Shown: piece after piece, positions 1-64,000 of the stretch
Position numbering within the stretch: position 1 is the first letter of the stretch
Layout of the letters: the number at the start of each line of letters is the position of its first letter
Assembly (NCBI GenBank): GCA_965224195.1
Contig: OZ245040.1
Coordinates: forward strand, 672,001-736,000
Direction: 5' to 3'
Source: Nitrosopumilus sp.
Lineage (GTDB): Archaea; Thermoproteota; Nitrososphaeria; Nitrososphaerales; Nitrosopumilaceae
DNA: 64,000 nucleotides
The notes under the pieces: generated by a model
Database searches by the model: none
What the model saw: only the letters and a program-made list of their open reading frames with translations
What the model was told of the DNA's origin: nothing
Made by a program: the position numbers and the translations under genes

Positions 1-375
1 GCCAAGAACCTGTGGGCTGACCAGTGGGGATTTGCCTGGACACAAAATGACCATGGTACATGGCTCCAGCTGGAACGAGATGAGTTTGTACGGTACCAGG
101 ATGACATTAGCAGCGTAATGACCAGAACAAACTCTAACTATGACAGTATGATATCTCATGAGAGGGACCGCGCATTGCAGCATGCAAAGGATATGTATGG
201 CAGCATATATGACAAACCATCTTCTGATCTGGCAGAGCCTGTAACCATATGGATTGTGCCTTCACCGTCAAGCAAGCTGCAAAACCCGGAGATACTTGAT
301 GCAATGAAACTGGAGGAAGCAAAGGCAATGAGCTATTTGCAGCATATGGTACGCGCAGATATAAAGCACGATTGA
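1..375 (+). CDS. 3' end of a hypothetical protein (5' end outside window)
   Basis: Frame +1 is open from base 1 (AKNLWADQWGFAWTQNDHGTW...) through the 118..375 ORF to TGA. Confidence 0.65.
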   Translation, partial: AKNLWADQWGFAWTQNDHGTWLQLERDEFVRYQDDISSVMTRTNSNYDSMISHERDRALQHAKDMYGSIYDKPSSDLAEPVTIWIVPSPSSKLQNPEILDAMKLEEAKAMSYLQHMVRADIKHD

Positions 376-400
376 CCCCACCCTTTTTTCCTTTTTTATA
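376..400 (+). terminator. Archaeal oligo-T terminator
   Basis: CCCTTTTTTCCTTTTTT immediately after the stop codon. Confidence 0.45.
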
Positions 401-453
401 ATCTACTACGATCACACGATCATTCAAATAGTAATAATTATCCAAATCTTATA

Positions 454-3056
454 TTGAATAATATCATATTATGTATACTGGCCATATCTGCCTGTATTTT
501 ACTGCCAGCCTCTTTCCAGGAGACATTTGCTGTAACAACTGTCTACTCTACTGACCTACATCAACCAACTGCAATTACAGTAGATGATGACTATTTTTAT
601 CTCGTAGACTCGTATAACAACAAAATAAAGATATTCACAAAGGAAGGCTTTTCTTTTGTATCCTCTTTTCTTTTGTATCCTCTTTTTACATAGATCCAGA
701 TGAAGAAAAACCATATTTTGGTGCAAGAGGCATTGCAGTAGATAATGATTACATCTATGTATCAAATACACATACAGAACATCTAATCATTTATGACAAG
801 ACAAGCCACAAACCTATCAAAGTATTAAACAACCCAAAAGAACATCACGTATTTGGAAATATTGCCCAGATAGCACTTGACTCTACTCATATCTACGTAG
901 CTGACATATTTGAATCACGCATTGCAAAGTTTACAAAGACAGGGGATTTTGTATCTGATTTTAGTACAATAACTGATAGTATCTCTGAGTACTCTCAACT
1001 CAGTTCTATGGTAATGGATTCACAATATCTTTACACTTATGATATTGTGAATTGTAAAATATACACACTAGACAAAATAACTGGTAATGTCACAAATATC
1101 TTCCCCTCAGACCCATGCGATATTTCATCACTTTATCTTGAAGGCGATCTTCTTTATGCTATTAATAGCAATCCCAATATGATAAACGCATATGATAAGA
1201 ATACTGGTACATTGGTATACACAACTAAGGGTATTAATCTGAATATTAGTGGCACATCAGGTGATTATGAATTCTTTGGCGGAATTGTAATTGTAGATGA
1301 TACCATCTACTACACAAACACATACGAAAACATAATATCCTCTATCACCAAAGACGACATGCATCTTAATGACGATGCTGACTTGTTTGATCTGTGTACT
1401 GGTTTGACACAAAAGTTCTACTGCATACAAGATACAAGCATGCCAATAATGATACCACTAAACTCTACCATACCACACAATGACAGATATTCAATATCCT
1501 TTGATTTTATGCCATCTACTGATACCTTTGATGGTGTCTTTGCATACCTGCCAATATCCATATTATCTGGCGAGGTAACAATAATTGATCCTGCAAACCG
1601 TACCAATATCCTAGACTCTTTTTTTGCGCCAATTAATAGCACTGGCAAGCTAACTGATTATCTACATTTTACACTAGAATACCTGTTACCTACAAACTCA
1701 ACGCATGACCACACTGCTGCCATGACAGTACCTGCACGTGATGGTGTGGTATTATACAGCATACAAAGCCTAGCTGATGATGACTCTTTATCTATGGCAT
1801 TTGCCATTGCAGGAAACTATACAATCTCTGCACTATCAACTGTAACTGATCCCTATTTTGAGATATACTCTACTGAACACAAAAAATGCATCACAGCATT
1901 AGACGGCTCACAAGATGTAACATTACAAACATGTGATGGAGTAGATGGGCAGTGGTGGCATAACAATGACGGCACCATAAGATCAAAGATAAATGACAAA
2001 TGTCTTGACATCTCAGAGAATAACAAAAATAATGGCGCTGCTGTAATTGCATATAGCTGTAATGGAGGCATTAACCAACAGTGGTATAATGATCCAATAA
2101 CTAACCACTTTTACTCCAAGCTAAATTACAAATGCCTGGACATATCTGGGGACACTAGTATAGTAATGAATAGATGCACCAATAGCAACTCACAAAGATG
2201 GTCCGATGATGTAATGATATCTGATCTAATGAATGCAGATGATGATACAATATCCATCCCATTTCACTTTGGCTCAGATCCATCTCCTGTCATGCTAAAA
2301 AACACATTTGCAGGATTTTATGAGGATAACCCAAACGGTAACTCACATAGTGACTCACACCGAACTCCTCGCAGCTGGAGTACATACTCACTTGGATGTG
2401 GCATGCATGCAAGCTTTTACGCCTTTAACTTTAAGCATCCTGATCCATACGATATGAAACACATGTGGCACACAACCTTCAAGGGACCATATGGCGTAGG
2501 TCCAATGGATGTGGAAAAAAAGCCGATAGATGGCGGTACTGCAATTGCAGTTGGCAAGGGCACAAACAATGTCTTTTGCTGTGAGGATAAATGGATACAG
2601 TCATCTAATGGAAACTATTGCAGTGCCAAAGTACCAAATTTGTTTCATGCCAGCAAATACTACTCCCCTGATACCTCTGAGATAAAAAATGGCCTTATTG
2701 TGGATAGACATCTAACCCAAGGCGGCATAAGATCAATGGGAGTTGCAGTCGCATCAGCTGACACATCAAGTACAATGCCTGTATCCACATCTGGTAAAGC
2801 AGCAATACCTGATGAGAAAATAACTGTCATAAGCAATAACAAGATATCTGCAACAATACCACAAAAACTAACATCCCCTGATTTGATAAAGTTTGACACC
2901 AAATACCCCTATGATATAACAATGACATGTGTTGAGGCAACTACTAATGGAGTTGACACATTACAGTGTAATGTAACTGAGACTGCAAAACTGCGAAAGC
3001 AGGTATGTGTACCATCTTTTGGTCTGATGTACTTTGTCGAACAAATAACAATCTGA
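454..3056 (+). pseudogene. Secreted NHL-repeat beta-propeller + ricin-B (QxW) lectin protein; frameshifted and IS-truncated
   Basis: Signal peptide; NHL-like blades (QPTAITVDDDYFYLVDSYNNKIKIF, GARGIAVDNDYIYVSN, IAQIALDSTHIYVAD); ricin-B motifs (KCLDIS...CNGGINQQW, CTNSNSQRW). Removing a 17-bp tandem duplication (651-667/668-684) joins 454..693 to 1008..3056 in frame; the last codons come from the IS end. Confidence 0.8.
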
Positions 3057-4026
3057 TCAACTTTATTTCATAACAATAGCTTTGGATCTCACATTCTGAC
3101 CATTCTCATGGTTAACTAGAATCAATACAATGAGAAACTAGTCAGAAGAGGCGAGATCATAATGTCATTTGATGCTATTGATAACTGGCATAAAGAATTA
3201 GAGGTCATGAATCACAACAAAAGAGGTAGAAAGTTTGACTATCCTGATTCATTCATGAAATTATTGGGTTATGCTAGAATCTATTTTGGATTACCATTCA
3301 GACAAACAGAAGGAATGATACGTGCATATTGTAATAGAATTCCAGCAGTTCCTGATTTCACATCAATCCACAAGAGAATAAACAAGCTTGACATCAAAAC
3401 TGATGATTCCATTGGAGATAATAATGAAATCATTTTAGCAATTGACAGCACAGGAATCAAGGTTGCAAACAGGGGCGAATGGATGAGACAGAAATGGCAC
3501 ATGAGGAGAGGGTTTCTAAAAATCCATGTTGGTGCCGATGCCAGAACCAAGAAAATAGTTTCACTCAAAATAACAGATGATTCATCCCATGATGCTGCAC
3601 ATCTGCCAGAACTGGTACAGCAGGCATCACAGAAAGGAAAGGAAATGTAATCAAGGTTCTAGCTGATGGCGCATATGATTCAGAAAATAATTTCTCATAT
3701 CTATATCACAATACAAATGCACTGCCTGCAATCAAAGTTAGAAAGACATCATCTCTCAAAACAAAATGTTATCCGAGAAAGAAATCAGTTTTGGCTCAAA
3801 CGTATAATTTGGATTTGTGGAAGCGCAGCGTTAGCTATGGGGACAGGTGGATTGCAGAGTGTGTGTTTTCAACATTCAAAAGGATGTTTGGTGAGTATGT
3901 CATGGCTCACAAAAGAAAATACATGGCAAAGGAATTAAAATTAAAAGTCGAGCTGTACAATCTGTTTGCAGGTGCTTGAGGAAATGAAATCAAAAACTAG
4001 TTGGAAATGATTTGTTCGACAGAGTA
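3030..4026 (+). mobile_element. IS5-family (IS903-like) insertion sequence with inactivated transposase
   Basis: Terminal inverted repeats TACTTTGTCGAACAAAT / ATTTGTTCGACAGAGTA; transposase 3108..3979 (MVN*NQYNEKLVRRG, AIDSTGIK, LADGAYDS, RWIAECVFSTFKRMFG) with a stop at codon 4 and a 5-bp duplication frameshift near 3635. Confidence 0.9.
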
Positions 4027-5000
4027 TGTGTAAATATAGTGCCGCTAGCTTGTGAGCATTGTACGGTCACAGACTCGTCAATATTATCTGTTGCAGATAC
4101 TGAATAATTTACCGTTGCACCAGAATTTGTGTTGTTTTTGATCGTGATATCCTTTGGCATAACAATCACTGGAGGTGTCCTATCAGTAAGTGTGGTCTTT
4201 GGCACATTGACAACATCAGAGTAAAAATATTTTGTACTCGTGCTGCCCCTGTCATTGGCATAGTACATCTTTATCTTTAGCTTGTAGCTCTTACCTTCCT
4301 GTACATTTGATATGGTATAGGATGTGTCAGTAGATGATAGTTTACTCTTGTATGATGCATAGCCGCCATTTTCTGATACGTACATTTTGTAATACTTTAC
4401 AGTAAAGTCAGTTGGAGTATCCCAGGATACCCTTATGGAATCACCAGACTTTATCGTTTTAATATTTTGTAGTTCGTATGTTGGTACTGGTGTTGGTACT
4501 GGTGTTGGTACAGTTCCGCTACTAGTTGGCAGATCATATCCTGCGTTTTTGATCATAGTTGCATACGTGCCACATCGCTTGTACGTTTTGCCCTCAGTAC
4601 ATCTGTCTTGGTACAGCTTGTAATAGTAGCATGTATTGCTTTTTGGGCTGTCATCACAAGGTGTTGTGGTTTGTGTAGGAGGTGCAACTACAGGTGTGGT
4701 AGGTGTAGTAGTTGTAGTAGCAGGTATTGGCACATGAAGTTGTATCATAGTTCTTTTGTATATCTCACATACCTTTTGGTATCCAGCCTTTACTGGCATA
4801 CAGGAGGTTTTGTACCTGTCCTGCCATTGTTTTATCCTGTTTTCTGATGAATGTGACTCTGGCTGAAACTCTACATATTTTATCTCAACTGGCTCATCTA
4901 TGCCCAAAAAGAACTGCAGATATTCTGGCTCTATTGGAACATCAAAGTATGCAGCCATCGTGTCAAGACCCACAACTAGTGTATCATCATCTTTGATCAA
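3990..5000 (-). pseudogene. Surface-protein fragment with Thr/Pro linkers, FN3 domain and IS-truncated HYR domain
   Basis: FN3-like IRVSWDTP...YKMYVS...SYTISNV...SYKLKIK; HYR start DRTPPVIVMPKDITI...VNYSVSATDNID...VQCSQASG runs into the IS end at about 4025; no signal peptide, start overlaps the upstream stop. Confidence 0.65.
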
Positions 5001-5680
5001 AGGTCAAATGAAAATTTGAAATTATTGTAAAAATTATTCATATTTGATTTTACAATTGAAATATTTTCAATAATGTCTGAGCGAATTTTTTTTGGATCGA
5101 TATATGGTGTTTTTTGTAATTGTGCTTCAGTATTATCAAGCCATAAATTTACCATCTCCTCATTGACCTCCAAATGAAACTGTAAACCAACTGCACTCTT
5201 GTATTGAAATGCCTGATTAGAATAATGTTCAGATGAAGCTAATGAGATAGAACCTTCAGGTAAATCAAAGGTATCCCCATGCCAATGAAAAACAGTGAAA
5301 GGGTTTTTGAAACCAGAAAAAAATGAAGAGTCATTACTAATTTTCAAATCATGATAAAATCCAATTTCTTTTTTTGGTCCACTATACACATTAGCACCAA
5401 ATGTTTTAGCAATTAATTGAGAACCCAAACAAATTCCAAGTACAGGAATATTTTTTTCCACAGAATTTTTGATCAAATGTTGTTCAGCTTTTAGATAGTC
5501 TAAATCATCATTTGCACTTTCAGGTGCACCTAAAATTACAACTAGAGAAAAATCTTTGTCGGGTAACTTTTCATGTTTTGCATTTACGGATGTGATTTCA
5601 AATCCATCCTTTTGTAAAAGTTCACCCAAATATCCTGAACCTTCTATTCGTGTGTTTTGGACAAGTAATACATCAGGCAT
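4997..5680 (-). CDS. Class I glutamine amidotransferase
   Basis: PVLGICLGSQL nucleophile motif, FHWHGD, LQFHLE. Confidence 0.9.
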   Translation of the reverse strand: MPDVLLVQNTRIEGSGYLGELLQKDGFEITSVNAKHEKLPDKDFSLVVILGAPESANDDLDYLKAEQHLIKNSVEKNIPVLGICLGSQLIAKTFGANVYSGPKKEIGFYHDLKISNDSSFFSGFKNPFTVFHWHGDTFDLPEGSISLASSEHYSNQAFQYKSAVGLQFHLEVNEEMVNLWLDNTEAQLQKTPYIDPKKIRSDIIENISIVKSNMNNFYNNFKFSFDL

Positions 5681-5684
5681 GTTT

Positions 5685-5824
5685 CTAAACGTCTAGCCCT
5701 GTAACTACCCACTCAAGACTTCTGAGTACCCCTTGATAGTATTTCATGGCATCCATGGATTCAGTTTTTACTAGTCTTTCTTCAATTACTTTTCTATATT
5801 CAGCAATTTCTAATTCAGTTTTCA
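5685..5824 (-). CDS. Small conserved hypothetical protein (likely start MKTELEI)
   Basis: Short ORF co-oriented with the GATase gene; ATG at 5824. Confidence 0.55.
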
Positions 5825-5893
5825 TCTTACTCAACAAATTATTTGGAAGTAAAAATATGCTCTGTTTTAATATGTTAAAATTAATCACAAAGT

Positions 5894-6271
5894 ATGCTAG
5901 TATCAGAACAAGAAATTCTAGAATTGAAAGAATTTATTTTTCAATTAAATACCATAGAGAATGGTGTTGTGATAGTTGAAGGAAAACGAGATTCTAATGC
6001 ATTAAGGAAAATCGGTTATACTGGGAAAGTTTTAGAATTCCATAGATTTTCGAGCATGATAAATTTCGCAGATTCTGTAGCAAAATTTGAAAAATTGATA
6101 ATTCTTTTTGATAGAGACAAAAAAGGTAAGACATTAACTGGAAAAACTATTCAGTTATTACAAAGAAGGACAAAGGTAGATCTCACTTTCAAAAAAAAAT
6201 TACGCATCATTACAAAAGGGAAAATAATGTTTATTGAACAACTAGTAAGTTACGAATCTTATTTAGCCTAA
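5894..6271 (+). CDS. Small TOPRIM-domain protein
   Basis: VIVEGKRD and LFDRDKKG TOPRIM motifs. Confidence 0.85.
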   Translation: MLVSEQEILELKEFIFQLNTIENGVVIVEGKRDSNALRKIGYTGKVLEFHRFSSMINFADSVAKFEKLIILFDRDKKGKTLTGKTIQLLQRRTKVDLTFKKKLRIITKGKIMFIEQLVSYESYLA

Positions 6272-6273
6272 GA

Positions 6274-7548
6274 TTATGGCCAAATACCTTTTTGATTAAA
6301 TGCCTCTAGTACTCTTTCAACAGCTAAAACCATAGTTGCTTTTCTCATATCGATTTTGTGCTTTTTACTTAGTGCATAAGCATCTTTGAAACCTTTAGTG
6401 ATATTTGCCTCCATTTTCTTTGCAACCTCATCAAAGGTCCAATAGTATCCCATATTGTTTTGAACCCATTCCAAATATGATATACATACACCACCAGAAT
6501 TGGCTAGAATATCAGGAATTACTAGAATTTTCTTTTGGAAGATAATAGGATCTGCTTCAGGTAATGTTGGACCGTTTGCAGCTTCTGCAAGGATTTTACA
6601 TTTGAGATTCTTTGCTATCTTTGCATTGATTTGATTCTCCAGTGCTGCCGGAACTAGAACATCACATTTAGTGGTAAGTAATTCTTCTGTTGAGATTTTT
6701 TTACTGCCTGGGAATCCAACAACTGAACCTTTCTTTGCTTTGTGTGCCAAAATTGCACTAACTTTTGCACCTTTAGGAATTGAAATTGAACCTTTAGAAT
6801 CACTAGCGCCAATAATTTTTGCACCCATCTTTTCAAGATATTCTCCTGCAAATGTTGATGCATTTCCAAATCCTTGTAAAACTACTTTTGCACCTTTCAA
6901 ACTTAGTTTCAATGTCTTTGCAGCTTCTCTAACGGTATATGCTGCACCTAATCCAGTTGCAACATTTCTTGCAAGTGAGCCACCCATAGAAATTGGTTTT
7001 CCAGTAATTACACCTGGAGAATATTTGTTGCCGTTTAGTTTGCTAAATGTATCCATAATTTGTGTCATTTCTCTACCTGTAGTGTAAACATCAGGAGCTG
7101 GAATGTCTTTTTCAGGGCCAATGATTTCAGAAATCTTGTATGCAAATTGTCTAGTTAGTCTCTCCATTTCCCCATCACTGAGTTTCTCAGTTTTTGGATT
7201 AACATAGATTGCACCTTTTCCTCCACCAAGAGGAATATCTACAATTGCACATTTCCATGTCATCCATGAAGAAAGTGCCATAACCTCACGTTCCATGTAT
7301 TCAACTCCACCTTCTGGATTAAAATAACGAATACCACCTTTGTATGGGCCTCTATCGTTGTTATGTTGACTTCTAAAACCTGTGAAAATTCTAATTTTAC
7401 CATTATCCATTTTAACTGGGATTTTTACTCTCAAAACTTTATTTGGCATTGCCAAATATTCACGTAATTCTTTGTCTTTGATTCCCAAAATATCACATGC
7501 ATCATTAACTTGTTTAGTTGCATTTGCAAAAGGATCGTGTTTGACCAA
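6274..7548 (-). CDS. gdhA: Glutamate dehydrogenase
   Basis: GPYKGGIRY, GGGKGA, DIPAPDV, QGFGNA, EAANGP, PDILANSGGV. Confidence 0.95.
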   Translation of the reverse strand: MVKHDPFANATKQVNDACDILGIKDKELREYLAMPNKVLRVKIPVKMDNGKIRIFTGFRSQHNNDRGPYKGGIRYFNPEGGVEYMEREVMALSSWMTWKCAIVDIPLGGGKGAIYVNPKTEKLSDGEMERLTRQFAYKISEIIGPEKDIPAPDVYTTGREMTQIMDTFSKLNGNKYSPGVITGKPISMGGSLARNVATGLGAAYTVREAAKTLKLSLKGAKVVLQGFGNASTFAGEYLEKMGAKIIGASDSKGSISIPKGAKVSAILAHKAKKGSVVGFPGSKKISTEELLTTKCDVLVPAALENQINAKIAKNLKCKILAEAANGPTLPEADPIIFQKKILVIPDILANSGGVCISYLEWVQNNMGYYWTFDEVAKKMEANITKGFKDAYALSKKHKIDMRKATMVLAVERVLEAFNQKGIWP

Positions 7549-7620
7549 GATAATTTTGAAAACGGTGCATATTATATTAAGTTTAGTTCAAAATTCTAGA
7601 TCGCTAATTTAGAAATGTAA

Positions 7621-8019
7621 TCACATGTAGATTTTGGTTTGATTCATCTTTCTATCTAGTTTGTCAATTGCCTCATCAAGTGCACCGATATTAATTTCAA
7701 GAAAATTTGACAAATGAAAGATAACATCATATTTTTCTCCAATCTTTGAAACCATGTTATTTTTTTCCAAAACTTTCATGTGATGTTGAACTGCTTTGTA
7801 GTCAAGATCAAGTTCTTTTGCCAATTGGTGTGTATTGTATGGTTGTTCTAAGAGATGAATTATTATTCGCAGTCTAGTAAAATCACCCCTTGTGCTTGTA
7901 AACAAGTATAGCAGAAGTTTTCTAGTCTGCTTATCGGTTTTTCTTTGATCTGAAGCTTGTTTTGATCTAATAATTTCTTTGAACTCTAATAGTTGATTGA
8001 CCATGTTTCTTGAGTTCAA
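7621..8019 (-). CDS. ArsR-like winged-helix transcriptional regulator
   Basis: NTHQLAKELDLDYKAVQHHMKVLEKNNMV HTH. Confidence 0.85.
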   Translation of the reverse strand: MNSRNMVNQLLEFKEIIRSKQASDQRKTDKQTRKLLLYLFTSTRGDFTRLRIIIHLLEQPYNTHQLAKELDLDYKAVQHHMKVLEKNNMVSKIGEKYDVIFHLSNFLEINIGALDEAIDKLDRKMNQTKIYM

Positions 8020-8114
8020 TTAAGAAATTTTACTTAAAACCCTATTTCCATATCTCACCCATATTCAGGCATGACAATTACCCTTAAATTGACTGAGAAT
8101 GAACTCGTGATGAT

Positions 8115-8840
8115 ATGATGGCATCACGTGGTTATGATATGACACCTACCATGTATTCACCAGACGGTAGAATATACCAAGTCGAATACGCCATTGAGAC
8201 AGTAAAAAGAGGAACTTTAGCTATCGGTATCAGCAGTAAACAAGGCGTCATTATGGCAGTTGAAGAGAAACCTCGAACTTTACAAACTAGTAATGTTACT
8301 CAAAAAATATTTCAAGTAGATTATCACATAGGAGTTGCAGCAGCAGGATACATTCCAGATGCACGAGTTCAAGTTGATGGCGCACGATTTTTCTCACAAG
8401 GAAATAGAATGACATATGATGAATCTGTTGAAGTTGCAACAGTCGCTAAACATCTAGCAGATCAAGCTCATCAATTCACACAATATGGAGGAGTACGTCC
8501 AAATGGAGTTTCTATGATTATTGCAGGAATTGATCAAAAAGGCGAATCAATCTATGTAACAGATCCTAGTGGAACATATATCCAATTTTCAGCAATTGCA
8601 ATTGGAGCAGGTTCTGATGATGTAAATGCATTTTTAGAAAAACATTACAAAGATGATTTGAGTATAGAAGATGCAGCAGCATTAGCTATTGCAGCAATCA
8701 ATCTAAAGGCAGAAGCAAAAGATGGAGTGAACAACATAAAGATGGCAAAAATTACAACTGAATCTAAAATATTTGAGAAAGTTTCAGAATCTGATTTACA
8801 AAATTATTCTCAAAACGCATCAAAGTTTGCTCCAGAGTAA
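8115..8840 (+). CDS. psmA: Proteasome alpha subunit
   Basis: GYDMTPTMYSPDGRIYQVEYA signature. Confidence 0.95.
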   Translation: MMASRGYDMTPTMYSPDGRIYQVEYAIETVKRGTLAIGISSKQGVIMAVEEKPRTLQTSNVTQKIFQVDYHIGVAAAGYIPDARVQVDGARFFSQGNRMTYDESVEVATVAKHLADQAHQFTQYGGVRPNGVSMIIAGIDQKGESIYVTDPSGTYIQFSAIAIGAGSDDVNAFLEKHYKDDLSIEDAAALAIAAINLKAEAKDGVNNIKMAKITTESKIFEKVSESDLQNYSQNASKFAPE

Positions 8841-8889
8841 ACTCTTTGATTTGAAACCTATTCAAACTAGTATACTGAGACGATAGATT

Positions 8890-9579
8890 ATGGGCTTAGG
8901 AAGTTATTGGGGTGAAGTAATGGAAGTACTTCGAGAAATAATTCCAATTTATGATAAAGTTAATTCCATTATTTCATTAGGTAAGGATAAAGAGCACCGA
9001 ATTCGTGGAATCTCAAATAGAGTATTTCCAGGAAATAAAATTCTAGATGCAGGTTCAGGTTTTGGGAACATGTCAAAAACTGCTATGAACCTAACAGATG
9101 GAAAAATTTCAATTACACTGTATGATCCACTTGTACCAATGCTAAAAAATACAAGTACATTTTTTGAAGAATCCCCAGATATGGCAAATGGTGTTTTTGA
9201 ACACATCCCATTCAAAGACGGAGAGTTTGATGCAGTGTTATGTGGCTATTCATTAAGAGATGCAATTAATTTGAGAATTGCAATTTCTGAAATTCACAGA
9301 GTGTTGAAAAAAGATGGGAGATTTGTAATTGTGGATTTAGGAAAACCCGATGAAGCATTTTTCAGAGCAGGTGTTTCATTTTATCTAAGATGTATTCTAC
9401 CTATTCTTGCATTTGCAGCAGGAGGACGACTTGGATTAAAGTTTGGAACATTATATCGTACCTACAAAAGATGGCCACAAAATAAAAAACTGGAAGGATT
9501 AATTCTTGAAAAATTTTCAAGAGTAGAGTTTGAGAAAGATCTTATGGGTGGGGCAATAATGGTTGCAGCATACAAATGA
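8890..9579 (+). CDS. UbiE/MenG-like SAM-dependent methyltransferase
   Basis: ILDAGSGFG motif I, IPFKDGEFDAV, EIHRVLKKDG. Confidence 0.85.
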   Translation: MGLGSYWGEVMEVLREIIPIYDKVNSIISLGKDKEHRIRGISNRVFPGNKILDAGSGFGNMSKTAMNLTDGKISITLYDPLVPMLKNTSTFFEESPDMANGVFEHIPFKDGEFDAVLCGYSLRDAINLRIAISEIHRVLKKDGRFVIVDLGKPDEAFFRAGVSFYLRCILPILAFAAGGRLGLKFGTLYRTYKRWPQNKKLEGLILEKFSRVEFEKDLMGGAIMVAAYK

Positions 9580-10624
9580 ATAGAGTTCTGATACTAGTCA
9601 ACATCACAGGGTTAATCATTGGAATTTCGTATGGGTTACACGGTCCAATTCTACCAATATTTGCAAAAAATGTCATTGGTGCAACGTATTCCGAACTTGG
9701 TCTAATTGGATTAACCAATTTTATCCCTTACATGTTTATTCCACTTTTTGTAGGGATTCTACTTGATAGAATTAACAACGGATATTTGTTAGCTTTAGGT
9801 GCAGCCATAAATTCTGCATCAATTTATCTGCTATCCATTGCACAATCAGTTCCAGAAATAATGGGGTTTAGAATTATGACAGGTGTAGCTCATGCATTTT
9901 TCTGGCCACCGTGTGAAGCAATTATTTCAAATGAAAGTTCTAAAAAAACAGAGTAAAAAATATCTCATGGTTTACCATGTTTTTTGTAATTGGATTTATG
10001 ATAGGGCCATTACTGGGTACAGCATTACTTGAAGGCCTTGATGTCACATACAGGGTGCTATTCCAAATTGCAGCATTTATTCTCGCTGCTGCAATAATTA
10101 CTTCAGTTGTAGCCTCAAGAAAAAGCGAACAGAGTGACTGCACTGTACCTCAAGTAAAAGGCTGCAATAATTACTTCAGTTGTAGCCTCAAGAAAAAGAG
10201 TAAAAAAACATCACGAGAAATTTTCATTTTCATCAATTAAGAAAATGAAGAGATTTCCAGAAGTGGTAGTGTTGTTGATTTTCTGTACTTCATCGTTTGG
10301 AATAATTCTAACAATTTATCCGGCATTTCTCAATGATAATGGAATGTCTGCATCAGACATTTTGTTATTGTATTTTGTTTTTGGAATTTCGCGTGTTGTA
10401 TCTTTTGCATTAGCAGGAAAATTTGCAAGAAGTACTAGTCAAACTTTGATTGCAGGAACTATTGCAGTATCAGCAGGGCCATAGGGCCAACTATTGGAGA
10501 TCCCATTACACAATCATTTGGAAATGAAACACCGTATGTTGTGTTTTGTATCATAGGAATAAGAGTTACACTATTTGCAATAAGTGCTAGAAAGAAACTA
10601 GAACCACAAAGAATCTCAAATTAG
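9576..10624 (+). pseudogene. MFS transporter pseudogene in at least four pieces
   Basis: MFS helices in ORFs 9576..9956, 9977..10240 and 10245..10484; A-run frameshift near 9945, 73-bp duplication/insertion at 10088-10198, apparent internal deletion near 10480, C-terminal remnant ending at 10624. Confidence 0.85.
10088..10198. repeat. 36-38 bp direct repeat flanking a 35-37 bp unique insert (period 73)
   Basis: GCTGCAATAATTACTTCAGTTGTAGCCTCAAGAAAAAG at 10088-10125 and 10161-10198. Confidence 0.95.
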
Positions 10625-10750
10625 ATATCCACCGTTCCACATTTTTTAGTCCAAGAATAATTCTCATATTGGATACTCAGTGATGAAATTGATTATTTAG
10701 GCGTAAATTTTGAACATTACGTTTAATTTCAATTTAATAAATATCAAAAC

Positions 10751-11098
10751 ATGTTTGATTATTCGCTAAATATCGGTGGTAGTGAATGGATGATAATTAT
10801 TTTTGTAGCATTGGTTTTGATATTAGGTACAGGGAAATTGCCAGGGGCGGCTAGAAAAATTGGAAAAGCAGTAAATGAATACAATAAAGCCAAAAATGAA
10901 ATTCAAGAGCAAATAAAAGATGTCACAGATGAAGTTCCCAAAATTTCAGGGCCTGTTGAAACAGAACGAGAAAAGTTAGAGATGATTGCAAAATCAGCTG
11001 GAGTAAAAACGGAAGGTAAAACAGATGATGAGATAGGAGAAAGCATTGCATCAAAAATTGGTCAAAAAAGAACGGATGAATCTGAAAAAAAAGAATAG
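10751..11098 (+). CDS. tatA: Twin-arginine translocase TatA/E family
   Basis: IGGSEWMIIIFVALVLILGTGKLPGAARKIGKAVNEY. Confidence 0.9.
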   Translation: MFDYSLNIGGSEWMIIIFVALVLILGTGKLPGAARKIGKAVNEYNKAKNEIQEQIKDVTDEVPKISGPVETEREKLEMIAKSAGVKTEGKTDDEIGESIASKIGQKRTDESEKKE

Positions 11099-11099
11099 T

Positions 11100-11876
11100 T
11101 TATTTTGATTTTTTAATTCTATAGATATCCGTATCCAATCGTTTTTTTGCAAATTTGTAATAGTCTGGAACTATTTCAAAACCAAGAAATTTTCTTTTTA
11201 GAGATTTACTAATCACTGCAACTTGACCAGAACCAAGAAATGGATCAAATACCAAATCATTTTTTTCACTAGAATACTCCAACAGTTTTTTAATAATTTC
11301 TGCAGGAAGTTTTGTTGGTGTTTTTTCATCGCCTGTCCAATATTCTCTTTTAATATCCCAGACATCTTCCTTATCTCTATAATGAAGACTCTTACCATCT
11401 TTTGTTTTTTCATCTTTTTTGAACCTAGAAAAAGGGAAAAATTTTCGTTTCTTATCATCTTTGCAAACATAAAGACAGTGATAGTGAGAAGTAACAAATT
11501 TCCTTTTAGTAACTACTCCAAACTGATATTTCCAAATAACATGATTTACAGTCGTAAATCCAATATCGTCTAATGCACGTAAGATATCTTTGAGATTATT
11601 CCAACCTGAAAAAATATACATGCTACCAGAATCCTTTAAAATTCTAAAGATTTCACTCATCCATGCAAATGTGAAATCATAATAATCCTCAGGTTTGATT
11701 TCATTATATCCAGATAACACACTAGAAGAAGTTCGGTTATAATTTGCCTTTTTAGCCTTGAAATTTATTGCAAATGGAGGATCAGTAATTACAAGATCAA
11801 TTTTATTTTTGGGGATTAATTTCATCCCTTCAATACAATTTTGATTGTAAATTTTGTTAATTTCTATTTTTTTCAT
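11100..11876 (-). CDS. Site-specific DNA methyltransferase (N4/N6, beta class), no adjacent endonuclease
   Basis: ITDPPF catalytic motif precedes VFDPFLGSG SAM motif. Confidence 0.9.
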   Translation of the reverse strand: MKKIEINKIYNQNCIEGMKLIPKNKIDLVITDPPFAINFKAKKANYNRTSSSVLSGYNEIKPEDYYDFTFAWMSEIFRILKDSGSMYIFSGWNNLKDILRALDDIGFTTVNHVIWKYQFGVVTKRKFVTSHYHCLYVCKDDKKRKFFPFSRFKKDEKTKDGKSLHYRDKEDVWDIKREYWTGDEKTPTKLPAEIIKKLLEYSSEKNDLVFDPFLGSGQVAVISKSLKRKFLGFEIVPDYYKFAKKRLDTDIYRIKKSK

Positions 11877-11970
11877 TTTTAAATTTAAAATTCTCTTCTA
11901 GCTTAATAATGTCGTGGGTCATAGTACCTATCAAACAATAAATCATCAATAATCCCTTATCAAATAGATC

Positions 11971-14481
11971 TTGAAGTTCTCTTGTCCAAAATGTAAATCA
12001 AAAATTGGTATTCAAAAAACATTCAACAAAAAAATGCATGTTTCTTGTGAAAAATGTGGATTAGAAGATCTGTTAGAGTTTTCAAAAAATGCTGATGAAG
12101 TATTTCTAGAGTTTCTTTCAAGATTTGACAAAGGACTAGTAACTGAAGGAGGGTTATCTGAAGGTCTCAAAGATGAGGGAATTGTGAGGAGAGAAAATGA
12201 AATCAAAGAGATGATAGGCAAAAACAACCCAGATAAAATAACTGAAGAAATTCTGTTTTCAAAAAAAGACTATATTTCACAATACAAGGTTTTGAGTAAT
12301 CCTGAGCCTAAAATGGGCTGTAAAGTAGAAGAATTAGGACTAGATGAATCAATAACTGAACATCTCAAGGAACTAGGAATTGATCAATTTTACAAATTTC
12401 AAGAAGAGGCCATTGAAGAAATTACATTTGGGGAAAATGTTATCATTGAAGCACCCACAGCATCTGGAAAAACAGAAGCATTTTTGATTCCAGTGATTCA
12501 AAGAATAAAAAAAGATGCAAATTATGGGAATGTTTTTGCAATTTTTGTATATCCCACAAAAGCACTAGCTCGTGATCAATATCCAAAAATTCAAAAATTT
12601 GCAGAAAAAATAGGAGTAGATGTCAAAGTCTTTGACGGGGATACAAAACAAGAAGAGCGAAGAGAAATAATTGATAATCCACCTCAAATTCTAATTACAA
12701 ATTTTGATGTTTTACATTATCATATGTGGCATCAAACAAAATTTTCTTCATTGTTATCTTCTACTAGAATTCTCATCACAGATGAGGCGCACGTATATTC
12801 AGGTATTTTTGGAACAAATGTCCATTATATCATAAAAAGACTGAAGCGAATTTGCACCAATAAATTACAATTTGTAGCAGCATCAGCAACTCTTGATGAT
12901 GCAAAAGAATTCTGCCAAAAGTTGTTTGGAGAAAAAATGCAAAAAATTCAAGGTTCAGGTAAAAAAGGAAAAACAGACTTTGTGATGCTTTTCCCATCAC
13001 TGCGAACACAAAGAGCCCTGATGGTAGAGCTGACAAAGAAATTAACTCAAAAAAATCACAAGACAATGGTTTTCAATAATTCACATCTAAATTCAGAACT
13101 TTTGGCAATGCAAGCCAAAAAACAAAAAGTGAACATCAAAGTTCACAGAGCTGGACTAGTGGCAAATTACAGAACATCAGTTGAAAAACAATTCAAAGAA
13201 GACCAATTACAGGCAATCTCATGCACCCCCACGCTGGAATTAGGCATAGATGTGGGCAATGTAGATTGTGTCATATCATCAACCATTCCAGTAAACAGAC
13301 TAATTCAAAGAATAGGGAGAGCAGCTAGAAAAGGTCAGAGAGGCTATGCATTTTTAGCTTTAGGGAATGACCCTATATCACAATATTACAAGAATCATCC
13401 TGATGATTATTTTGAAGATACTGAGAAAACATACATCGACCCCAAGAATCCATTTGTAGAAGAATTTCAAATTTTGGCAATGGCATGCGATAGACCCATT
13501 TCAAAACATGAATTAAAGGAACATCAAGAAGTAATAGAACAGCACATAATTAATGAAAATCTAAAAGAATCCACTAATAGAATCATTCCAAATTTTGATA
13601 AAATCAATTCCATGTTGAGTGAATACAGTATTAGAGGAATTGGTAATTCAATTGATATTTTCTTAGATGGGAAAAAAGTAGGAGACAGAGTATTGCCAAT
13701 TGCACTAGAAGAACTACACAAAGATGCAATCTATTTTCTAGCAGGTATTCGTTACAAGGTAAAGAAATTTGATTATCCAGAAAAAAACTATGCAAAACTA
13801 GAAAGAATTCCAAGAGATTATCCATACTATACAAAATCATTAACAGAAGAATGGCCTACAATTGAAACAGTTTATGAAAGAAGAAAAGCAAACGGTATTG
13901 AAATTGCATTTTGTAAATTACATATTGAAAAAAAGGTATATGGTTATGTCAATATAGAATTAGGACAAGAAATAACACAGGGAGAAAAAGTTCAACTAGA
14001 TTCTCCATTAGAATATGATTTTGTTACCAAAGGAATCGTATTTCATGCACCAAGACCTCTCAAAGTAATTGAAGAATCAGAAGATGAGGAATATACAGAA
14101 GCTAGTGGATACCATGCTACAGAACACGTTGTAATTGAAGGGAGCAATATGATTACAGGTGGAGTTTCCCAGGATTTAGGAGGCATATCATTAGGCACAT
14201 CAGGCTTGATTTTCATCTACGATGGGGCTATTGGTGGAAGTGGTGCAAGTAAAGCCCTCTATGACAGATTTGAAAAAGCACTTGAAAGAAGTATGTTCAT
14301 AGTAAAAGAATGTCCGTGCAAAAATGAATCTGGATGTCCAAGATGTACTTTCTCATATAGATGTGGAAATAACAATGAATATCTACACAAATATTCAGCA
14401 TTAGAGATTCTTAAAAGAATCAATGATGGTGAAGAAACGGTATTAATTGATCCTACTGAAGGAGATAAACCTCTAGTATAA
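11971..14481 (+). CDS. DEAD/DEAH helicase with C-terminal Zn-binding DUF1998 (Hrq1/MrfA-like)
   Basis: APTASGKT, DEAH, SAT, LELGIDVG, QRIGRAAR, CPC...GCPRC. Confidence 0.9.
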   Translation: MKFSCPKCKSKIGIQKTFNKKMHVSCEKCGLEDLLEFSKNADEVFLEFLSRFDKGLVTEGGLSEGLKDEGIVRRENEIKEMIGKNNPDKITEEILFSKKDYISQYKVLSNPEPKMGCKVEELGLDESITEHLKELGIDQFYKFQEEAIEEITFGENVIIEAPTASGKTEAFLIPVIQRIKKDANYGNVFAIFVYPTKALARDQYPKIQKFAEKIGVDVKVFDGDTKQEERREIIDNPPQILITNFDVLHYHMWHQTKFSSLLSSTRILITDEAHVYSGIFGTNVHYIIKRLKRICTNKLQFVAASATLDDAKEFCQKLFGEKMQKIQGSGKKGKTDFVMLFPSLRTQRALMVELTKKLTQKNHKTMVFNNSHLNSELLAMQAKKQKVNIKVHRAGLVANYRTSVEKQFKEDQLQAISCTPTLELGIDVGNVDCVISSTIPVNRLIQRIGRAARKGQRGYAFLALGNDPISQYYKNHPDDYFEDTEKTYIDPKNPFVEEFQILAMACDRPISKHELKEHQEVIEQHIINENLKESTNRIIPNFDKINSMLSEYSIRGIGNSIDIFLDGKKVGDRVLPIALEELHKDAIYFLAGIRYKVKKFDYPEKNYAKLERIPRDYPYYTKSLTEEWPTIETVYERRKANGIEIAFCKLHIEKKVYGYVNIELGQEITQGEKVQLDSPLEYDFVTKGIVFHAPRPLKVIEESEDEEYTEASGYHATEHVVIEGSNMITGGVSQDLGGISLGTSGLIFIYDGAIGGSGASKALYDRFEKALERSMFIVKECPCKNESGCPRCTFSYRCGNNNEYLHKYSALEILKRINDGEETVLIDPTEGDKPLV

Positions 14482-14523
14482 CTAATCAAAATGGGATAAA
14501 TATAACAAGAATTTAGAATCATC

Positions 14524-15351
14524 ATGGAAAAAGTAGCTCTTGTTACGGGCAGTTCATCAGGAATTGGATTAGAAACAGCATTATCATTAGCAAGAGATGG
14601 ATATTACACATTTGCCAGTATGAGAAATGTTGGAAAAGCAGGTGAATTAGAACATGCAGCAAAAAAAGAGAATCTTCCAGTTGAAATTATAGAATTAGAT
14701 GTTGATAAAGAAGAATCAATCATTTCTGCAGTCAAAAAAGTTGTTACAAAAAATGGAAGATTAGATGTACTGGTTAACAATGCAGGATATGGTCAATTTG
14801 GATGTACAGAAGATCTAACAATAAATGATTTTAGAAAACAATTTGAAACAAATTTTTTCAGCATTGTGAGAATTATTCAAGAGATTGCCCCAATAATGAG
14901 GAAACAGAATTCAGGCAGTATAATTAACATTAGTTCAGTAGTAGGGAGAATGGGATTACCAGGTTCTCCAGCTTACATTAGTTCAAAATTTGCATTAGAA
15001 GGACTAGGAGAATGTTTGAGATATGAATTAGGTCAATTCGGAATTAAAACTACAATGATTGAACCAGGAGTTATCAAAACTAATTTTTTCAATTCAATGA
15101 AAGTTCCAGAATCAAAGATTGATCCAAAATACAAGACATTAACTGATAATATTTTAGCAGGTCTCAAAATGATGGTAGAAATGGGAACTGCTCCGTCTCA
15201 AGTTGCAGATGTAGTAATGAAGGCAATTCATGATGATGAAATGTTGCCACGATATGTTGTAGGTACGGACGCTGCCATGTTCATGGAGGCAAAAGACAGT
15301 AAAACAGACCTAGAATTTGAGAAATACATGAGTAAAGAGCTATTTCCTTAG
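14524..15351 (+). CDS. SDR family oxidoreductase
   Basis: TGSSSGIG, NNAG, YISSK. Confidence 0.92.
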   Translation: MEKVALVTGSSSGIGLETALSLARDGYYTFASMRNVGKAGELEHAAKKENLPVEIIELDVDKEESIISAVKKVVTKNGRLDVLVNNAGYGQFGCTEDLTINDFRKQFETNFFSIVRIIQEIAPIMRKQNSGSIINISSVVGRMGLPGSPAYISSKFALEGLGECLRYELGQFGIKTTMIEPGVIKTNFFNSMKVPESKIDPKYKTLTDNILAGLKMMVEMGTAPSQVADVVMKAIHDDEMLPRYVVGTDAAMFMEAKDSKTDLEFEKYMSKELFP

Positions 15352-15426
15352 ATTACATCGTACGCTAAATTGATATACAGATAAAGTAGAATTTCATCAA
15401 AGTCCACAATTTTAAGATGAAATGAT

Positions 15427-17079
15427 ATGAAATGGAAAACTCTACAACACAATGGAATCTTATTCCCAGCTGCATATGAGGCCCAAGGAATTAAGATAAA
15501 AATCAAAGGGGAGACTGTAAATCTCAATTTAACCCAAGAAGAAATGGTGTATCAATGGGCCAAAAAGAAAGACACACCATATGCTCAAGATAAAGTATTT
15601 CAGAAAAATTTTACAAATGATTTTGCCAAAGAACTAAAAATTAAAAAATTATCTTATGAAGATATTGATTTTTCAAACGCTTACAAAATAATTGACAAAG
15701 AAAAAGATCTCAAAGAGATGATGAGTAAGGAGGATAAAAAATCCCTTGCTGCAAAAAGAAAAGAATTACGAGAAAAACTGAAAACAAAATATGGAATTGC
15801 CATCATGGATGGAAAAGAAGTCGAGATGGGGAATTACATGGCAGAACCTCCAGGTATTTTCATAGGTAGAGGGGAGCATCCACTCAGAGGAAAATGGAAA
15901 CCCCCTGTTACTTCAAAAGATGTAACTCTGAATATGGATAAAGAAGCAAAAAAATCGATGAAAGGGGAATGGAAGAAAATAATACATGATAATGATTCAA
16001 TGTGGCTTGCAAGTTGGATGGATTTTCTTACACAGAAAAGAAAGTATGTGTGGCTCGCAGATAGTTCGGATCTGAAACAAGGCAGAGACAAAGAAAAGTA
16101 CGAGAAAGCTATCAAGCTTGAAAAAGAAATTGAAAAAATCAAAAAAGCAATGGTCAAAGATATGAAAGACACAAAAAAGAGTAATGTTGCTACTGCATGT
16201 TATTTAATTTATAGGACAGCAATGAGAGTAGGAGACGAAAAAGATCCAGATGAGGCAGATACTGTAGGTGCTACAACCCTAAGAAAAGAACACATCAAGA
16301 TTACTACAGATACAATAGAGTTTGACTTTTTAGGAAAAGATAGTGTAAGATGGCAAGAAACTCTAAAGGCAATTGGTGACGACAAACAATTTCAAGAAAA
16401 TCTCAAAAAATTAATTGAAAAGAAAAAACCAAGTGAGGAGATTTTCCACACCATTACATCTAGAAACGTGAACAAGTATTTTTCAGGAATTGTAAAGGGA
16501 TTAACTGCCAAAGTGTTTAGAACATTCCAAGCAACAACAGTTGTCAAAGACTATCTTGTAAAGCATGATAATATGAAGGGAAAATCTGCAACTGAAAAAA
16601 TATACCATGCAAAATTGGCAAATCTTGAAGCTGCAATGATGTGTAATCATAAAAGAACCATTCCAAAAACATTTGAGCAATCATTACAAAAGAAAAGAGA
16701 TACTCTCAAAAAAGTAGGAAAAGAACAAGTTTGGAAAAAAACCCAAGAAACTCTCAAAAAAGTAGAATCAAGTACTCCTAAAACAGATACTCAAAGGAAA
16801 AGTAAAGTAAAAAGAGTCAAGACATTAAATGAACAAATTAAAAAACAAAAAGTCAAGCAAAAAGAAAGAGTAGAAAAACTAGAATTACAAATTGACTTGT
16901 CTGAAAAAACTAAAGACTACAACATTGGTACATCATTAAGAAATTACATTGATCCTCGTGTTTTCAAAGCCTGGACTGACGAAGTTGGTGCAGAATGGGA
17001 AAAATTGTATACCTCTGCATTACAAAAGAAATTCCTATGGGTTAAAAATGAAAATATCCTCTGGAAGGATATAAAGTAA
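15427..17079 (+). CDS. DNA topoisomerase IB (eukaryote-like)
   Basis: KWKTLQHNG, EPPGIFIGRGEHP, RVGDEK, FLGKDS, AKVFRT, CNH, GTSLRNYIDPR catalytic Tyr. Confidence 0.95.
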   Translation: MKWKTLQHNGILFPAAYEAQGIKIKIKGETVNLNLTQEEMVYQWAKKKDTPYAQDKVFQKNFTNDFAKELKIKKLSYEDIDFSNAYKIIDKEKDLKEMMSKEDKKSLAAKRKELREKLKTKYGIAIMDGKEVEMGNYMAEPPGIFIGRGEHPLRGKWKPPVTSKDVTLNMDKEAKKSMKGEWKKIIHDNDSMWLASWMDFLTQKRKYVWLADSSDLKQGRDKEKYEKAIKLEKEIEKIKKAMVKDMKDTKKSNVATACYLIYRTAMRVGDEKDPDEADTVGATTLRKEHIKITTDTIEFDFLGKDSVRWQETLKAIGDDKQFQENLKKLIEKKKPSEEIFHTITSRNVNKYFSGIVKGLTAKVFRTFQATTVVKDYLVKHDNMKGKSATEKIYHAKLANLEAAMMCNHKRTIPKTFEQSLQKKRDTLKKVGKEQVWKKTQETLKKVESSTPKTDTQRKSKVKRVKTLNEQIKKQKVKQKERVEKLELQIDLSEKTKDYNIGTSLRNYIDPRVFKAWTDEVGAEWEKLYTSALQKKFLWVKNENILWKDIK

Positions 17080-17122
17080 AATTAGAATCATTTAATTTCC
17101 CAAATTTTCGACCTAACATCAT

Positions 17123-17237
17123 GCCGGGGTAGCTCAGCCTGGTTAGAGTGCCAGTTCAATTGGTAAACTCTAACGGTTCTCCAACTAAGGCAATACTCAT
17201 AATCTGGAGGTCGCGAGTTCGAAACTCGCCCCCGGCA
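17123..17237 (+). tRNA. tRNA-Met(CAT), elongator-type, with 40-nt intron at non-canonical position 30/31 (17155..17194)
   Basis: Acceptor GCCGGGG/CCCCGGC-A, T arm GCGAG-TTCGAAA-CTCGC; anticodon stem CCAGA/TCTGG forms only after intron removal; BHB with central helix TGCC/GGCA and bulges AGT, ATA. Confidence 0.9.
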
Positions 17238-17345
17238 CACATTAATCTCAAATTAAAGATTGGATACCGTACTAGTCACCAAACTATGCAGAACTAGGCA
17301 ATTTTTTACGGTGTCAAACCCAAAGTTCAACACCCTTTGTGAGAA

Positions 17346-17696
17346 TTAAATGGCTCCAGATTTAACATTAAATTGTTCATTCCATTTGTTTGACCATTTG
17401 TTTGCACAATATCCTGTAAATATTGAAAATATTGTTGTAATCATTGATGGAATAACCAACATTACTGGCAATACTGCAAATATCAACATCATTGAGCTTA
17501 TCGATAATCCTATAATCAGAGGAGTAATTCTCAGGGTTTTACCAATTCGTACAAACGGAATAAGTATCAAAAACGGCAAAATCCCATGCAATATGAAACG
17601 TTCAGTTACATACCACAATCCTCCTGCAATTATTTCTAATTCTACTAATGATATATACAAAACAAAACTAATAAGATGAAAGCGCACATAGCCCAA
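17346..17696 (-). CDS. Hypothetical membrane protein (start uncertain, possibly degraded)
   Basis: Several hydrophobic helices, C-terminal KWSNKWNEQF. Confidence 0.5.
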   Translation of the reverse strand: MGYVRFHLISFVLYISLVELEIIAGGLWYVTERFILHGILPFLILIPFVRIGKTLRITPLIIGLSISSMMLIFAVLPVMLVIPSMITTIFSIFTGYCANKWSNKWNEQFNVKSGAI

Positions 17697-17740
17697 ATGT
17701 CAGAATTGTCTGTTGTGTTGGACTGACACTTTTTTTAGAT

Positions 17741-18121
17741 TCAAATATTTTCATTTAAACACCTAATTCTTTCATTGTATTCCATTCCAAAAAATTTAGA
17801 GATTGTAGCTTGCCAACAATCAAGCATCCCTATTATGAAAAGCACAAAAATTACAAAGCCAATCAAGAATATAGCATACACAATTTTCCATTTCCTCTCT
17901 CTTTTTTTATGAGTTATTGGCAAAAAGACAATATTCATAAAATAAAATAACCACATACCAATCATTGCAATATTTTGAGTTGCTGCAGAAATGGTTCGCT
18001 CCAGACTTGTTTGCCACATTATCATAGGTAAAATCGTAAAGTATACTGCCCCAATACTTAGAAATCCCACTATTACTATATTGATTAAAAATAAAATGTT
18101 GATATTGTAACTAGTGTTCAT
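17741..18121 (-). CDS. Hypothetical membrane protein
   Basis: Three hydrophobic segments. Confidence 0.6.
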   Translation of the reverse strand: MNTSYNINILFLINIVIVGFLSIGAVYFTILPMIMWQTSLERTISAATQNIAMIGMWLFYFMNIVFLPITHKKRERKWKIVYAIFLIGFVIFVLFIIGMLDCWQATISKFFGMEYNERIRCLNENI

Positions 18122-18854
18122 TTTTCTTCTTATCTAATCTTTTTTTAATTGCATATAAGATAATAAAAAATACAATCAAAATTGCACCCAATCCCTCAAT
18201 AATTATAGCAGTAAATGTTCCTAGCATAGTAAAAGTTTCACCAGTCTTAGAGGTAACTGGCTATGATTTATCATGGGTATCAACTGGTAAAGGTTCCTAG
18301 CATAGTAAAAATTTCACCAGTCTGCAAGGATTGTCTATTAAAAATAGAATCATCAATTCGAATATTAGAATTAGATTCTCTAAAATCAAGAGGTTTTGGA
18401 GATTCTGAAACACAAAATCCATTTCTGATCATCATATGTTTTTCACATGAGGTTTTACATTCAAACTAAACATGACAATTGTTGCAACATGATCATCTGA
18501 TTTTTTGGTACTAATTGGATATGGACTTGCATCAAGTAAAATAATTTTGTATGGAGAAAAGAATGTGTATGAATCAGTAGGCATGAAATCAACTGTTTTT
18601 GAATGAATTTGATTTTGAACTTGAATCATAGCAGTTACTTGTCCTCCCCAAACACAAGTAACATCAGAAGGACAACGTGAATCATCTACATCATAAAAAG
18701 TAAATTTAAGATCATCTACATGGATAGTCTGTCCAAGGTGTAATTTGATTTCCTTTTCTGCAAAAGATTCGTTTACCATACTAGTTGAAATTAAAACTGA
18801 AAACACAACTAAAATTATCAAATAATAACTAGTTTTCATTCTATATTTCTCCAT
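18111..18854 (-). pseudogene. Secreted/membrane-anchored protein (DSRCPSDVTCVWGG family), frameshifted and interrupted by a duplication/insertion
   Basis: Signal peptide and DDSRCPSDVTCVWGG in 18432..18854; an alternative frame continues (CEKHMIRNGFC...QTGE.FTMLGTFTAIIIEGLGAILIVFFIILYAIKKR) across the 76-bp insertion to a C-terminal TM anchor. Confidence 0.7.
18211..18323. repeat. 37-bp direct repeat (2 mismatches) flanking a 39-bp unique insert (period 76)
   Basis: GTAAATGTTCCTAGCATAGTAAAAGTTTCACCAGTCT (18211-18247) vs GTAAAGGTTCCTAGCATAGTAAAAATTTCACCAGTCT (18287-18323). Confidence 0.9.
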
Positions 18855-18903
18855 TAGAGATAGTCATAAAGGGGAATAAAATTGACACTAATAGAGATGA
18901 AAA

Positions 18904-19260
18904 TTAATCTTCTAATTTCTGTTGTAAAACAATAGCATGAATAGGTTTAGGATCCTTTGATGCAGAAAGAAGCGTAATGGTTTTTTGATCATGTATTGTT
19001 TTTTTAATGTCATTTAACGAAGTAAGGTTTTTCTCAATTTCTAAAAGATATTTTTTTTGAAATTTTTCTCTTTTGTCCAGGTTATCATGATACCATTTAC
19101 GCAAATCACTGCTTGGAGTAATTTCTTTTATCCATAAATCAACATTGGCACTTTCTTTTGAAATTCCTCTAGGCCACAGTCTATCTACTAATATTCTGCA
19201 TCCATCGGTTTTTGAATAATCATCATAAATTCTTTTAATTTTAATCATGATTCTTGCCAA
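18904..19260 (-). CDS. DUF488/YeaO family protein
   Basis: IKIKRIYD...RILVDRLWPRGISKE...PSSDLRKWY. Confidence 0.9.
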   Translation of the reverse strand: MARIMIKIKRIYDDYSKTDGCRILVDRLWPRGISKESANVDLWIKEITPSSDLRKWYHDNLDKREKFQKKYLLEIEKNLTSLNDIKKTIHDQKTITLLSASKDPKPIHAIVLQQKLED

Positions 19261-19409
19261 TTAATTTCACACACACACTACACGTTGCTCTGACACCATT
19301 GTAACGTGATTCCCAATAGGGTTTAATTTCACGATTACATATTGGGCATTCAACTGTTTCATGATCATCATTATTTTGATGAACAACTTTGTTTTTAGAA
19401 AAAAATCGG

Positions 19410-19595
19410 TTATTCACTGTGAACATGTTCATCATCGGTTGTAACTTTGTCATAGTCATGGTTATGTGAACCATCAGAATGACCTTTACCACGAAGAATG
19501 AAACATACTATAGCCAATGCAACTGCAACTCCTGCTGCTGCACCAAAGGCTGCAATACTAGCTTCTGCCACGTTAGAAATCCCCTGAAAAAGCAT
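19410..19595 (-). CDS. Small membrane protein with His-rich tail (possibly a fragment)
   Basis: TM helix followed by GHSDGSHNHD...EHVHSE. Confidence 0.5.
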   Translation of the reverse strand: MLFQGISNVAEASIAAFGAAAGVAVALAIVCFILRGKGHSDGSHNHDYDKVTTDDEHVHSE

Positions 19596-19623
19596 TAAGG
19601 TATTGCGGCATATTAGAAAAAAT

Positions 19624-20490
19624 TTAGGAAACTATGATTGTTCCTTGCATACTAGTATGCAATGCACAAAAATAGTCATAGTTACCTTTCTCATTTAGAG
19701 TAAGTTCAAACTTTTCTCCAGGTTGTAAAAGACTGCTATCAAACTTGCCATCATATTCAATGGTTCCAGATTTAACAGATGTTACAATATGTTGATTGCC
19801 ATCAATATTATCAAAGGTAATCATTTCACCTGTAGATGCTTGGATAACATTTGGAACATAGAATGGGGATTCTAATCCAACAATGTCAACAGTATTTTCT
19901 TTGACTGTTTCTGTTTGTTGTATAACATCTACTGTTCCTTTGTTATCGAATACTTGAATTACAAATCTTGTTGATGCTTCACCAAATAATGGATTTGAAT
20001 ATGGTACAACATTAAGATCTGCTGTAATCAAGTATGTTCCTGCTTGAAAAAATGTGTGAGTTGATGAAATTACACCACGATGACCATGATATGCACCGTT
20101 TAATGGAATTGGTATTGGTGCGTTAGGTTGATCACCTGAAGTTGATGGATAGTGATAATATCCTCTACTAATTGATAGTAGACCATCAACATGTCTTGCG
20201 TCTTCTCCTGTTTTTGCGTCGTTTACGTCTATGAGTAAGGTGGTTGGTTCTCCTACAACAATTCTCTCAGGTTAAGTAGAGAGAGTTACCATAATTTCAG
20301 TATCAGGTTGAGATTCTGCCAATGTGATAGTTTTACCTTGGTTTACTACGTTTACAGAAAATTCAAATAATGTATTTTCAGCTGAAACGTATAGATTTGA
20401 ATTTGACTGGGCATAAGTTACAGATACAAGAGAAAGTAAAGATATTGAAAATAAAATAAATAAAATATAATTTTTCATAATATTATACAA
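19624..20490 (-). pseudogene. Secreted cupredoxin (plastocyanin/azurin-like) domain protein with premature stop
   Basis: 20272..20490 and 19624..20271 are in one frame separated by TAA at 20272-20274; C-terminal H...YDYFCALHTSMQGTIIV type-1 copper motif. Confidence 0.75.
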
Positions 20491-20565
20491 AACAAGATCT
20501 TCATAAAGTATTCTTAAAATTGTTAAATTTTTTCACAATTCTTTGATTTTAAAATTCTAGTGAAA

Positions 20566-20994
20566 TTAGGAATAATATTCCTTGAATCCTTTATCTGTTG
20601 GAAGCAATTCAGTTTTTGGACCAAACATGCCTTGTTTATGAACTACTTTTAGTAATCCGTTTTTTTCTAAATTTTCCAAAATAGGATCAAGATCTTGACT
20701 ATCTAATCCAGTATTTTTTTGGATACTTTCAAAAGATTTTGAACCTCTGTTTAGCGCTCCTAAAACAAGATCATTTTTTGATTGAGGTTTAGAAGGATCG
20801 GTTCTAGGTTCAAAGGATTCTGATGGATGTTCTTGAGTGGGTTTAACAAAACTAGGTTCAAAAGGTTTTGATTGTTGAGGTTGAATGAAACTTTTTCCTA
20901 TACCTCTTTTTGCCAAAAGACGTGGGATAATTCTAGCTAGTGGAATTGCCAGGAAAATTATGATATAAATCCATGAAAAGTTAGGATCTGCCAT
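20566..20994 (-). CDS. Membrane-anchored winged-helix protein
   Basis: N-terminal TM, Pro/Gln linker, C-terminal wHTH (LENLEKNGLL...PTDKG). Confidence 0.7.
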   Translation of the reverse strand: MADPNFSWIYIIIFLAIPLARIIPRLLAKRGIGKSFIQPQQSKPFEPSFVKPTQEHPSESFEPRTDPSKPQSKNDLVLGALNRGSKSFESIQKNTGLDSQDLDPILENLEKNGLLKVVHKQGMFGPKTELLPTDKGFKEYYS

Positions 20995-21099
20995 TAATTA
21001 TACCATACATGAAGGGCATAAATTTGTTAAGGGAGGAATTCAATTTTTCAAAAAAGGCCATTAGGTTAGTATAATAATAGAAGATAGATACCAGAGACA

Positions 21100-21963
21100 T
21101 TGTCAAAGTATCAATCTCCTAAAGTAAATGTAAACATGGGTCCAATGAAGGCAATTCTAATATCTGTTCTTCTTCTAATTATTATCGGTGTTGTAGCATC
21201 AGCCTCAGTCAAAATAGTAGATGCAGGTAACAGAGGTGTACTATTACATTGGAACGCAGTTGATCTTTCTTCACCCCCACTAGATGAGGGAATACATTTC
21301 CTTGTTCCATTCCAAGATGATATTGTACAAATGGAAGTTCGTACTCTAAAGTATGACAAAGATACTAGAAGTGCATCAAAAGACCTTCAATCAGTGGAGA
21401 CAACAGTAACTGTCAACTATCATCCAGATAAAGAACAAGTTCACGTATTATTCAAAGAAATTGGTCTAGATTATGAAAATAGAGTTATTCAGCCAGCAAT
21501 TGAGGAGACAGTAAAACAAGTAACTGCAAATTATAATGCTGAAGAATTAATCACAAAAAGACCATTAGTAAAAGCAGACATTGAAAATGCAATTAGAGAG
21601 AGATTAAACCAATTTGATGTCGTAACTGAAGTAATCTCAATTACAGATTTTGAATTCTCAGTATTATTCAACAAAGCAATTGAATCCAAAGTAGAAGCAG
21701 AACAAAACGCACTAAGGGCAGAAAACGACTTGAGAAGAATAGAGGTTGAAGCCAGACAACATGAAGCCACAGCAGAAGGCCTTGCAGCAGCAAATATTGC
21801 AGAATCTAAAGGGGAAGCAGAAGCAATAGCCATCATCAATAAAGCATTAGCTGAAAATCCAAATTATTTGGAATGGTTAAAAATACAAAATTGGGACGGA
21901 GTATTACCTCTAGTAGTAGGTGAAGGTGGAACTCCATTCATTCAAATTCCAACTAAACCTTAG
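21100..21963 (+). CDS. Prohibitin/SPFH (band 7) family protein
   Basis: IVDAGNRGV, SKDLQ, NAEELITKR, AIESKVEAEQ, WDGVLP. Confidence 0.92.
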   Translation: MSKYQSPKVNVNMGPMKAILISVLLLIIIGVVASASVKIVDAGNRGVLLHWNAVDLSSPPLDEGIHFLVPFQDDIVQMEVRTLKYDKDTRSASKDLQSVETTVTVNYHPDKEQVHVLFKEIGLDYENRVIQPAIEETVKQVTANYNAEELITKRPLVKADIENAIRERLNQFDVVTEVISITDFEFSVLFNKAIESKVEAEQNALRAENDLRRIEVEARQHEATAEGLAAANIAESKGEAEAIAIINKALAENPNYLEWLKIQNWDGVLPLVVGEGGTPFIQIPTKP

Positions 21964-21975
21964 TAATTTAGAAAA

Positions 21976-22275
21976 TTATTTTTTATCTCTAGTATTTTCT
22001 CTAATTGCATCATACATTGCAAGAAATTGTTCAGGTTCATTTTGTCTATAATTTTTTTCAAGATTTTGAATTTCTTGATGTGAGATTTGTTCTCCCTTAT
22101 TTTCATAGTATTCTTTAATTATTTGAGACGGGGTTTTTTTGATATTATATTTTTTCAAGGATTTATTGATAGACATTTTACAATACAAATCATAAATTAA
22201 AAATCGATAAGCAAGATAACTCGATAACCCAATAATTGTAACGAGAAGGATTGGAATAATAATAATTGCAGCCAT
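21976..22275 (-). CDS. Hypothetical membrane protein
   Basis: N-terminal TM helix, host-like codon usage. Confidence 0.65.
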   Translation of the reverse strand: MAAIIIIPILLVTIIGLSSYLAYRFLIYDLYCKMSINKSLKKYNIKKTPSQIIKEYYENKGEQISHQEIQNLEKNYRQNEPEQFLAMYDAIRENTRDKK

Positions 22276-22335
22276 GTAATATCATACATAATTTCAGTAT
22301 TTCATTGTTGTTCTTTTGAATGGGGCTTTACTTAT

Positions 22336-22587
22336 TCAAGAATTACGCATAGTAACCTGATTTCCAACTGTATGATGAATCCCAACAACTAATTCTGAAT
22401 GAGTGGTAATTATCATCAAAGTTTCACAAGAAAAGCACAGGATTGAAGGCACATAATCAGCATTTGCTTCAGATGGACCAATGGTAGCTAAAACTGCATC
22501 ATTCTTAAGATCTGTTCCAGCACAATACACACATTTAGAAGGCCTGCTTGAAACACGTTTTATTTTATTGATAAAATAATTCACCAT
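22336..22587 (-). CDS. Small Zn-ribbon-like hypothetical protein
   Basis: CVYC...CFSC. Confidence 0.55.
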   Translation of the reverse strand: MVNYFINKIKRVSSRPSKCVYCAGTDLKNDAVLATIGPSEANADYVPSILCFSCETLMIITTHSELVVGIHHTVGNQVTMRNS

Positions 22588-22723
22588 AATAAAAAAATAG
22601 CACGTAATGATTCTTAAATTAATTGCTATTTAATTTCCAGGCTCTATTTTTCTTCAAATTACTGAATTTAGCACGAATTTCAAATGGTAAAAGAGTTTTA
22701 TTGTAAATGATTTGGAAAAAAAT

Positions 22724-22873
22724 ATGGGATTACTTTCACGTAAAAAAGAAATTATCATAGGCAATATTTGTCCAAAATGTGACATGAAGTTTTCAGATTC
22801 TCAAAGAACATTACGCCATATGGAAAAAGCTCATCAATCTAAAAATAAATTTGAATGTAATTCATGCGGATAA
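22724..22873 (+). CDS. Small C2H2 zinc-finger protein (49 aa, below ORF-track cutoff)
   Basis: MGLLSRKKEIIIGNICPKCDMKFSDSQRTLRHMEKAHQSKNKFECNSCG. Confidence 0.7.
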   Translation: MGLLSRKKEIIIGNICPKCDMKFSDSQRTLRHMEKAHQSKNKFECNSCG

Positions 22874-22915
22874 AAATTAATTTTATTTAGATATTTTATT
22901 AAATAGCAAGAATAA

Positions 22916-23137
22916 ATGAAATTTTCAATGATCACAAAAGACAAATTAAATAAAATTTCAGGAATTATTTCACTTGGTCTGTTTATAGTAATAGTGTTAG
23001 GATATGTCATAGGAAACGAATCATTGTTAGGATTCCCAAATGCCATGTTACTTTATGCTTTAATGCCTTTAGCACTAATCTGGTTTGGTACCAGAAAAAA
23101 TGGGTGTGGAAGTTGCAATCAAAAAATACAAGAGTAG
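22916..23137 (+). CDS. Small two-TM membrane protein
   Basis: Two hydrophobic helices, C-terminal CGSC. Confidence 0.6.
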   Translation: MKFSMITKDKLNKISGIISLGLFIVIVLGYVIGNESLLGFPNAMLLYALMPLALIWFGTRKNGCGSCNQKIQE

Positions 23138-23163
23138 AAATGTAATTAATTATTATTAAAAAT

Positions 23164-24045
23164 CTATTTTTTAGCAATAACTAAATCTGCATCATAATTC
23201 AAAGTTGCACGTGAATTGAGTTTTAAATTCCACGACACATGAGAAGGAGTTTTTGTTTGAGAAATAATTTTAAAGTCCAAATTCCGTAAATTCATGCGTA
23301 ATGATTTTTCATCAAGTGGTTTTTTCACAGAATTAGTTCCCCTATCAAAATCATACGGATCACTAATAACAAAATGGCCTTTAGAGATTTGTTTTGAAAC
23401 ATGTTTTAAAAATTCCATAGGCTCTACAAGTTCTAAAACATTCAATGCAAGAACAAGATCAAATTGTAATTTTCCAAATATCGGGGATAAAAAATCTGCT
23501 ACAATATAATCAAGGTTATTTTTATAAGATTTTTTTGCAATTCTTAAAGCAGAAAAAGATCTATCAACACCAAATACCATCTTGTTAGAGTTCGCTAAAA
23601 AAGAGGTCATAATTCCAATAGAACATCCATATTCTAAAATAAAATTTGATTTTTTTAACGAATCAAGGTTTTTTTGTATTTCAGAATAGAATTTTGAAGA
23701 TGTACTATTTTGATATATCAGTGACCATCGTTCTTCAAGAGTAGTCCTATCTTCATGAGTTTGAGTATTAGATAATGAAGATTTACAAAATTTCTTGAGT
23801 TTTGAATTTTCAATTAATTGATAGAGTTTACCACCTAATCTTTTACGTGATGAAAGGTAAAGAGAAAAATCACTCCATAAAATGGGAATTTTTTCAATTA
23901 TAGGATATCGTCCATTACATTTTGGACATTCTAAAATCCCTTCAACTATTTCCTTGTCTTGTTTGAATAAATTTAATTCTAATTTTGAACCACAATTTAC
24001 ACATTTTAAAAATTCAAGACTAGATTCTAACATGTTCGATGACAA
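23164..24045 (-). CDS. Trm112-like Zn-ribbon fused to SAM-dependent methyltransferase
   Basis: LKCVNCG...ECPKCNGRYPIIEKIP; ILEYGCSIG, GVDRS. Confidence 0.8.
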   Translation of the reverse strand: MSSNMLESSLEFLKCVNCGSKLELNLFKQDKEIVEGILECPKCNGRYPIIEKIPILWSDFSLYLSSRKRLGGKLYQLIENSKLKKFCKSSLSNTQTHEDRTTLEERWSLIYQNSTSSKFYSEIQKNLDSLKKSNFILEYGCSIGIMTSFLANSNKMVFGVDRSFSALRIAKKSYKNNLDYIVADFLSPIFGKLQFDLVLALNVLELVEPMEFLKHVSKQISKGHFVISDPYDFDRGTNSVKKPLDEKSLRMNLRNLDFKIISQTKTPSHVSWNLKLNSRATLNYDADLVIAKK

Positions 24046-24100
24046 ATCAATAGATTTTGAACTATAATTTCTTTGATAGTAAAAATCAAGGTAATCTTAA

Positions 24101-25327
24101 ATGGAGTATTTTGGAATTTTATTCAAATTGGGGGAATTTCAAGAATTTGCAGATGCCCTATTTGGGCAACTATCAGTTGAAATTAATGAAGAAAAGGAAA
24201 TTGTAGAGTTAGCAACTAAGGCTAGAGATGATATTGCAAACAAGGTACAATTCAAAGAGTTAGATGATATTGCGACTGAAATATTACCTGATTTTAAAAA
24301 TAAAGTGGAAGAATTTGTAGGAATAAAGATCCCAGAAAATATTTTATTAAAATTTCCAGAATTAGAAGAATTAAAGAGAATTAAAGGAAACAAAGTATTT
24401 GCAGATAAAGAATCAAAAGAGTTTGTCAAAGAATTATTCAATGCAGTTGCAAAAGAAAACCTAACAAAGATTGCAGAGTTGATGCAACAAGATACTGCAA
24501 AATATTTAGTATATTCTACATATGCTATTCAATACATTTCAAAAATTACAACAACATATGGAGATTATTTAGATTCAGAAATTTATTTAAATAAATTCAT
24601 TTTGTCAAGATATCCACAAATAATTCTACATAAACAAGGTGAACCGTATGATTCAAAATTTCAAAATGTTAATTCAGGATATCTAGGAGCAGTAAAAATG
24701 ACAGTTCTTGAGGAATTAATTCATTCAACACAAGAAAACCTTCAACAAGTAAACAAAAGGGCAGCAATGGAAGTAAACAAAATAAATGAAGAACTAGCTA
24801 AAATTATCTTATCATTAGATACTGAAACAATCAACAAATTATCAGAGTATTGTCAATTACAAGCAGTCCCAGATGATTTTCCGTTTGCAAAAAAAGCTAA
24901 TTTATTTTTCTTTTTGAATCCAGATCATTTCTTAATTGAGCAAATAGGTCCAGATGTTATGACATTTACACATGTAGAAATAGATCCTAAAATTGGAGAA
25001 TCAATTCCAGAATTATTAGACATTTACAAGAGATGGCTAGTTCCAATCCAGCAACACCATGCTGCCTTTACTGCAATGGAAGGAATGGCAGCATTTGTTA
25101 TTGAAAATATCTTAAAAGATGATCAAGATTTTCAAAATTATCTATCAACGTTTATGGGAACTGATTTTTCATCATATCAGGTGAGAAAAAGCATGGGTAA
25201 AGACTTTACAAAAATATTATATGAAAAACTGGGCAAAGATACGTTCAAAAAGATGATAGAAATCCCTCCAAACACTAGAGAACTTAAGGATCCTCAACTA
25301 TATCTTAAAAAACTGAGTCTGCAATAA
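24101..25327 (+). CDS. Conserved hypothetical protein (zincin-like)
   Basis: 408-aa ORF, VLEELIHS and AMEGMA motifs. Confidence 0.65.
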   Translation: MEYFGILFKLGEFQEFADALFGQLSVEINEEKEIVELATKARDDIANKVQFKELDDIATEILPDFKNKVEEFVGIKIPENILLKFPELEELKRIKGNKVFADKESKEFVKELFNAVAKENLTKIAELMQQDTAKYLVYSTYAIQYISKITTTYGDYLDSEIYLNKFILSRYPQIILHKQGEPYDSKFQNVNSGYLGAVKMTVLEELIHSTQENLQQVNKRAAMEVNKINEELAKIILSLDTETINKLSEYCQLQAVPDDFPFAKKANLFFFLNPDHFLIEQIGPDVMTFTHVEIDPKIGESIPELLDIYKRWLVPIQQHHAAFTAMEGMAAFVIENILKDDQDFQNYLSTFMGTDFSSYQVRKSMGKDFTKILYEKLGKDTFKKMIEIPPNTRELKDPQLYLKKLSLQ

Positions 25328-26146
25328 TTGGAAGAAAAATTTGATCCATTAGTTGCAGAGTGGCTTGCATTTGTAAACAATCCAAACTACAACATGGTCG
25401 AAAAATGTCTCAAGTTTGCACAAATTTTAGAATATCCAGATCTAAATGTAGATGATTATATTCAAAAAATTAATCACATTGGAAAAGCACTAAAAGAATC
25501 AATTAGCGATGTAAAAAATCCTACATATTTGATTTCAATGTTAAATGAACATCTTTTTGAAAACTTGGGGTTTAGTGGAGACGATGATGACTACTATAAT
25601 CCAAAAAACAATTTTCTAAATGAAGTAATTGATAAAAAAACAGGGCTTCCAATCACTATTTCAATCCTATATGCAGAAATTGCAAAATTTATTGGGTTAG
25701 AATTAAAGATAGTAGGATTTCCAAGTCATATTTTGGTAAAATACAATGAAGAGATGATTTTAGATCCATTTTATGATGGACGTTTACTAGATGTTGATGA
25801 CTTGCAAGATATTCTTGATGCTAATTATGGAGGACAACTAGAATTTAAACCAGAATTTCTTGACGAAGTTAAACCAGAACAAATTCTTGTAAGACTAACA
25901 AGAAACTTGAAAAATTCCTATGTTCAATCATTTGTTTATGAAAAAGCTTTACGTTGTGTAAACATGGTACTAGTTATTGAACCAGAATCTCCTGAAGATA
26001 TTAGAGATAAAGGGATTTTAGAAGAAAGATTACAAAATTTTGAAATTGCTTTAAAATATTTGAATAAATATTTAGAAATAAACCCAAACGCAGAAGATGT
26101 AGACTTTATTTTAGAATTAATTAGAAGTATAAAGACAAAAAATTAA
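25328..26146 (+). CDS. SirB1/transglutaminase-like protein with C-terminal TPR
   Basis: GFSGDDDDYYNPKNNFLNEVI, GLPITISILY, GFPSH, LDPFYDG. Confidence 0.85.
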   Translation: MEEKFDPLVAEWLAFVNNPNYNMVEKCLKFAQILEYPDLNVDDYIQKINHIGKALKESISDVKNPTYLISMLNEHLFENLGFSGDDDDYYNPKNNFLNEVIDKKTGLPITISILYAEIAKFIGLELKIVGFPSHILVKYNEEMILDPFYDGRLLDVDDLQDILDANYGGQLEFKPEFLDEVKPEQILVRLTRNLKNSYVQSFVYEKALRCVNMVLVIEPESPEDIRDKGILEERLQNFEIALKYLNKYLEINPNAEDVDFILELIRSIKTKN

Positions 26147-26313
26147 TCAATAATTGAATCTACATCAGTTCCTTGTTTGATCATTGAGATTTCATGACGA
26201 GCAATTTTATTTCTTAGTGCTTGTTTGAGGATATCAACTTCGCTTCTAAGTAATGCAATTTCGTCTTCAAGTTTTGCAACTCTCTCATAGATGGTTTCAG
26301 CTTCTGAACTCAT
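26143..26313 (-). CDS. Small coiled-coil protein (56 aa)
   Basis: MSSEAETIYERVAKLEDEIALLRSEVDILKQAL heptad pattern. Confidence 0.65.
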   Translation of the reverse strand: MSSEAETIYERVAKLEDEIALLRSEVDILKQALRNKIARHEISMIKQGTDVDSIID

Positions 26314-26678
26314 AATTATCTATCTGGAAAAATTTGTCTTAAAAAGTTATGGGTAAATGTTTTGATAGACAGGCTAGCTTTTTGAACTATAAGTTAAGGT
26401 AGGAAATACTGACTTTTTCTTTTAATGAGTAACTATGAGATTCAATTTGGCAAGAAATATCTCTGATTTTGGGAATAAAATGAATAGAGATAGGAATGAA
26501 GAATTAATTTAAAAATTAACTAAATTGGTTTTGTAATGCAGTAAGAACCATCAATTCAAACTGACATTTTTCAAATTCCCCATTCAATGTTACAATCTCA
26601 GCGTTAATCAAAGCAATTTGACTTTCAAGTTGAGCAGTTAGCACAGAATCTGATGTGGTAGGGCAATTACAAAAGAAA

Positions 26679-27722
26679 TTAATTCAGATGTGAAAGTAAT
26701 ATTGTAAAAACTGCCCCTCCAGTAGAAGAGTTTTGAGCATAAATTTTACCACTGTGTGCTTTGACTATGTTTTTACAGCTAACTAATCCTATTCCTGTTC
26801 CGGTTTGTTTTGTGGCGTACAATGGCTCAAATATGGTTTCAAGACTATTTTCAGGAATTCCTTCACCACTATCAGTTACAATAATTTTATCAAACATATC
26901 TTCTGTTTCTGAATCCACTTTTATGTTACCTTCATTACTCCCGATAGCTTGAATTGCATTTGAAACTAAATTTATCAAAATATTTTGCATTTGAAATTTA
27001 TCTATCCAAATTTCTTTATCAGTATCTGAAATTATGATTTTAACATTTTTTGAGTGATTAATTATTTTTAGTGTTTCAGATAATAGCCATGAAAATTTCA
27101 CGCTCTCTTTAACAGGGGGTTTCACCTTGACAAAGCTCAAAACTTCATCAATTTGATGGTTCATTCGTAATGCAGCATCTTGTATCCTATCAAAATAATA
27201 CATGTTATTTTTTACTACTGGATTTTTCTTCTTCATAATTTCTAATGAGGTATTTATCACGGTCAGTGGATTTCTCAAATCATGTGTAATTCTTGCAGAT
27301 ATTTCTCCAATAGTAGTTAATCTTTCAGTTTTGATTAGTTCTTTTTGATATGCATCCAATTTTGTACCCAATTCTGAAACCCTTTCAGAAAGTTCATTTA
27401 TTTCACATACCTTTGATGTTGTTTTTTCATTTTTTAAATTACCTTTTGCAATATTGTCTATATTTTTCTTAATTTTTAACACAGGATTACTTATTGATTG
27501 ACTGATATGCACGCCTACGATTGTAGATATCACAACGATAAGAATAGAGATCATGACAACTTTAACAAGAATATTTTGTGTATTGGTATTGATATTTTCG
27601 ATAGAATAATCTACAATTAGCATTCCAATTTTTTCAATTAGAATTATTGGTTTTGATATACGAATTACATCGTCATCTATTTCAAAAATTCTCTTCGCAT
27701 GTGCCATTTCTGTCGCATCCAT
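26679..27722 (-). pseudogene. HAMP-HisKA-HATPase sensor histidine kinase, 5'-truncated by IS
   Basis: ITHDLRNPL H-box, NLVSNAIQA, DSGEGIP, GTGIGL; first about 14 codons lie in IS sequence and the first TM/sensor domain is missing. Confidence 0.8.
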
Positions 27723-28179
27723 TTGCCTCTGTTTGCAGCCTTAATTCCAGTGCTGTCAATTGCCAAAATAATTTCATTCTCAGAATCATTATTCATTGAT
27801 TCATCCATCCTGATGTCAAGCTTGTTTATTCTCTTGTGGATTGATGTGAAATCAGGAACTGCTGGAATGCGTCTGGAATATGCACGTATCATCCCTTTCA
27901 GTTTGTCTGAATGGTAATCCAAAATAGATTCTGGCATAACCTAGCAATTTCATAAACGATTCAGGATAGCCTGGACTTTCTACCTCTTTTATTATGATTC
28001 ATGACCTCTAGTTCTTTATGCCAGTTATCAATAACATCAAATGACATGATGATCTCACCCCTTCTGACTAGTTTCTCATTGTATTGACTCCATTGTACCA
28101 TGAAAATAATTAGAATGTGAGATCCAAAGCTATTGTGGTGTAATGATATTGATCAGATTGTTATTTGTTTGACAAAGTA
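27681..28179 (-). mobile_element. Truncated copy of the same IS5/IS903-like element as 3030..4026
   Basis: Same left end (TACTTTGTCAAACAAATAACAATCTGATC) and 5' transposase half (RIPAVPDFTSIHKRINKLDI, AIDSTGIK), frameshifted, 3' half missing. Confidence 0.88.
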
Positions 28180-28307
28180 ATGTTTTATCTTGCATACTTG
28201 TGGCAAAAGATCAAAATTTGGCACCGGCCCAGTTAAAGACCTGCAGATCTTCTGGCGTATTTTTTGCCTTGTCAAATGTAACTGTTGAGATGAAACTTTT
28301 TTTGATC

Positions 28308-29741
28308 TCAGAGGTCTTGTGCGCTAAAAAAGTTGCCGTGAAATGAGAATGGCACATGGTGCATAATCTGAGCACGTGCCTGCTCCTCAAATGTGGCCGA
28401 ATCTAGCACTAGCAAGAATGATTTTTTGGAGGATGTGTCAAGGACTATGGACAATATTGCCCCTTCGTCTTCTTTCTCAGAGCCCGGCTTTGGTACAAAT
28501 ACCGGCTCTCCGGGATAGCAGTCTTTCTCTGACCATCCCTTGGTGCTATCATCAGTGATGTCTATCTTTACTAAGCCATCTGCAATGCCATACCCCTTTG
28601 TATCTGCAATGCCGTATACGAACTTGTACACCTTGGTGTTCTTTGACTCGTAGTTTATTCTTGGCAGTTCTACTGGCTGTTCAGACAGTTTGCTCCATGT
28701 CGTGGAACCATCTGGTTTTATTATGTATCGTCTTAGCTCAGATGGGGTCATCTTTTTTGGCGTTGTACTTCCCCTTATCACATCAAGATAGAGATTTGAT
28801 ATGATGTCAGGGTTTTCGTATGCTATTATATCAACAACTATGGAATCATCAGTCTCAAATGCATTGACGTGATGAAATGCAAAAAATGCGTCTGATTTTG
28901 CATAGCGTATGCTGCCATCCTTTCTTGATATTATTATGAATCTGGTTCCCCTTTCCGGCTTCCATACAAAATTTTCAATAAACGGTTTTGATCCAAGCAG
29001 TAAATTCATTGGAGATACGACAAACGGAAACTCTGTAAATATTATATAGTTTTTTGAAAGTGCAAAGCTGTGCATGTATGCCGGCTCTTTTATGCCGTCT
29101 ATCTTTGCTATGATCTGGCGCTCAGCAGCACCGGCTTGTGTCTGGTATGCCATGTAACTGCTTACACGTCCCATCTTTGCCATGTAGCTTATCTGAGATG
29201 AATCATCGTCGTGTGGATGTGCAGAACCGATTTGTGCCTCTTGCAGATCCTTTTGTGAATCAGAGTACTTTATGTGGCCTATGGTCTTTAGCGTGTCTTT
29301 GTCAAATACTATGGGCATTGTAGTCTCAGTTAGCGATACGTACTTGCCGTCAATCATCGCAGTGTTTACATTTGGATTGTCAGTAAAGCGCGACCGTAAA
29401 AATACTGATGTAAACTGCTTGAATATGGACTTGCATGGGTCTGTTGCAAACTCTCTAAGTGATATTTCTTTGTCCTTGTCTGCGCCTTTGTATGCATCAC
29501 TTTCTAAAAATTTGTTAGAGTACTTTACAGCACCCTTGCTAATGTCGTATTTGTGTATCATTGCAAGGCCGTCAAACCAGTGGTTGTACTTTTGCTTGCC
29601 TATCTCAAATTTTGCAGGCCCTGTCCTGAGCAATGTTCCGTGTATCCAATCAGGAATGTTTCCTGTTATCTCTAGCTGGACATCTTGAACTTGGTCATTT
29701 AGTGTCGTGGTTCCCAATATTCCATGGATGCTCATGTACAT
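28308..29741 (-). CDS. Carotenoid cleavage oxygenase (RPE65/BCO-like)
   Basis: GTLLRTGP, HWFDGLAM, FATDPCKSIF, SAHPH, YMHSF, FHHVNAFE, ELPRINY, GEPVFVP, FSFHGNF (four Fe-binding His). Confidence 0.92.
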   Translation of the reverse strand: MYMSIHGILGTTTLNDQVQDVQLEITGNIPDWIHGTLLRTGPAKFEIGKQKYNHWFDGLAMIHKYDISKGAVKYSNKFLESDAYKGADKDKEISLREFATDPCKSIFKQFTSVFLRSRFTDNPNVNTAMIDGKYVSLTETTMPIVFDKDTLKTIGHIKYSDSQKDLQEAQIGSAHPHDDDSSQISYMAKMGRVSSYMAYQTQAGAAERQIIAKIDGIKEPAYMHSFALSKNYIIFTEFPFVVSPMNLLLGSKPFIENFVWKPERGTRFIIISRKDGSIRYAKSDAFFAFHHVNAFETDDSIVVDIIAYENPDIISNLYLDVIRGSTTPKKMTPSELRRYIIKPDGSTTWSKLSEQPVELPRINYESKNTKVYKFVYGIADTKGYGIADGLVKIDITDDSTKGWSEKDCYPGEPVFVPKPGSEKEDEGAILSIVLDTSSKKSFLLVLDSATFEEQARAQIMHHVPFSFHGNFFSAQDL

Positions 29742-30221
29742 GGTGGGTTTCTTGATATTTATAATTCTTGTTGAAAATTACATCAAAAATCCATCTTTAT
29801 CTGCTTGATGAAGAGTTCTCATATCAAATACAAAATACTTTGTTTATCCATATTCCCTAATGTAAATTCGTCAACCCTCTTTTCTTTGCATATGTATCAT
29901 GATCAATTCATCTTAAAACTGATCATCTAGACAAATTATGGTGATCATTTAGATCGATGAATAACGATATCACAGATTAATTCATGCAATTCAAGGAATT
30001 GACTGACAAACAAGGGATATCATAGAACAAGAATCAGATATGAAAGGAACTGTGATAATTATTTATCATTTGTTTACTTGGCATCAATTATGATGTATTG
30101 GTGAGTTTTAGGATAAGTTGCATACAAGGGGGATTGTCCAAACTGTCATGAATAAAAGAAAAATTCAAAATCTATAGTAAGAAATCTGCCTGGTTTTGAC
30201 CAAAGCAAAAAATAAATCAGA

Positions 30222-30575
30222 TTATTTTTTCTTTGATTCTTTTATTCGTCTGACTGCAATCTCTTTTGCAAGTTGGCTGATTAGTCGAACCTGTTTTGAA
30301 TCCAGATTAAGTTTGTACATTATTGCCCTGCCTGATCGTCTGGTTCTAGTTATGAGGGATTCTGATTCAAAAGTTCTTATTTCATTTAGAGCAGTCTTGA
30401 ATGATATTCCAGAGTATCTTGCAATATCTGAAATCGAATAATCATAATCGTCAAACACAATTAGAAAATCCAAAATCTTTGATCTGGAACATGGAAATGC
30501 ATCTTCAAGAGGTCCAAATTCCAGAACTTTTCCATCAATCTCCGGTACTGTTTCAGACACCGTTTCAGACACCAT
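30222..30575 (-). CDS. Winged-helix DNA-binding protein
   Basis: DYSISDIARYSGISFKTA...TRRSGRAIMYKLN. Confidence 0.8.
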   Translation of the reverse strand: MVSETVSETVPEIDGKVLEFGPLEDAFPCSRSKILDFLIVFDDYDYSISDIARYSGISFKTALNEIRTFESESLITRTRRSGRAIMYKLNLDSKQVRLISQLAKEIAVRRIKESKKK

Positions 30576-30677
30576 GTTATCGGTAACATCAACATGTATT
30601 TATTATTTACTTGGTTCCTCAATATTATGTAATCAGTTTCATAATACTAATATAATTGCTGTGTATTTAGTCACATA

Positions 30678-30920
30678 ATGGAATTGGATTCGACATCGAA
30701 AAAAATCCTCAAGAAAATGCTGCTGCATAACGTATGTGGCGGAAAACATCACGGATTAGATGATTTGAAGAGGGGATTTCCATCCCATGTCAAAGGTGAT
30801 GTGGAAAAAACGATGAAACAGTTGGTAAGAAAGAATTTGGTTTTAAGGCATCCTACGAAATATGGGTTTCAGTATTCGTTAAATCATGATAAAATAGAGA
30901 AGATTGAAAAAATAATATGA
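30678..30920 (+). CDS. Small basic winged-helix-like hypothetical protein
   Basis: GGKHHGLDDLKRGFPSH...KQLVRKNLVLRHPTKYGFQYSLN; divergent from the wHTH gene. Confidence 0.65.
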   Translation: MELDSTSKKILKKMLLHNVCGGKHHGLDDLKRGFPSHVKGDVEKTMKQLVRKNLVLRHPTKYGFQYSLNHDKIEKIEKII

Positions 30921-31812
30921 TTTAGGATTTCTGATTCATGGCAAATGTGTCGATATTAGATACAATCACCTTCGCAAGGAAGGGTTTGAGAAGATGTCCT
31001 ATTTACAGAATTGTTTTAAAAAAAAATGGTTGCCCTTTGAATCAGAATTTTTCAAGTTTGGTGGCACTGAAAAAACACATCACTTCAATATCTGTTGATT
31101 CTTTGAGAGATGGTGTGTTGCTGCTTTTTTTGGCAATGTACAGAGAATCTGCTGGCATTTCAACCATTGCTATCCATGCCGTTATCACCAATCTCAGATG
31201 CGGTGCTTGTAATTTTGTTTACAAGATATGCCTGATGGCTCTTTGTTGCAGGAATGACTGCTGCACGTTTAGACTTTTTTTATGAGGGTTTCTGCAAAAA
31301 CAATGTCTTTGTCTTTTGGAGTGTCATTAACAGGACAAGCAACTGCAGACTCATCTTTTGATGGTGCAGGTTTTGAATTGCTAAATAAAATACTGATGCC
31401 TTTAATCGTAAGCCATACGAAATTAGAGTAAGAAATCTTCTCTGGTTTTATTAGTTGGACAATCCTTCTTACAATTTGAACTTGTTTACCATAGTTATGT
31501 TTTGAATTAGTGACTTGTCTGGCGTGATGTCTGCCTCTCTAACCATTGTAAAATGAGCTTAAATCTAGAGTTTAAGGTTTTTTGAAATACTCTGATTGTT
31601 CTCTTTTAGGTACGGCGCTCCCTGCTAGTTCCTCTGGATATCCATTCTCCTTTTTGCGAAAATTATCCCGGATTGTATAGATATCATCCATGGTAATCTC
31701 TGGTTTTGGAGATACAACTATGGTAATTTCTGTATTTTGTCTTGGTATTCCTGGATTTGCATTTGTGCACTGAGGTATGCAGTTTGGCGTTTTTGTACTG
31801 TCATCAGGTGGC

Positions 31813-31920
31813 CTTGATCAATACTAAAAACTATGAATCATCTCAAGTAAGTTTCTCAGCCTCTTCTTTTTCAGAATTCATTTTTCTTGATCAATACTAA
31901 AAACTATGAATCATCTCAAG
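31813..31920. repeat. 35-bp perfect direct repeat flanking a 38-bp unique insert (period 73)
   Basis: CTTGATCAATACTAAAAACTATGAATCATCTCAAG at 31813-31847 and 31886-31920. Confidence 0.95.
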
Positions 31921-31941
31921 AGCAACACCAAAACACATTGC

Positions 31942-34900
31942 CTACCCCTTCACAATCTTGGCATCGCATATGCTCTGATACGGGCAGAACATGCATGCTT
32001 GAAAGCTTGGAGTGGGCTGGAAACTCTCCTTTAGGATGTTTTCTACTGTCTTTCCTATTGAGGTCATTGCCTCCCTGACTGACTCGGCAGTTACTTGATA
32101 CTCTACTGTCTTGTCTTTCTCAACATAAAACAGCGTGGCCTTTGCTGGCAGCTCCCCCTTTAGTTCCTCGACTGCCTTTGCGTAGATGTTTAGCTGCGGA
32201 TCAACAACTGCGTCTTTTTTGGATTTTGAAGACGAGCCGGACTTGAAATCCACCACTTCAAATCTCCCTTCGGGATTCTTTTCCAACCTGTCTATTCTTC
32301 CAGTAAACACCACATTTGCAATGCTGACCTCAAATGACAGCTCTGTATCAACTAGCGTATTCTGTGCAGCCTCTTCCCATTTCAGGTACGTGTCAATCAT
32401 CCTCTCGGCACGGCCCATTGCCTTGGTCTCATCTGTCTGGTTCTTGTAGGAGTGAAATATCCACTTTTCTTTTAGCTTTTCAAGTGCCACATCTAGGGTT
32501 ATTTTTTTGCCTTTTGCCTTTTCATTTGCCATCTCTTCTGTCATGGAATGAATCACTGTTCCAAGGTCCAGTGAGGCGCTGTGAGGTTGGGGAACGCGCA
32601 GTATCTTTTGAAACTTGAACTTTAAAGGACAGTCATTGTAGGCTTTTATGCTGCTGGCTGACAGTGAAAACTCTTCTGTGTTTATCAGGGGCTGTCTCTT
32701 TCTGACAATCTCTGATGACAAATCCAGTTCATCAACATCAATCTTTAGGATGGTTGCAGGATCAAAGCCGTCAAGACTTTCGTGCCTTTCATAGTGCTTG
32801 ATCCTTGACAGCTCCACGATTCTGTGCATTGCAGTGGTAAGATGCTGCTGGCTGATTGCACTTGCAGCCTCTCTCTGGAGCGACTCTTTTTTTCTTTGAA
32901 CAGCATCTTCGGATTCTATGTTGAAATTCTCAGACTCGTCAAACTCTACTGTCTCTATTAGGGGATTATCCTCATAGTTTAGCTCACAAAGAAACTGTGA
33001 TGGCTGCTTCTCATTTACATTGCCTGCATATCTTTTCGGGTACAGCAGGTACAGCACATCCATTGTCCTAGTTGCGGCGACATAAAACAGGCGCCGCTCC
33101 TCATCTGTGTGCAATACTTTAGAGTCTGCTGTCCTGCCTGCCCCCTTCATCAGTTCTACAGGTATGGTAAAGACCGATTCTTTCCATGATCCGGGGAACC
33201 TGCCGTCTGCCAAGTCCGTCACAAACACAATCGGAAACTCTTTTCCCTTGCTTTTGTGCATTGTCAGGACATTTACAGTGTCCTCTGGTGTAAAGTCCTC
33301 CACTTCTATCTCAAAGTTCCCGATGATTGACAGGTGCTCTATAAAGTCCGATACTGAACTTGCAGGATTGATATCTTGAAACTCTTGGGCAATTTCGTAA
33401 AACTTGTTGAGCAGCAGAATGTTCTTTCTGTCAAATGGCTTTTCTGAGTTGATGGACTTTTTGTATATGCCTGAGATCTCAAATATTATTTTGTAAACTA
33501 GCTCACTTGTTGTTAAATGACCTGCGATGCGGATCACATTGTCAATCTGCTCAATTAACTCAGCTATCTCTGATTTTTGTGTTATCCTAAAATCCATGTG
33601 CTGTCTTACTGTGTATAGGACAAAGTCATGTTCTTCGCCGTAGACATGCCTTGCTTTTTTGTGAGCCGCATTTGTCAGCACTGCAATGTTTTGCTCATGT
33701 ATGCCGTGGCTTTTTAGCAGTCTGTAAACCTCCACTCCTGAGGTTGCAGAAGAGGCTGCAATCTTTAGAAACGCCACAAGATCCAAAATTGCCCTGTTGG
33801 CAAAGATATCAGTCTCGCCTACAAATGTGGCAGGAATCCCAAATGACCTTAGCGCATTTGTAAACTTTTGGCCCTCTGCATTCCTTCTTGACAGAATTGC
33901 AATGTCTTTGTATGCAATGGGTGATGTGACTCCGTCCTTTCGCTCCAGGGGTTTGCCCAGCATGTCCTGTATGGTCTTTGCGACAAACTCTATCTGGCCT
34001 TTGTCTGTGTGGGTAGTGACTACCTGGACTGGCATGCCGTCTTTTTCTTCAGAAAAGAGTGTTTTTAACTCTCTGTTCTGAATTGGATTTAGAATTTGAA
34101 TTGCAAGATCTGTGATGTTTTTTGTACTTCGATAGTTTCGACTGATATCTATCTTTTTAAAATTTGGAAAACTCTTCTGAAAATCTTTGAATATTCCAAA
34201 AAACGCGCCCTGAAACCTCATGATACACTGGTCGCCATCGCCCACCACTGTGACGTTGCCTTCCTTGCCAAGAATCTTGACCAGACTTAGCTGCGAAAAG
34301 TTGTTGTCTTGAAATTCATCTACTAGTATATACTTGAACCTGTCAAGATATTCTTGCAGTAGCACCTCGTCTTTTTCAAGTATCTCTATTGCCTTGGTTA
34401 CCATGTCATCAAAGTCAATAAGGCCCTTGCCTTCTCGGTATTTTTCATATTCTGTATAGACTTTGTTGAACTCGTAAAGTCTGTGAAGGGACTTTGACTG
34501 CTTTTTTATTTTTGCATCGTCCTGATCTGAATGTTCTAATTTTGCCATGCTTGCCTGTATGTATTTTTCAAGCTCGTCTGGTTTGATTCGCTCTTTTTTA
34601 AAGAAGCCAATGGCCCTAAGAACCAGCGTGTATGTCTGTATCTGATTGTTTCCGATATTGAGATAGTCTTGGTTGAAATCAAACCTGTCGGTGTTTTTGA
34701 TGCACCAAACCATCTGGGATGTCTTCCTGAAAATTTTTGCATCCCTGTTCAGCCCTGATTCCATAAAGTTGTCTTCTAGAATCTCCTTTGCAAAAGAATG
34801 AAACGTGCTGACTTTTGCATCCAGTATTCCTGATTTTTTTAGACGCTGTTTCATTTCACCTGCAGCCTTTTCTGTAAAGGTCATACAGAGAATAGATTGT

Positions 34901-35064
34901 GGTGGAATTCCAGACATGACAAGATTTTTGACCTTTTCTGTCAATACAAGCGTCTTTCCGCTGCCTGGTCCTGCAATTATTTGCAGCGGTCCATCTGTGT
35001 GAGATGCGGCTTGCAGCTGCTGTGAATTTAGCTCAACCATGTGTCTGTGATTATATGATGACAT
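31942..35064 (-). CDS. UvrD/REP (SF1) helicase fused to C-terminal PD-(D/E)XK nuclease with Fe-S cysteines (AdnAB/AddAB-like)
   Basis: AGPGSGKT, DEFQD, VGDGDQ, NYRS, TMHKSKGKEF, EERRLFYVAATR; CPLKF...GRIDRL...VVDFKSG...QLNIY...CMFCPYQSIC. Confidence 0.9.
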   Translation of the reverse strand: MSSYNHRHMVELNSQQLQAASHTDGPLQIIAGPGSGKTLVLTEKVKNLVMSGIPPQSILCMTFTEKAAGEMKQRLKKSGILDAKVSTFHSFAKEILEDNFMESGLNRDAKIFRKTSQMVWCIKNTDRFDFNQDYLNIGNNQIQTYTLVLRAIGFFKKERIKPDELEKYIQASMAKLEHSDQDDAKIKKQSKSLHRLYEFNKVYTEYEKYREGKGLIDFDDMVTKAIEILEKDEVLLQEYLDRFKYILVDEFQDNNFSQLSLVKILGKEGNVTVVGDGDQCIMRFQGAFFGIFKDFQKSFPNFKKIDISRNYRSTKNITDLAIQILNPIQNRELKTLFSEEKDGMPVQVVTTHTDKGQIEFVAKTIQDMLGKPLERKDGVTSPIAYKDIAILSRRNAEGQKFTNALRSFGIPATFVGETDIFANRAILDLVAFLKIAASSATSGVEVYRLLKSHGIHEQNIAVLTNAAHKKARHVYGEEHDFVLYTVRQHMDFRITQKSEIAELIEQIDNVIRIAGHLTTSELVYKIIFEISGIYKKSINSEKPFDRKNILLLNKFYEIAQEFQDINPASSVSDFIEHLSIIGNFEIEVEDFTPEDTVNVLTMHKSKGKEFPIVFVTDLADGRFPGSWKESVFTIPVELMKGAGRTADSKVLHTDEERRLFYVAATRTMDVLYLLYPKRYAGNVNEKQPSQFLCELNYEDNPLIETVEFDESENFNIESEDAVQRKKESLQREAASAISQQHLTTAMHRIVELSRIKHYERHESLDGFDPATILKIDVDELDLSSEIVRKRQPLINTEEFSLSASSIKAYNDCPLKFKFQKILRVPQPHSASLDLGTVIHSMTEEMANEKAKGKKITLDVALEKLKEKWIFHSYKNQTDETKAMGRAERMIDTYLKWEEAAQNTLVDTELSFEVSIANVVFTGRIDRLEKNPEGRFEVVDFKSGSSSKSKKDAVVDPQLNIYAKAVEELKGELPAKATLFYVEKDKTVEYQVTAESVREAMTSIGKTVENILKESFQPTPSFQACMFCPYQSICDAKIVKG

Positions 35065-35143
35065 ACTAAAAGTTTACAGCGTGCATGTGTGGATGAGTTT
35101 ACATGCCTGGTCTTACCGTGAAGTGTTCTGATGGTGTGGTTTA

Positions 35144-38100
35144 CGTAACATTTTGGTTACGGAAATTCCTCCCATCAGGGGAGGTTCAGGTCAATACAGT
35201 ATGGGCTTCAATGGGGCCGTAACATTTTGGTTACGGAAATTGGGGAAAATGACATATACAATATATACTGTATATACGCTTCAATGGGGCCGTAACATTT
35301 TGGTTACGGAAATTGCATGGACCTCCAGATATAATTTACTCAACTTGTTCCGGCTTCAATGGGGCCGTAACATTTTGGTTACGGAAATGTATCTAATGGT
35401 CTTGGACCTGGACTTTTCTCACGAGCTTCAATGGGGCCGTAACATTTTGGTTACGGAAATTTGCGGAGATTTTCATCATTTCTTGCAAGAGTTGTATAGC
35501 TTCAATGGGGCCGTAACATTTTGGTTACGGAAATTATGGGTTAACCGTCTGGATGATTTGGAAGAAGTGTAGCTTCAATGGGGCCGTAACATTTTGGTTA
35601 CGGAAATTGCCTGGCCGGATATTTTTAGAATGCGGCGTATCCGGGCTTCAATGGGGCCGTAACATTTTGGTTACGGAAATTAATCACTCCCTGCTGCCAC
35701 TACCAGCAGATGACACAGCTTCAATGGGGCCGTAACATTTTGGTTACGGAAATCACGGGATGGAGTATAAACGATATTGAGCATTCTGCTTCAATGGGGC
35801 CGTAACATTTTGGTTACGGAAATAAGATGGCCAAGAAGAAGAGGCAGCACCAGCACCAGGCTTCAATGGGGCCGTAACATTTTGGTTACGGAAATCGTTG
35901 TAGATATCACCGGTGACAGAGTCTTCGTCTAGCTTCAATGGGGCCGTAACATTTTGGTTACGGAAATTTATCTGCCGTAATTTCAATTGAATCAATTGCA
36001 GTCTGCTTCAATGGGGCCGTAACATTTTGGTTACGGAAATCAGGTACCAGCATGGGCATAACTGACATGGTGGGCAAGCTTCAATGGGGCCGTAACATTT
36101 TGGTTACGGAAATTAGATTAGTTCTGCGTTGTTTCCTTCTCGGCATATTGGCTTCAATGGGGCCGTAACATTTTGGTTACGGAAATAAAAATTGACATAC
36201 ACTATGCCAATTTCCAGATTGGTAAGCTTCAATGGGGCCGTAACATTTTGGTTACGGAAATATCCCACTGTTGCCAGTGATGACACGTGTGACATCCTTG
36301 CTTCAATGGGGCCGTAACATTTTGGTTACGGAAATTGTGTCGACTATGATGGGGAGGATGTGCAGTATGTCTAAGCTTCAATGGGGCCGTAACATTTTGG
36401 TTACGGAAATAAAAAAGAAGTGGGTGAACCACGGTTATCATTTATTAGCTTCAATGGGGCCGTAACATTTTGGTTACGGAAATATTTCAGGTCTGCTTTT
36501 CTCAAGGTTGCACCGGGTTGCTTCAATGGGGCCGTAACATTTTGGTTACGGAAATAAATCATACGGGCCTTGAAGCGACCCGCTGCAAAGCAAGCTTCAA
36601 TGGGGCCGTAACATTTTGGTTACGGAAATTATTCCTGGCAGATGTCATGGACAAAATCAGTGGTCATGCTTCAATGGGGCCGTAACATTTTGGTTACGGA
36701 AATTAGGAACACCTGCATAACAGTAAGACATTTATCCGTAGCTTCAATGGGGCCGTAACATTTTGGTTACGGAAATGTGTCTCGCTCAAGCAGTGTCTTT
36801 GTTACGTCATTGTCTGAGCTTCAATGGGGCCGTAACATTTTGGTTACGGAAATCGTTTTGTGGTGACGTGTACCTGTTGGCACCGGTGTGCTTCAATGGG
36901 GCCGTAACATTTTGGTTACGGAAATCAGGGAGCTTTCTCGGGATACCGGTCAGCTTGGCTTTGCTTCAATGGGGCCGTAACATTTTGGTTACGGAAATCA
37001 TGCTATTCCGACGTGGTAGGTGTATCTACGAATTGCTTCAATGGGGCCGTAACATTTTGGTTACGGAAATCATATCTGAGATTTGCTCCTTCCAGATCTG
37101 TGCCAATGCTTCAATGGGGCCGTAACATTTTGGTTACGGAAATCATATGATATCGGGTATGGCCGTCCAATGTCCTCGGGCTTCAATGGGGCCGTAACAT
37201 TTTGGTTACGGAAATGGGATGAAGTACGGGCAAAAATAAATCGTGCAACCATGCTTCAATGGGGCCGTAACATTTTGGTTACGGAAATATGGCTACAAAG
37301 TCATAACTGTAATGGTGGTTAACGCGCTTCAATGGGGCCGTAACATTTTGGTTACGGAAATTAATGCTGAGTTGTTAACCAAATTCACATTCGTAAAGCT
37401 TCAATGGGGCCGTAACATTTTGGTTACGGAAATCGGTATCGAAACCTATCACAAGCCCAACCCTGAAAACTAGCTTCAATGGGGCCGTAACATTTTGGTT
37501 ACGGAAATCCGGTGGTGATTCTGCAATAGCTGATAGTTACACATTGCTTCAATGGGGCCGTAACATTTTGGTTACGGAAATCAGTTAAGATGACGGATTA
37601 TATAGATCAGTCCGAAATCGGCTTCAATGGGGCCGTAACATTTTGGTTACGGAAATCATTGCGTATACAGCGTGCTCATGTGCTTTTCAATGGCTTCAAT
37701 GGGGCCGTAACATTTTGGTTACGGAAATCACCTGACGGAGGAGTTGATGGCGGTGATGGTGATGGGCTTCAATGGGGCCGTAACATTTTGGTTACGGAAA
37801 TTTGTCAGGGCGAGTGAGACGAGGGTTGGCACGTATGCTTCAATGGGGCCGTAACATTTTGGTTACGGAAATTCGGCAGATAGACGGAGTGTTATGATGC
37901 CAGTCGAACCGCTTCAATGGGGCCGTAACATTTTGGTTACGGAAATCAAAGGACATATGTACTGCCCAAAATGTCGCAGACCTGCTTCAATGGGGCCGTA
38001 ACATTTTGGTTACGGAAATTAACCCAGGGATTCCCGGCGTAATCGATGGAGTTGTGCTTCAATGGGGCCGTAACATTTTGGTTACGGAAATCCGAGACTC

Positions 38101-41100
38101 TTGACATTGCGGAATCGCTTGGATCAAGCTTCAATGGGGCCGTAACATTTTGGTTACGGAAATTGCCTGTACCAAGATGTGATTTTATCGAGGGCATCCT
38201 TGCTTCAATGGGGCCGTAACATTTTGGTTACGGAAATCCGTAAAGGCTGCTGACCAGTGGAGGTCTAGTATCTAAGCTTCAATGGGGCCGTAACATTTTG
38301 GTTACGGAAATAATGCAAAGGCATGATTCATGAAATGGGTTACAGTCTGCTTCAATGGGGCCGTAACATTTTGGTTACGGAAATCTGAACCGATTGCCGC
38401 GTATGCCTTTTCTTTCTTCTTGGCTTCAATGGGGCCGTAACATTTTGGTTACGGAAATGCGTATATAGCAGTTATAATTTCAGAAACAGAATATGCTTCA
38501 ATGGGGCCGTAACATTTTGGTTACGGAAATTTATAGCTCATGACATTGTCAGTGTGGAAGTCATTTAGCTTCAATGGGGCCGTAACATTTTGGTTACGGA
38601 AATGCACCAAAAAAAGGGTAACTTGGGTGTTTACAATTCTGCTTCAATGGGGCCGTAACATTTTGGTTACGGAAATCGAGTTAACCCCATGTCTAGGGTC
38701 GTGGTGTCAAGAGCTTCAATGGGGCCGTAACATTTTGGTTACGGAAATTCAGATGCAAATGGGGAAATTGTCATGGGCGCAGAATAGCTTCAATGGGGCC
38801 GTAACATTTTGGTTACGGAAATATCGCCGTTGCCAGTGTGCCACCTACAGTATCTCTCGCTTCAATGGGGCCGTAACATTTTGGTTACGGAAATAAAATT
38901 CGGAAACAACTAGAGCAGGACAAACTGAATAGCTTCAATGGGGCCGTAACATTTTGGTTACGGAAATATTTCCACAACGGAAACGTTGTGGCCCCATTGA
39001 AATAGCTTCAATGGGGCCGTAACATTTTGGTTACGGAAATCAGAAAAGGCTAGACGTGTATTTGACAGCAGGAGCATGCTTCAATGGGGCCGTAACATTT
39101 TGGTTACGGAAATTCACGGAAAATATGCCGACATTCGCTTAACGCCTCACGCTTCAATGGGGCCGTAACATTTTGGTTACGGAAATCAAAAATTAATGCT
39201 TGGAAATAAGTTCTCAAATCTAAGTGCTTCAATGGGGCCGTAACATTTTGGTTACGGAAATCAAAATTGCAGAATAAATGTCAAGTTCTTCCAGCTTGCT
39301 TCAATGGGGCCGTAACATTTTGGTTACGGAAATCACAAGGGAGCCACAACATATAAGCCCAGTTATTATAGCTTCAATGGGGCCGTAACATTTTGGTTAC
39401 GGAAATATGCCAATGTTTGCACGACCAGTTACAAACTTGTTCTCTCGCTTCAATGGGGCCGTAACATTTTGGTTACGGAAATTTGCAGGATGCCGTATCT
39501 GAGACGGAGACTAATTGAGCTTCAATGGGGCCGTAACATTTTGGTTACGGAAATCAGTTGGGCCTTTATTTCTCTGACCAGGTTGGCAGTGCTTCAATGG
39601 GGCCGTAACATTTTGGTTACGGAAATTCAGATTTGCTCCAAACATTTCTGCCCCTCTCAGAGCTTCAATGGGGCCGTAACATTTTGGTTACGGAAATCTA
39701 AAGAATTCAGGCAGTAAATCCGCCATATCTATCGCTTCAATGGGGCCGTAACATTTTGGTTACGGAAATTAGAAGATAGAGTGCGATTAAATGTTTGGTA
39801 GGGCATTAGCTTCAATGGGGCCGTAACATTTTGGTTACGGAAATACAGTAATTCCTGAAAAAGTGAATACTGCTGAACTAGCTTCAATGGGGCCGTAACA
39901 TTTTGGTTACGGAAATTCGAGCCATCAATGTTTGACAAATTCGTTCTACTGTGCTTCAATGGGGCCGTAACATTTTGGTTACGGAAATACGGGATATTGA
40001 TTCATTAACTCGTCAACGATTCTGAGCTTCAATGGGGCCGTAACATTTTGGTTACGGAAATTTTGGTTTCTTCGGATGTTTTCAGCGCACTAATTCCGTG
40101 CTTCAATGGGGCCGTAACATTTTGGTTACGGAAATCGATAGGTGATGACCTAGATAATGTCATAATTGATTAGCTTCAATGGGGCCGTAACATTTTGGTT
40201 ACGGAAATAAATCTGTTGCATTCAGCCAATAATGTGCTCCAACAGCTTCAATGGGGCCGTAACATTTTGGTTACGGAAATGCGGAAAACAAACAAAGCAC
40301 ATCACTCGAAAAAGAACAGCTTCAATGGGGCCGTAACATTTTGGTTACGGAAATCTCACAAGATTTACAGGTTAATCCGCCAAGTTAACTGCTTCAATGG
40401 GGCCGTAACATTTTGGTTACGGAAATTTGCAAAGCCAACCATATGCAAACCGTCTTGAATCGTCAAGAGCTTCAATGGGGCCGTAACATTTTGGTTACGG
40501 AAATTTATAACAATTCAAACATTGCTGAAGACTCTGACCTGCTTCAATGGGGCCGTAACATTTTGGTTACGGAAATCTTGAAAGGCGCAAATCTAAAAGG
40601 AGCAAACCTAGTGCTTCAATGGGGCCGTAACATTTTGGTTACGGAAATTCGGTTATAATCTCTGATTGTCATTAGTCCTCTTATCGCTTCAATGGGGCCG
40701 TAACATTTTGGTTACGGAAATCTGATACGTCGATGTCGATTGATGCCTTTCTTTTGCCGCTTCAATGGGGCCGTAACATTTTGGTTACGGAAATTTAGTC
40801 CAAAACTGGATTAACAGAAATTCCTCAAAGCTTCAATGGGGCCGTAACATTTTGGTTACGGAAATTTGACATAGTGGCTATCAAATTAGTGGCTCCTTGC
40901 ATATGCTTCAATGGGGCCGTAACATTTTGGTTACGGAAATAGGTCAAGATGGTTTAGAAATCATTGTTTTTTATAAGCTTCAATGGGGCCGTAACATTTT
41001 GGTTACGGAAATAAAATACAAACGAGGACTAAAAGCAGCTAGCACTGCAGCTTCAATGGGGCCGTAACATTTTGGTTACGGAAATCAGTTGATGAACTGA

Positions 41101-41740
41101 ACCAGAGTTCAGTTTTAGTCAGCTTCAATGGGGCCGTAACATTTTGGTTACGGAAATTCGGAACGATTGTAATAATTACAAGTGACCCGAAAAGCTTCAA
41201 TGGGGCCGTAACATTTTGGTTACGGAAATCTAATCCGTCTTGGGAATATGCTTTTTGACCGTGGATCTGCTTCAATGGGGCCGTAACATTTTGGTTACGG
41301 AAATGATGTGTATGCGTGCCTGTACCAAGATATAATTTTGTGCTTCAATGGGGCCGTAACATTTTGGTTACGGAAATCATGGAATTTTATTACACTGCAG
41401 TATCACGAGGGAGGCTTCAATGGGGCCGTAACATTTTGGTTACGGAAATTTATGCAGGTCACATGTGTTCGCTGTGGATACACAAAGCTTCAATGGGGCC
41501 GTAACATTTTGGTTACGGAAATGTGCAGTAGGTCTACCTCGACATCTACAGAATTATAGCTTCAATGGGGCCGTAACATTTTGGTTACGGAAATTTTTTC
41601 CAGCAAAAAATTGAAAAGAGATACACAACTAAGCTTCAATGGGGCCGTAACATTTTGGTTACGGAAATTCCGAGTACCCTCACGGAGTTAGAACTGAGTG
41701 AGTAGCTTCAATGGGGCCGTAACATTTTGGTTACGGAAAT
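35144..41740 (-). CRISPR. Type I-G CRISPR array: 90 identical 36-bp repeats plus one degenerate trailer repeat, about 90 spacers of 34-42 bp
   Basis: Repeat (minus strand) ATTTCCGTAACCAAAATGTTACGGCCCCATTGAAGC with stem CCGTAAC/GTTACGG; partial repeat 35144-35166 marks the trailer; count made by eye. Confidence 0.98.
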
Positions 41741-41911
41741 AGCAGAAATTGTGCTCAAGTTTTTACTATTTGTATAATTATACATACGTTTGTTTATTTA
41801 CTTCACAATATGTTGTTAACTATAAAAACCAATTTTTAGTTTTTCATAGATCTTATATTGTTATGACAAGCGCTTCTGCATGTGTACGTCATCACATCGT
41901 CCCTCGTCAAG
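41741..41911 (-). promoter_or_regulatory. CRISPR leader
   Basis: AT-rich non-coding segment between cas2 and the first repeat; TATA-like palindrome TGTATAATTATACA about 30-45 bp from the repeat. Confidence 0.8.
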
Positions 41912-42202
41912 TTATATTATTATTGCAGACTCTTTTTTTGTGTTTATCGGTTCACCTAGTGTGCTTATACAATTTTTACCTCTACCATCAACAGGTCCAA
42001 CATCAATTATTAAAACTCTGTCTTCTTTTAAATTTAATATCTCTTTTAGATCCCCTTTCATTAGAACCAATTCCTTTGGATTTACATCGCACATAAATAC
42101 AGAATATTGAACCGGTATGCCATAACCGTTCATTTTTTTGTATGTATCTGCAAGTCGTCTAGGCTCACTCACATCATAACATACAAAATATCTATTACGC
42201 AA
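41912..42202 (-). CDS. cas2: CRISPR-associated endonuclease Cas2
   Basis: YFVCYDVS, YGIPVQYSVFMC, EDRVLIID. Confidence 0.95.
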   Translation of the reverse strand: MRNRYFVCYDVSEPRRLADTYKKMNGYGIPVQYSVFMCDVNPKELVLMKGDLKEILNLKEDRVLIIDVGPVDGRGKNCISTLGEPINTKKESAIII

Positions 42203-42205
42203 TAA

Positions 42206-43876
42206 TTATCGTGTCCTAAATGATAAATAAGAAGGTAATTCCCCTAAAAGGTATCGGGATAAAAGTCTTGCCTGAATTTCCATGATTCTTCTATAACTTA
42301 CAACGTATCCTAATAATGGGTGTGTGATTGGAGTATCCATCCTTCGCTCAAAGGCATTGATGATCTTGCTTTTTCCATTTTTTGTAAGAGTCACACCGAA
42401 CTTTGTTCTTATAATATCTGCATTTGATAATTCACCATTATTGATTATTGTAATGCAAACTGAATCTGCAATTATTGGCCTGAATTCTTCAATTAAATCT
42501 AAGGCAAGTGCAGGTTTACCATATCTGGGTTTATGAAGAAACCCTAGATAGGGATCAAGGCCTACTCGTAATAGAGTAACTGTTGCCTGTTTTGTAAGCA
42601 TCGTATACAAAAATGAAAGTATCGCATTTACTGGGTCTAGAGGAGGGCGTTTGTTTCGCCCATTAAAATCAAAATCATACAAATTTGTTTTTAGCATTCC
42701 ATTAAATTCTGAAAAATAAATCTTTGCTGCAATTCCTTCAATTCCAAGAATTTGTTCGTACTTTTTAGCAACACGTGCCTTCTCTGCAAATTTATCAATC
42801 TCAGTGGATACCGTATTTGGCAGATGTTTGTGATTTCTACGCAACAACGTAATGCAATTTTTGATCTTCCCAAATACAATCTCTCTCGCAACTGGCATGA
42901 ATAATTTATCTTCTGCTGCTTGTTTGTATTGGCATAATCTTAGTTCCACATTCTTATGAGACATTCCATTAGTAATCCCTGTAAACCATCCACCATAGCT
43001 CAGATAGCATATTGGAATATTATTATCACACAGATAACGTACTGCTTGAGTCGTAACTTGAATATTTCCCATTATTGTGATATTGGAGATGTCAAGCATC
43101 CTGATTTTTTTTAACACATTACCTTGATATTTGATTACTATGCAATCATGATCCTTTGATACTACGGCGCCTTGTTCCTGAACATATACTGGCATTGAAT
43201 CATCTACAGCAGGATACATGCGTCTAACTTGACTTTTTTTAATTAATTTCTTAGACTTGCCTGCAAGCAGATTTATCTCATCTGGAAGACATATTCCAAC
43301 CAGAGCACATCTGGGGCATTTTGGACTGTCTACTAGTGGGGGTGGCATTATATTTGAACGTGCCATGTCACGCATTTGCTGGATCATCTTTTCTGTCTTC
43401 TCAACTAGAACATCTGAAAATACAACTTCTATGCGCTGTTTTGATGATATGTAATATATGATTCCTTTTGTACATGTATATCCGTGAGATCTAAGTAATA
43501 ATCCCTGACCACATATCTGAATCTTGTGATAATCATGTACTTTATCTGGAATATTTGGAACGGCACCACGTTTGTATTCTATGGGTGTGGCATATGATCC
43601 ATCTAATTCTAGCAGGTCCATCTTTGCAATGAGACCAACATTGCTGTCTGAAACAGTAATTGATCTTGCATGAATTACTTGATCAGGATCTTCTCTTAGT
43701 TTTTTATTTCCTGACGGTTTATCTACATTTCTGTGCTGCATCTTTCCATCTATTACATCTACAGTATCTGTAAACTCATTTTGTATCCACTGCATGTATG
43801 CTGAACGTGGACAATATGCATATTCTGCAAGCATACTTACAGGAATGAATCTTGGTTCTTTGTATTCTGCCATCAT
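42206..43876 (-). CDS. cas1: Cas4-Cas1 fusion
   Basis: Cas4: YCPR, MDLLE, PIEYKRG, KCPRCALVGICLPDE; Cas1: LGIEGIAAKIYF, RPPLDPVNAILS, LGFLH, LALDLIEEFRP. Confidence 0.95.
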   Translation of the reverse strand: MMAEYKEPRFIPVSMLAEYAYCPRSAYMQWIQNEFTDTVDVIDGKMQHRNVDKPSGNKKLREDPDQVIHARSITVSDSNVGLIAKMDLLELDGSYATPIEYKRGAVPNIPDKVHDYHKIQICGQGLLLRSHGYTCTKGIIYYISSKQRIEVVFSDVLVEKTEKMIQQMRDMARSNIMPPPLVDSPKCPRCALVGICLPDEINLLAGKSKKLIKKSQVRRMYPAVDDSMPVYVQEQGAVVSKDHDCIVIKYQGNVLKKIRMLDISNITIMGNIQVTTQAVRYLCDNNIPICYLSYGGWFTGITNGMSHKNVELRLCQYKQAAEDKLFMPVAREIVFGKIKNCITLLRRNHKHLPNTVSTEIDKFAEKARVAKKYEQILGIEGIAAKIYFSEFNGMLKTNLYDFDFNGRNKRPPLDPVNAILSFLYTMLTKQATVTLLRVGLDPYLGFLHKPRYGKPALALDLIEEFRPIIADSVCITIINNGELSNADIIRTKFGVTLTKNGKSKIINAFERRMDTPITHPLLGYVVSYRRIMEIQARLLSRYLLGELPSYLSFRTR

Positions 43877-44589
43877 TCTTCATATGGCACAAACATTCCA
43901 AGTCCAAAATGACATCCATATCCCAAAAAAAGCGGTCCAGATACAGGATTGCTAAATTCCAGCATTACCTCATATCCTGGCATCGGTTTTTCATTTGGTT
44001 TTCTAATACGCTTGAACTCTTTTGGTTGTATTTTAGATAGATGCATTGGTATGCTATTGTCCTTTACAACCACATTTATTATTTTATATAAAGGATATCT
44101 CCGTTTCAATTCCAATTCTACTTGATTCTTTGGAGTATCAGACACCTTATTGCCACGGATTTTTGTATGCCGATTTAATACAAAAGGCGTTTTTGAAATC
44201 CATTTTTTATGTTCCTGCATCATTGAATTATCTTCATTGATATTGTCACAAAGTATTACATGTGCACGTATGTTGTCGTGTTTAGAATATATCTCATCTA
44301 CTGCTTTAACCGCATCTAGTTCCAATATTGTAAGTTTAGTATCTGTCATAATTGTTATATGATCAATATATCCATCACAATCATCATCAGTGGGAATATA
44401 AAAAACATGTTCATGCCCATATAGTGGCATGCCATTAGAATCCTTTCCGGCCAGTGTTCTTGAAACATTGTTATTGTTTTGTCTTCCATAATGGGACATT
44501 ATTGCCAATCTGATTAAACTGCCAACATTAATTGTAAAAGTTATTGAAATATTGTTTTCATAAATTTGATATCTTAATGTGTTGCACAT
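43873..44589 (-). CDS. Stand-alone Cas6-like RAMP (resembles C-terminal half of Csb2)
   Basis: LAGKDSNGMPLYGHEHVFYIP...DGYIDH, WISKTPFVL, Gly-rich loop GPLFLGYGCHFGLGMF. Confidence 0.75.
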   Translation of the reverse strand: MCNTLRYQIYENNISITFTINVGSLIRLAIMSHYGRQNNNNVSRTLAGKDSNGMPLYGHEHVFYIPTDDDCDGYIDHITIMTDTKLTILELDAVKAVDEIYSKHDNIRAHVILCDNINEDNSMMQEHKKWISKTPFVLNRHTKIRGNKVSDTPKNQVELELKRRYPLYKIINVVVKDNSIPMHLSKIQPKEFKRIRKPNEKPMPGYEVMLEFSNPVSGPLFLGYGCHFGLGMFVPYEE

Positions 44590-44598
44590 CTTATCATG

Positions 44599-45525
44599 TC
44601 AAACTTCCTTTGTTCCTTTTGTAAATCTCATTTGTTTATCTTTGGTAATTCTTTCTGAAGAATACAATTCCAATCCAATTTTGTCAAGTTCTTCTGGCTT
44701 AAACTTGGAGTAATCTGTAGACAAAATACCTCGAATTTCGTCCAGACCTGCAAACTCTTCCCATATTGGCCATACAAATTTTTTGTCATTCCATCCAATA
44801 GTACGTACATGCTTACCATCGTATAGTGTGGGATAAAGAGAAATAGCTTCTACTGCAAGTCTGTTTGCTCCATGCATAGATGGGTTAAAACTCGGTACAG
44901 GATCAAATATCAGCAGTGCATGCTCTCGTAGAAGAGATATAGGATCCCAATACATAGAAACACCGTCATCCAAATAATCCCATTCTTTAAAGAGTGTGGT
45001 ATGGATCCCTTCTTTCTTTCTTTCTATTTCCCCCACAAGCTTGTTTGCATTCCCAAATAAAGTTGCGTTTCCAGTTACAAACCGAAACAAACTATCTTTA
45101 ATTTCTTCTTTGTCTGGAAAAGCAACAGATGCAGCAAAATCATATAGGCGTCTTTTGCTTGAAAAATTATTAGAATCGATCTTATTCATAATCAGATCCA
45201 TAATAAAACCCATAAATTCATTGTATTGATCATATTTGTTGGCCTTTGTAGATTTTGAGTCCTTTTTATTTTTCCCCTTCATAATCCCTCCATAATCAAT
45301 GTCTTGTGGCTCAAACAAAGGATCATCTTTGCCAAGATGCTCTGCAAGTAGATCAGATATCTCTTCTTCTGTTGGTTCTTTACCATCTTTACATCGTATC
45401 TCTGCATTGGTATTCCAACGTAACTCCCATTCTGATTTTGGTTCTATCATGTCAAGTACTCTAATAGTTCCAAGGGATACCAAAAAATTAAATGGGTTGT
45501 CAGGGTATAAACTGTGTAAGATCAA
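44599..45525 (-). CDS. Type I-G large subunit (Cas8g/Csb3-like); probable TTG start overlapping cas3 stop
   Basis: NPFNFLVSLG, WDYLD...WDP, GANRLAVEAISLYP, FVWPIW; position directly after cas3. Confidence 0.7.
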   Translation of the reverse strand: MILHSLYPDNPFNFLVSLGTIRVLDMIEPKSEWELRWNTNAEIRCKDGKEPTEEEISDLLAEHLGKDDPLFEPQDIDYGGIMKGKNKKDSKSTKANKYDQYNEFMGFIMDLIMNKIDSNNFSSKRRLYDFAASVAFPDKEEIKDSLFRFVTGNATLFGNANKLVGEIERKKEGIHTTLFKEWDYLDDGVSMYWDPISLLREHALLIFDPVPSFNPSMHGANRLAVEAISLYPTLYDGKHVRTIGWNDKKFVWPIWEEFAGLDEIRGILSTDYSKFKPEELDKIGLELYSSERITKDKQMRFTKGTKEV

Positions 45526-48329
45526 TTTGTGCCACCGCTTGCTTCCCAATCCGCAAGTATGAATAAGGCCTCCAACCATGCAAGTCCCCACCACCCATAC
45601 TTTCTAACACATATCCAAAAACGTTTTGCAGCTCCACTTCCAACACGCTCAATTCCAGTAGACGCTTGAGCTTGTAGCGTTTTCCCATCCAAAACATACT
45701 CTATATTTGGATTTTCATCATCGATGACTACTGGTACAAACGGTCTACAATGACCATGATGGGATTCTACTAGGTGTAAAAATAAATCATTATCGAAAGT
45801 ATTCAGTGTTTTAGCAAATTCTGATGAAATAAATTCATGCCTAAAGCCCTTTGGGTAATATATGACACTTGAATCTTTTTTCTTCCCGTTATCTTTTGCA
45901 CGAAGTTGTGGATGGTGCATTTTTGATCTATACAGCATGTCTTGGAATCTTTTGTCTGCCTTTCCTATGTCGTGCACCTTTGCAGTCATTTCAAATAATG
46001 CAGTAAAATCATCTAGTTTTAGTTTTTCTACATATTTCTTAACATTTTTCACAACATCATCTGTATGATCCTCTAAAATTTCTTTTGGGGTATCTTTGTC
46101 TTTTTTTTGGCCTGTTTTATATCTGGATTTGATTAGCAAAATGTTGTCATCTAGCTCTCCAATATGATCTATAGGAGAATTTGTCATATCACTGTCGATT
46201 TTTAAAGTTTTGTCAATTGCTTTCAGGGAATCCCACAATGGAGTTTTTTCTAGTGATTTCCATATTGTTTTTTTAATTTTTTCAATATCCATCTTTGAAT
46301 ATTCATTTTTTATAGCATGAATAAGATCTTTTCCCTCATCTGTCATCTTTACTGGAAAGTTATTTCCCATTCTAATTACTAGTTTCTTTGTTGATTCAAA
46401 TGTAGCTTTTTCGGCAATGTCTACACATGTCTTGTCTGTATTTTCATTTGACCCATATTCATCCATGTCCGGTATGTGACCTAGTTTTGACCATCCTCCA
46501 TCTTCAGTACGTAGCACAATAACATCACTAGGTTTTATATCATCTGGGTTAATTTCACCGTTCTGACCTGATTTTTTACCGCGCCAAACCCATGCACTTA
46601 TCTTTGCTCGCTTCTCATTGTCCATGCCTTTTGCTCGCTTCTCATTGTCCATGCCTTCTGCTAACTGCCATTCCACATCTCCATCAGCGCATAAATCCTT
46701 TTCATTTTTTAGATATTTGCGAATATCCCATATTGGGACTTGCATGGATTCAATAGATTTTGGTAAAAGTGCATTCATTATGTCTTCCCAATTGGCATCT
46801 AGGCCAGAACGCCATATTACAGAGACCATTGGTGAGCCTCGCTCAAAGCCATGTAGAAATGGAGATATGTCAGGATCAATGTGAAGATGGTTGTGTGTTT
46901 GACATAACAGATCCATATGAGATGGTAAAAGATTGCATGATACTGGTCCTGGCATAACAAATTCTGCCACCTGATCATAATTACATTTATCAATTATTTT
47001 CTTGAATTTTTTTATCCCAAAATCTATCGTGTCGTTTGTGGCATTATTTTTAAGAAAGTCCCATGTTTTGCTTACTGTATCACCATATATAAAATCACTA
47101 CCATTACTATTTACGACAGATTTTGGCGCAACTATCGAACACCGTGAATTTAGATATTCGCCGCTACGGTTAAGCCTTCCAAATCTTTGCCTAAGTGAAT
47201 CTAAACTTGATGCCTCACTGACCATACCTGCAAAATCAAGATCAGCACCTACCTCAAGACACTGTGTTGTCACGATAAATGTTACTTCAGTGGGTTTTTT
47301 TTCACCTGTCTTAAATGGTTTTATATCGCGCCATAATTTATCACGATCCCATGGTCTCATTCTTCCAATCATGAGATGTGTATTGTGATGGCCACTTTCC
47401 TTTAATTTGCGATATACCTCTTTTGCTGTTGCGATTCTGTTTACAACTATGGCAATTGCTTTAATGTTGTCTTTCTCTAACTCTAAAGCTTGTTTTTGAA
47501 TATCTGATGCAAGTTTCTCATAATCCTTACTGTCTTTTGCATTTGATTCTATTAACTTACACATTTTAGAGGCCTCAACTATGCGTTTTATTTTATCATG
47601 TTTATAGTCAGCATCAGAGAGTTCAAATCTTTCTGTCTCTTTAATGGGTGTTGCAGTCATTTCTACCACACCCCATGGTCTAGGGATTGATTTACCCTCA
47701 ATCCAAGGTTCCTTCCTAAATTCTTCAATACGTCTTAATGTCTCTGTGAATGGTTTGCTGATATGCGTCTCATCTAGTATCCAAAGACAATCATATCCCA
47801 AAAGCCCTGCATTTACAAGTCTAGACATACGTCCTAGGCCATATCCGCGAAAGAGTAATCTGGATCCTGCTTGATCTACAGTTGATGCGATAACAATTGG
47901 TTGTACTGGATTACTACTCCATTCATTATCAATATGAGTTCCACCCCGGAGGACAGCATGCATTAGAGCTGTTTTACCTCCAGAAATATCACACAGGCTC
48001 TTTTTCACCCTCCCCAGTATCGAGTCATCTGTTGATTTCTCTAACTCATCGGATATTTTCTTGGCACGCTCATTTCCTTCATCTACAACTATTCGTCTGT
48101 TGACAACAAACACTATTCTTCTTGGATTCTTCTCAGGATTACATGCAAGTGCATATACTGCTATATCTATGCATGACGTCTTTCCACATCCAGTTGGAAC
48201 ATTTATGCTTTCAGGCCATCTACCTGTCTCAATTACTTGCTCGGCAAGCTTGCTTTGCCACGGGTATGGCTCATATCCATGTATTTCTCGATAAAAATCC
48301 TTAAACTCACAGGAAGTTAATTCAACCAT
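45522..48329 (-). CDS. cas3: Type I-G Cas3 (SF2 helicase with C-terminal HD nuclease)
   Basis: PTGCGKT, VNRRIVVD, STVDQAGSRLLFRGYG, DETH, EVGADLD, QRFGRLNR; C-terminal HDIGKAD, RHE, SHHG, LADWEAS. Confidence 0.95.
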   Translation of the reverse strand: MVELTSCEFKDFYREIHGYEPYPWQSKLAEQVIETGRWPESINVPTGCGKTSCIDIAVYALACNPEKNPRRIVFVVNRRIVVDEGNERAKKISDELEKSTDDSILGRVKKSLCDISGGKTALMHAVLRGGTHIDNEWSSNPVQPIVIASTVDQAGSRLLFRGYGLGRMSRLVNAGLLGYDCLWILDETHISKPFTETLRRIEEFRKEPWIEGKSIPRPWGVVEMTATPIKETERFELSDADYKHDKIKRIVEASKMCKLIESNAKDSKDYEKLASDIQKQALELEKDNIKAIAIVVNRIATAKEVYRKLKESGHHNTHLMIGRMRPWDRDKLWRDIKPFKTGEKKPTEVTFIVTTQCLEVGADLDFAGMVSEASSLDSLRQRFGRLNRSGEYLNSRCSIVAPKSVVNSNGSDFIYGDTVSKTWDFLKNNATNDTIDFGIKKFKKIIDKCNYDQVAEFVMPGPVSCNLLPSHMDLLCQTHNHLHIDPDISPFLHGFERGSPMVSVIWRSGLDANWEDIMNALLPKSIESMQVPIWDIRKYLKNEKDLCADGDVEWQLAEGMDNEKRAKGMDNEKRAKISAWVWRGKKSGQNGEINPDDIKPSDVIVLRTEDGGWSKLGHIPDMDEYGSNENTDKTCVDIAEKATFESTKKLVIRMGNNFPVKMTDEGKDLIHAIKNEYSKMDIEKIKKTIWKSLEKTPLWDSLKAIDKTLKIDSDMTNSPIDHIGELDDNILLIKSRYKTGQKKDKDTPKEILEDHTDDVVKNVKKYVEKLKLDDFTALFEMTAKVHDIGKADKRFQDMLYRSKMHHPQLRAKDNGKKKDSSVIYYPKGFRHEFISSEFAKTLNTFDNDLFLHLVESHHGHCRPFVPVVIDDENPNIEYVLDGKTLQAQASTGIERVGSGAAKRFWICVRKYGWWGLAWLEALFILADWEASGGTN

Positions 48330-49780
48330 TGTTTATCCCACCATGGCCTACACAAACCATACCCATTATATCTTCCAGCTCCTAATAATAATGGACCTGT
48401 GATTTTTTCCTTGAATTGAAGTCGTGCATGCACTTGTATTCTGTTTTCTGCATACTTTGGAAATGTGTTGGACTTTGGCACTCCCTTTAGAAATGCAATA
48501 TTTGATATGGATACATCAGGTTCAGGAAGATTTTGATATGTGCATGATTTGGATATTATTTCCCCCGCTTTGTCATTCCAGGTTGTACTATCTTTTACAC
48601 GTGGAATTCTATCTAATATTATTGGTGTTGTTGTAACCCATGTTCTTGCAGATTCTTTCCAAGTATTCGGGTCTAGCGTTCTTATGGGGTGATCCGGAGG
48701 ATCCAAAGAAAACACTATGTCATCATAATTTTTATTCTTGATTCTAATCTCCGTGGATTCTTTAGTGCCAAACAATGCCTTTGAAATAACATCTTCACTT
48801 TTAGAATCTCTTTCACGTGGAAATATGATTGCAACGCCACGAATTAATCCGTCTGCATATGAATGGCCTGTAAAAGATAATGGTACTATTGCAATATGTG
48901 GCTTTTTACTTGGATTTCCATCCGTATCAAGTCCTGATATATATTCTGGCGAATTACTTTCCTGTATTTTATTTCTTAGAGATCGTATTACATGTTTGCT
49001 GTGTAATAAACTGGGTTTTTGATCACTTGTAATTGGCATAATCCACATATCTGAAAATTGACCTCGAATACAGGGTGCTTTCTGATCTTGTTTTTTAGAA
49101 TATCTGTATTCTGGTAGAGATATGGCATTAAGACGTGCTTTTCTGATAAAATATTCATCATGACTTTTAAGAATGTCTTTTACCATAAATGATTTTTCTA
49201 GTTTGGATAATAGTCCTTTTGATGCCCAGCGAACTGTGGTATCTCCAAACTTGTCTGGAATCATGGCAGGATCTATGCTGACTTTTGAATCATTAACGGT
49301 TAATGAGACAAAACTGCTACTGTGACCCAACCTATGAACTCGAGAACAAAGTGTCTTTAACGTATTCGAGTATTTTTGAGAATCTGCATCATCCCATACA
49401 AAATACACTGGGTCATACCCTGTTATGGTGGTGGGAAACATGCGTGACTTGCGTATTCTATTTAGAGGTATTTCTAATGTTGTCAACAGTGCACCGCCTT
49501 TTTTGACTTTTTTCCCAATTTCATCATTTATTGGAACATATGTTTCTACAATATCACGTTTGGTAATTTTATCTGGTTCATAATATATCCAAGGGGGGCT
49601 ACATTGTTCAAGCCACTCTAAAGCTTTCTTTTCATTTTGTTTTTCACCTCCATCAAAATATGCCGACACCATTGCCATAAACAATCTGCCTGGATGTGGT
49701 GGCCATTCTGGTTTTTTATCTTGTTTTAAATTTGTTGCAGTATAGCGTCCTGTCAAAAACTCTATGCTGATAGACAGCAT
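48317..49780 (-). CDS. csb2: Type I-G Csb2 (Cas5-Cas6 fusion)
   Basis: EWPPHPGRLFMAMV, ALEWLEQ, YVPIND, RLGHSSS, WVTTTPIILDR, GPLLLGAGRYNGYGLC. Confidence 0.92.
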   Translation of the reverse strand: MLSISIEFLTGRYTATNLKQDKKPEWPPHPGRLFMAMVSAYFDGGEKQNEKKALEWLEQCSPPWIYYEPDKITKRDIVETYVPINDEIGKKVKKGGALLTTLEIPLNRIRKSRMFPTTITGYDPVYFVWDDADSQKYSNTLKTLCSRVHRLGHSSSFVSLTVNDSKVSIDPAMIPDKFGDTTVRWASKGLLSKLEKSFMVKDILKSHDEYFIRKARLNAISLPEYRYSKKQDQKAPCIRGQFSDMWIMPITSDQKPSLLHSKHVIRSLRNKIQESNSPEYISGLDTDGNPSKKPHIAIVPLSFTGHSYADGLIRGVAIIFPRERDSKSEDVISKALFGTKESTEIRIKNKNYDDIVFSLDPPDHPIRTLDPNTWKESARTWVTTTPIILDRIPRVKDSTTWNDKAGEIISKSCTYQNLPEPDVSISNIAFLKGVPKSNTFPKYAENRIQVHARLQFKEKITGPLLLGAGRYNGYGLCRPWWDKQWLN

Positions 49781-49782
49781 AG

Positions 49783-51057
49783 TTAATCTCCTTTTGAATC
49801 ATCTTCTAATCCACTTTGTGAATTTTTTATACACTGAATAAGATCCTGATTTGGTAATAATTTCATAGGTGTTGTATCCCATGGCAAATCATTACTAGTT
49901 GCATCTTTAATCGAGTCTTCTAATAATTTAATTGCACCTTTACTGTCAAGAGTAAATGTTTTATCCATATTGCCGAGTACATCCCAAGTTGTTGGTTCTT
50001 TTTGTATCAAAACACATCTTGAGCGAAGATCCAATCCATTTTCCACCGAAAGCGTAAATGCTACAAGTCCAAGTGCTGTTAATACTGCTCTTGCTGCATC
50101 ATCTTTTTGTATATTTATTGATTTTTCATTTTCATTAGGAAAATGTAGTTTTCGGAGTCCAGCAAGAGAGATAACACATGTCTGTTCTGCATATTCTATT
50201 GTTGCTCCATTTGCAGCGATATCCCCTTTTTTGATAGTGTTGTCGTTAGAAAGGGGATTACTTGAACCAGGTAAGTTATCACTATATGTATTGAGACTTG
50301 GTGCGACATTTCCTAGGTTTATGTTAGATAATTTCCCTTCTCGATATTTTGTTGACTTGTCTTTTTCGTCCTTTTTTGCTTCATTTTCATCAAGCGTCCA
50401 ACCTCCATCTTCTTTTTCCCATACTCTGCTATCAGAAGTTTTTTGGATTAAAGGATCAATACGGCTTGAAGTACCAACTCCAAACACTGCATTAATGCCA
50501 ACTATTTCACTAGTAATTACCCGTTCAAATTTGTTTCCCGATCCTCCTTTTGGACCTGCAGAGTCCCACATGCCAAAAAGTAATGCTGTAGGACATGTGC
50601 CAAACAGAGATGTAGAAGAATAAGGTGTAGAGTTTAGTATTTTGATACCCTCTTCAGATTCACGAAACGGCTTACCATTTAAAATACATTCCCTAAACAA
50701 TGCATCAGCTATGCGGTGCGGTGCCTGAAGGCTTGTTAAACGATTTCCTACAATGTCTAAATCATCTTTACTTGATTCAGAAAAATCAATTACAGCTAAC
50801 GGTAGTTTTATTTTTTCAGAATCAACAGCATTTTGTAATGCTTCCTCCATACGATTTGCTTGGCTAGCAACAGAATCCATCAAAACACATTTGGTTGTTT
50901 TTTCATTAACCAATCTGTCTTCTATGGCATACACTCCTCCTGCATATGTAGAGGGAAATATTTTACTATGTTGCCCACCGGCTGGATATAATTTGTTAAT
51001 TGTTCTTATGGCCACCTGATCTTTTATAATTTCCTTAAATTCTTGAAATTCTAACAT
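49783..51057 (-). CDS. csb1: Type I-G Cas7 (Csb1)
   Basis: KIFPSTY, DSVASQANRMEEAL, APHRIADA, PTALLFGMWDS, LDLRSRCVL. Confidence 0.92.
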   Translation of the reverse strand: MLEFQEFKEIIKDQVAIRTINKLYPAGGQHSKIFPSTYAGGVYAIEDRLVNEKTTKCVLMDSVASQANRMEEALQNAVDSEKIKLPLAVIDFSESSKDDLDIVGNRLTSLQAPHRIADALFRECILNGKPFRESEEGIKILNSTPYSSTSLFGTCPTALLFGMWDSAGPKGGSGNKFERVITSEIVGINAVFGVGTSSRIDPLIQKTSDSRVWEKEDGGWTLDENEAKKDEKDKSTKYREGKLSNINLGNVAPSLNTYSDNLPGSSNPLSNDNTIKKGDIAANGATIEYAEQTCVISLAGLRKLHFPNENEKSINIQKDDAARAVLTALGLVAFTLSVENGLDLRSRCVLIQKEPTTWDVLGNMDKTFTLDSKGAIKLLEDSIKDATSNDLPWDTTPMKLLPNQDLIQCIKNSQSGLEDDSKGD

Positions 51058-51079
51058 TGTGATCTATATTGAGATAATC

Positions 51080-51087
51080 TATATAAA
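51080..51087 (-). promoter_or_regulatory. TATA box of the cas operon (probably leaderless transcript)
   Basis: TTTATATA 23-30 bp upstream of the csb1 ATG. Confidence 0.6.
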
Positions 51088-52144
51088 CTGTGTTGCACAA
51101 CTAGCCATTTGACCTAGATTATTGTACCAATAAACCATTAGATCATTAATTAATTTCATCACTCAGGCTTTAGATCAGAATATTCTTCATAATCTCATGA
51201 AACCGTAATTGGAAAAAATACAACAAATCATTAGTTAGACGTGGAGAAACCATGTTGTCTTTTGATGCAATAGATTCATGGAGTACCGAACTCAAAGAGA
51301 TGAACCACAAAAAAGAGGGAGTGGCATTAATTTGAATATTCTGAATCCTTCATGAAATCAGCAACTGGAATACTGTCATCTCTATTTGCATCTGCCATTC
51401 AGACAAGCAGAAGGTCTGATAAAATCACACCTACAAGAAAAGACAAAAACTCCTTATCCTATTTTGCAATCTGGAAACGTCTCAACAAGCTGAACCTCAA
51501 AATTAATCCTAGATTAGGAAAAGATACCGTAATTGCAATTGACAGCACCAGAGTCAAGGCTGCAGACAGAGGTGGGAGTGGATGAGGCAAAGGAGAAGAA
51601 GGGTTCCTGAAGATTCATGTGGCAGCCGTGTAAAATCAAAACAAATCACAGGTTTAGAAATCACATATGACAAGTCACATGATCTAAAATCTTTTATCTC
51701 TCTATAGTTGAACAATCAAAAAAAAATTGGCAGTGCAACTGAAACTCTAGCTGATGGTGCAATGATGCCACAGATAATTTCTCATATTTGTACCATGAAG
51801 GTATCATTACATGAAGATGTCATTCCAGGAATAAAAACAAGAAAGAACTCATCTGTAAACACTGATTGTTATCCAAGACGAAAATCGGTTTTGGCTCAAA
51901 TTTTCAACCATGAGTTGTGGAAGAACAGCGTAAGCTAGGAACATACGGATTGCAGAGTCAGTATTTTCTGCATTCAAGCGAATGTTTGGTGAGGCATGTC
52001 ACATCCCACAAAAGAAAAAATATGATTCATGAACTCAAAATAAAAGTCTGTTTGTACAATAAGATGATTGCAATGCAATAAAACGATTTGAAACAATTGA
52101 TTCATTCAAGGAATGTTGATGATTTTTGTGGTTGGGAAACACAG
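51088..52144 (+). mobile_element. Degraded IS5/IS903-like element (different ends from the 3030 element)
   Basis: Inverted repeats CTGTGTTGCACAAC / GTTGGGAAACACAG; multi-frameshifted transposase (YNKSLVRRGE, IAIDSTRVK, LADGA, AESVFSAFKRMFG). Confidence 0.85.
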
Positions 52145-52229
52145 CATGACAAAGTACTGTTTGATGTAAGGTGTGTGATACTCGACGTATGGCAGTGATT
52201 GCCTTGATGCTAAAGCCCATACCAAAAGG

Positions 52230-52303
52230 CGCCTCCCACCAGACTTGAACTGGTGACCAACCGGTTAACAGCCGGTTGCTCTACCACGCTGAGCTAGGGA
52301 GGC
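52230..52303 (-). tRNA. tRNA-Asn(GTT)
   Basis: GCCTCCC...GGGAGGC-G acceptor, ACCGG-CTGTTAA-CCGGT anticodon arm, TTCAAGT T loop. Confidence 0.95.
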
Positions 52304-52367
52304 ACACGATTGTACCTTGGCAAAAGTGATTTAATCTTTGCGACTATTGCTTAATCAGCTAAAATCC

Positions 52368-52655
52368 TTAGTTAAATTTGGCAAAAAATTCTTTGATCTC
52401 TTTTGAATGACTCTCTACTAATTCGATAATCTCAATGTGTTCTCCGGCAGTAGGCTCTCTCTGGTGTACAACTTGAAATGCGCCAAGTGCAGAACCGACC
52501 ATTTCTCCAACAAAAAACCCACATAAAAAATCCCCAATATTTCCACAGTCCCAAGTTTCACCGATTCTTGGAGATGCACCTGCAGACTTGTATAACTCCA
52601 AAGTCTGTTCAATTAAATCTGTTGTCTGTTTTGCAAATTCAGGATCAAGGGTCAT
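52368..52655 (-). CDS. Conserved thaumarchaeal hypothetical protein
   Basis: Co-oriented after rpl6; host-like codon usage. Confidence 0.7.
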   Translation of the reverse strand: MTLDPEFAKQTTDLIEQTLELYKSAGASPRIGETWDCGNIGDFLCGFFVGEMVGSALGAFQVVHQREPTAGEHIEIIELVESHSKEIKEFFAKFN

Positions 52656-52671
52656 TTGTTAGATTGGAGTT

Positions 52672-53229
52672 TTACTTGTCTATGCCTTTTTTCTTTTCAA
52701 ATACATATACACCGTCAAGGAACACCCTATGGTCTTTGTTCTTTACTTTGGATTTTAATTCAATGTTAGCAGCTGTTTGTGTTATGTCTGTCCACACCTC
52801 ACCAGCAAGTATGACGTCTTCCCCTTTGGGAATTACTTTGGTGTTTCCAACCGTGTGTGCAATTCTTGGTGCTCGCTCTCCCTGAAAATTCTCAATTATG
52901 ATTTTCTTTCCCTCCACTTTAACTGTAATTGGAAAGTGAGAAAACACAATTTTCATTTTTATTGTGTATCCAGTAACTAGGCCTTCACAAATATTTCTGA
53001 TGATTGATCTTGCAGTGTGCAATATTGCATAATCTCTTTTTTTATGTTCAATTGTAGTCAGGAGAATTTTGCCTTTTGCAATTTCAATATTCACTGGAAT
53101 GCTTCTAAAGTTTTTGTGGGTTTTTCCTAATGGTCCGACAAAATGCAACATGTGTTTCTTTAGTGAGACAGTTACCCCTTCAGGGATTGCTATCTCGTCT
53201 TTGAATTCTTCAATTTGTTTAGTAGACAT
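52672..53229 (-). CDS. rpl6: 50S ribosomal protein uL6
   Basis: FSHFPITV, KDHRVFLDGVY. Confidence 0.95.
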   Translation of the reverse strand: MSTKQIEEFKDEIAIPEGVTVSLKKHMLHFVGPLGKTHKNFRSIPVNIEIAKGKILLTTIEHKKRDYAILHTARSIIRNICEGLVTGYTIKMKIVFSHFPITVKVEGKKIIIENFQGERAPRIAHTVGNTKVIPKGEDVILAGEVWTDITQTAANIELKSKVKNKDHRVFLDGVYVFEKKKGIDK

Positions 53230-53611
53230 AACCTATCAAAAATCCTCCAATTCCTTTTGTTAGTGCTTCATGATGGGACATTACTCCTTGGTTTGTTGTT
53301 ACCAAAAGCATTCCTCTGTCATATGCCGGCAAATATTGCTGCTCCCAACTGTTGTATTCGTCAGTTTTAACTTTGAATCTTGGGGAGATTGCACCACATT
53401 TTATAATTTTTGCCAATAGTTTAATTTTAAATTTTCCGCCTCTTTTGTCATCGATGTGTTCAAACTCTCCAATGTAGCCGTCTTTTTGAAGTGTTTTTAG
53501 AACTTCAATGCCTAGTTTTGATGTTGGAAGTATAACGCAATCGGTATTTCTTCTTGCTTCATTATTGTAAAGTGTGACAAATAGATTTGCTAAGATGTTT
53601 GTTGCCGGCAT
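53219..53611 (-). CDS. rps8: 30S ribosomal protein uS8
   Basis: GYIGEFEHIDDKRGG, CGAISPRF, TTNQGVMSH. Confidence 0.95.
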   Translation of the reverse strand: MPATNILANLFVTLYNNEARRNTDCVILPTSKLGIEVLKTLQKDGYIGEFEHIDDKRGGKFKIKLLAKIIKCGAISPRFKVKTDEYNSWEQQYLPAYDRGMLLVTTNQGVMSHHEALTKGIGGFLIGYVY

Positions 53612-53617
53612 GTTATA

Positions 53618-53797
53618 TCACTTGTTTTTCCTGAACCCTAAAGATGTTGCTACTTCTCTGAAGCATCGTCTACATAACATTAAATCATATTTTTGTATAA
53701 CTGCTGTATAGTCTCCGCATCTTTTACACCATCTGGAACCTCTTCCAAAGTCATGTTTTTTTCTTCCAGTTGCTTCGTATGATCTATCTTTTGGCAT
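53618..53797 (-). CDS. rps14: 30S ribosomal protein uS14 (59 aa, below ORF-track cutoff)
   Basis: FGRGSRWCKRCG...LCRRCFREVATSLGFRK. Confidence 0.93.
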   Translation of the reverse strand: MPKDRSYEATGRKKHDFGRGSRWCKRCGDYTAVIQKYDLMLCRRCFREVATSLGFRKNK

Positions 53798-54318
53798 TAT
53801 GTTATGGTCACTCCAAATTCTTTTGCTAGATAATCTTTTGCTTCTTGACTTTTGATGAGATGATTTTTTCCAACTCTTGCCTTGTGTTTACTTCGAGTTC
53901 TAATTCCATATCCGGGTCTAGCTAATGCAATTGAAATTCCTAATCCTAAAATTCCCAATTGTGGATCATATTTTACACCTGGAATGTCTATGTGTTCATT
54001 AATTCCAAATGAAAAGTTTCCAAAATTATCAAATGATTTACCGTTAACTGTATTGCCTTTGGCTTCAAGCAGCCTTTTCAACAACATTACTGCATCATCG
54101 CCGCGAACTGTCACTGCTACTCCTATTGGTTCTCCTTTTCTTACTCCCCAATCTCTGTATGCTGATTTTGCATTACGCGTAGAAGGTTTTTTTCCAGAAA
54201 TTTGCTGCAATGCAACTCCTGCAGTAGTAATTGCATCTCCTGATTTACCCAAGCCCATGTTTAGAACAACTTTCTCTAAAGAGATTTTCTTCATTGGGGA
54301 TTCTGCTGCTTGGGACAT
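53797..54318 (-). CDS. rpl5: 50S ribosomal protein uL5
   Basis: EKVVLNMG, FDNFGNFSFGINEHIDIPGVKYDP. Confidence 0.95.
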   Translation of the reverse strand: MSQAAESPMKKISLEKVVLNMGLGKSGDAITTAGVALQQISGKKPSTRNAKSAYRDWGVRKGEPIGVAVTVRGDDAVMLLKRLLEAKGNTVNGKSFDNFGNFSFGINEHIDIPGVKYDPQLGILGLGISIALARPGYGIRTRSKHKARVGKNHLIKSQEAKDYLAKEFGVTIT

Positions 54319-54322
54319 GAGA

Positions 54323-55039
54323 TCACTTTAATTGAATTATTGGCTCCTGTTTTCCAATTGGCATAATGATGTCTGCAGGAATTTCTATTTTTCTATCTTC
54401 TAATGAAAGGATGACTCTCTTTGGAAGACTGAATGTTCCCTCTTCAATAGTTTCAATTTTACCAATTTGACCTGCGTTGTTTCCTCTTGTGACGAGTCCT
54501 TGAGAACCTGCTTCTAATTTAACAACTTCAAGAATTTTTTGTTCTGGAACTTGAATTAAACATGCATCACCGACATTTACTTTGGTATCTGAAACAATTG
54601 AACGGCCATCATGGAATCCAATTTGTAATTTCCCTTTGTTAATTGTAGTTTTAGTTGTAACTCTAACTAACTTTTTAGATTTTTCTGATTCGTTAATTTT
54701 AATTGGTTTTAACAATTTGTCTTCTGTTGGAACTAGGCGATAAATATCTGAAACATTTGCTAGTTCTACAACATCCATTAATCCAATTGAATGGTGAAGT
54801 GATTTTCTAACAACACCGTCAATTTTTACATTTCCAGAATAAATTGAAGCCTTTGCTTCTCTTAGACTTGTAACGATGTTTAGCATATCTCTAAGAAAAA
54901 CTGCAGTTGGTATAGAGTAACTTTTTGCATGTGAACCTGGTTTTACAGTAATTACAAATCTCTTGTCTTTTCTGGTAATTCCCCAGAATTGTGGAGCCAT
55001 TTGACGTTTGAGTTTCTTACTACCTGCGATACTAACCAT
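54323..55039 (-). CDS. rps4e: 30S ribosomal protein eS4
   Basis: KLKRQMAPQFW, VKIDGVVRK, GLMDVV. Confidence 0.95.
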   Translation of the reverse strand: MVSIAGSKKLKRQMAPQFWGITRKDKRFVITVKPGSHAKSYSIPTAVFLRDMLNIVTSLREAKASIYSGNVKIDGVVRKSLHHSIGLMDVVELANVSDIYRLVPTEDKLLKPIKINESEKSKKLVRVTTKTTINKGKLQIGFHDGRSIVSDTKVNVGDACLIQVPEQKILEVVKLEAGSQGLVTRGNNAGQIGKIETIEEGTFSLPKRVILSLEDRKIEIPADIIMPIGKQEPIIQLK

Positions 55040-55506
55040 TAATTGCCATCTTCCTCTTTTTTGACTTTTTCTGCTCCTTTTGTTTCTTTAGGGGCCACTT
55101 TTACAGGCTCTGTTTCTGTTTCAATTTTTACTTTTTCTGTTTTTGGTTGTTTTCTAGGATCTTTTCCTTCAAGTTTTGCAATTCTCCATTTGTCTTCTGT
55201 ATTTAATGAAGTAACTACAAGATTAGATGTGTGAATGTAAACGTCAAATTTATCTCCTTTAGTTTTTTCTTTCTTTACTCCTTCAATTGCAACACTGCTT
55301 TTTTGTGTAGATATTTTTGCTATTTTACCGTCAACTCCTTTGAATTCCCCTCTTAGAATGGTAACGCCATCCCCTTCTACAACTCTTACGCTTCTTTTAC
55401 CGTATTTTTTATGAAGATCTTTAGAAAGTGCACTTCCAAGTTGTTTACTTTTAGTTTTGTAAGTTGCCTGATAAATCATCTGGTTGCGCATTTTAGTTGG
55501 TTTCAT
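55039..55506 (-). CDS. rpl24: 50S ribosomal protein uL24
   Basis: [32 protein letters not shown]. Confidence 0.93.
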
Positions 55507-55510
55507 TTTA

Positions 55511-55933
55511 TTATACCACCATTGATGCCAAGTTAGCTACCCTTGGCCATTTTTCTGTAGCTTCTGCTGCAACTGGTCCTTTGATGTCTGTTCCTTTAGT
55601 TTCTCCTTCTGGAGTGATAAGCACTGCTGCGTTATCTTCAAAACAAACTCTTACACCGTTTAATCTTCTAACTGCATATTTTTGTCTAATAATTACTGCG
55701 CCATACACTTGTTTTCTCAACTCTGCAGGTCCTTTCTTTACTACAACATTACAAAAATCGCCAACAGATGCTGATGCCAATCTAGATGATCTTGTTTTAT
55801 GTCTTGGAACATTGATTACCTCTAAAATTTTAGCGCCAGAATTATCTGCACATACAATATTTGCACCGACAGGAATTACTTTGGTAACATATGGCCTGAA
55901 TTCCTCTACTCCTTTGCCTGCTTGTTTTGCCAT
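55511..55933 (-). CDS. rpl14: 50S ribosomal protein uL14
   Basis: [21 protein letters not shown]. Confidence 0.96.
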
Positions 55934-56256
55934 TATGCTTTAACCTCCACAACAACATATGATACTGATTTTGAGATCGGTCTACATTCTGCAGTTAAAA
56001 CATGATCTCCTGCTTCAACATCTATGCAGCCTGGTACGTGTGCGTGAATTGTACTTGTACCTCTTGCATATCTCTTAAATTTACTAAAGTAAATTGGTGC
56101 ATCTTTTTGTAATGTAATGGTCTGTTTTGCTTTGGCTCCTGTTACTTTACCGTCAAAGAGTTTTCCTCTGATTGATAATCCGCCATGGAATGGACAATTT
56201 TTGTCTTCACATTCTCTAGTTGGTCCTTTAACTTTTAATCCGATATTTTGAGTCAT
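55933..56256 (-). CDS. rps17: 30S ribosomal protein uS17
   Basis: CEDKNCPFHG, ECRPISK. Confidence 0.95.
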   Translation of the reverse strand: MTQNIGLKVKGPTRECEDKNCPFHGGLSIRGKLFDGKVTGAKAKQTITLQKDAPIYFSKFKRYARGTSTIHAHVPGCIDVEAGDHVLTAECRPISKSVSYVVVEVKA

Positions 56257-56519
56257 GCTTTTCCTCCGATTCTATCAAATGGTCTTTTTGTAATTTTTAC
56301 ACCTTCAACTACCACATCCTTACCTTGAATGAAGAATTTCCAACTGCTGGTTGACTTTGCAATGGATTTTGAACCATTTTCTGTGTTTATTGTAAACATT
56401 GATTTTGTTTCATTGATAATTCTTCCATTTAATCCTATTACTTGTGGGTTGGTAGATTGAATGATCTCAGTATCTAATCCGATAAATTCATGCGATGTTA
56501 TGTTATCTGTAGTAATCAT
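56253..56519 (-). CDS. rnp1: RNase P protein subunit Rpp29
   Basis: HEFIGL, GRIINETK, RPFDR; canonical position between uL29 and uS17. Confidence 0.9.
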   Translation of the reverse strand: MITTDNITSHEFIGLDTEIIQSTNPQVIGLNGRIINETKSMFTINTENGSKSIAKSTSSWKFFIQGKDVVVEGVKITKRPFDRIGGKA

Positions 56520-56722
56520 CTCTCTTTCCTCATTTCAGTTAGTCTAGTGAGCATTCTTGCAATATCATGTCGTAATGGTTTTAGTTTTCCACTTTCTTTT
56601 CGTAATGTCCCTTTAGAGCCATCAATTCTAAGTTTAGCAAGTTCACTACGTGATTCTTGAATTTTGCTTTTAAGATCTTTTTCATTTAATTGTTTAATTG
56701 TCTTCATGGTGAGTCTGGTCAT
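56516..56722 (-). CDS. rpl29: 50S ribosomal protein uL29
   Basis: [10 protein letters not shown]; position. Confidence 0.92.
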
Positions 56723-57537
56723 TTCAGTTTGGCCTCCTCTTCTTCTAATGTTTCAAGTGTTTCCATTTTCTTTGATTCAAGTGCAATTTTTTCAGATTCT
56801 GATTCTGCATCATCTTTTTTACCTTCTACTTTGACAACTTCTACTTTAGCACCTTCGACTTCTATTTCTTCAACTTTGATTTTTACATCTTTAGGTTTAT
56901 CGTCTTTAGATTTATCACCTTTAGATTGTCTTGATTTTGTTGCTTTTTCAGTTCTCATTTCAAATTCTGGAACGAGTTTTTCTTTTTTTGCAATTCTAAT
57001 CCTAACTCCAATTAATCCCATTGCTGTTTTTACGTGTGCAATGTCTTCATCTACTATGATTTCAGCATGATGCCCTGCTCTTGGTAAAATCCCTTGAGTG
57101 TGTTTTTCAAATGCTGAACGGTCCCCTCTGAGTTTTCCGGAAATTGTAATTTGAACGCCCATTGCGCCGCCTTCCATTATTTGCTTAAGTGTCCACATGG
57201 TTGCTCTTCTAAAGGCCGTTCCTCTTTCCAAGTGTGATGCCATTCTGTTACACATTACACTTGGTGCCAATTCTGGTTTTTCAATCTCAACAACTGAAAT
57301 TTGTGGGTTTTTTAATCCAAAGTCTGTTGCAAGTTTATCGGTAAGTGCTCTAATTCCTGAACCTTTTCTTCCAATTACAATTCCAGGTCTTGTCACATGT
57401 AATGCAACTCTGGTACCTACAGGAGTTTTTGATATTTCTGCATGGGAGAAACCTGCGTCTTTGATTGCTTCTCTAAGGTAGTCTTTGAGTAGCATCATGT
57501 TATAGTTGTCTTTAATTACATTTTTTACAGCTGACAT
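56719..57537 (-). CDS. rps3: 30S ribosomal protein uS3
   Basis: [17 protein letters not shown], acidic tail. Confidence 0.96.
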
Positions 57538-57539
57538 TT

Positions 57540-57998
57540 CTAAATCTCCTTTGCCACCAATTCTACATGTGTTAATACATTGTTCTTTGCAGTTGCTCTT
57601 CCCATTGCTCTTGGGGTGAATCTTTTTACAACAACTCCTTTGTGAACAGTTGCGTTTACAATTCTTAATCTATCTAAATCCATTCCTTTGTATTCTGCAT
57701 TTGATTCTAAATTATCTAAAACTTTGATGAATTCTTTTGCAGTTTTTTGTGGATAACGTCCTGACATTACTCCTGGATCTGGTCTATGTGCAACTTGATT
57801 TTTGTATCTTCCAAATGGAACTGCTCTTTTTTTGTTAATTACTGCAATAAGATAATCTCTTGCTTTTTCAATTGATAATCCTTTAATTGAAACTGCAACT
57901 TCACGTGCATGTTTGTGTGAAATGTCTTTTTCACGAAGTGAAGAACGTACATGTCTAGTTGGGTCATAATTTTGGAATGCGTAATTGAATCTACCCAT
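57540..57998 (-). CDS. rpl22: 50S ribosomal protein uL22
   Basis: [22 protein letters not shown]. Confidence 0.95.
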
Positions 57999-58003
57999 AA
58001 TAA

Positions 58004-58399
58004 TCACTTTAATGGTACATAGAGGCTGGATCTTGATGCACCTACACCTGGGGCACCATGTGAAACCTTCTTGTTCGTTATTACATACTCTCCCAAATAA
58101 TGCCCAATCATTTCAGTTGCTATTACAACTGGTTGGAATTCTTTTCCGGAGAATGTGTTTACTGTAACGCCTACCATGTATGGCAGAACAATCAAATCTC
58201 TTACATGAGTTTTGATAGGGTTTTTTAATTTACCTGCTTTTGCAGATTTAATCTCTTCAATCAATTTTCTTTTTCCATCTGTAATCCCTCTAGTGAGTGA
58301 TCGTCTTTGTCTGGAATTAAATAATAAGAATAATTTTTCTAGTGACAAACTGTCTAGTTCCTCTTTTGGAATGCCTCTGTATAAAAATTCTTTAGCCAT
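58004..58399 (-). CDS. rps19: 30S ribosomal protein uS19
   Basis: KTHVRD, EMIGHYLGE, HGAPGVGASRSS. Confidence 0.96.
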   Translation of the reverse strand: MAKEFLYRGIPKEELDSLSLEKLFLLFNSRQRRSLTRGITDGKRKLIEEIKSAKAGKLKNPIKTHVRDLIVLPYMVGVTVNTFSGKEFQPVVIATEMIGHYLGEYVITNKKVSHGAPGVGASRSSLYVPLK

Positions 58400-58440
58400 C
58401 TCTATTCTCCTCTGTTAGTGTTCGAGTTCTATGGTCCATA

Positions 58441-58707
58441 TTATAGCATTCCTATCTTTGTTGCCAAATCTCTGGCTTTTTCGGTATTTTCAAACTGAAC
58501 AAATGCTTTTTTGCCGTAAATTGTTCTTGCAGTATTTACTTTTTTGACATTTTGATTGTACAGTGTCTTCACTGCTTCTGAAATTTCTGATTTATTTGCG
58601 GATATCTCTACTATGAAACAAATTTTACTTTCATTCTCTACCATTGCAAAAGTTTTTTCCGTAATGTGCGGCTTGATGATAATTTTCATTGCTTGATCTA
58701 CATTCAT
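58441..58707 (-). CDS. rpl23: 50S ribosomal protein uL23
   Basis: PHITEK, VKKVNT, GKKAFV. Confidence 0.95.
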   Translation of the reverse strand: MNVDQAMKIIIKPHITEKTFAMVENESKICFIVEISANKSEISEAVKTLYNQNVKKVNTARTIYGKKAFVQFENTEKARDLATKIGML

Positions 58708-59516
58708 TGTATTTTCACCATTACTTTGAGATGTGTTGATTTTATTTTTCCAATTTCTTCTATTGCGGATTTGGAATATACTGTTAATCTAATTGGATCA
58801 GAACCTGGGGCTAAATCTAATACGCTCAGGTCTTTGACATTTCTTACTTCTACGCCTGGCAATGCACCTGTTGCTTGTGAAAGATTAGTTGAATTAAAAG
58901 TTACAAACAAAACACTCTTGCCTACTTTCTTGGTTCTGCCTCTAAGTCTTGATTGTCCAGAACGTGGTTTTCTTGCGTCTAATCTTTCAACGTCTTGTGA
59001 TAATTTTAAGGCGTCTAAGACTTTGGTAATTTCACTTGTTTTAGAGATAGATTCAATGTCATCTGACACTATAATTGGGAATGATTCTATTCCTTTCACT
59101 TTGTGACCTCTTAATTCCACAAGATCTTTTGATGCCGTTGCTGCAATTGCAGAACATAATGCTAGTTTGTTCTCTTTTTTGTTTAATTTTTTGTAAATTA
59201 CCTTCTCAACAATTGGTGGATGTGCTTGTCTTCCACCTCTAGTAGATGCGACTTCAGCTCCTTGACCTTGTCTTCCGCCGCCCCCACCTTGCATTCTTGC
59301 AACACGAGATACGCCTTGACCTGTTGGAGGATCATTAGAATCTGCAACTACGTCCATGCCTGCCATTGGTTTTCTTCCTTGTCTTTGGAATTTGTGAGAT
59401 GTTAAATTAGTAACAGCTTTGTGAATTAGGTCTCTTCTAAATGGAGTTGAGAATATTATTGGTAATTCAATTTCTGCATCTTTAGTTCCTGTTGTTGTGT
59501 AAGTTGATGTTTTCAT
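58704..59516 (-). CDS. rpl4: 50S ribosomal protein uL4
   Basis: RGGRQAHPP, KLNKKE, LDLAPG. Confidence 0.95.
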   Translation of the reverse strand: MKTSTYTTTGTKDAEIELPIIFSTPFRRDLIHKAVTNLTSHKFQRQGRKPMAGMDVVADSNDPPTGQGVSRVARMQGGGGGRQGQGAEVASTRGGRQAHPPIVEKVIYKKLNKKENKLALCSAIAATASKDLVELRGHKVKGIESFPIIVSDDIESISKTSEITKVLDALKLSQDVERLDARKPRSGQSRLRGRTKKVGKSVLFVTFNSTNLSQATGALPGVEVRNVKDLSVLDLAPGSDPIRLTVYSKSAIEEIGKIKSTHLKVMVKIQ

Positions 59517-60511
59517 TATACTACAACCTCCAAGATGTTTGGTTTATTGACTTTAACTGGTGCATTTCTAATTTGACTTCTTAGTTTGATTAATCTCTTG
59601 TATGTTCCTGGAACTGAACCTTTTAGAATGATGAAATCCCCTTTAACTAAACCAAAGTGTTTGTATCCACCATCTGGATTAATTTTTATTTCATCTGATT
59701 CGGTATTTCCCATAATCATAATTCGTTTATCATATTCTACTCTTTGATGGAATCCTGTCTGTCCTGATCTTGGAACTGTATACATGACACTTTGTGGTGA
59801 AATAGGGCCTAATGAACCAACTTCTCTAACAGTCTTTCTTGATTTGTGTTGTTTCTTTTTTACACCCCATCTTCTCATTGTACCTTGCCATCCATGACCT
59901 TTAGTAATTGCTGCAACATCTACAGTTGAACCTGTTTCAAAAATTTGATCAATTTTAATTTCTTTACCTAAATGTTCTTTGACATGTGCAAATTGTTTTG
60001 CAATGTCTCCTCCACTAACCATTGATTCAAAAACATATGGTTTTTTCATTTCTAATCCTGCTGCCCTTGGTGAAACTGCAACAATTGCGTAAATTTCTTT
60101 AATTTTTCTTAATCTTGATTCTGCATTTTCCATTGATCCTGCAATATTTTTAATTGTAATTTCTTTGGCAATATTTTTTGGAATGTCTTCTGCATACACA
60201 TCAAATTCTGCATGCTTGCCATCATGATCTTTTGAATATCCTCTAATTCCCAAAATCAATACTGGTGGAGTTACTAGCACTGTTCCTAAACTTACTAGTT
60301 GTTTTCCTGCGTTTGGAACTTTATCACGATCATCAATACTGACAATTTGAACACAGCCTGCTTTGAAACCACAATGTGCTAAAAATTTTGGCTCTTCAGT
60401 AGATGATCTTACTGGCCAAGCTCTAATTCTTGCCTCCATTGTCTTTGCACGTACTCTACGTGAGTATGCAAGACTCCCTCTACGTGGTTGATGTCTTTTT
60501 CGAGCTCCCAT
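59516..60511 (-). CDS. rpl3: 50S ribosomal protein uL3
   Basis: PRRGSL, GFKAG, TKGHGWQG, KGSVPG. Confidence 0.96.
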   Translation of the reverse strand: MGARKRHQPRRGSLAYSRRVRAKTMEARIRAWPVRSSTEEPKFLAHCGFKAGCVQIVSIDDRDKVPNAGKQLVSLGTVLVTPPVLILGIRGYSKDHDGKHAEFDVYAEDIPKNIAKEITIKNIAGSMENAESRLRKIKEIYAIVAVSPRAAGLEMKKPYVFESMVSGGDIAKQFAHVKEHLGKEIKIDQIFETGSTVDVAAITKGHGWQGTMRRWGVKKKQHKSRKTVREVGSLGPISPQSVMYTVPRSGQTGFHQRVEYDKRIMIMGNTESDEIKINPDGGYKHFGLVKGDFIILKGSVPGTYKRLIKLRSQIRNAPVKVNKPNILEVVV

Positions 60512-60604
60512 GACTAAATCGCATCATCGATTTCCCTCTATTAAACCATGTGAGGTATCGTTAACCATTAAAAAAATCTAGGTTAACCAACTATGCCTAA
60601 TTTG

Positions 60605-60715
60605 TTATGGTGAAAATAATTCTGAGACGGAATTCCAAATTGTATATCCTCCAATTATGATTCCAAAAATGCCTAAACCAATTGCAAGCAGCAAAAAATT
60701 TTTTCTTTCAGGCAT
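60605..60715 (-). CDS. Putative 36-aa single-TM peptide
   Basis: MPERKNFLLLAIGLGIFGIIIGGYTIWNSVSELFSP, 7 bp after the upstream stop. Confidence 0.5.
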   Translation of the reverse strand: MPERKNFLLLAIGLGIFGIIIGGYTIWNSVSELFSP

Positions 60716-60722
60716 TTTCTGA

Positions 60723-61532
60723 TTAGTTATTGGCGTTAATTATTGCCAACGTTCCTAGTAGTGCTTCTTCTAGACGTACAGTTTCAGTTGCTTGGTTTGG
60801 GAAAAAGTTTATTGATTTTGCATTTTGAACTTTATTCATTCTTCCTCCAATTATCTCGTGAACTCCTTTTTCAGGTGATCCAAAGACAACCAGGGTATGT
60901 CCGTCTGATTTTGTATATTTTGATAATTGTTCATTTGATACTGGTTTACCTTTTCTTGATGTTATGATGATGTTTCCTTTCCATTCTGATAGTATGGAAA
61001 ACAAATTTGCTCTTTCTTTTACTGAATATCCCCAATATTCTGGAACTTCACTTTTATCAATATCCTTGATTGATAGTTTAGGGTATCCTTCTTTGAATTT
61101 TACAGTTAATCTTTTCCCATTTGTAACATTGTTGCCATAATATCGAATTAATTGGTTAATTCCAACATCTACAAATTTTTCTCCCTTTGAACTTACTACT
61201 ATTCCTTCTCTAATGTCTCCTGCTTTAATTTTTTTAGAATTTACTGGTGTAACATGACTCGGAATTTTTAATGGTTGTAAAACTCCTGCAAATTTTAAAT
61301 CATTCATTTTTGGAAATAATCTTCTTCTCAAAAATTGAGGTGTTTCTAAATATCTTAGAATCATTATCATTAACCCTGGGTCTGTTTTTTTATTTCCTTC
61401 TTGATAGATGTAGATTGTATCAATTTTAAAAATTGCACAAGCTCTTGCTAGAATAGAAATTTTTCTAGTTTTGTCAATTTTGAGGGACTCATCTGATAAT
61501 GCAGACTCGGGAATCGCAACAGATAATTTCAA
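60723..61532 (-). CDS. SPOUT-class putative RNA methyltransferase (MTH1/C9orf114 family)
   Basis: ARACAIF, YLETPQFLRR, VFGSPEKG, PNQATETVRLEEA. Confidence 0.88.
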   Translation of the reverse strand: MKLSVAIPESALSDESLKIDKTRKISILARACAIFKIDTIYIYQEGNKKTDPGLMIMILRYLETPQFLRRRLFPKMNDLKFAGVLQPLKIPSHVTPVNSKKIKAGDIREGIVVSSKGEKFVDVGINQLIRYYGNNVTNGKRLTVKFKEGYPKLSIKDIDKSEVPEYWGYSVKERANLFSILSEWKGNIIITSRKGKPVSNEQLSKYTKSDGHTLVVFGSPEKGVHEIIGGRMNKVQNAKSINFFPNQATETVRLEEALLGTLAIINANN

Positions 61533-61563
61533 TGTAATTTAATCTCGCAGGCTCTTAAAATAA

Positions 61564-62301
61564 TTATTTTTGTTCGTGTGGGTATTTTGTTTTAGCATCG
61601 GTTGCATATTTTGTAATTTGCTCATCTGATACTAATTCATACAATCCTGTTTCTTTTTTGATAACTGCCATTCTGATGTGACTTGTTCCTTTTTTATCTT
61701 CACTTGAAAGGTAAATTCCTGCAGAAGCTAATGTTGCAGCATCATTAAGTGATAGATCTTCTTTGTATGTTTTCTCTAAAAAGTCAGTTACTTGATCAGA
61801 ACCAGAACCAATTGCTATTGCATCATAAGAAATGAATGTTCCACTAGGATCTGTTAGATACAATTGCGGTGTGTTGTTTACAACCCCGCCAAGAATTAGT
61901 GCAACACCGTATGGTCTAACACCTGCGTATTGAGTATATTGTTGACATTGATCAGCTAAATGTTTAGCAATTGTTTCAACTTCAACTGGTTCATCATAAA
62001 TCATCTTGTTACTTTGTGAAAAGAATCTTGCATTGTCTACTTGACTTCTAGCATCTGGAATATATCCTGCTGCTGCAACTCCTACATGATCATCAATTTG
62101 AAAAATCTTTTGAGCTGTTTCTGAAATTTGTAATTTTCTTAGTTTTTCCTCTACTGCAATAACAATACCTTCTTTGCATTTTACGCCAACAGCAATTGTT
62201 CCTCTTCTTACAGTTTCAATAGCATATTCGACTTGGTATAGTCTGCCATCTGGTGAGAATACTGTAATTGCTCTATCGTAACCTTGTTGTGCAGGAAGCA
62301 T
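61564..62301 (-). CDS. psmA: Proteasome alpha subunit (second paralog)
   Basis: GYDRAITVFSPDGRLYQVEYA. Confidence 0.95.
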   Translation of the reverse strand: MLPAQQGYDRAITVFSPDGRLYQVEYAIETVRRGTIAVGVKCKEGIVIAVEEKLRKLQISETAQKIFQIDDHVGVAAAGYIPDARSQVDNARFFSQSNKMIYDEPVEVETIAKHLADQCQQYTQYAGVRPYGVALILGGVVNNTPQLYLTDPSGTFISYDAIAIGSGSDQVTDFLEKTYKEDLSLNDAATLASAGIYLSSEDKKGTSHIRMAVIKKETGLYELVSDEQITKYATDAKTKYPHEQK

Positions 62302-62435
62302 TTGATTGCAATGCTTTGATTATACAATTTAAACCATGCCCATAATTGAAAGTGATTTCTATGTTGATCGGAGCCTATATGTTTTGAAATATAATCAATC
62401 AAACGTTAATTTGAAACTGAATTTATGATGGATTT

Positions 62436-62852
62436 ATGAAATTTGAAATTGAATTTACAGGGCATGAAAATATTCGCTCTAATCATCAAAAAACGATAGA
62501 AATTACTAAGGAATCCAATTTGACTCCTCAAGGAGATTGTATTGTTGGTGTGAATGCAAAATCTAGCTGTGCTGATTTATCTGAAGAATTAAAAAACAAA
62601 CTCAAAAATTTCGAGTCTAAAGTAACTTTTTCAATCAAAGTAGGTAATGAAGAGTTTGTAATTAAGGGGAGGGGACACCCTGATCTTATTCTAACTCATA
62701 CTGAGAATATTGTTATAAGAAAAAGTGATTTTATCTGTCCCCGAACTCTTGCTGTAAAATGTGACAAGGCATCTGATTTGTTACCTCGTAGTATGGTTAC
62801 ACAGTTACAAGATCCAAAAACTACTGGAGTATTTACTATCACTGTTGAGTGA
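62436..62852 (+). CDS. DUF371 family protein
   Basis: GHENIRSNHQKTIEITKE, GDCIVGV, VIRKSDF. Confidence 0.88.
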   Translation: MKFEIEFTGHENIRSNHQKTIEITKESNLTPQGDCIVGVNAKSSCADLSEELKNKLKNFESKVTFSIKVGNEEFVIKGRGHPDLILTHTENIVIRKSDFICPRTLAVKCDKASDLLPRSMVTQLQDPKTTGVFTITVE

Positions 62853-63097
62853 TACTGTCACAATTTTATAGTTAATACATTGAAAGTTGTCATGGGTCGT
62901 AAAACTAATTTCTTCCTTCTAGTTCCATTAGCTACTTTTGCTGCAATCATTATTGGATTTGGAATGTATATGACGATCTGCAAAAATTCAAACATTCCTA
63001 TTAGTTGCTAAAATCAAATTACCATAGTCATAAAAATCCTAAATTTTACTGATGATTTGTTAGTCCTAACTGTATACAAAAAATCTACTTCTTTTTT

Positions 63098-63493
63098 ATG
63101 GTTGGCTGGGGGTTGATTGTTCTTGCAACTATGCTGTCTTTAGGTTCTGCACATTTTGTGTATGCTGAAACTGTAACTGATAAACAAGCCACCTTGTCAG
63201 GTGATCTAGAAAATAACCCTGTCGCACAAGATATTTTAGAAAAAATTGAAAAAAGTAAACGTTGGATTGAAAAATTACAACAGAGAAATTTTGAAGCTAC
63301 ACAAAAACAAAAAGAACTAGAGGCTAAAAGAGTAGAAGTATTACGCTATCTTGAAAATGATTTAAAAAAATGGGAAGAATTGTGGGGTGCTTATACATTT
63401 GATAATTTGTTGGAGAAGGTATTAGAAAATAGCCCTGCAAAAGATACTGATTCTATCAACTCATCCCAATACTCTCCAGTACATCATGATTGA
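63098..63493 (+). pseudogene. Secreted coiled-coil hypothetical protein, 3'-truncated by IS
   Basis: Signal peptide, LENNPVAQDILEKIE; last about 12 codons lie in the IS end. Confidence 0.6.
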
Positions 63494-64000
63494 TGCCAGG
63501 CAAGCAAGTCCAAGATAGTTCTCGCAGCTCCTTTCATATCTTATTACTTTTTCTAAATCCACACTTGAGCCATGCAAAGAATCTCTCCACTACAAACCTG
63601 GTCCTGCTGTAATTGCTTTGCATGTTTTTTGGCACAACAAGCTTGGAATTATTCCTGTATGGAATGCAGCCAGCCACCCCATTCCGTTGCATCTCAGATA
63701 GTCTCTGATGCATCTTGCATCATGGCCCTTCTCTGCATGGACTGAAACAGTCCCTTCTGCCATCTCATCATCATCATCATCCAAAAACTCTGAAATGTTT
63801 TGCATGACATCAATGAATTTTGCACTGTCATGAATATTTGCAGGACTCATTACAATTGATATTGGCAATCCGTTTTGCTCTGCTGCAACATGTATCTTTG
63901 TGCCTAGAATCTTCTTGAATCCGTCATATCCAGTTACGTCGCCCCCCTTTTTTTATTGTGGATTGTTGATGAGTCAGCTGATATTTTCTGCATGTTAATC
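63456..64000 (-). mobile_element. Degraded IS5-family (IS427/IS1031-like) transposase, continues beyond window
   Basis: GYDGFKKILGTKIHV...GLPISIVMSPANIHDS, AEKGHD, RFVVERFFAWLK, NYLG with frameshifts and stops. Confidence 0.82.

What the first reader, a model, noticed from the sequence alone, without database searches (positions are those of the whole stretch)
10088..31920. Chromosome scattered with apparent off-target CRISPR spacer integrations: Cas1-Cas2 acting as a gene-inactivating mutagen
Seen: three unrelated sites outside the array (10088-10198, 18211-18323, 31813-31920) each consist of a 35-38 bp duplication of local sequence around a 35-39 bp unique insert, with periods 73, 76 and 73 bp. 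The resident array has 36-bp repeats, 34-42 bp spacers and a period of 70-78 bp. Two sites lie in reading frames, and removing one copy plus the insert restores the frame locally. Established: Cas1-Cas2 integration duplicates a repeat-length target around the new spacer, and off-target 'neo-CRISPR' integration has been shown experimentally in E. coli. Inference: the intact-looking Cas4-Cas1/Cas2 here has repeatedly integrated spacers at ectopic sites, and these became fixed in a decaying genome. That would be a natural CRISPR-driven route to pseudogenes and a dispersed record of invaders. Three in 64 kb suggests many more genome-wide.
Basis: partly seen in the sequence, partly recalled or inferred. 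Interest (0 to 1): 0.92.

Follow-up and report, generated by a model that had tools for sequence, protein, structure and literature searches.

The report
Stray CRISPR spacers scattered across chromosome
This archaeal chromosome holds about 38 spacer-sized DNA snippets, each flanked by a CRISPR-repeat-length duplication of the local sequence, which look like the CRISPR memory-writing enzyme having inserted spacers at wrong places, sometimes inside genes.

Summary
All three sites exist as described. A whole-genome scan found 38 credible copies of the same structure: a 34-39 bp duplication (a few longer) around a 29-40 bp unique insert, period 69-80 with the mode at 73. That equals the unit of the resident CRISPR arrays.

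- **Control genomes:** a CRISPR-less relative (1.56 Mb) has none. A second species, whose only complete Cas1 is the type I-G Cas4/Cas1, has 15 in the 1.07 Mb I could read.
- **Empty sites:** relatives or paralogs carry one copy and no insert at 15 of 38 sites.
- **Insert origin:** seven inserts are sharp-edged 35-39 nt copies of distant loci of the same chromosome. The other 31 have the G+C of array spacers.
- **Target preference:** some targets end in ATTGNNNN, like the CRISPR repeats.

Best reading: fossil off-target spacer integrations by Cas1-Cas2.

Caveats:
- This genome has three adaptation modules (repeats of 36, 30 and 37 nt), so I-G is likely but not proven here.
- The self-derived inserts show no TTN PAM.
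- The broken genes at window sites 1 and 2 carry or may carry other lesions.

The parts
10088..10198 (.). Ectopic spacer site 1: duplication 10088-10125 / 10161-10198 (38 nt, identical) around a 35-nt insert at 10126-10160. It lies in a fragmented MFS-transporter gene.
   Evidence: 16 of 18 same-genus relatives show two abutting matches whose subject ranges overlap by 23-40 nt, meaning one copy and no insert. The alignment with 3 relatives shows a clean 73-nt gap. The gene is a 384-aa MFS_1 ORF in G015. The duplication starts GCTGCAAT, against GCTTCAAT for the repeat.
18211..18323 (.). Ectopic spacer site 2: duplication 18211-18247 / 18287-18323 (37 nt, 2 mismatches) around a 39-nt insert at 18248-18286. 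The insert is copied from a giant repeat-protein gene elsewhere on the chromosome.
   Evidence: The alignment with G015 shows a 76-nt gap and a single copy. The insert matches genome 809918-809956 at 38 of 39 positions, and three more copies at 35 of 39, with sharp edges.
31813..31920 (.). Ectopic spacer site 3: duplication 31813-31847 / 31886-31920 (35 nt, identical) around a 38-nt insert at 31848-31885. It lies just beyond the UvrD/PD-(D/E)XK gene, 3.3 kb from the array.
   Evidence: No ortholog in 5 relatives. The insert was found nowhere else. ATTG lies 9 nt from one end of the duplication.
35132..41740 (-). Type I-G CRISPR array: 90 full 36-nt repeats plus a degenerate terminal repeat at the low-coordinate end. 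Spacers are 34-42 nt, mostly 36-37. In crRNA sense the repeat reads ATTTCCGTAACCAAAATGTTACGGCCCCATTGAAGC.
41741..41911 (-). Leader of the I-G array, lying between the first repeat and cas2.
   Evidence: sequence. The role is inferred from its position next to the cas operon and from the degenerate repeat at the far end of the array.
41912..42202 (-). cas2 (96 aa).
   Evidence: PF09827, TIGR01573.
42206..43876 (-). Fused cas4/cas1 of type I-G (556 aa, uninterrupted): the candidate integrase.
   Evidence: NF049935, E 6e-215, profile positions 2-546 of 546. (open frame, no stops).
43873..51057 (-). Type I-G interference genes: a short Csb2-like ORF, the Cas3-extension family protein, Cas3g, Csb2 and Csb1/Cas7g.

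Best explanation
The three window sites, and about 35 more on the same chromosome, are fossil products of off-target spacer integration by a CRISPR adaptation integrase (Cas1-Cas2). The proposed mechanism is inferred from established Cas1-Cas2 chemistry. The integrase, loaded with a 34-39 bp prespacer, attacks the two DNA strands about 36 bp apart at an ordinary chromosomal site instead of at the leader-proximal repeat. Gap repair then copies the 36 +/- 2 bp between the cuts, so the insert ends up between two copies of the local sequence.

The integrase is most likely the type I-G Cas4/Cas1-Cas2 encoded in the window. In this genome the I-B-like module with 37-nt repeats cannot be excluded.

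Target choice is nearly random, with a weak preference for sites that end in ATTGNNNN, as the repeats do. Because the duplicated sequence is not a CRISPR repeat, no crRNA should be made (inference). Self-derived inserts would therefore be harmless and could persist. Events survive mainly in dispensable DNA.
For: 1. **Size match.** In 38 sites the duplications are 30-49 nt, with 31 of 38 at 35-39 nt. Inserts are 29-40 nt and periods 69-80 with the mode at 73. The I-G array has a 36-nt repeat and spacers of 34-42 nt.
2. **Presence follows CRISPR.** 33 of 50 isolated repeat pairs in this genome fall in the period window 69-80, against 0 of 13 in the CRISPR-less relative G012, read in full at 1.56 Mb. 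In G114, 15 of 19 fall in 70-75 within 1.07 of 1.87 Mb. Those 15 are 13 clean independent events, 1 duplicated copy and 1 doubtful. G114's only complete Cas1 is I-G, and it also has one 83-aa Cas1 fragment.
3. **Empty sites at 15 of 38.** 7 come from G012, site 2 and site 2052402 from G015, and 6 more from paralogs in the same genome at up to 98% identity. Site 1 is empty in 16 of 18 genus relatives.
4. **Inserts are discrete fragments.** 7 of 38 inserts are 34/36 to 38/38 identical to loci 0.1-1.7 Mb away, with no match in the flanks. The same holds for 3 of 14 non-duplicate inserts in G114 (the 15 pairs less the duplicated copy). In those cases the true duplication is 34-38 nt.
5. **Base composition.** The 31 inserts of unknown origin have 41.9% G+C, like the array spacers (40-42%) and unlike random 36-mers of the accessory genome (35%, P = 1e-4). 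The self-derived inserts have 35.6%.
6. **Target motif.** ATTG lies 7-9 nt from a duplication end 10 times, in 9 of 36 sites, against 1.8 expected. Three sites match the repeat end GCTTCAAT at 7 of 8 positions in exact register.
7. **The events are old and real.** There are 15 mismatches in 1422 duplicated positions, and 12 of 38 sites have at least one. One G114 element was itself copied by a later duplication.
8. **Intact integrase.** The Cas4/Cas1 and Cas2 genes are uninterrupted.
Against:
- None of the 10 self-derived protospacers (7 here, 3 in G114) has TT at -3/-2 or the mirrored AA, the PAM type reported for I-G systems. The PAM orientation and the GAA strand come from passages of PMC10504553. 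The PAM of this organism is unknown, because no protospacer of any of the 288 array spacers was found.
- The ATTG preference is weak here and weaker in G114, at 2 occurrences in one site of 15. The pooled junction logo peaks at 0.24 bit.
- Four sites have longer duplications (42-49 nt) with shorter inserts (29-33 nt), which a strict 36-bp ruler does not explain.
- The genome has two further adaptation modules.
- Inserts 1 and 3 match nothing in the viral, metagenome or genome collections, so a foreign origin is inferred from composition only.
Confidence: 0.88

Rival explanations
1. The events in this genome were made mainly by another resident adaptation module, not by the I-G Cas4/Cas1-Cas2. 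The chief candidate is the I-B-like Cas1-Cas2-Cas4 next to the 132-repeat array with 37-nt repeats. For the few duplications of 25-32 nt, the candidate is the Cas1b module with 30-nt repeats. The chemistry would be the same, only the enzyme different.
For: The 37-nt-repeat array has the same period (spacers mostly 35-36 nt) and is the largest array. Its cas1, cas2 and cas4 are uninterrupted. Its repeat also ends in ATTGAAAC. Observed duplications of 37 nt (9 sites) are about as common as 36 nt (10 sites). Two targets, ATTGCAAC-A and GTTGCAAC-G, are nearer to ATTGAAAC. A few pairs have 25-32 nt duplications with 36-39 nt inserts, at genome 129726, 196381, 912673, 1228750 and 813401.
Against: G114, with I-G as its only complete Cas1, shows the same structures at a similar density. 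Its true duplications are 36, 37 and 38 nt where the insert edges are known, so 37 nt does not point away from I-G. The three best motif matches end in AGC like the I-G repeat (ATTGCAGC twice and ATTGTAGC). Short duplications (27-33 nt) also occur in G114, which showed no 30-nt-repeat array in the part I read.
Confidence: 0.3
2. A process unrelated to CRISPR makes these structures. Candidates are template switching or slippage during replication or repair, a casposase (the Cas1-family transposase of casposons), or an unknown small mobile element.
For: No PAM lies next to the self-derived protospacers. Targets show almost no sequence or structural signature: no excess of hairpins and no AT-rich flanks. 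Cas1-like genes that may be casposases are common in the genus.
Against: Template switching does not predict a sharp 36+37 size mode, nor inserts from loci up to 1.7 Mb away with exact edges. The inserts share no sequence or terminal repeats, so they are not copies of one element. G012 carries a Cas1-like 344-aa ORF but has none of these structures. From memory, not from a call, casposon target duplications are about 14-15 bp.
Confidence: 0.05
3. The duplications are assembly or sequencing artefacts.
For: Reads could not be inspected.
Against: Two independently assembled genomes show them and a third shows none. 12 of 38 pairs differ by 1-2 substitutions. One element in G114 exists in two diverged copies 206 kb apart. 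The inserts are genuine sequences from elsewhere on the chromosome.
Confidence: 0.02

Closest known systems
Off-target ('neo-CRISPR') spacer integration by over-produced E. coli type I-E Cas1-Cas2 (Nivala, Shipman and Church 2018, Nat Microbiol). The paper itself is not held. I know it only from citing passages in 10.1101/148544, PMC7054753, PMC6698737 and PMC9456107.
   Same: A spacer-sized insert at a non-CRISPR chromosomal site, made by the adaptation integrase. From memory, that work also reported a repeat-length duplication and some likeness of the targets to the leader-repeat junction.
   Different: Here the events are natural and fixed, with no artificial over-production. There are dozens per genome, in archaea with a Cas4/Cas1 fusion, and in two species. 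None has grown beyond one spacer, so no new arrays arose. A fifth of the inserts are self-derived and lack a TTN PAM. The citing preprint says natural occurrence rested on 'circumstantial evidence' in two other species.
Canonical type I-G adaptation (Cas4/1-Cas2), as described in passages of PMC10504553.
   Same: The same enzyme family is present and intact. Insert sizes match spacer sizes, and the duplication matches the repeat length.
   Different: Canonical integration is at the leader-repeat junction, is oriented, and selects a PAM through Cas4. Here there is no leader, no repeat and no detectable PAM. The Cas1 domain's PAM-independent trimming, described in that paper, could supply such prespacers (inference).
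Ectopic spacer acquisition inside CRISPR arrays of Streptococcus thermophilus and S. mutans (PMC7999890, PMC5338259, PMC8265633; seen in the search listing only).
   Same: Integration away from the leader-proximal repeat.
   Different: Those events still use a genuine repeat within the array. Here the target is unrelated chromosomal DNA.
Casposon integration by casposases (PMC8464041 and PMC6977970, search listings only).
   Same: Staggered cuts by a Cas1-family integrase, giving a target duplication.
   Different: Casposons are multi-kilobase elements with terminal inverted repeats and, from memory, duplications of about 14-15 bp. Here the cargo is about 36 bp, unrelated between sites, and the duplication is about 36 bp.

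Membership tests
Product of Cas1-Cas2 spacer integration | Target duplication equal to the CRISPR repeat length | tested here: met
   31 of 38 duplications are 35-39 nt, against repeats of 36 nt (I-G) and 37 nt. Where the insert edges are known, the duplication is 34-38 nt in 10 of 10 cases.
Product of Cas1-Cas2 spacer integration | Insert length within the spacer length range of the resident arrays | tested here: met
   Inserts are 29-40 nt, with 35 of 38 at 33-39 nt. Array spacers are 32-48 nt, mostly 35-37.
Product of Cas1-Cas2 spacer integration | The ancestral site has one copy of the duplicated segment and no insert | tested here: met
   Shown at 15 of 38 sites. For the other 23 no ortholog or paralog was found, and none contradicts.
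Product of Cas1-Cas2 spacer integration | The structures occur with an adaptation module and are absent without one | tested here: met
   38 in this genome and 15 in 1.07 Mb of G114 (I-G only), against 0 in G012 (no array, one Cas1-like ORF). Only three genomes were compared.
Product of Cas1-Cas2 spacer integration | Protospacers flanked by the system's PAM | tested here: not met
   0 of 10 self-derived protospacers have TTN or the mirrored NAA. The PAM of these systems could not be determined, so this weighs against Cas4-guided selection, not against integration by Cas1.
Product of Cas1-Cas2 spacer integration | Target resembles the leader-repeat or repeat-spacer junction | tested here: inconclusive
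   ATTG lies 7-9 nt from an end 10 times against 1.8 expected. Three sites match GCTTCAAT at 7 of 8 positions in register. Most sites show nothing, and G114 shows little.
Product of Cas1-Cas2 spacer integration | Integration shown by enzyme assay or in sequencing reads | not testable with these tools
CRISPR array (functional 'neo-CRISPR' locus) | Repeat that can be processed into crRNA, a leader, and growth by further spacers | tested here: not met
   The duplicated segments are arbitrary local sequence with no excess of hairpins. No site has more than one insert. crRNA production was not tested.
Casposon or other transposon insertion | A conserved element with terminal repeats, present in several copies | tested here: not met
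   The inserts are unrelated to each other. Each matches either nothing or one chromosomal source.

The most novel reading that the evidence does not exclude
In this archaeal genus, CRISPR adaptation integrases (type I-G at least) would be a steady natural source of insertion mutations. They would leave dozens of single spacers per genome outside the arrays, breaking genes or adding about 24 in-frame codons to proteins. Because these stray spacers are not expressed as guides, they would escape selection against self-targeting. They would then be an unfiltered archive of what Cas1-Cas2 captures in the wild: about a fifth from the host's own chromosome and taken without a PAM, the rest from foreign DNA with the composition of array spacers.
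Probability: 0.5. Interest if true: 0.9.

Novelty: new variant of a known kind. Interest (0 to 1): 0.8.

Why it matters
- **From the lab to the wild.** Off-target integration by Cas1-Cas2 is known from an E. coli over-production experiment, and the papers I read treat it as a hazard that cells must suppress (passages). My four literature searches turned up no report of wild genomes holding dozens of fixed events.
- **A measurable cost.** If the events are real, CRISPR adaptation has a lasting mutational cost, and here that cost can be counted.
- **A natural data set on site choice.** About 50 integration sites are now available for a poorly studied integrase, showing how it chooses and measures its target without a leader.
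- **The self versus non-self question.** In the arrays, 0 of 288 spacers match the host chromosome. Among the stray spacers, 7 of 38 do. This contrast bears directly on how much self DNA is captured before selection removes it.
- **New protein sequence.** In-frame events also show a new way in which proteins gain short insertions.

Tried and rejected
**Origin of the inserts**
- The inserts of sites 1 and 3 gave no exact match in viral contigs, metagenome contigs or genome contigs.
- They gave no match with up to 3 mismatches in 150 other genomes of the genus.
- The whole I-G array gave no match in the phage collection.
- None of the 288 array spacers matched this genome, G012 or the G114 parts. 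The one exception is a spacer that is itself a foreign repeat. The PAM of the resident systems therefore stayed unknown.
- No insert matched an array spacer beyond 11-13 nt.

**Target features**
- I found no excess of hairpins in the duplicated segments (mean longest stem 4.32 against 4.30).
- The flanks are not AT-rich (63% against 65%).
- A pooled logo of both junctions was nearly flat, at 0.24 bit at most.

**Position on the chromosome**
- Nearness to the arrays is only suggestive: 9 of 38 sites lie within 35 kb of an array against 4.4 expected once accessory DNA is allowed for (P = 0.026).
- Enrichment in accessory DNA is strong: 27 of 36 sites lie in 1-kb tiles with no match in G012, while 63% of tiles do match (P = 5e-6). 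This fits purifying selection, but a target preference would give the same result.

**Growth into arrays**
- All 48 three-copy hits with periods of 60-85 outside the arrays are protein-coding or simple tandem repeats.

**Site 3**
- No ortholog was found in the 5 nearest relatives, so its empty site is not shown.

**Rows dropped or doubtful**
- One search gave a wrong value for the site at genome 3949, because the flank ran off the contig start. I ignore that row.
- Rows dropped from the looser scan are at genome 778944, 1073455 and 1723250, with 129722 left as doubtful.

**Tools and files not available**
- Nivala 2018 is not held.
- Supplementary files were not asked for. Those of Nivala 2018 may list natural cases that bear on novelty.

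Full report
**What is in the window.** All three sites exist as described.
- Site 1: a 38-nt segment at 10088-10125 recurs exactly at 10161-10198, around a 35-nt insert.
- Site 2: a 37-nt segment at 18211-18247 recurs at 18287-18323 with two substitutions, around a 39-nt insert.
- Site 3: a 35-nt segment at 31813-31847 recurs exactly at 31886-31920, around a 38-nt insert.

The periods are 73, 76 and 73. The window also holds a type I-G CRISPR-Cas locus on the minus strand: Csb1/Cas7g, Csb2, Cas3g, a Cas3-extension protein, a short Csb2-like ORF, an uninterrupted 556-aa Cas4/Cas1 fusion, and Cas2. These are followed by a leader (41741-41911) and an array of 90 full 36-nt repeats (35205-41740) with spacers of 34-42 nt. 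In crRNA sense the repeat ends in ATTGAAGC.

**Genome-wide scan.** The window is G000:C1:672001-736000 of a 2.07-Mb assembly in two contigs with 33.6% G+C. An archaeal-type shikimate kinase and an Orc1/Cdc6 gene mark it as an archaeon.

I scanned contig 1 for isolated two-copy direct repeats, using 12-nt seeds and excluding anything that overlaps another repeat. 33 of 50 pairs (length 25 or more, period 15-400) had a period of 69-80: 69:1, 70:1, 71:4, 72:6, 73:10, 74:6, 75:2, 76:1, 78:1, 80:1. A looser scan (at least 27 of 32 matches, periods 40-130) gave 39 of 57 isolated hits in 69-80. Most other hits had periods that are multiples of three, as protein repeats do.

After inspection I dropped three hits, kept two new ones (genome 1090865 and 1277613), and added sites that the isolation filter had hidden (146508, 912527, 1542932). 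That gives 38 credible sites. Their duplications are 30-49 nt (36 nt: 10 sites, 37: 9, 38: 7) and their inserts 29-40 nt (35: 9, 36: 9). No site has a second insert.

**Controls in other genomes.** I read the whole 1.56-Mb genome of G012, a same-genus relative about 87% identical in shared genes. It matched Cas4/Cas1 only through a Cas1-like 344-aa ORF. It has 0 of 13 isolated pairs in 69-80. The one period-72 hit of the looser scan is a collagen-like protein repeat.

I then read 1.07 of the 1.87 Mb of G114, another species of the genus. Its only complete Cas1 is an I-G Cas4/Cas1, 63% identical to the one here, and it also has an 83-aa Cas1 fragment. Its 36-nt repeat also ends in CCCCATTGAAGC. 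In G114, 15 of 19 isolated pairs have periods of 70-75: 13 clean independent events, one later copy of an event, and one doubtful. So the structures occur in the two genomes that carry a CRISPR adaptation module and not in the one that lacks one. One of those two has I-G alone.

**Empty sites.**
- For site 1, 16 of 18 same-genus relatives gave two matches that abut at the insert and overlap by 23-40 nt in the relative, which means one copy and no insert. An alignment with three of them shows a clean 73-nt gap.
- With the whole of G012 in hand, 7 of the first 33 sites had an orthologous empty site.
- Site 2 is empty in G015, with a 76-nt gap.
- Site 2052402 is empty in two G015 copies of a repeated element.
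- Paralogs within the same genome, up to 98% identical, give empty sites for six more.

In all, 15 of 38 sites are shown to be insertions with duplication. For the other 23 no comparable sequence was found.

**Where the inserts come from.** Seven of the 38 inserts match distant loci of the same chromosome at 34/36 to 38/38 identity. The match stops exactly at the insert edges. The sources include:
- the Walker A region of an Orc1/Cdc6 gene;
- a type I restriction specificity-like gene;
- a 3809-aa repeat protein, which is the source of the site 2 insert;
- a PD-(D/E)XK-like ORF present in two accessory blocks.

In G114, 3 of 14 non-duplicate inserts (the 15 pairs less the duplicated copy) have such sources within the part I read. 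By contrast, none of the 288 array spacers matches the chromosome.

The 31 inserts of unknown origin have 41.9% G+C. That is like the array spacers (40-42%) and unlike random 36-mers of accessory DNA (35%, P = 1e-4). The seven self-derived inserts have 35.6%. This fits a mixed origin: mostly the same foreign pool that feeds the arrays, plus about a fifth self DNA that is tolerated because it is not expressed as a guide. That last step is inference.

No TTN PAM lies next to any of the ten self-derived protospacers. TTN is the type implied for I-G by the GAA strand in PMC10504553. That paper also describes PAM-independent trimming by the Cas1 domain, which could supply such prespacers.

**Target choice.**
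- ATTG lies 7-9 nt from one end of the duplication 10 times, in 9 of 36 sites, against 1.8 expected. This is where it lies in all three resident repeats.
- Three sites, including site 1, match the I-G repeat end at 7 of 8 positions in exact register.
- Otherwise the targets look random, with a nearly flat junction logo, no hairpins and no AT-rich flanks.
- Sites are strongly enriched in DNA not shared with G012: 27 of 36, while only 37% of tiles are unshared (P = 5e-6).
- Sites are mildly enriched within 35 kb of the arrays (9 against 4.4 expected).

**Effect on genes.** Of the first 36 sites, about 12 break an open frame that is longer after in-silico excision. About 8 are insertions of 72, 75 or 78 nt that leave the frame open and add 24-26 codons. 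The rest are intergenic or unclear.

The site 1 gene is a 384-aa MFS transporter in G015 but at least three ORFs in the window. The site 2 gene is cut short before the insert. In the window, therefore, the stray spacers sit in genes that have, or may have, other lesions, and they cannot be named as the inactivating hit.

**Which integrase.** The genome has two more CRISPR-Cas loci.
- One has 69 repeats of 30 nt, with Cas4, Cas1b and Cas2.
- The other has 132 repeats of 37 nt, with I-B-like Cas7, Cas5, Cas3, Cas1, Cas2 and Cas4.

The 37-nt system has the same period, so size alone cannot assign the events. Three points favour I-G: G114; the AGC ending of the three best motif matches; and the 36-38 nt true duplications seen in an I-G-only genome. 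A few pairs with 25-32 nt duplications might belong to the 30-nt system, but similar short ones occur in G114.

**Literature.** Off-target integration by E. coli Cas1-Cas2 and 'neo-CRISPR' arrays (Nivala et al. 2018) is the closest known case. That paper is not held, so I read only passages that cite it. One of these says natural occurrence rested on circumstantial evidence in two other species. Four searches listed no report of many fixed natural events, none in archaea and none for I-G. The 'ectopic' acquisitions in streptococci are within arrays.

**Verdict.** The off-target integration reading is well supported (0.88), and assignment to I-G is likely. The gene-inactivation and invader-record claims are true in part. 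Still missing are read-level confirmation, a genus-wide survey and an enzyme assay.

Noticed in passing
window 38968-39004: One spacer of the I-G array is itself a foreign I-G-type CRISPR repeat in inverted orientation. Its stem carries compensatory changes (CCACAAC...GTTGTGG instead of CCGTAAC...GTTACGG). It looks as if the system had captured a piece of another array, perhaps one carried by a mobile element.
   Followed up: partly
G000:C1:941990-948417 and G000:C1:1450300-1466783: Two further CRISPR-Cas loci lie on the same chromosome. One has 69 repeats of 30 nt with Cas4, Cas1b and Cas2. The other has 132 repeats of 37 nt with I-B-like Cas7, Cas5, Cas3, Cas1, Cas2 and Cas4, and an IS6-like transposase nearby.
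   Followed up: partly
window 31942-35064 (minus strand): A 1040-aa fusion of a UvrD/PcrA-like helicase with a C-terminal PD-(D/E)XK / Cas4-like nuclease lies directly beside the old end of the I-G array.
   Followed up: no
window 46603-46656: A perfect tandem duplication of 27 nt (9 codons, in frame) lies inside the Cas3g gene.
   Followed up: no
window 9576-10484: An MFS transporter gene, a single 384-aa ORF in relative G015, is split here into at least three ORFs of 126, 87 and 79 aa. It therefore has breaks besides the stray spacer, a sign of gene decay.
   Followed up: partly
G000:C1:1626224-1626340: An orphan I-G-type repeat (32 of 36 positions) is followed about 37 nt later by a truncated second repeat. 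This is a remnant mini-array in accessory DNA, and its repeat is closer to that of other species' I-G arrays.
   Followed up: partly
G000:C1:194940-235782: Three of the seven self-derived inserts come from one 40-kb stretch that includes the Orc1/Cdc6 gene. This may be a hotspot of prespacer capture near a replication origin.
   Followed up: no
L104:11295-12365 (G000:C1:2051295-2052365) and L104:12474-12800: Two multi-copy elements are present in about 20-40 copies in relatives G017 and G015, and look like insertion sequences or repeated genes. One stray spacer (genome 2052402) sits in such an element.
   Followed up: no
G114:C1:37490-37599 and 243305-243414: The same stray-spacer element, with an identical insert and two substitutions in the duplicated part, occurs twice 206 kb apart in the relative. 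The element was therefore carried along by a later segmental duplication.
   Followed up: partly
G000:C1:129726, 196381, 813401, 912673, 1228750: Pairs with shorter duplications (25-32 nt) around 36-39 nt inserts. These could be products of the 30-nt-repeat system or imprecise I-G events.
   Followed up: partly

Follow-up and report, generated by a model that had tools for sequence, protein, structure and literature searches.

How did an MFS transporter gene in the window, the 64,000-nt stretch of DNA that we analyzed, come to hold a spacer-sized insert between two copies of its own sequence, and did a CRISPR integrase put it there? Two identical 38-nt copies occupy window positions 10088-10125 and 10161-10198, with 35 nt (10126-10160) between them and a start-to-start distance of 73. 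The bases that flank each copy, before and after, differ between the two, so 38 nt is the upper limit of the repeat length, and the duplication may be 36, 37, or 38 nt within this identity. A preliminary description of the site, made from the sequence, had reported a 36+37-bp insertion in the MFS gene. The insertion is real, and the 36+37 split that we use in Table 1 is one of three partitions allowed by the 2-nt ambiguity. The insert had been called spacer-sized and more GC-rich than its surroundings, and it is both. At 35 to 37 nt it has the length of a spacer (34 to 42 nt, with a mode of 36-37, in the neighboring CRISPR array 1), and its GC content of 45.7% exceeds that of the target (36.8%) and of the genome (33.6%) and falls among the values of the array spacers. 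The period of 73 at this site is the commonest unit of array 1, a 36-nt repeat plus a 37-nt spacer. Since the duplication here could be 36, 37, or 38 nt, the argument that a repeat-length ruler set it rests on other events, which are described below. Taking out 73 nt joins both reading frames, as had been proposed: stop-free spans of 98 and 108 aa before removal become one span of 155 aa.

The interrupted gene can be recognized from its parts. Pfam MFS_1 scores 58.6 bits on the piece at 9576-9953, and the other two pieces give weaker, collinear matches to later parts of the profile. An intact 384-aa ortholog in relative L002, at 91% DNA identity, scores 196.9 bits with the same profile. The gene has three lesions. 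Besides the 73-nt insertion, it has lost 1 nt near 9940, which accounts for the stop at 9954-9956, and about 175 nt at 10475/10476. It is therefore a pseudogene.

We then considered whether the insert is present in orthologs. Among 18 same-genus relatives with a match, 16 have an empty site, with the target present once and no insert. In these 16, the flanking alignments meet on one target copy, and query bases 551-585 are absent. The matches in the other two relatives are partial and distant and do not cover the insertion site. A base-by-base alignment with relatives L002-L004 shows the empty site as well. Since the site is empty in 16 relatives, the insertion is the derived state. The event had also been described as recent on the basis of the identical copies. 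The copies are indeed identical, and the closest relative (91% identity) lacks the insertion. However, 38 nt is too short for dating and the gene carries two other lesions, so "recent" is only loosely bounded.

The genes for a Cas4/Cas1 fusion and Cas2 lie about 32 kb from the MFS insertion. They stand beside array 1 with the other signature genes of a type I-G system (Cas4g/Cas1g, Cas3g, Csb1, Csb2, and Cas2), all of which score above their NCBIfam cut-offs. As judged by these profile matches, the cas genes and array 1 are a type I-G system. Array 1 has 30, 31, 12, and 9 spacers of 36, 37, 38, and 39 nt, respectively; with modes at 36 and 37 nt, its commonest units are therefore 72 nt (30/89) and 73 nt (31/89). 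There is a truncated terminal repeat near 35140-35165, at the end of the array distal to cas2. Given this truncated repeat at the far end and the AT-rich leader beside cas2, array 1 is read on the minus strand. The transcribed repeat, ATTTCCGT...CCATTGAAGC, folds into a 7-bp hairpin with an energy of -8.2 kcal/mol. The genome has three Cas1 genes in all, one per array. Array 2, with a repeat of 30 nt, stands beside a type I-B Cas1b, and array 3 has a 37-nt repeat, units of mostly 72-73 nt, and an adjoining Cas1 of no assigned type.

Table 1. Features of the window that bear on the MFS insertion (window positions)
Feature	Position	Strand	Remarks
MFS transporter pseudogene	9576..10624	+	Pfam MFS_1 matches; lesions by alignment with L002-L004
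Target-site duplication, copy 1	10088..10123	+	36 nt taken as the duplication; identity continues to 10125
Spacer-sized insert	10124..10160	+	37 nt with a 36-nt duplication; the 35-nt core at 10126-10160 is unambiguous
Target-site duplication, copy 2	10161..10196	+	Identity continues to 10198
Second off-array event	18211..18323	+	Duplication of about 36-37 nt with 2 mismatches; insert of about 39-40 nt; spacing 76
Third off-array event	31813..31920	+	Exact 35-nt duplication; 38-nt insert; spacing 73
CRISPR array 1	35205..41740	-	90 identical 36-nt repeats; spacers of 34-42 nt (mode 36-37)
AT-rich leader, 171 nt	41741..41911	-	Between cas2 and the first repeat; read from sequence
cas2	41912..42202	-	TIGR01573, 35.5 bits (cut-off 24.5)
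cas4/cas1 fusion (Cas4g/Cas1g), proposed integrase	42206..43876	-	NF049935, 714.7 bits (cut-off 560), full length
Type I-G effector genes: Cas3-extension, Cas3g, Csb2 (Cas5/6), Csb1 (Cas7g)	44599..51057	-	Profile matches

If an integrase made this scar, similar ones may be present elsewhere. We searched all 2.06 Mb of the contig, arrays excepted, for solitary direct repeats at a spacing of 40 to 130. A pair had to agree at 29 or more of 30 bases, to lack a third copy, and to have no short internal period. The scan returned 58 rows, with 40 at spacing 69-80 and 35 at 71-76. The remaining 18 rows are spread over the other 79 spacings, about 0.2 per spacing. The 40 rows reduce to 38 events after removal of C1:146505, which is inside a repeat-protein gene, and C1:1541048, which is a duplicate of 1541050. 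C1:1911472, a tandem protein repeat, was left out as well. This leaves about 38 solitary repeat-insert-repeat scars whose spacing has its mode at 73, followed by 72 and 74, like the units of array 1, and whose exact runs cluster at 36-38 nt. Two events other than the MFS insertion are in the window; the insert of the one at 18211..18323 matches a repeated element of its own genome, found in four places. We also looked for multi-spacer neo-arrays and examined three third-copy loci outside large repeat-protein regions. All three proved to be protein-coding tandem repeats, so no off-array locus with a second spacer was found.

Some of the inserts have a source in the same genome. By blastn-short, 7 of the 38 recur at full length at another place in the genome. 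With such a copy, the ends of the insert are defined and, with them, the length of the duplication, which is 36 nt in five of the seven, 35 in one, 34 in one, and 37 in none. The seven self-derived inserts are 36-40 nt long. Mean GC content is 42.1% for the 31 non-self inserts and 42.3% for the array-1 spacers, against 33.6% for the genome and 35.5% for the seven self-derived inserts. The arrays themselves differ in this respect: none of 287 array spacers has a host match outside arrays (the only matches are array to array), in contrast to the seven self-derived inserts among the 38 outside arrays. The pieces of self origin are clustered next to orc1/cdc6.

Two other genomes of the genus served as controls. 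G012 is a complete 1.56-Mb genome without a Cas4g/Cas1g gene, and the same scan gave 8 rows there, with none at spacing 58-84. The orthologous region is present in G012 for 7 of 39 events compared, and the site is empty in all seven. As for the rest, 30 are in DNA absent from G012, one matched at one flank, and one had matches that do not cover the site. G114, a different species, has a type I-G system with a Cas4/Cas1 fusion 63% identical to the one in the window and a similar 36-nt repeat. We examined 1.2 Mb of its 1.87 Mb and found 20 rows at spacing 70-76, of which 19 are distinct. Rows 88235 and 88227 describe a single event, and the insert common to 37495 and 243305 reflects a later segmental copy. 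At least 5 of the 19 inserts are self-derived. Scars of this kind are thus present in both of these type I-G genomes and absent from the one without the system. Type I-G is also carried by eight more genomes of the genus (G051, G112, G119, G078, G009, G014, G053, and G099).

We conclude that the MFS insertion is an off-array (ectopic) spacer integration by the type I-G Cas4/Cas1-Cas2, and we give this reading a probability of about 85%. The geometry, the derived state, the gene content, the many parallel events, and the link with type I-G genomes are observations; that this particular enzyme was the one that acted we infer. In the proposed mechanism, Cas4/Cas1-Cas2 carrying a prespacer of about 37 bp would bind the MFS gene and perform two transesterifications, one per strand, 36 bp apart, applying the same repeat-length ruler that it uses on a true repeat. 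Gap repair would then duplicate the 36-bp target on either side of the new spacer, and the outcome would be a +1 frameshift in the MFS gene. A ATTGNAGC-like end (GCTGCAAT on the plus strand) may have guided one of these attacks.

The preliminary description went further and held that Cas1 had recognized a pseudo-repeat, in other words, that the target mimics the CRISPR repeat. The first 36 nt of the MFS target, aligned without gaps, do match the array-1 repeat at 18/36 positions, as it stated. We compared this match to random genomic controls. In the same register, 200,000 random genomic 36-mers have a mean of 9.3 matches, and P(>=18) is 0.0012; with both strands and offsets allowed, random 38-mers give P = 0.0077. 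Across all 38 targets, the best match to the array-1 repeat averages 13.4 compared to 12.3 at random sites (z = 3.7), and there is no likeness to the repeats of arrays 2 and 3 (z = -0.2 and 0.3). The signal comes from the first 8 nt of the plus-strand repeat (GCTTCAAT), which are the last 8 nt of the transcribed repeat. At least 5 of these 8 nt are matched in 21/38 events, where 10.7 would be expected and none of 300 control sets exceeded 18, and the MFS site is one of three events with a 7/8 match.

The likeness ends there. When events are oriented by the 8 nt alone, repeat positions 9-36 have 7.08 matches, compared to 7.20 in controls, so the rest of the repeat is not mirrored. The MFS target does not have the hairpin of the repeat and folds at -3.0 kcal/mol, versus -8.2 kcal/mol for the repeat. 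In G114, the 8-nt motif is found in 3/19 events with 5.2 expected, which is no enrichment. The claim thus divides. A role for Cas1 agrees with the Cas1-Cas2 geometry, the Cas4g/Cas1g and cas2 genes beside the array, the empty sites, and the 38 or so like events; recognition of a pseudo-repeat is favored by the 8-nt end motif, and the rest of the repeat, the hairpin, and G114 speak against it. Since only the 8-nt end is mirrored here, and not even that in G114, a "pseudo-repeat" is not required, and the data argue only weakly for its recognition at the MFS site. These comparisons suggest something more modest, that the repeat-end motif may bias one cut in this genome.

Where did the insert come from? 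We found no source for it in the window at up to 3 mismatches or in its own genome by blastn-short. There was no exact match in IMG/VR viral contigs, metagenome contigs, or genome contigs, and none with up to 3 mismatches in 150 genomes of the genus. Against INPHARED phages, blastn gave chance matches only (E = 4). The protospacer with a PAM that the preliminary description proposed to look for was accordingly not found in the own genome, the 150 genus genomes, the public contig collections, or the phages. Array 1 as a whole behaved in the same way: it had no match in phage records, and its matches in the 150 genus genomes were to other arrays and solitary repeat-like sites, with no protospacer among them. 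The sources of the seven self-derived inserts, whose flanks we read by eye, show no consistent motif, and TTN adjoins the source in only 1-2 of the seven.

An origin of the insert by copying of nearby host DNA also has to be considered. No exact copy was found, but the insert resembles its own target, which bears on this point. Global alignment of the two scores +10, compared to -6.8 +/- 3.7 for random genomic 35-mers, and 17 of 300,000 of these reach the score (P ~6e-5). The part of the insert that reads ACTnCAnT(T)GTA(G)CCTCAAGnAAAAG agrees with the target at about 23/27 positions if two 1-nt gaps are allowed; in this gapped alignment, the first 10-11 nt of the insert find no counterpart in the target. 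At the other end, 12 of the last 13 nt agree with the target in register, which 1 in 300,000 random sequences reaches. No such likeness was found in the other 37 events or in the 19 of G114, making this one unique among 57 events. We asked whether the insert could be the corresponding piece of an ortholog or paralog of the gene, and rejected this: with its frame disrupted by the 1-nt gaps, it is not just an orthologous version of that piece; in addition, the best-matching frame ends in a stop, and no relative has the insert. The likeness stays unexplained; a local templated origin, or a part played by prespacer-target homology, retains some plausibility. It is doubtful that such homology can steer where the integrase strikes, at the MFS site. 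Several observations count against off-array integration at this site: the resemblance of the insert to its target, which is unexpected of a foreign spacer; the missing protospacer and PAM; the ambiguous length of the duplication; an end motif that is not enriched in G114, together with repeat positions 9-36 that the targets do not mirror; and the scarcity of TTN beside the sources of the self-derived inserts.

The resemblance is an argument for a non-CRISPR origin, in which local duplication or templated repair, by slippage or template switching, would have made an imperfect copy of the neighboring sequence, with the period of 73 being a coincidence. The likeness is far beyond chance, and Tandem Repeats Finder calls three copies of about 36 nt at 70% identity. 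However, the outer copies are identical while the middle one is about 30% different, with several 1-nt gaps, and no simple duplication fits this pattern; in addition, the start of the insert does not align with the target in the gapped alignment. The 37 other events share the period and the duplication length, but their inserts are unrelated to their targets (mean z = 0.06), and the control genome without type I-G has no such structures. We therefore regard a local duplication as quite improbable. An assembly artefact or a chance repeat is less probable still, to the point that we hardly entertain it: the genome is in 2 contigs with 99.85% completeness, the exact 38-nt repeat is one of 35 rows at spacing 71-76 against about 0.2 at each other spacing, and seven events are confirmed as insertions relative to G012. 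A casposon or another transposon is also an unlikely source, since the inserts all differ and are spacer-sized. Casposon duplications, at about 14-15 bp, are much shorter.

If the scar is a Cas1 product, it could still have been made by a different module, either the type I-B Cas1b of array 2 or the Cas1 of array 3. With a Cas1 gene beside each array, the genome offers these candidates; the 72-73-nt units of array 3 fit the period of 73, and a 37-nt duplication can be accommodated in the 38-nt identity. Furthermore, two scars with 30-nt duplications, C1:912671 (spacing 66) and C1:1228750 (spacing 69), look like type I-B products. Against this, the targets resemble the repeat of array 1 and not those of arrays 2 and 3. 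The MFS site itself matches the array-3 repeat at 15 positions (P = 0.26), compared to 18/36 for array 1. The self-derived events, as described above, favor a 36-nt duplication and never give 37, and the same scars are found in G114, which has a 36-nt type I-G repeat. Action of another module at the MFS site is, in our view, very unlikely, and integration by the type I-G enzyme is the reading that we retain.

What would such an integration do to the cell? The duplicated target has neither the hairpin nor most of the repeat sequence, and a mature crRNA is therefore unlikely. On these sequence features, the MFS locus probably makes none and is a dead memory. The only effect of the insertion is probably the +1 frameshift, and the MFS gene is by now a pseudogene.

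Off-target integration by CRISPR integrases is known, and the present finding is a natural, archaeal, type I-G instance of it. Overproduced Cas1-Cas2 of the E. coli type I-E system has been reported to integrate off target and to create "neo-CRISPR" loci, and circumstantial signs of the same were reported in two other species (Nivala, Shipman and Church 2018, Nat Microbiol). As in those loci, a spacer-sized insert here lies outside arrays and is flanked by a Cas1-Cas2 target duplication. Unlike the E. coli events, which were obtained by overproduction in culture, ours arose naturally and became fixed, and the archaeal-type genome that carries them encodes a type I-G Cas4/Cas1 fusion. One genome has about 38 of them and the examined part of a second has 19, and among the loci inspected none was found with a second spacer. 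In vitro, Cas1-Cas2 of Pyrococcus furiosus integrates at non-CRISPR sites that share some repeat features, and repeat motifs together with spacing set both cut sites (PMC6698737). In both cases spacers enter non-CRISPR DNA; that study, however, assayed plasmids in vitro and concerned another subtype (PMC6698737), and the feature shared with the repeat is here at most an 8-nt repeat-end motif in one genome, with none detected in G114.

Another system to compare is the Cas4/1-Cas2 of the Geobacter sulfurreducens type I-U (now I-G) system, which acquires spacers of mostly 36 bp with a TTN PAM (PMC6547450). The Geobacter module has a Cas4-Cas1 fusion of the same family by NCBIfam model, and its 36-bp spacers compare well with the 36-37 nt found here. 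Its activity was scored at the array only, with TTN as the PAM (PMC6547450), whereas most self-derived off-array inserts in our genome have no adjacent TTN. In Streptococcus thermophilus, ectopic spacer acquisition takes place within arrays (PMC7999890). This resembles our events in that integration occurs away from the leader-proximal repeat, but the sites there are genuine internal repeats and here they are ordinary genes. Our literature search found no account of off-array integration occurring naturally across a genome, either in Thaumarchaeota or in type I-G systems, and none of dozens of fixed off-array events per genome.

Off-array integration had been demonstrated in E. coli overproducing Cas1-Cas2 and in vitro, and the natural evidence in the accessible literature was only circumstantial. 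Here, two wild genomes carry dozens of fixed scars, and none is present in a relative that has no type I-G system. Genome sequence alone is enough to measure how faithful adaptation is and what it costs in fitness, and the events show which sites the type I-G integrase targets in nature. They also reveal which prespacers are captured before selection removes self-targeting spacers, as it does in real arrays. We put at about even odds the broader proposition that the type I-G integrase in this genus is a chronic endogenous mutagen, which leaves dozens of scars per genome and breaks genes, and that the scars are an unselected log of capture, self DNA included. If this is true, the log would include self DNA, which never survives in real arrays.

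We screened the 2.06-Mb contig (C1) of the Nitrosopumilus sp. genome, on which the window occupies C1:672001-736000, for solitary repeat-insert-repeat units, and this produced a list of 38 off-array scars with a spacing of 69 to 80. Seven of the 38 lie within 40 kb, at 882 to 923 kb, and the stretch from 174 kb to 682 kb holds none. In some cases the scar keeps the frame of a long open frame that contains it; the one at 1326525, in a frame of 1060 aa, is an instance. Others interrupt frames, and excision rejoins them.

Coordinates of off-array scars, arrays and associated genes in the Nitrosopumilus sp. genome
Feature	Position	Strand	Remark
Scars 1-10	C1: 3947, 173581, 682088, 690217, 703813, 739057, 778950, 798295, 813401, 882675		
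Scars 11-20	C1: 886994, 898236, 907258, 911485, 912527, 923061, 1090869, 1129506, 1159163, 1228750		
Scars 21-30	C1: 1238974, 1326525, 1363425, 1490406, 1541050, 1542932, 1549643, 1619794, 1639455, 1692970		
Scars 31-38	C1: 1698884, 1718775, 1745573, 1892823, 1973078, 2047816, 2052402, 2053228		
Arrays behind the spacer count	C1: 707205-713740, 942056-946529, 1457181-1466783		
orc1/cdc6	C1: 194976-195236		position is that of the Cdc6_C match; 404-aa frame
1040-aa protein	window 31942-35064	-	adjoins leader-distal end of array 1
238-aa frame	window 43873-44589	-	Csb2 match, C-terminal half only (profile positions 253-492)
Full Csb2	window 48317-49780		

Two solitary events, at C1:912671 (spacing 66) and C1:1228750 (spacing 69), consist of 30-nt duplications around inserts of 36 to 39 nt. 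Array 2, with its 30-nt repeat and type I-B Cas1b, has this same geometry, so they may be off-array events from this second module. Within array 2 itself, two adjacent spacers at C1:943550-943919 are each present twice (943550/943817 and 943616/943883), and the paired copies indicate a segmental duplication.

Repeat-like sequence also occurs as an orphan degenerate mini-array at C1:1626160-1626335, in which a variant of the array 1 repeat with 4 mismatches is joined by a 38-nt spacer and a partial repeat, with another repeat-like stretch having the same ends immediately upstream. One spacer of array 1 overlaps one of array 3 by 22 nt; from this shared sequence, both systems probably target the same element. 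The 1040-aa protein next to array 1 combines a UvrD/PcrA-type helicase with a Cas4-like nuclease domain at its C-terminus, where TIGR00372 scores 70.6 bits (cut-off 65). Given the full Csb2 nearby, the 238-aa frame may be a partial second copy, judging from its profile match.

The source loci of self-derived off-array inserts cluster near orc1/cdc6, both here and in G114, another species of the genus with type I-G. In the first genome, three of seven sources (195966, 207998 and 234901) lie in C1:194976-235000, and three of five in G114 (575144, 561939 and 523291) lie in C1:523000-576000 of that genome. The G114 source at 575144 is homologous to position 196227 of the first genome. These regions, close to the presumed origin of replication, may represent a hot spot for capture. 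Two G114 off-array events, at C1:37495 and 243305, have an insert in common. Because their targets are also near-identical, this points to a locus that was already scarred and later underwent segmental duplication.

Matches to host DNA outside the arrays were found for 7 of the 38 off-array inserts, versus none of the 287 spacers in the three arrays. This contrast fits the view that self-targeting spacers are purged only where they are functional.

What the first reader, a model, noticed from the sequence alone, without database searches (positions are those of the whole stretch)
38968..39004. A spacer that is itself a complete foreign CRISPR repeat, in inverted orientation
Seen: the spacer reads ATTTCCACAACGGAAACGTTGTGGCCCCATTGAAAT(A) on the + strand. 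It is 27/36 identical without gaps to the array's own repeat ATTTCCGTAACCAAAATGTTACGGCCCCATTGAAGC, starts exactly at repeat position 1, and has compensatory stem changes (CCACAACG/CGTTGTGG with a GAAA loop vs CCGTAAC/GTTACGG). The covariation argues for a functional repeat from another locus rather than a decayed copy. Established: viruses and plasmids carry mini-arrays and solitary repeat units (RNA anti-CRISPRs). Inference: immunity aimed at an invader's CRISPR or anti-CRISPR repeat, or capture of a unit cut out at repeat borders by Cas1. In the pre-crRNA it is antisense to its flanking repeats, so it could block local processing or regulate crRNAs.
Basis: partly seen in the sequence, partly recalled or inferred. 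Interest (0 to 1): 0.85.

Follow-up and report, generated by a model that had tools for sequence, protein, structure and literature searches.

The report
CRISPR spacer copied from foreign repeat
One spacer in a marine archaeon's CRISPR array is an almost complete CRISPR repeat of a related but different array, stored backwards, which suggests that CRISPR systems sometimes take memories from other CRISPR loci, although nothing yet shows a special job for it.

Summary
Window 38968-39004 is spacer 38 from the leader in a 90-repeat type I-G array that is transcribed on the minus strand. On the plus strand it reads as a full 36-nt I-G-type repeat plus one base. It matches the array's own repeat at 27/36 positions. 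It matches at 31/36, with the same stem, the repeat of a real 12-unit orphan array in another genome of the genus (G372).

A covariance model built from 7 repeat variants of the genus, without the spacer, scores it 46.7 bits (E about 1e-10). The exact 36-mer was not found as a repeat in any collection searched.

It is rare. It was 1 of 1150 spacers in I-G arrays of 13 genomes. I found a second, independent case in G274, where a I-B-type array holds a spacer made of 29 nt of an I-G repeat plus 7 flanking nt (1 of 584).

Best reading (0.68): this is an ordinary Cas4/1-Cas2 acquisition from foreign DNA carrying an I-G-type repeat (array, mini-array or solitary unit). The antisense orientation and the predicted ~30-bp pairing with a repeat would then be by-products.

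A dedicated regulatory or anti-Racr role is possible but untested.

The parts
38968..39004 (-). Spacer 38 from the leader (52nd from the low-coordinate end), 37 nt. As transcribed it is one base (T) followed by the reverse complement of a 36-nt I-G-type repeat. On the plus strand, 38968-39003 reads as that repeat.
39005..39040 (-). Leader-proximal (RNA-upstream) repeat of the unit. Its 3' part (GGCCCCAUUGAA) and the first part of the spacer form a perfect 12-bp inverted repeat with a 5-nt loop. The whole repeat is predicted to pair with the spacer over about 30 bp, including G-U pairs.
   Evidence: MFE -45.6 kcal/mol, z -6.6, 0 of 200 shuffles as low; lowest of 89 units.
38932..38967 (-). Leader-distal repeat of the unit, with a normal hairpin in the three-part fold.
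35205..41740 (-). Type I-G CRISPR array: 90 identical 36-nt repeats and 89 spacers.
   Evidence: The strand follows from repeat anatomy (7-bp stem, 4 nt, 8-nt ATTGAAGC tail), from Rfam CRISPR-DR16 matches on the minus strand, and from the leader and cas genes on the high-coordinate side.
35131..35166 (-). Degenerate terminal repeat at the trailer end, followed towards the array by one more spacer-length stretch.
   Evidence: flank print; 81% match; 17.5 bits at 35144-35161.
41741..41911 (-). A+T-rich leader between cas2 and the first repeat. This is inferred from position only.
   Evidence: flank print. No promoter was tested.
41912..42202 (-). cas2
   Evidence: TIGR01573, E 8.8e-09.
42206..43876 (-). 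cas4g/cas1g fusion, the adaptation enzyme that would have inserted the spacer.
   Evidence: NF049935, 714.7 bits against a cut-off of 560.
43873..44589 (-). 238-aa protein like the C-terminal (Cas6-like) half of Csb2.
   Evidence: TIGR02165, profile positions 253-492, E 1.2e-16.
44599..45594 (-). Type I-G Cas3-extension family protein.
   Evidence: NF049934, E 6.2e-34.
45522..48329 (-). cas3g helicase/nuclease.
   Evidence: TIGR02621, 698 bits.
48317..49780 (-). csb2 (Cas5-Cas6 fusion), the expected pre-crRNA endonuclease.
   Evidence: TIGR02165, E 5e-75. The role is taken from PMC9638904 passages.
49783..51057 (-). csb1/cas7g
   Evidence: TIGR02570, E 6.1e-18, residues 16-188 only.

Best explanation
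The 37-nt unit is a genuine spacer. The locus's own Cas4/1-Cas2 machinery took it up from DNA that carried a CRISPR repeat of the same Nitrosopumilus type I-G repeat family, with a different stem, loop and last two bases. The donor could have been another strain's array, an orphan or mobile-element-borne array or mini-array, or a solitary repeat unit.

One end of the prespacer was set by a PAM lying just outside the donor repeat's 3' end. Spacers here are 36-37 nt and the repeat is 36 nt, so the other end fell on the repeat's first base. Which strand carried the PAM decided the orientation, so the crRNA carries the donor repeat in antisense.

If the crRNA is made, it would guide the I-G effector to DNA carrying that repeat next to a PAM. 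In a donor array, that means any unit whose flank supplies one.

The predicted ~30-bp pairing of the spacer with an own repeat follows automatically from this origin. It may lower processing of one or two neighbouring crRNAs, but there is no evidence that it was selected.

Shown: the anatomy, family membership of the unit, its rarity, the existence of the same stem in a real array, and a second independent capture of I-G repeat DNA by another CRISPR array in the genus.

Inferred: the donor, the PAM, expression and any effect on processing.
For: Normal spacer anatomy:
- Perfect flanking repeats and a length of 37 nt, which is the modal class (31 of 89), at position 38 of 89, with 37 younger spacers on the leader side.
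- An intact Cas4g/Cas1g and Cas2 lie next to the leader.

The unit is a family member on the opposite strand:
- 46.7 bits, E about 1e-10, from a model built without it.
- The hairpin is kept by double changes.

The same stem exists in a real array:
- G372 (record titled Nitrosopumilus sp.) has 11 identical units plus 1 degenerate unit, 31/36 identical to the spacer.
- That genome has no Cas4/1g and no Csb2 of either kind.
- IS66- and IS110-family transposase genes lie nearby. It is therefore an orphan array of the sort that moves.

The repeat family with covarying stems is widespread in the genus:
- 5 of 150 other genomes.
- 6 of 150 others.
- further arrays in G353 and G303.

Second independent case:
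- In G274, a 160-repeat I-B-type array holds the spacer TAACGAAAAAGTTATGGCCCCATTGAAGC+TTACCAA.
- This is 29/29 identical to positions 8-36 of the G371/G328-type I-G repeat, plus 7 nt of flank.
- G274 has no I-G array.

Support from papers (passages only):
- Type I-G uses a 36-nt repeat. Csb2 cuts 4 nt 3' of a 7-bp stem, leaving an 8-nt handle. The PAM is TTN (PMC9638904).
- In I-G the PAM end is cut by Cas4, and the non-PAM end is trimmed without sequence preference (PMC10504553).
- Thaumarchaeal integrated elements carry CRISPR arrays, two of them without cas genes (PMC6563490).
Against: No donor was found. The exact 36-mer, or its core, was absent from every collection searched:
- Own genome outside the spacer.
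- 400 family genomes at <=3 mismatches.
- 150 genus genomes.
- The species-representative genome collection, apart from the 31/36 relative.
- IMG/VR.
- JGI metagenome contigs.
- Phage and plasmid records, which gave only chance-level matches at E>=1.

Other points against:
- The last two bases are AT. All 13 genomes' I-G arrays end the repeat in AAG plus one more base, mostly C. The donor is therefore of a kind not yet seen, and not even the type of donor can be named.
- The exact register (full repeat plus 1 nt) would be expected for only about 2 of 73 start positions per strand of a donor array (my estimate). This mild coincidence is left unexplained.
- No PAM, no expression data and no read support could be examined (closed).
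- The window locus itself has no recognisable Cas8g. Whether it can interfere on its own is therefore open.
Confidence: 0.68

Rival explanations
1. Counter-counter-defence. The donor was a solitary repeat unit or mini-array of a virus or plasmid, that is an RNA anti-CRISPR (Racr) or a hijacking mini-array aimed at I-G systems. The host kept a spacer against it. Because the crRNA is antisense to the mimic RNA, it could both direct DNA cleavage at the mimic gene and pair with the mimic RNA.
For: - Racrs are repeat mimics encoded as solitary units in viruses and plasmids for almost all CRISPR types (PMC10651486, abstract and passages).
- I-G-family units occur in 17 IMG/VR contigs. Eleven hold a single unit, 3 hold two units, and 3 hold six or nine. 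Three contigs share a solitary unit with an altered tail, ATTGAAAA.
- Solitary I-G-like units exist in G384 and G195.
- The own genome carries four copies of a composite element with I-G-like units that have other stems and altered tails.
- The spacer's non-canonical AAAT tail resembles such units more than it resembles array repeats.
Against: - None of the viral units has this stem. The best is 28/36 identical, and all sit on contigs of 45-65% G+C, so they are not Nitrosopumilus-like.
- No donor was found, and orientation is a coin toss.
- Neither the Racr paper passages I read nor my searches mention I-G or spacers against Racrs.
Confidence: 0.15
2. Self-derived memory. The donor was a second I-G array once present in the same genome, for example one that arrived with the second, IS-flanked I-G effector cluster. 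The spacer is a relic of self-targeting that helped to delete that array.
For: - The genome has a second I-G effector cluster (cas3g, csx17/cas8g, csb1, csb2, and a truncated csb2) at C1:~1228100-1236400.
- That cluster is flanked by IS5-family transposase genes and has no adaptation genes or array.
- There is also a degenerate I-G-like mini-array at C1:1626150-1626335.
Against: - No remnant of a unit with this stem lies within 15 kb on one side and 9 kb on the other of that cluster at <=12 mismatches, or anywhere in the genome at <=10 mismatches apart from one unrelated unit.
- The two Csb2 lineages give no link to the CCACAACG stem.
Confidence: 0.08
3. Selected in-array anti-repeat. The unit is kept because its RNA pairs with repeats, like a tracrRNA anti-repeat. 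It would throttle or redirect pre-crRNA processing, in cis or in trans on any of the 90 repeats.
For: - The predicted repeat-spacer duplex is about 30 bp. The repeat-spacer-repeat fold gives -45.6 kcal/mol, against a mean of -24.0 (sd 4.1) and a next-lowest value of -36.0 among 89 units.
- The unit has been retained while 37 younger spacers were added.
Against: - The pairing follows automatically from the unit being an antisense copy of a related repeat. The G-U pairs on one arm and A-C mismatches on the other are what transitions in a stem give.
- It is unique: 1 of 1150 I-G spacers in 13 genomes, 0 of 199 in the genome's other two arrays, and the G274 case is in sense orientation.
- In a 400-nt context the local 12-bp helix had probability 0.02, and the partner was a distal repeat.
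- Low predicted probability of the canonical hairpin is not special to this unit. 21 of 89 units have an upstream hairpin probability below 0.5.
Confidence: 0.06
4. Artefact or decay: an assembly chimera, a local inversion of an own repeat, or a degenerate own repeat.
For: Read support could not be examined (closed). Palindromic DNA can mislead assemblers.
Against: - An inverted own repeat would be 36/36 identical. Here there are 9 differences, 4 of them forming two compensatory pairs, and the same stem is used by a real array elsewhere.
- All 90 flanking repeats are identical and the spacing is regular.
Confidence: 0.03

Closest known systems
Ordinary type I-G spacers acquired by Cas4/1-Cas2 (Geobacter and Methanosarcina systems; PMC10504553 passages)
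   Same: It sits between intact repeats, has the modal length, and lies next to a Cas4g/Cas1g-Cas2 module. The PAM-end and ruler logic explains its borders.
   Different: The captured DNA is itself a CRISPR repeat of a sister array. The crRNA is therefore complementary to the array's own repeats at 27 of 36 positions (about 30 predicted pairs with G-U), and its target would be a repeat that recurs along a donor array.
[quoted passage not shown]
   Same: It is an RNA segment complementary to the CRISPR repeat that can form a long repeat:anti-repeat duplex.
   Different: It lies inside the array as a spacer and is not a separate gene. The three cas1-linked loci and the extra effector cluster that I annotated in the genome are all type I. 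Complementarity is imperfect, and no processing enzyme for such a duplex is known here.
RNA anti-CRISPRs (Racr) and solitary repeat units of viruses and plasmids (PMC10651486; PMC11656645)
   Same: The plus-strand reading is a single repeat-like hairpin unit that differs from the host repeat, as Racrs do. Such a unit is a candidate donor.
   Different: It lies in a host array, is flanked by host repeats, and is in antisense to the direction of transcription. It would be a memory of such a unit, not the unit itself.
Mobile-element-borne arrays and mini-arrays (Sulfolobales viruses, PMC6858448, seen as a search listing only; thaumarchaeal integrated elements, PMC6563490 passages)
   Same: They show that CRISPR arrays travel on mobile DNA in archaea, including Thaumarchaeota. 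Arrays can thus enter a cell as foreign DNA.
   Different: Those reports concern spacers carried by the elements. I found none that describes a host spacer made of an element's repeat.
Orphan I-G-type array of G372 (record titled Nitrosopumilus sp., L002/L028)
   Same: It shares the 8-bp stem, the CCCC spacer element and the ATTGAA core, and is 31/36 identical.
   Different: The loop is ATAA rather than GAAA, the first base is C rather than A, and the tail is GC rather than AT. It is not the donor.

Membership tests
CRISPR spacer of the window's type I-G array | Flanked on both sides by intact repeats of the array, at the regular period | tested here: met
   the repeats at 38932-38967 and 39005-39040 are identical to the other 88.
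CRISPR spacer of the window's type I-G array | Length within the array's spacer length distribution | tested here: met
   it is 37 nt. 31 of 89 spacers are 37 nt and 30 are 36 nt.
CRISPR spacer of the window's type I-G array | A matching protospacer with a PAM (TTN for studied I-G systems) in a foreign element | tested here: inconclusive
   No donor was found, so there is no flank to read.
Type I-G CRISPR repeat family of the genus (the unit read on the plus strand) | 36 nt with a 7-8 bp stem at positions 5-12/17-24, then CCCC and an 8-nt ATTGAA-type tail | tested here: met
   The covariance model built without it gives 46.7 bits over the full length. The tail is ATTGAAAT, whereas the arrays end in ATTGAAG plus one more base, mostly C.
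Type I-G CRISPR repeat family of the genus (the unit read on the plus strand) | Occurs as regularly spaced direct repeats somewhere | tested here: not met
   The exact unit was not found as a repeat in any collection searched. The closest is the 31/36 repeat of the G372 array.
Rfam CRISPR-DR16 (RF01330) | Score at or above the gathering threshold (35 bits) | tested here: not met
   the own repeats score 25.3-31.5 bits on the minus strand. The spacer unit is not listed at E<=1.
tracrRNA-like anti-repeat | Extended complementarity to the repeat | tested here: met
   a predicted duplex of about 30 bp. This is a prediction only.
tracrRNA-like anti-repeat | Own transcript, with a type II or V effector and a duplex-processing nuclease | not tested
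   Only type I modules were seen at the three cas1-linked loci and at the extra effector cluster. There was no dedicated search for Cas9, Cas12 or RNase III, and no RNA data.
Racr / solitary repeat unit | Stand-alone repeat-like unit on a mobile element, transcribed in sense from its own promoter | tested here: not met
   The unit lies inside a chromosomal array and is antisense to the array's transcription.

The most novel reading that the evidence does not exclude
The spacer is a host memory of a repeat-mimic weapon, that is an I-G RNA anti-CRISPR or a hijacking mini-array carried by a Nitrosopumilus virus or integrative element. Because it is stored in antisense, its transcript does double duty. 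As a crRNA it directs cleavage of the DNA that encodes the mimic. As an antisense RNA it pairs with the mimic RNA, or in its absence with own repeats, and so tunes crRNA output. This would be a first example of CRISPR immunity aimed at an RNA anti-CRISPR. With the G274 case, it would also indicate a standing CRISPR-against-CRISPR conflict in marine ammonia oxidisers.
Probability: 0.12. Interest if true: 0.8.

Novelty: new variant of a known kind. Interest (0 to 1): 0.55.

Why it matters
Spacers are normally read as records of viruses and plasmids. Here a spacer records another CRISPR locus, and a second array of a different subtype in the same genus does the same. This indicates that CRISPR arrays or repeat mimics circulate as foreign DNA among marine Nitrosopumilus and are sampled by resident adaptation machinery.

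In practice, such spacers confuse array callers and spacer-to-host matching. They also create a built-in anti-repeat whose effect on crRNA processing can be tested directly with Csb2.

If the donor proves to be a viral repeat mimic, the unit would be a natural anti-anti-CRISPR.

I found no paper describing a spacer that is a complete repeat of another array (full-text searches). Those searches are lexical, and the supplements of the large spacer surveys were not available to me.

Tried and rejected
Donor searches that found nothing:
- Exact 36-mer in IMG/VR.
- Core with a free loop in IMG/VR.
- The 36-mer at <=3 mismatches in 400 family genomes.
- An AAAT-tailed generic unit in 150 genus genomes. 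Only two G451 array variants ending AAGT came up.
- The whole array against phage records.
- The unit against plasmids and phages, which gave only short matches at E>=1.

PAM:
- I tried to find protospacers for other spacers, to learn the PAM.
- There were no matches of own or related spacers in the own genome beyond 16-25 nt chance-level hits.
- There were none in phage records.
- The non-array hits of the array in 150 genus genomes were repeat-like units, not protospacers.
- The PAM stays unknown for this system.

Link to the second I-G cluster:
- I considered that the donor array belonged to the genome's second I-G effector cluster.
- No remnant was found there.
- The Csb2 comparisons were uninformative.

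'Cas1 cuts the repeat out':
- I rejected this as the main reading. Staggered integrase nicks do not release a free repeat duplex (established mechanism, recalled).
- Equal repeat and spacer lengths explain the register.
- The G274 case is out of register.

Hairpin-probability measure:
- The probability of the canonical repeat hairpin in repeat-spacer-repeat folds does not single out this unit. 21 of 89 units are below 0.5 upstream, so I do not use it as evidence.
- The larger-context fold moved the pairing to a distal repeat.

Tools not available or not needed:
- No structure, complex or protein-database search was needed.
Full report
**1. What is at the coordinates**

The window holds a CRISPR array from 35205 to 41740, with 90 identical 36-nt repeats and 89 spacers of 34-42 nt. 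A degenerate repeat lies at 35131-35166.

On the high-coordinate side there is an A+T-rich stretch. Then, all on the minus strand, come:
- cas2
- a cas4g/cas1g fusion (714.7 bits against a cut-off of 560)
- a 238-aa protein like the C-terminal half of Csb2
- a Cas3-extension protein
- cas3g
- csb2
- csb1/cas7g

The repeat read on the minus strand has a 7-bp stem, four C, and an 8-nt ATTGAAGC tail. This is the geometry described for the Thioalkalivibrio type I-G repeat: 36 nt, Csb2 cutting 4 nt 3' of a 7-bp stem, and an 8-nt handle (PMC9638904, passages). Rfam's CRISPR-DR16 also matches the repeats on the minus strand, below its threshold. The array is therefore transcribed from high to low coordinates.

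The finding is spacer 38 from the leader. It is 37 nt, which is the modal length class.

**2. Is it a repeat in reverse?**

Yes.
- Plus-strand 38968-39003 aligns without gaps, from position 1, to the transcribed form of the own repeat at 27/36.
- The other 88 spacers reach at most 18, and 2000 shuffled spacers at most 20.
- The 9 differences include two compensatory pairs in the stem, one more closing pair, the loop, and the last two bases.
- On eight repeat variants of the genus plus this unit, the hairpin is 92.2% paired, with 3 pairs changed on both sides. The covariation score is 0.348 against 0.183 in shuffles, with 0 of 500 shuffles as high.
- A covariance model built from seven repeat variants without the spacer scores it 46.7 bits, E about 1e-10 (rough calibration), over its full length on the plus strand. 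The own repeats score 60.4 bits on the minus strand. The next hit in 64 kb is 17.5 bits.

One caveat applies to the model: it contains the G372 repeat, which shares the stem.

Against the reading, Rfam's general model did not list the unit at E<=1.

**3. Does this repeat exist elsewhere?**

The exact unit was not found:
- It occurs once in the own 2.07-Mb genome.
- It is absent from 400 family genomes at <=3 mismatches.
- It is absent from IMG/VR and from metagenome contigs.
- Phage and plasmid records gave only chance-level matches.

A scan of the species-representative genome collection for the core with a free loop gave one locus. It is an array of 11 identical units plus one degenerate unit, in a record titled Nitrosopumilus sp. 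(L002 = G372, same genus as the window). Its repeat has the same 8-bp stem and is 31/36 identical to the spacer.

G372 has no Cas4/1g, only a 30%-identical Cas1 elsewhere. It has no Csb2 of either lineage. IS66- and IS110-family transposase genes lie a few kb from the array. The array is therefore an orphan.

Across the 150 other genomes of the genus, the same repeat family with covarying stems is present in:
- G373, G451, G372, G371 and G328
- G443, G291, G444, G343, G384 and G381
- G353 and G303

In 4 of 5 genomes tested, a Cas4g/Cas1g of 59-65% identity lies next to or near the array.

All these array repeats end in AAG plus one more base, mostly C. The spacer unit ends in AAAT. ATTGAAAT is the tail of the I-B-type repeats of this genome's array B and of G443, G177 and G322.

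**4. How rare is it?**

I extracted spacers from three sets of arrays.
- I-G-family arrays of 13 genomes: 1157 intervals. Seven were dropped (four insertions of 913-1498 nt and three stretches of 16-25 nt), leaving 1150. Only the window's spacer resembles a family repeat on either strand, at 31/36. The next best is 21. The same result holds with partial-overlap scoring.
- The genome's other two arrays (68 and 131 spacers): none.
- I-B-type arrays of seven other genomes: 585 intervals, one insertion dropped, 584 scored. There is one clear case.

The clear case is in G274. A spacer near the trailer end of a 160-repeat array is 29/29 identical, in sense, to positions 8-36 of the G371/G328-type I-G repeat, followed by 7 nt, TTACCAA. 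G274 has no I-G array.

This case came to light through a similarity search seeded with the window's array, so its discovery is biased. Its 7-nt tail equals the start of window spacer 36187-36225 read on the minus strand. A 7-nt match would be expected by chance in about 7% of 1157 spacers (my estimate).

In total, 2 of 1933 spacers examined are copies of I-G repeat DNA.

**5. How it most likely arose**

In studied I-G systems, the Cas4 domain cuts the prespacer at the PAM. That end is joined at the spacer side. The other end is trimmed without sequence preference and joined at the leader side (PMC10504553, passages). It follows that the PAM-proximal end of a spacer is its 5' end in the crRNA.

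Here that end is one base beyond the donor repeat's tail. With a 37-nt spacer and a 36-nt repeat, the far end must then fall on the repeat's first base. So only one coincidence, the place of the PAM, is needed for the striking register. The strand of the PAM sets the orientation.

The G274 spacer, which is out of register and in sense, fits random PAM-guided sampling of array DNA. It does not fit excision at repeat borders.

How array DNA becomes foreign DNA is plausible:
- Integrated elements of Thaumarchaeota carry arrays, two of them without cas genes (PMC6563490, passages).
- G372's array is an orphan beside transposases.
- Solitary I-G-like units exist in G384 and G195.
- This genome has four copies of a composite element with I-G-like units.
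- IMG/VR contigs hold I-G-type units as single copies, pairs and arrays. These sit on G+C-rich contigs that are not Nitrosopumilus-like.

**6. What it would do**

This section is inference.

The crRNA would be the 8-nt handle, the 37-nt antisense unit, and the 28-nt 3' hairpin part. It would target DNA carrying the donor repeat next to a PAM.

Against the own repeats it has 9 mismatches, two of them at spacer positions 2 and 3. Only 6 of 90 own repeats have TTN at the right place. By the seed rule known for type I-E (recalled, not tested for I-G), self-targeting should be weak. The G372 repeat is mismatched at the same two positions.

At the RNA level, the repeat-spacer-repeat segment folds into a hairpin in which the upstream repeat pairs with the spacer over about 30 bp. 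This includes a perfect 12-bp helix that covers the Csb2 cleavage site.
- The MFE is -45.6 kcal/mol, z = -6.6 against shuffles.
- Among all 89 units it is the lowest, against a mean of -24.0 (sd 4.1) and a next-lowest value of -36.0.

However, in a 400-nt context the minimum-energy fold pairs the spacer with a distal repeat, and the local helix has probability 0.02. Low probability of the canonical hairpin is also common among units (21 of 89).

The safe statement is this: the unit is an anti-repeat able to tie up one repeat. Which repeat, and whether Csb2 is hindered, needs experiment. The pairing pattern (G-U on one arm, A-C on the other) is what stem transitions produce and is no sign of selection.

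**7. Comparison and novelty**

It works like an ordinary spacer and meets the anatomical criteria of one. Read on the other strand, it meets the sequence and structure criteria of the genus's I-G repeat family, but the exact unit is not known as a repeat anywhere.

It resembles a tracrRNA anti-repeat only in complementarity. It is not a Racr, though a Racr or mini-array is a candidate donor (PMC10651486, abstract and passages; PMC11656645, passages).

Two full-text searches for reports of spacers that are or match CRISPR repeats returned nothing relevant. The paper on repeat-like elements deals with units outside arrays (PMC10120712, passages). These searches are lexical and supplements were closed, so a mention in a large survey's tables cannot be excluded.

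I rate it a new variant of a known kind.

**8. Limits**

- There was no read-level check, no RNA data, no donor and no PAM.
- The window's I-G locus has no recognisable Cas8g. A canonical cas3g-csx17-csb1-csb2 cluster lies 0.5 Mb away. Which effector uses these crRNAs is unknown.
- Genomes other than the window's are samples of their groups and are related to each other. The counts are frequencies in what I searched, not rates.

Noticed in passing
Own genome outside the window: G000:C1:790371-790599(+), 793505-793750(+), 1512847-1513090(-), 1626101-1626242(-) (loci L029-L031, L065, L070-L072): A composite element of about 235 nt, present as three near-identical copies and one diverged copy. 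It looks like a mixed mini-array. Its parts, in order, are: a tail like the array-C repeat, 31 nt, an I-G-like unit, 52 nt, a second I-G-like unit with another stem and an ATTAAAAC tail, 35 nt, and the head of the array-B repeat. In three copies a multicopy element of about 1 kb lies a few hundred nt away. That element encodes a 229-aa PD-(D/E)XK nuclease (Pfam E 1e-4) and a 130-aa ORF. The composite element was not found in 150 other genus genomes.
   Followed up: partly
G274:C1:2066163-2066198 (L079:464-499; L087:11164-11199): A spacer in a 160-repeat I-B-type array is 29 nt of a G371/G328-type I-G repeat (sense) plus TTACCAA. Those 7 nt equal the start of window spacer 36187-36225 read on the minus strand. 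This may be chance (about 7% by my estimate) or a hint of a shared donor.
   Followed up: partly
G000:C1:941990-946529 and C1:1457181-1466783 (loci L062, L063): There are two more CRISPR-Cas loci in the genome. Array B has 69 repeats of 30 nt ending ATTGAAAT and lies next to cas4 and cas1b. Array C has 132 repeats of 37 nt ending ATTGAAAC and lies next to cas7/csh2, cas5b, cas3, cas1 and cas4.
   Followed up: partly
G000:C1:~1228100-1236400 (L088), compared with window 42206-51057: The window's I-G locus has no recognisable Cas8g/Csx17 between cas7g and the ribosomal protein operon at 52672-56256. A second I-G effector cluster lies 0.5 Mb away. It contains cas3g, csx17 at 579.8 bits, csb1, csb2 and a truncated csb2. 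It is flanked by IS5-family transposase genes and has no array or adaptation genes.
   Followed up: partly
L077 (G384:C1:~1629270-1629310) and L078 (G195:C1:~1535355-1535400): Solitary I-G-like repeat units occur outside any array. G195 showed no I-G array.
   Followed up: no
IMG/VR loci L032-L048: 17 viral contigs of 45-65% G+C carry I-G-family units. Eleven have a single unit, three have two units (L033, L034, L046) and three have six or nine (L039, L043, L047). L032, L037 and L044 share one solitary unit ending ATTGAAAA.
   Followed up: no
window 31813-31847 and 31886-31920: Two identical 35-nt copies, with palindromic ends (CTTGA...TCAAG), lie 73 nt apart. That is the same period as the CRISPR array. 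They sit just beyond the 3' end of the helicase gene (family D5).
   Followed up: no
window 31942-35064 (-): A 1040-aa UvrD/PcrA-like helicase with a C-terminal Cas4-like nuclease domain (TIGR00372, E 1.4e-19) lies directly beside the trailer end of the array.
   Followed up: no
window 46603-46656: A perfect tandem duplication of 27 nt lies inside cas3g.
   Followed up: no
Arrays of G328 (L024), G444 (L055), G303 (L059) and G322 (L085): Insertions of 913-1498 nt interrupt these arrays. G444 and G291 also have a few abnormally short spacers of 16-25 nt.
   Followed up: no
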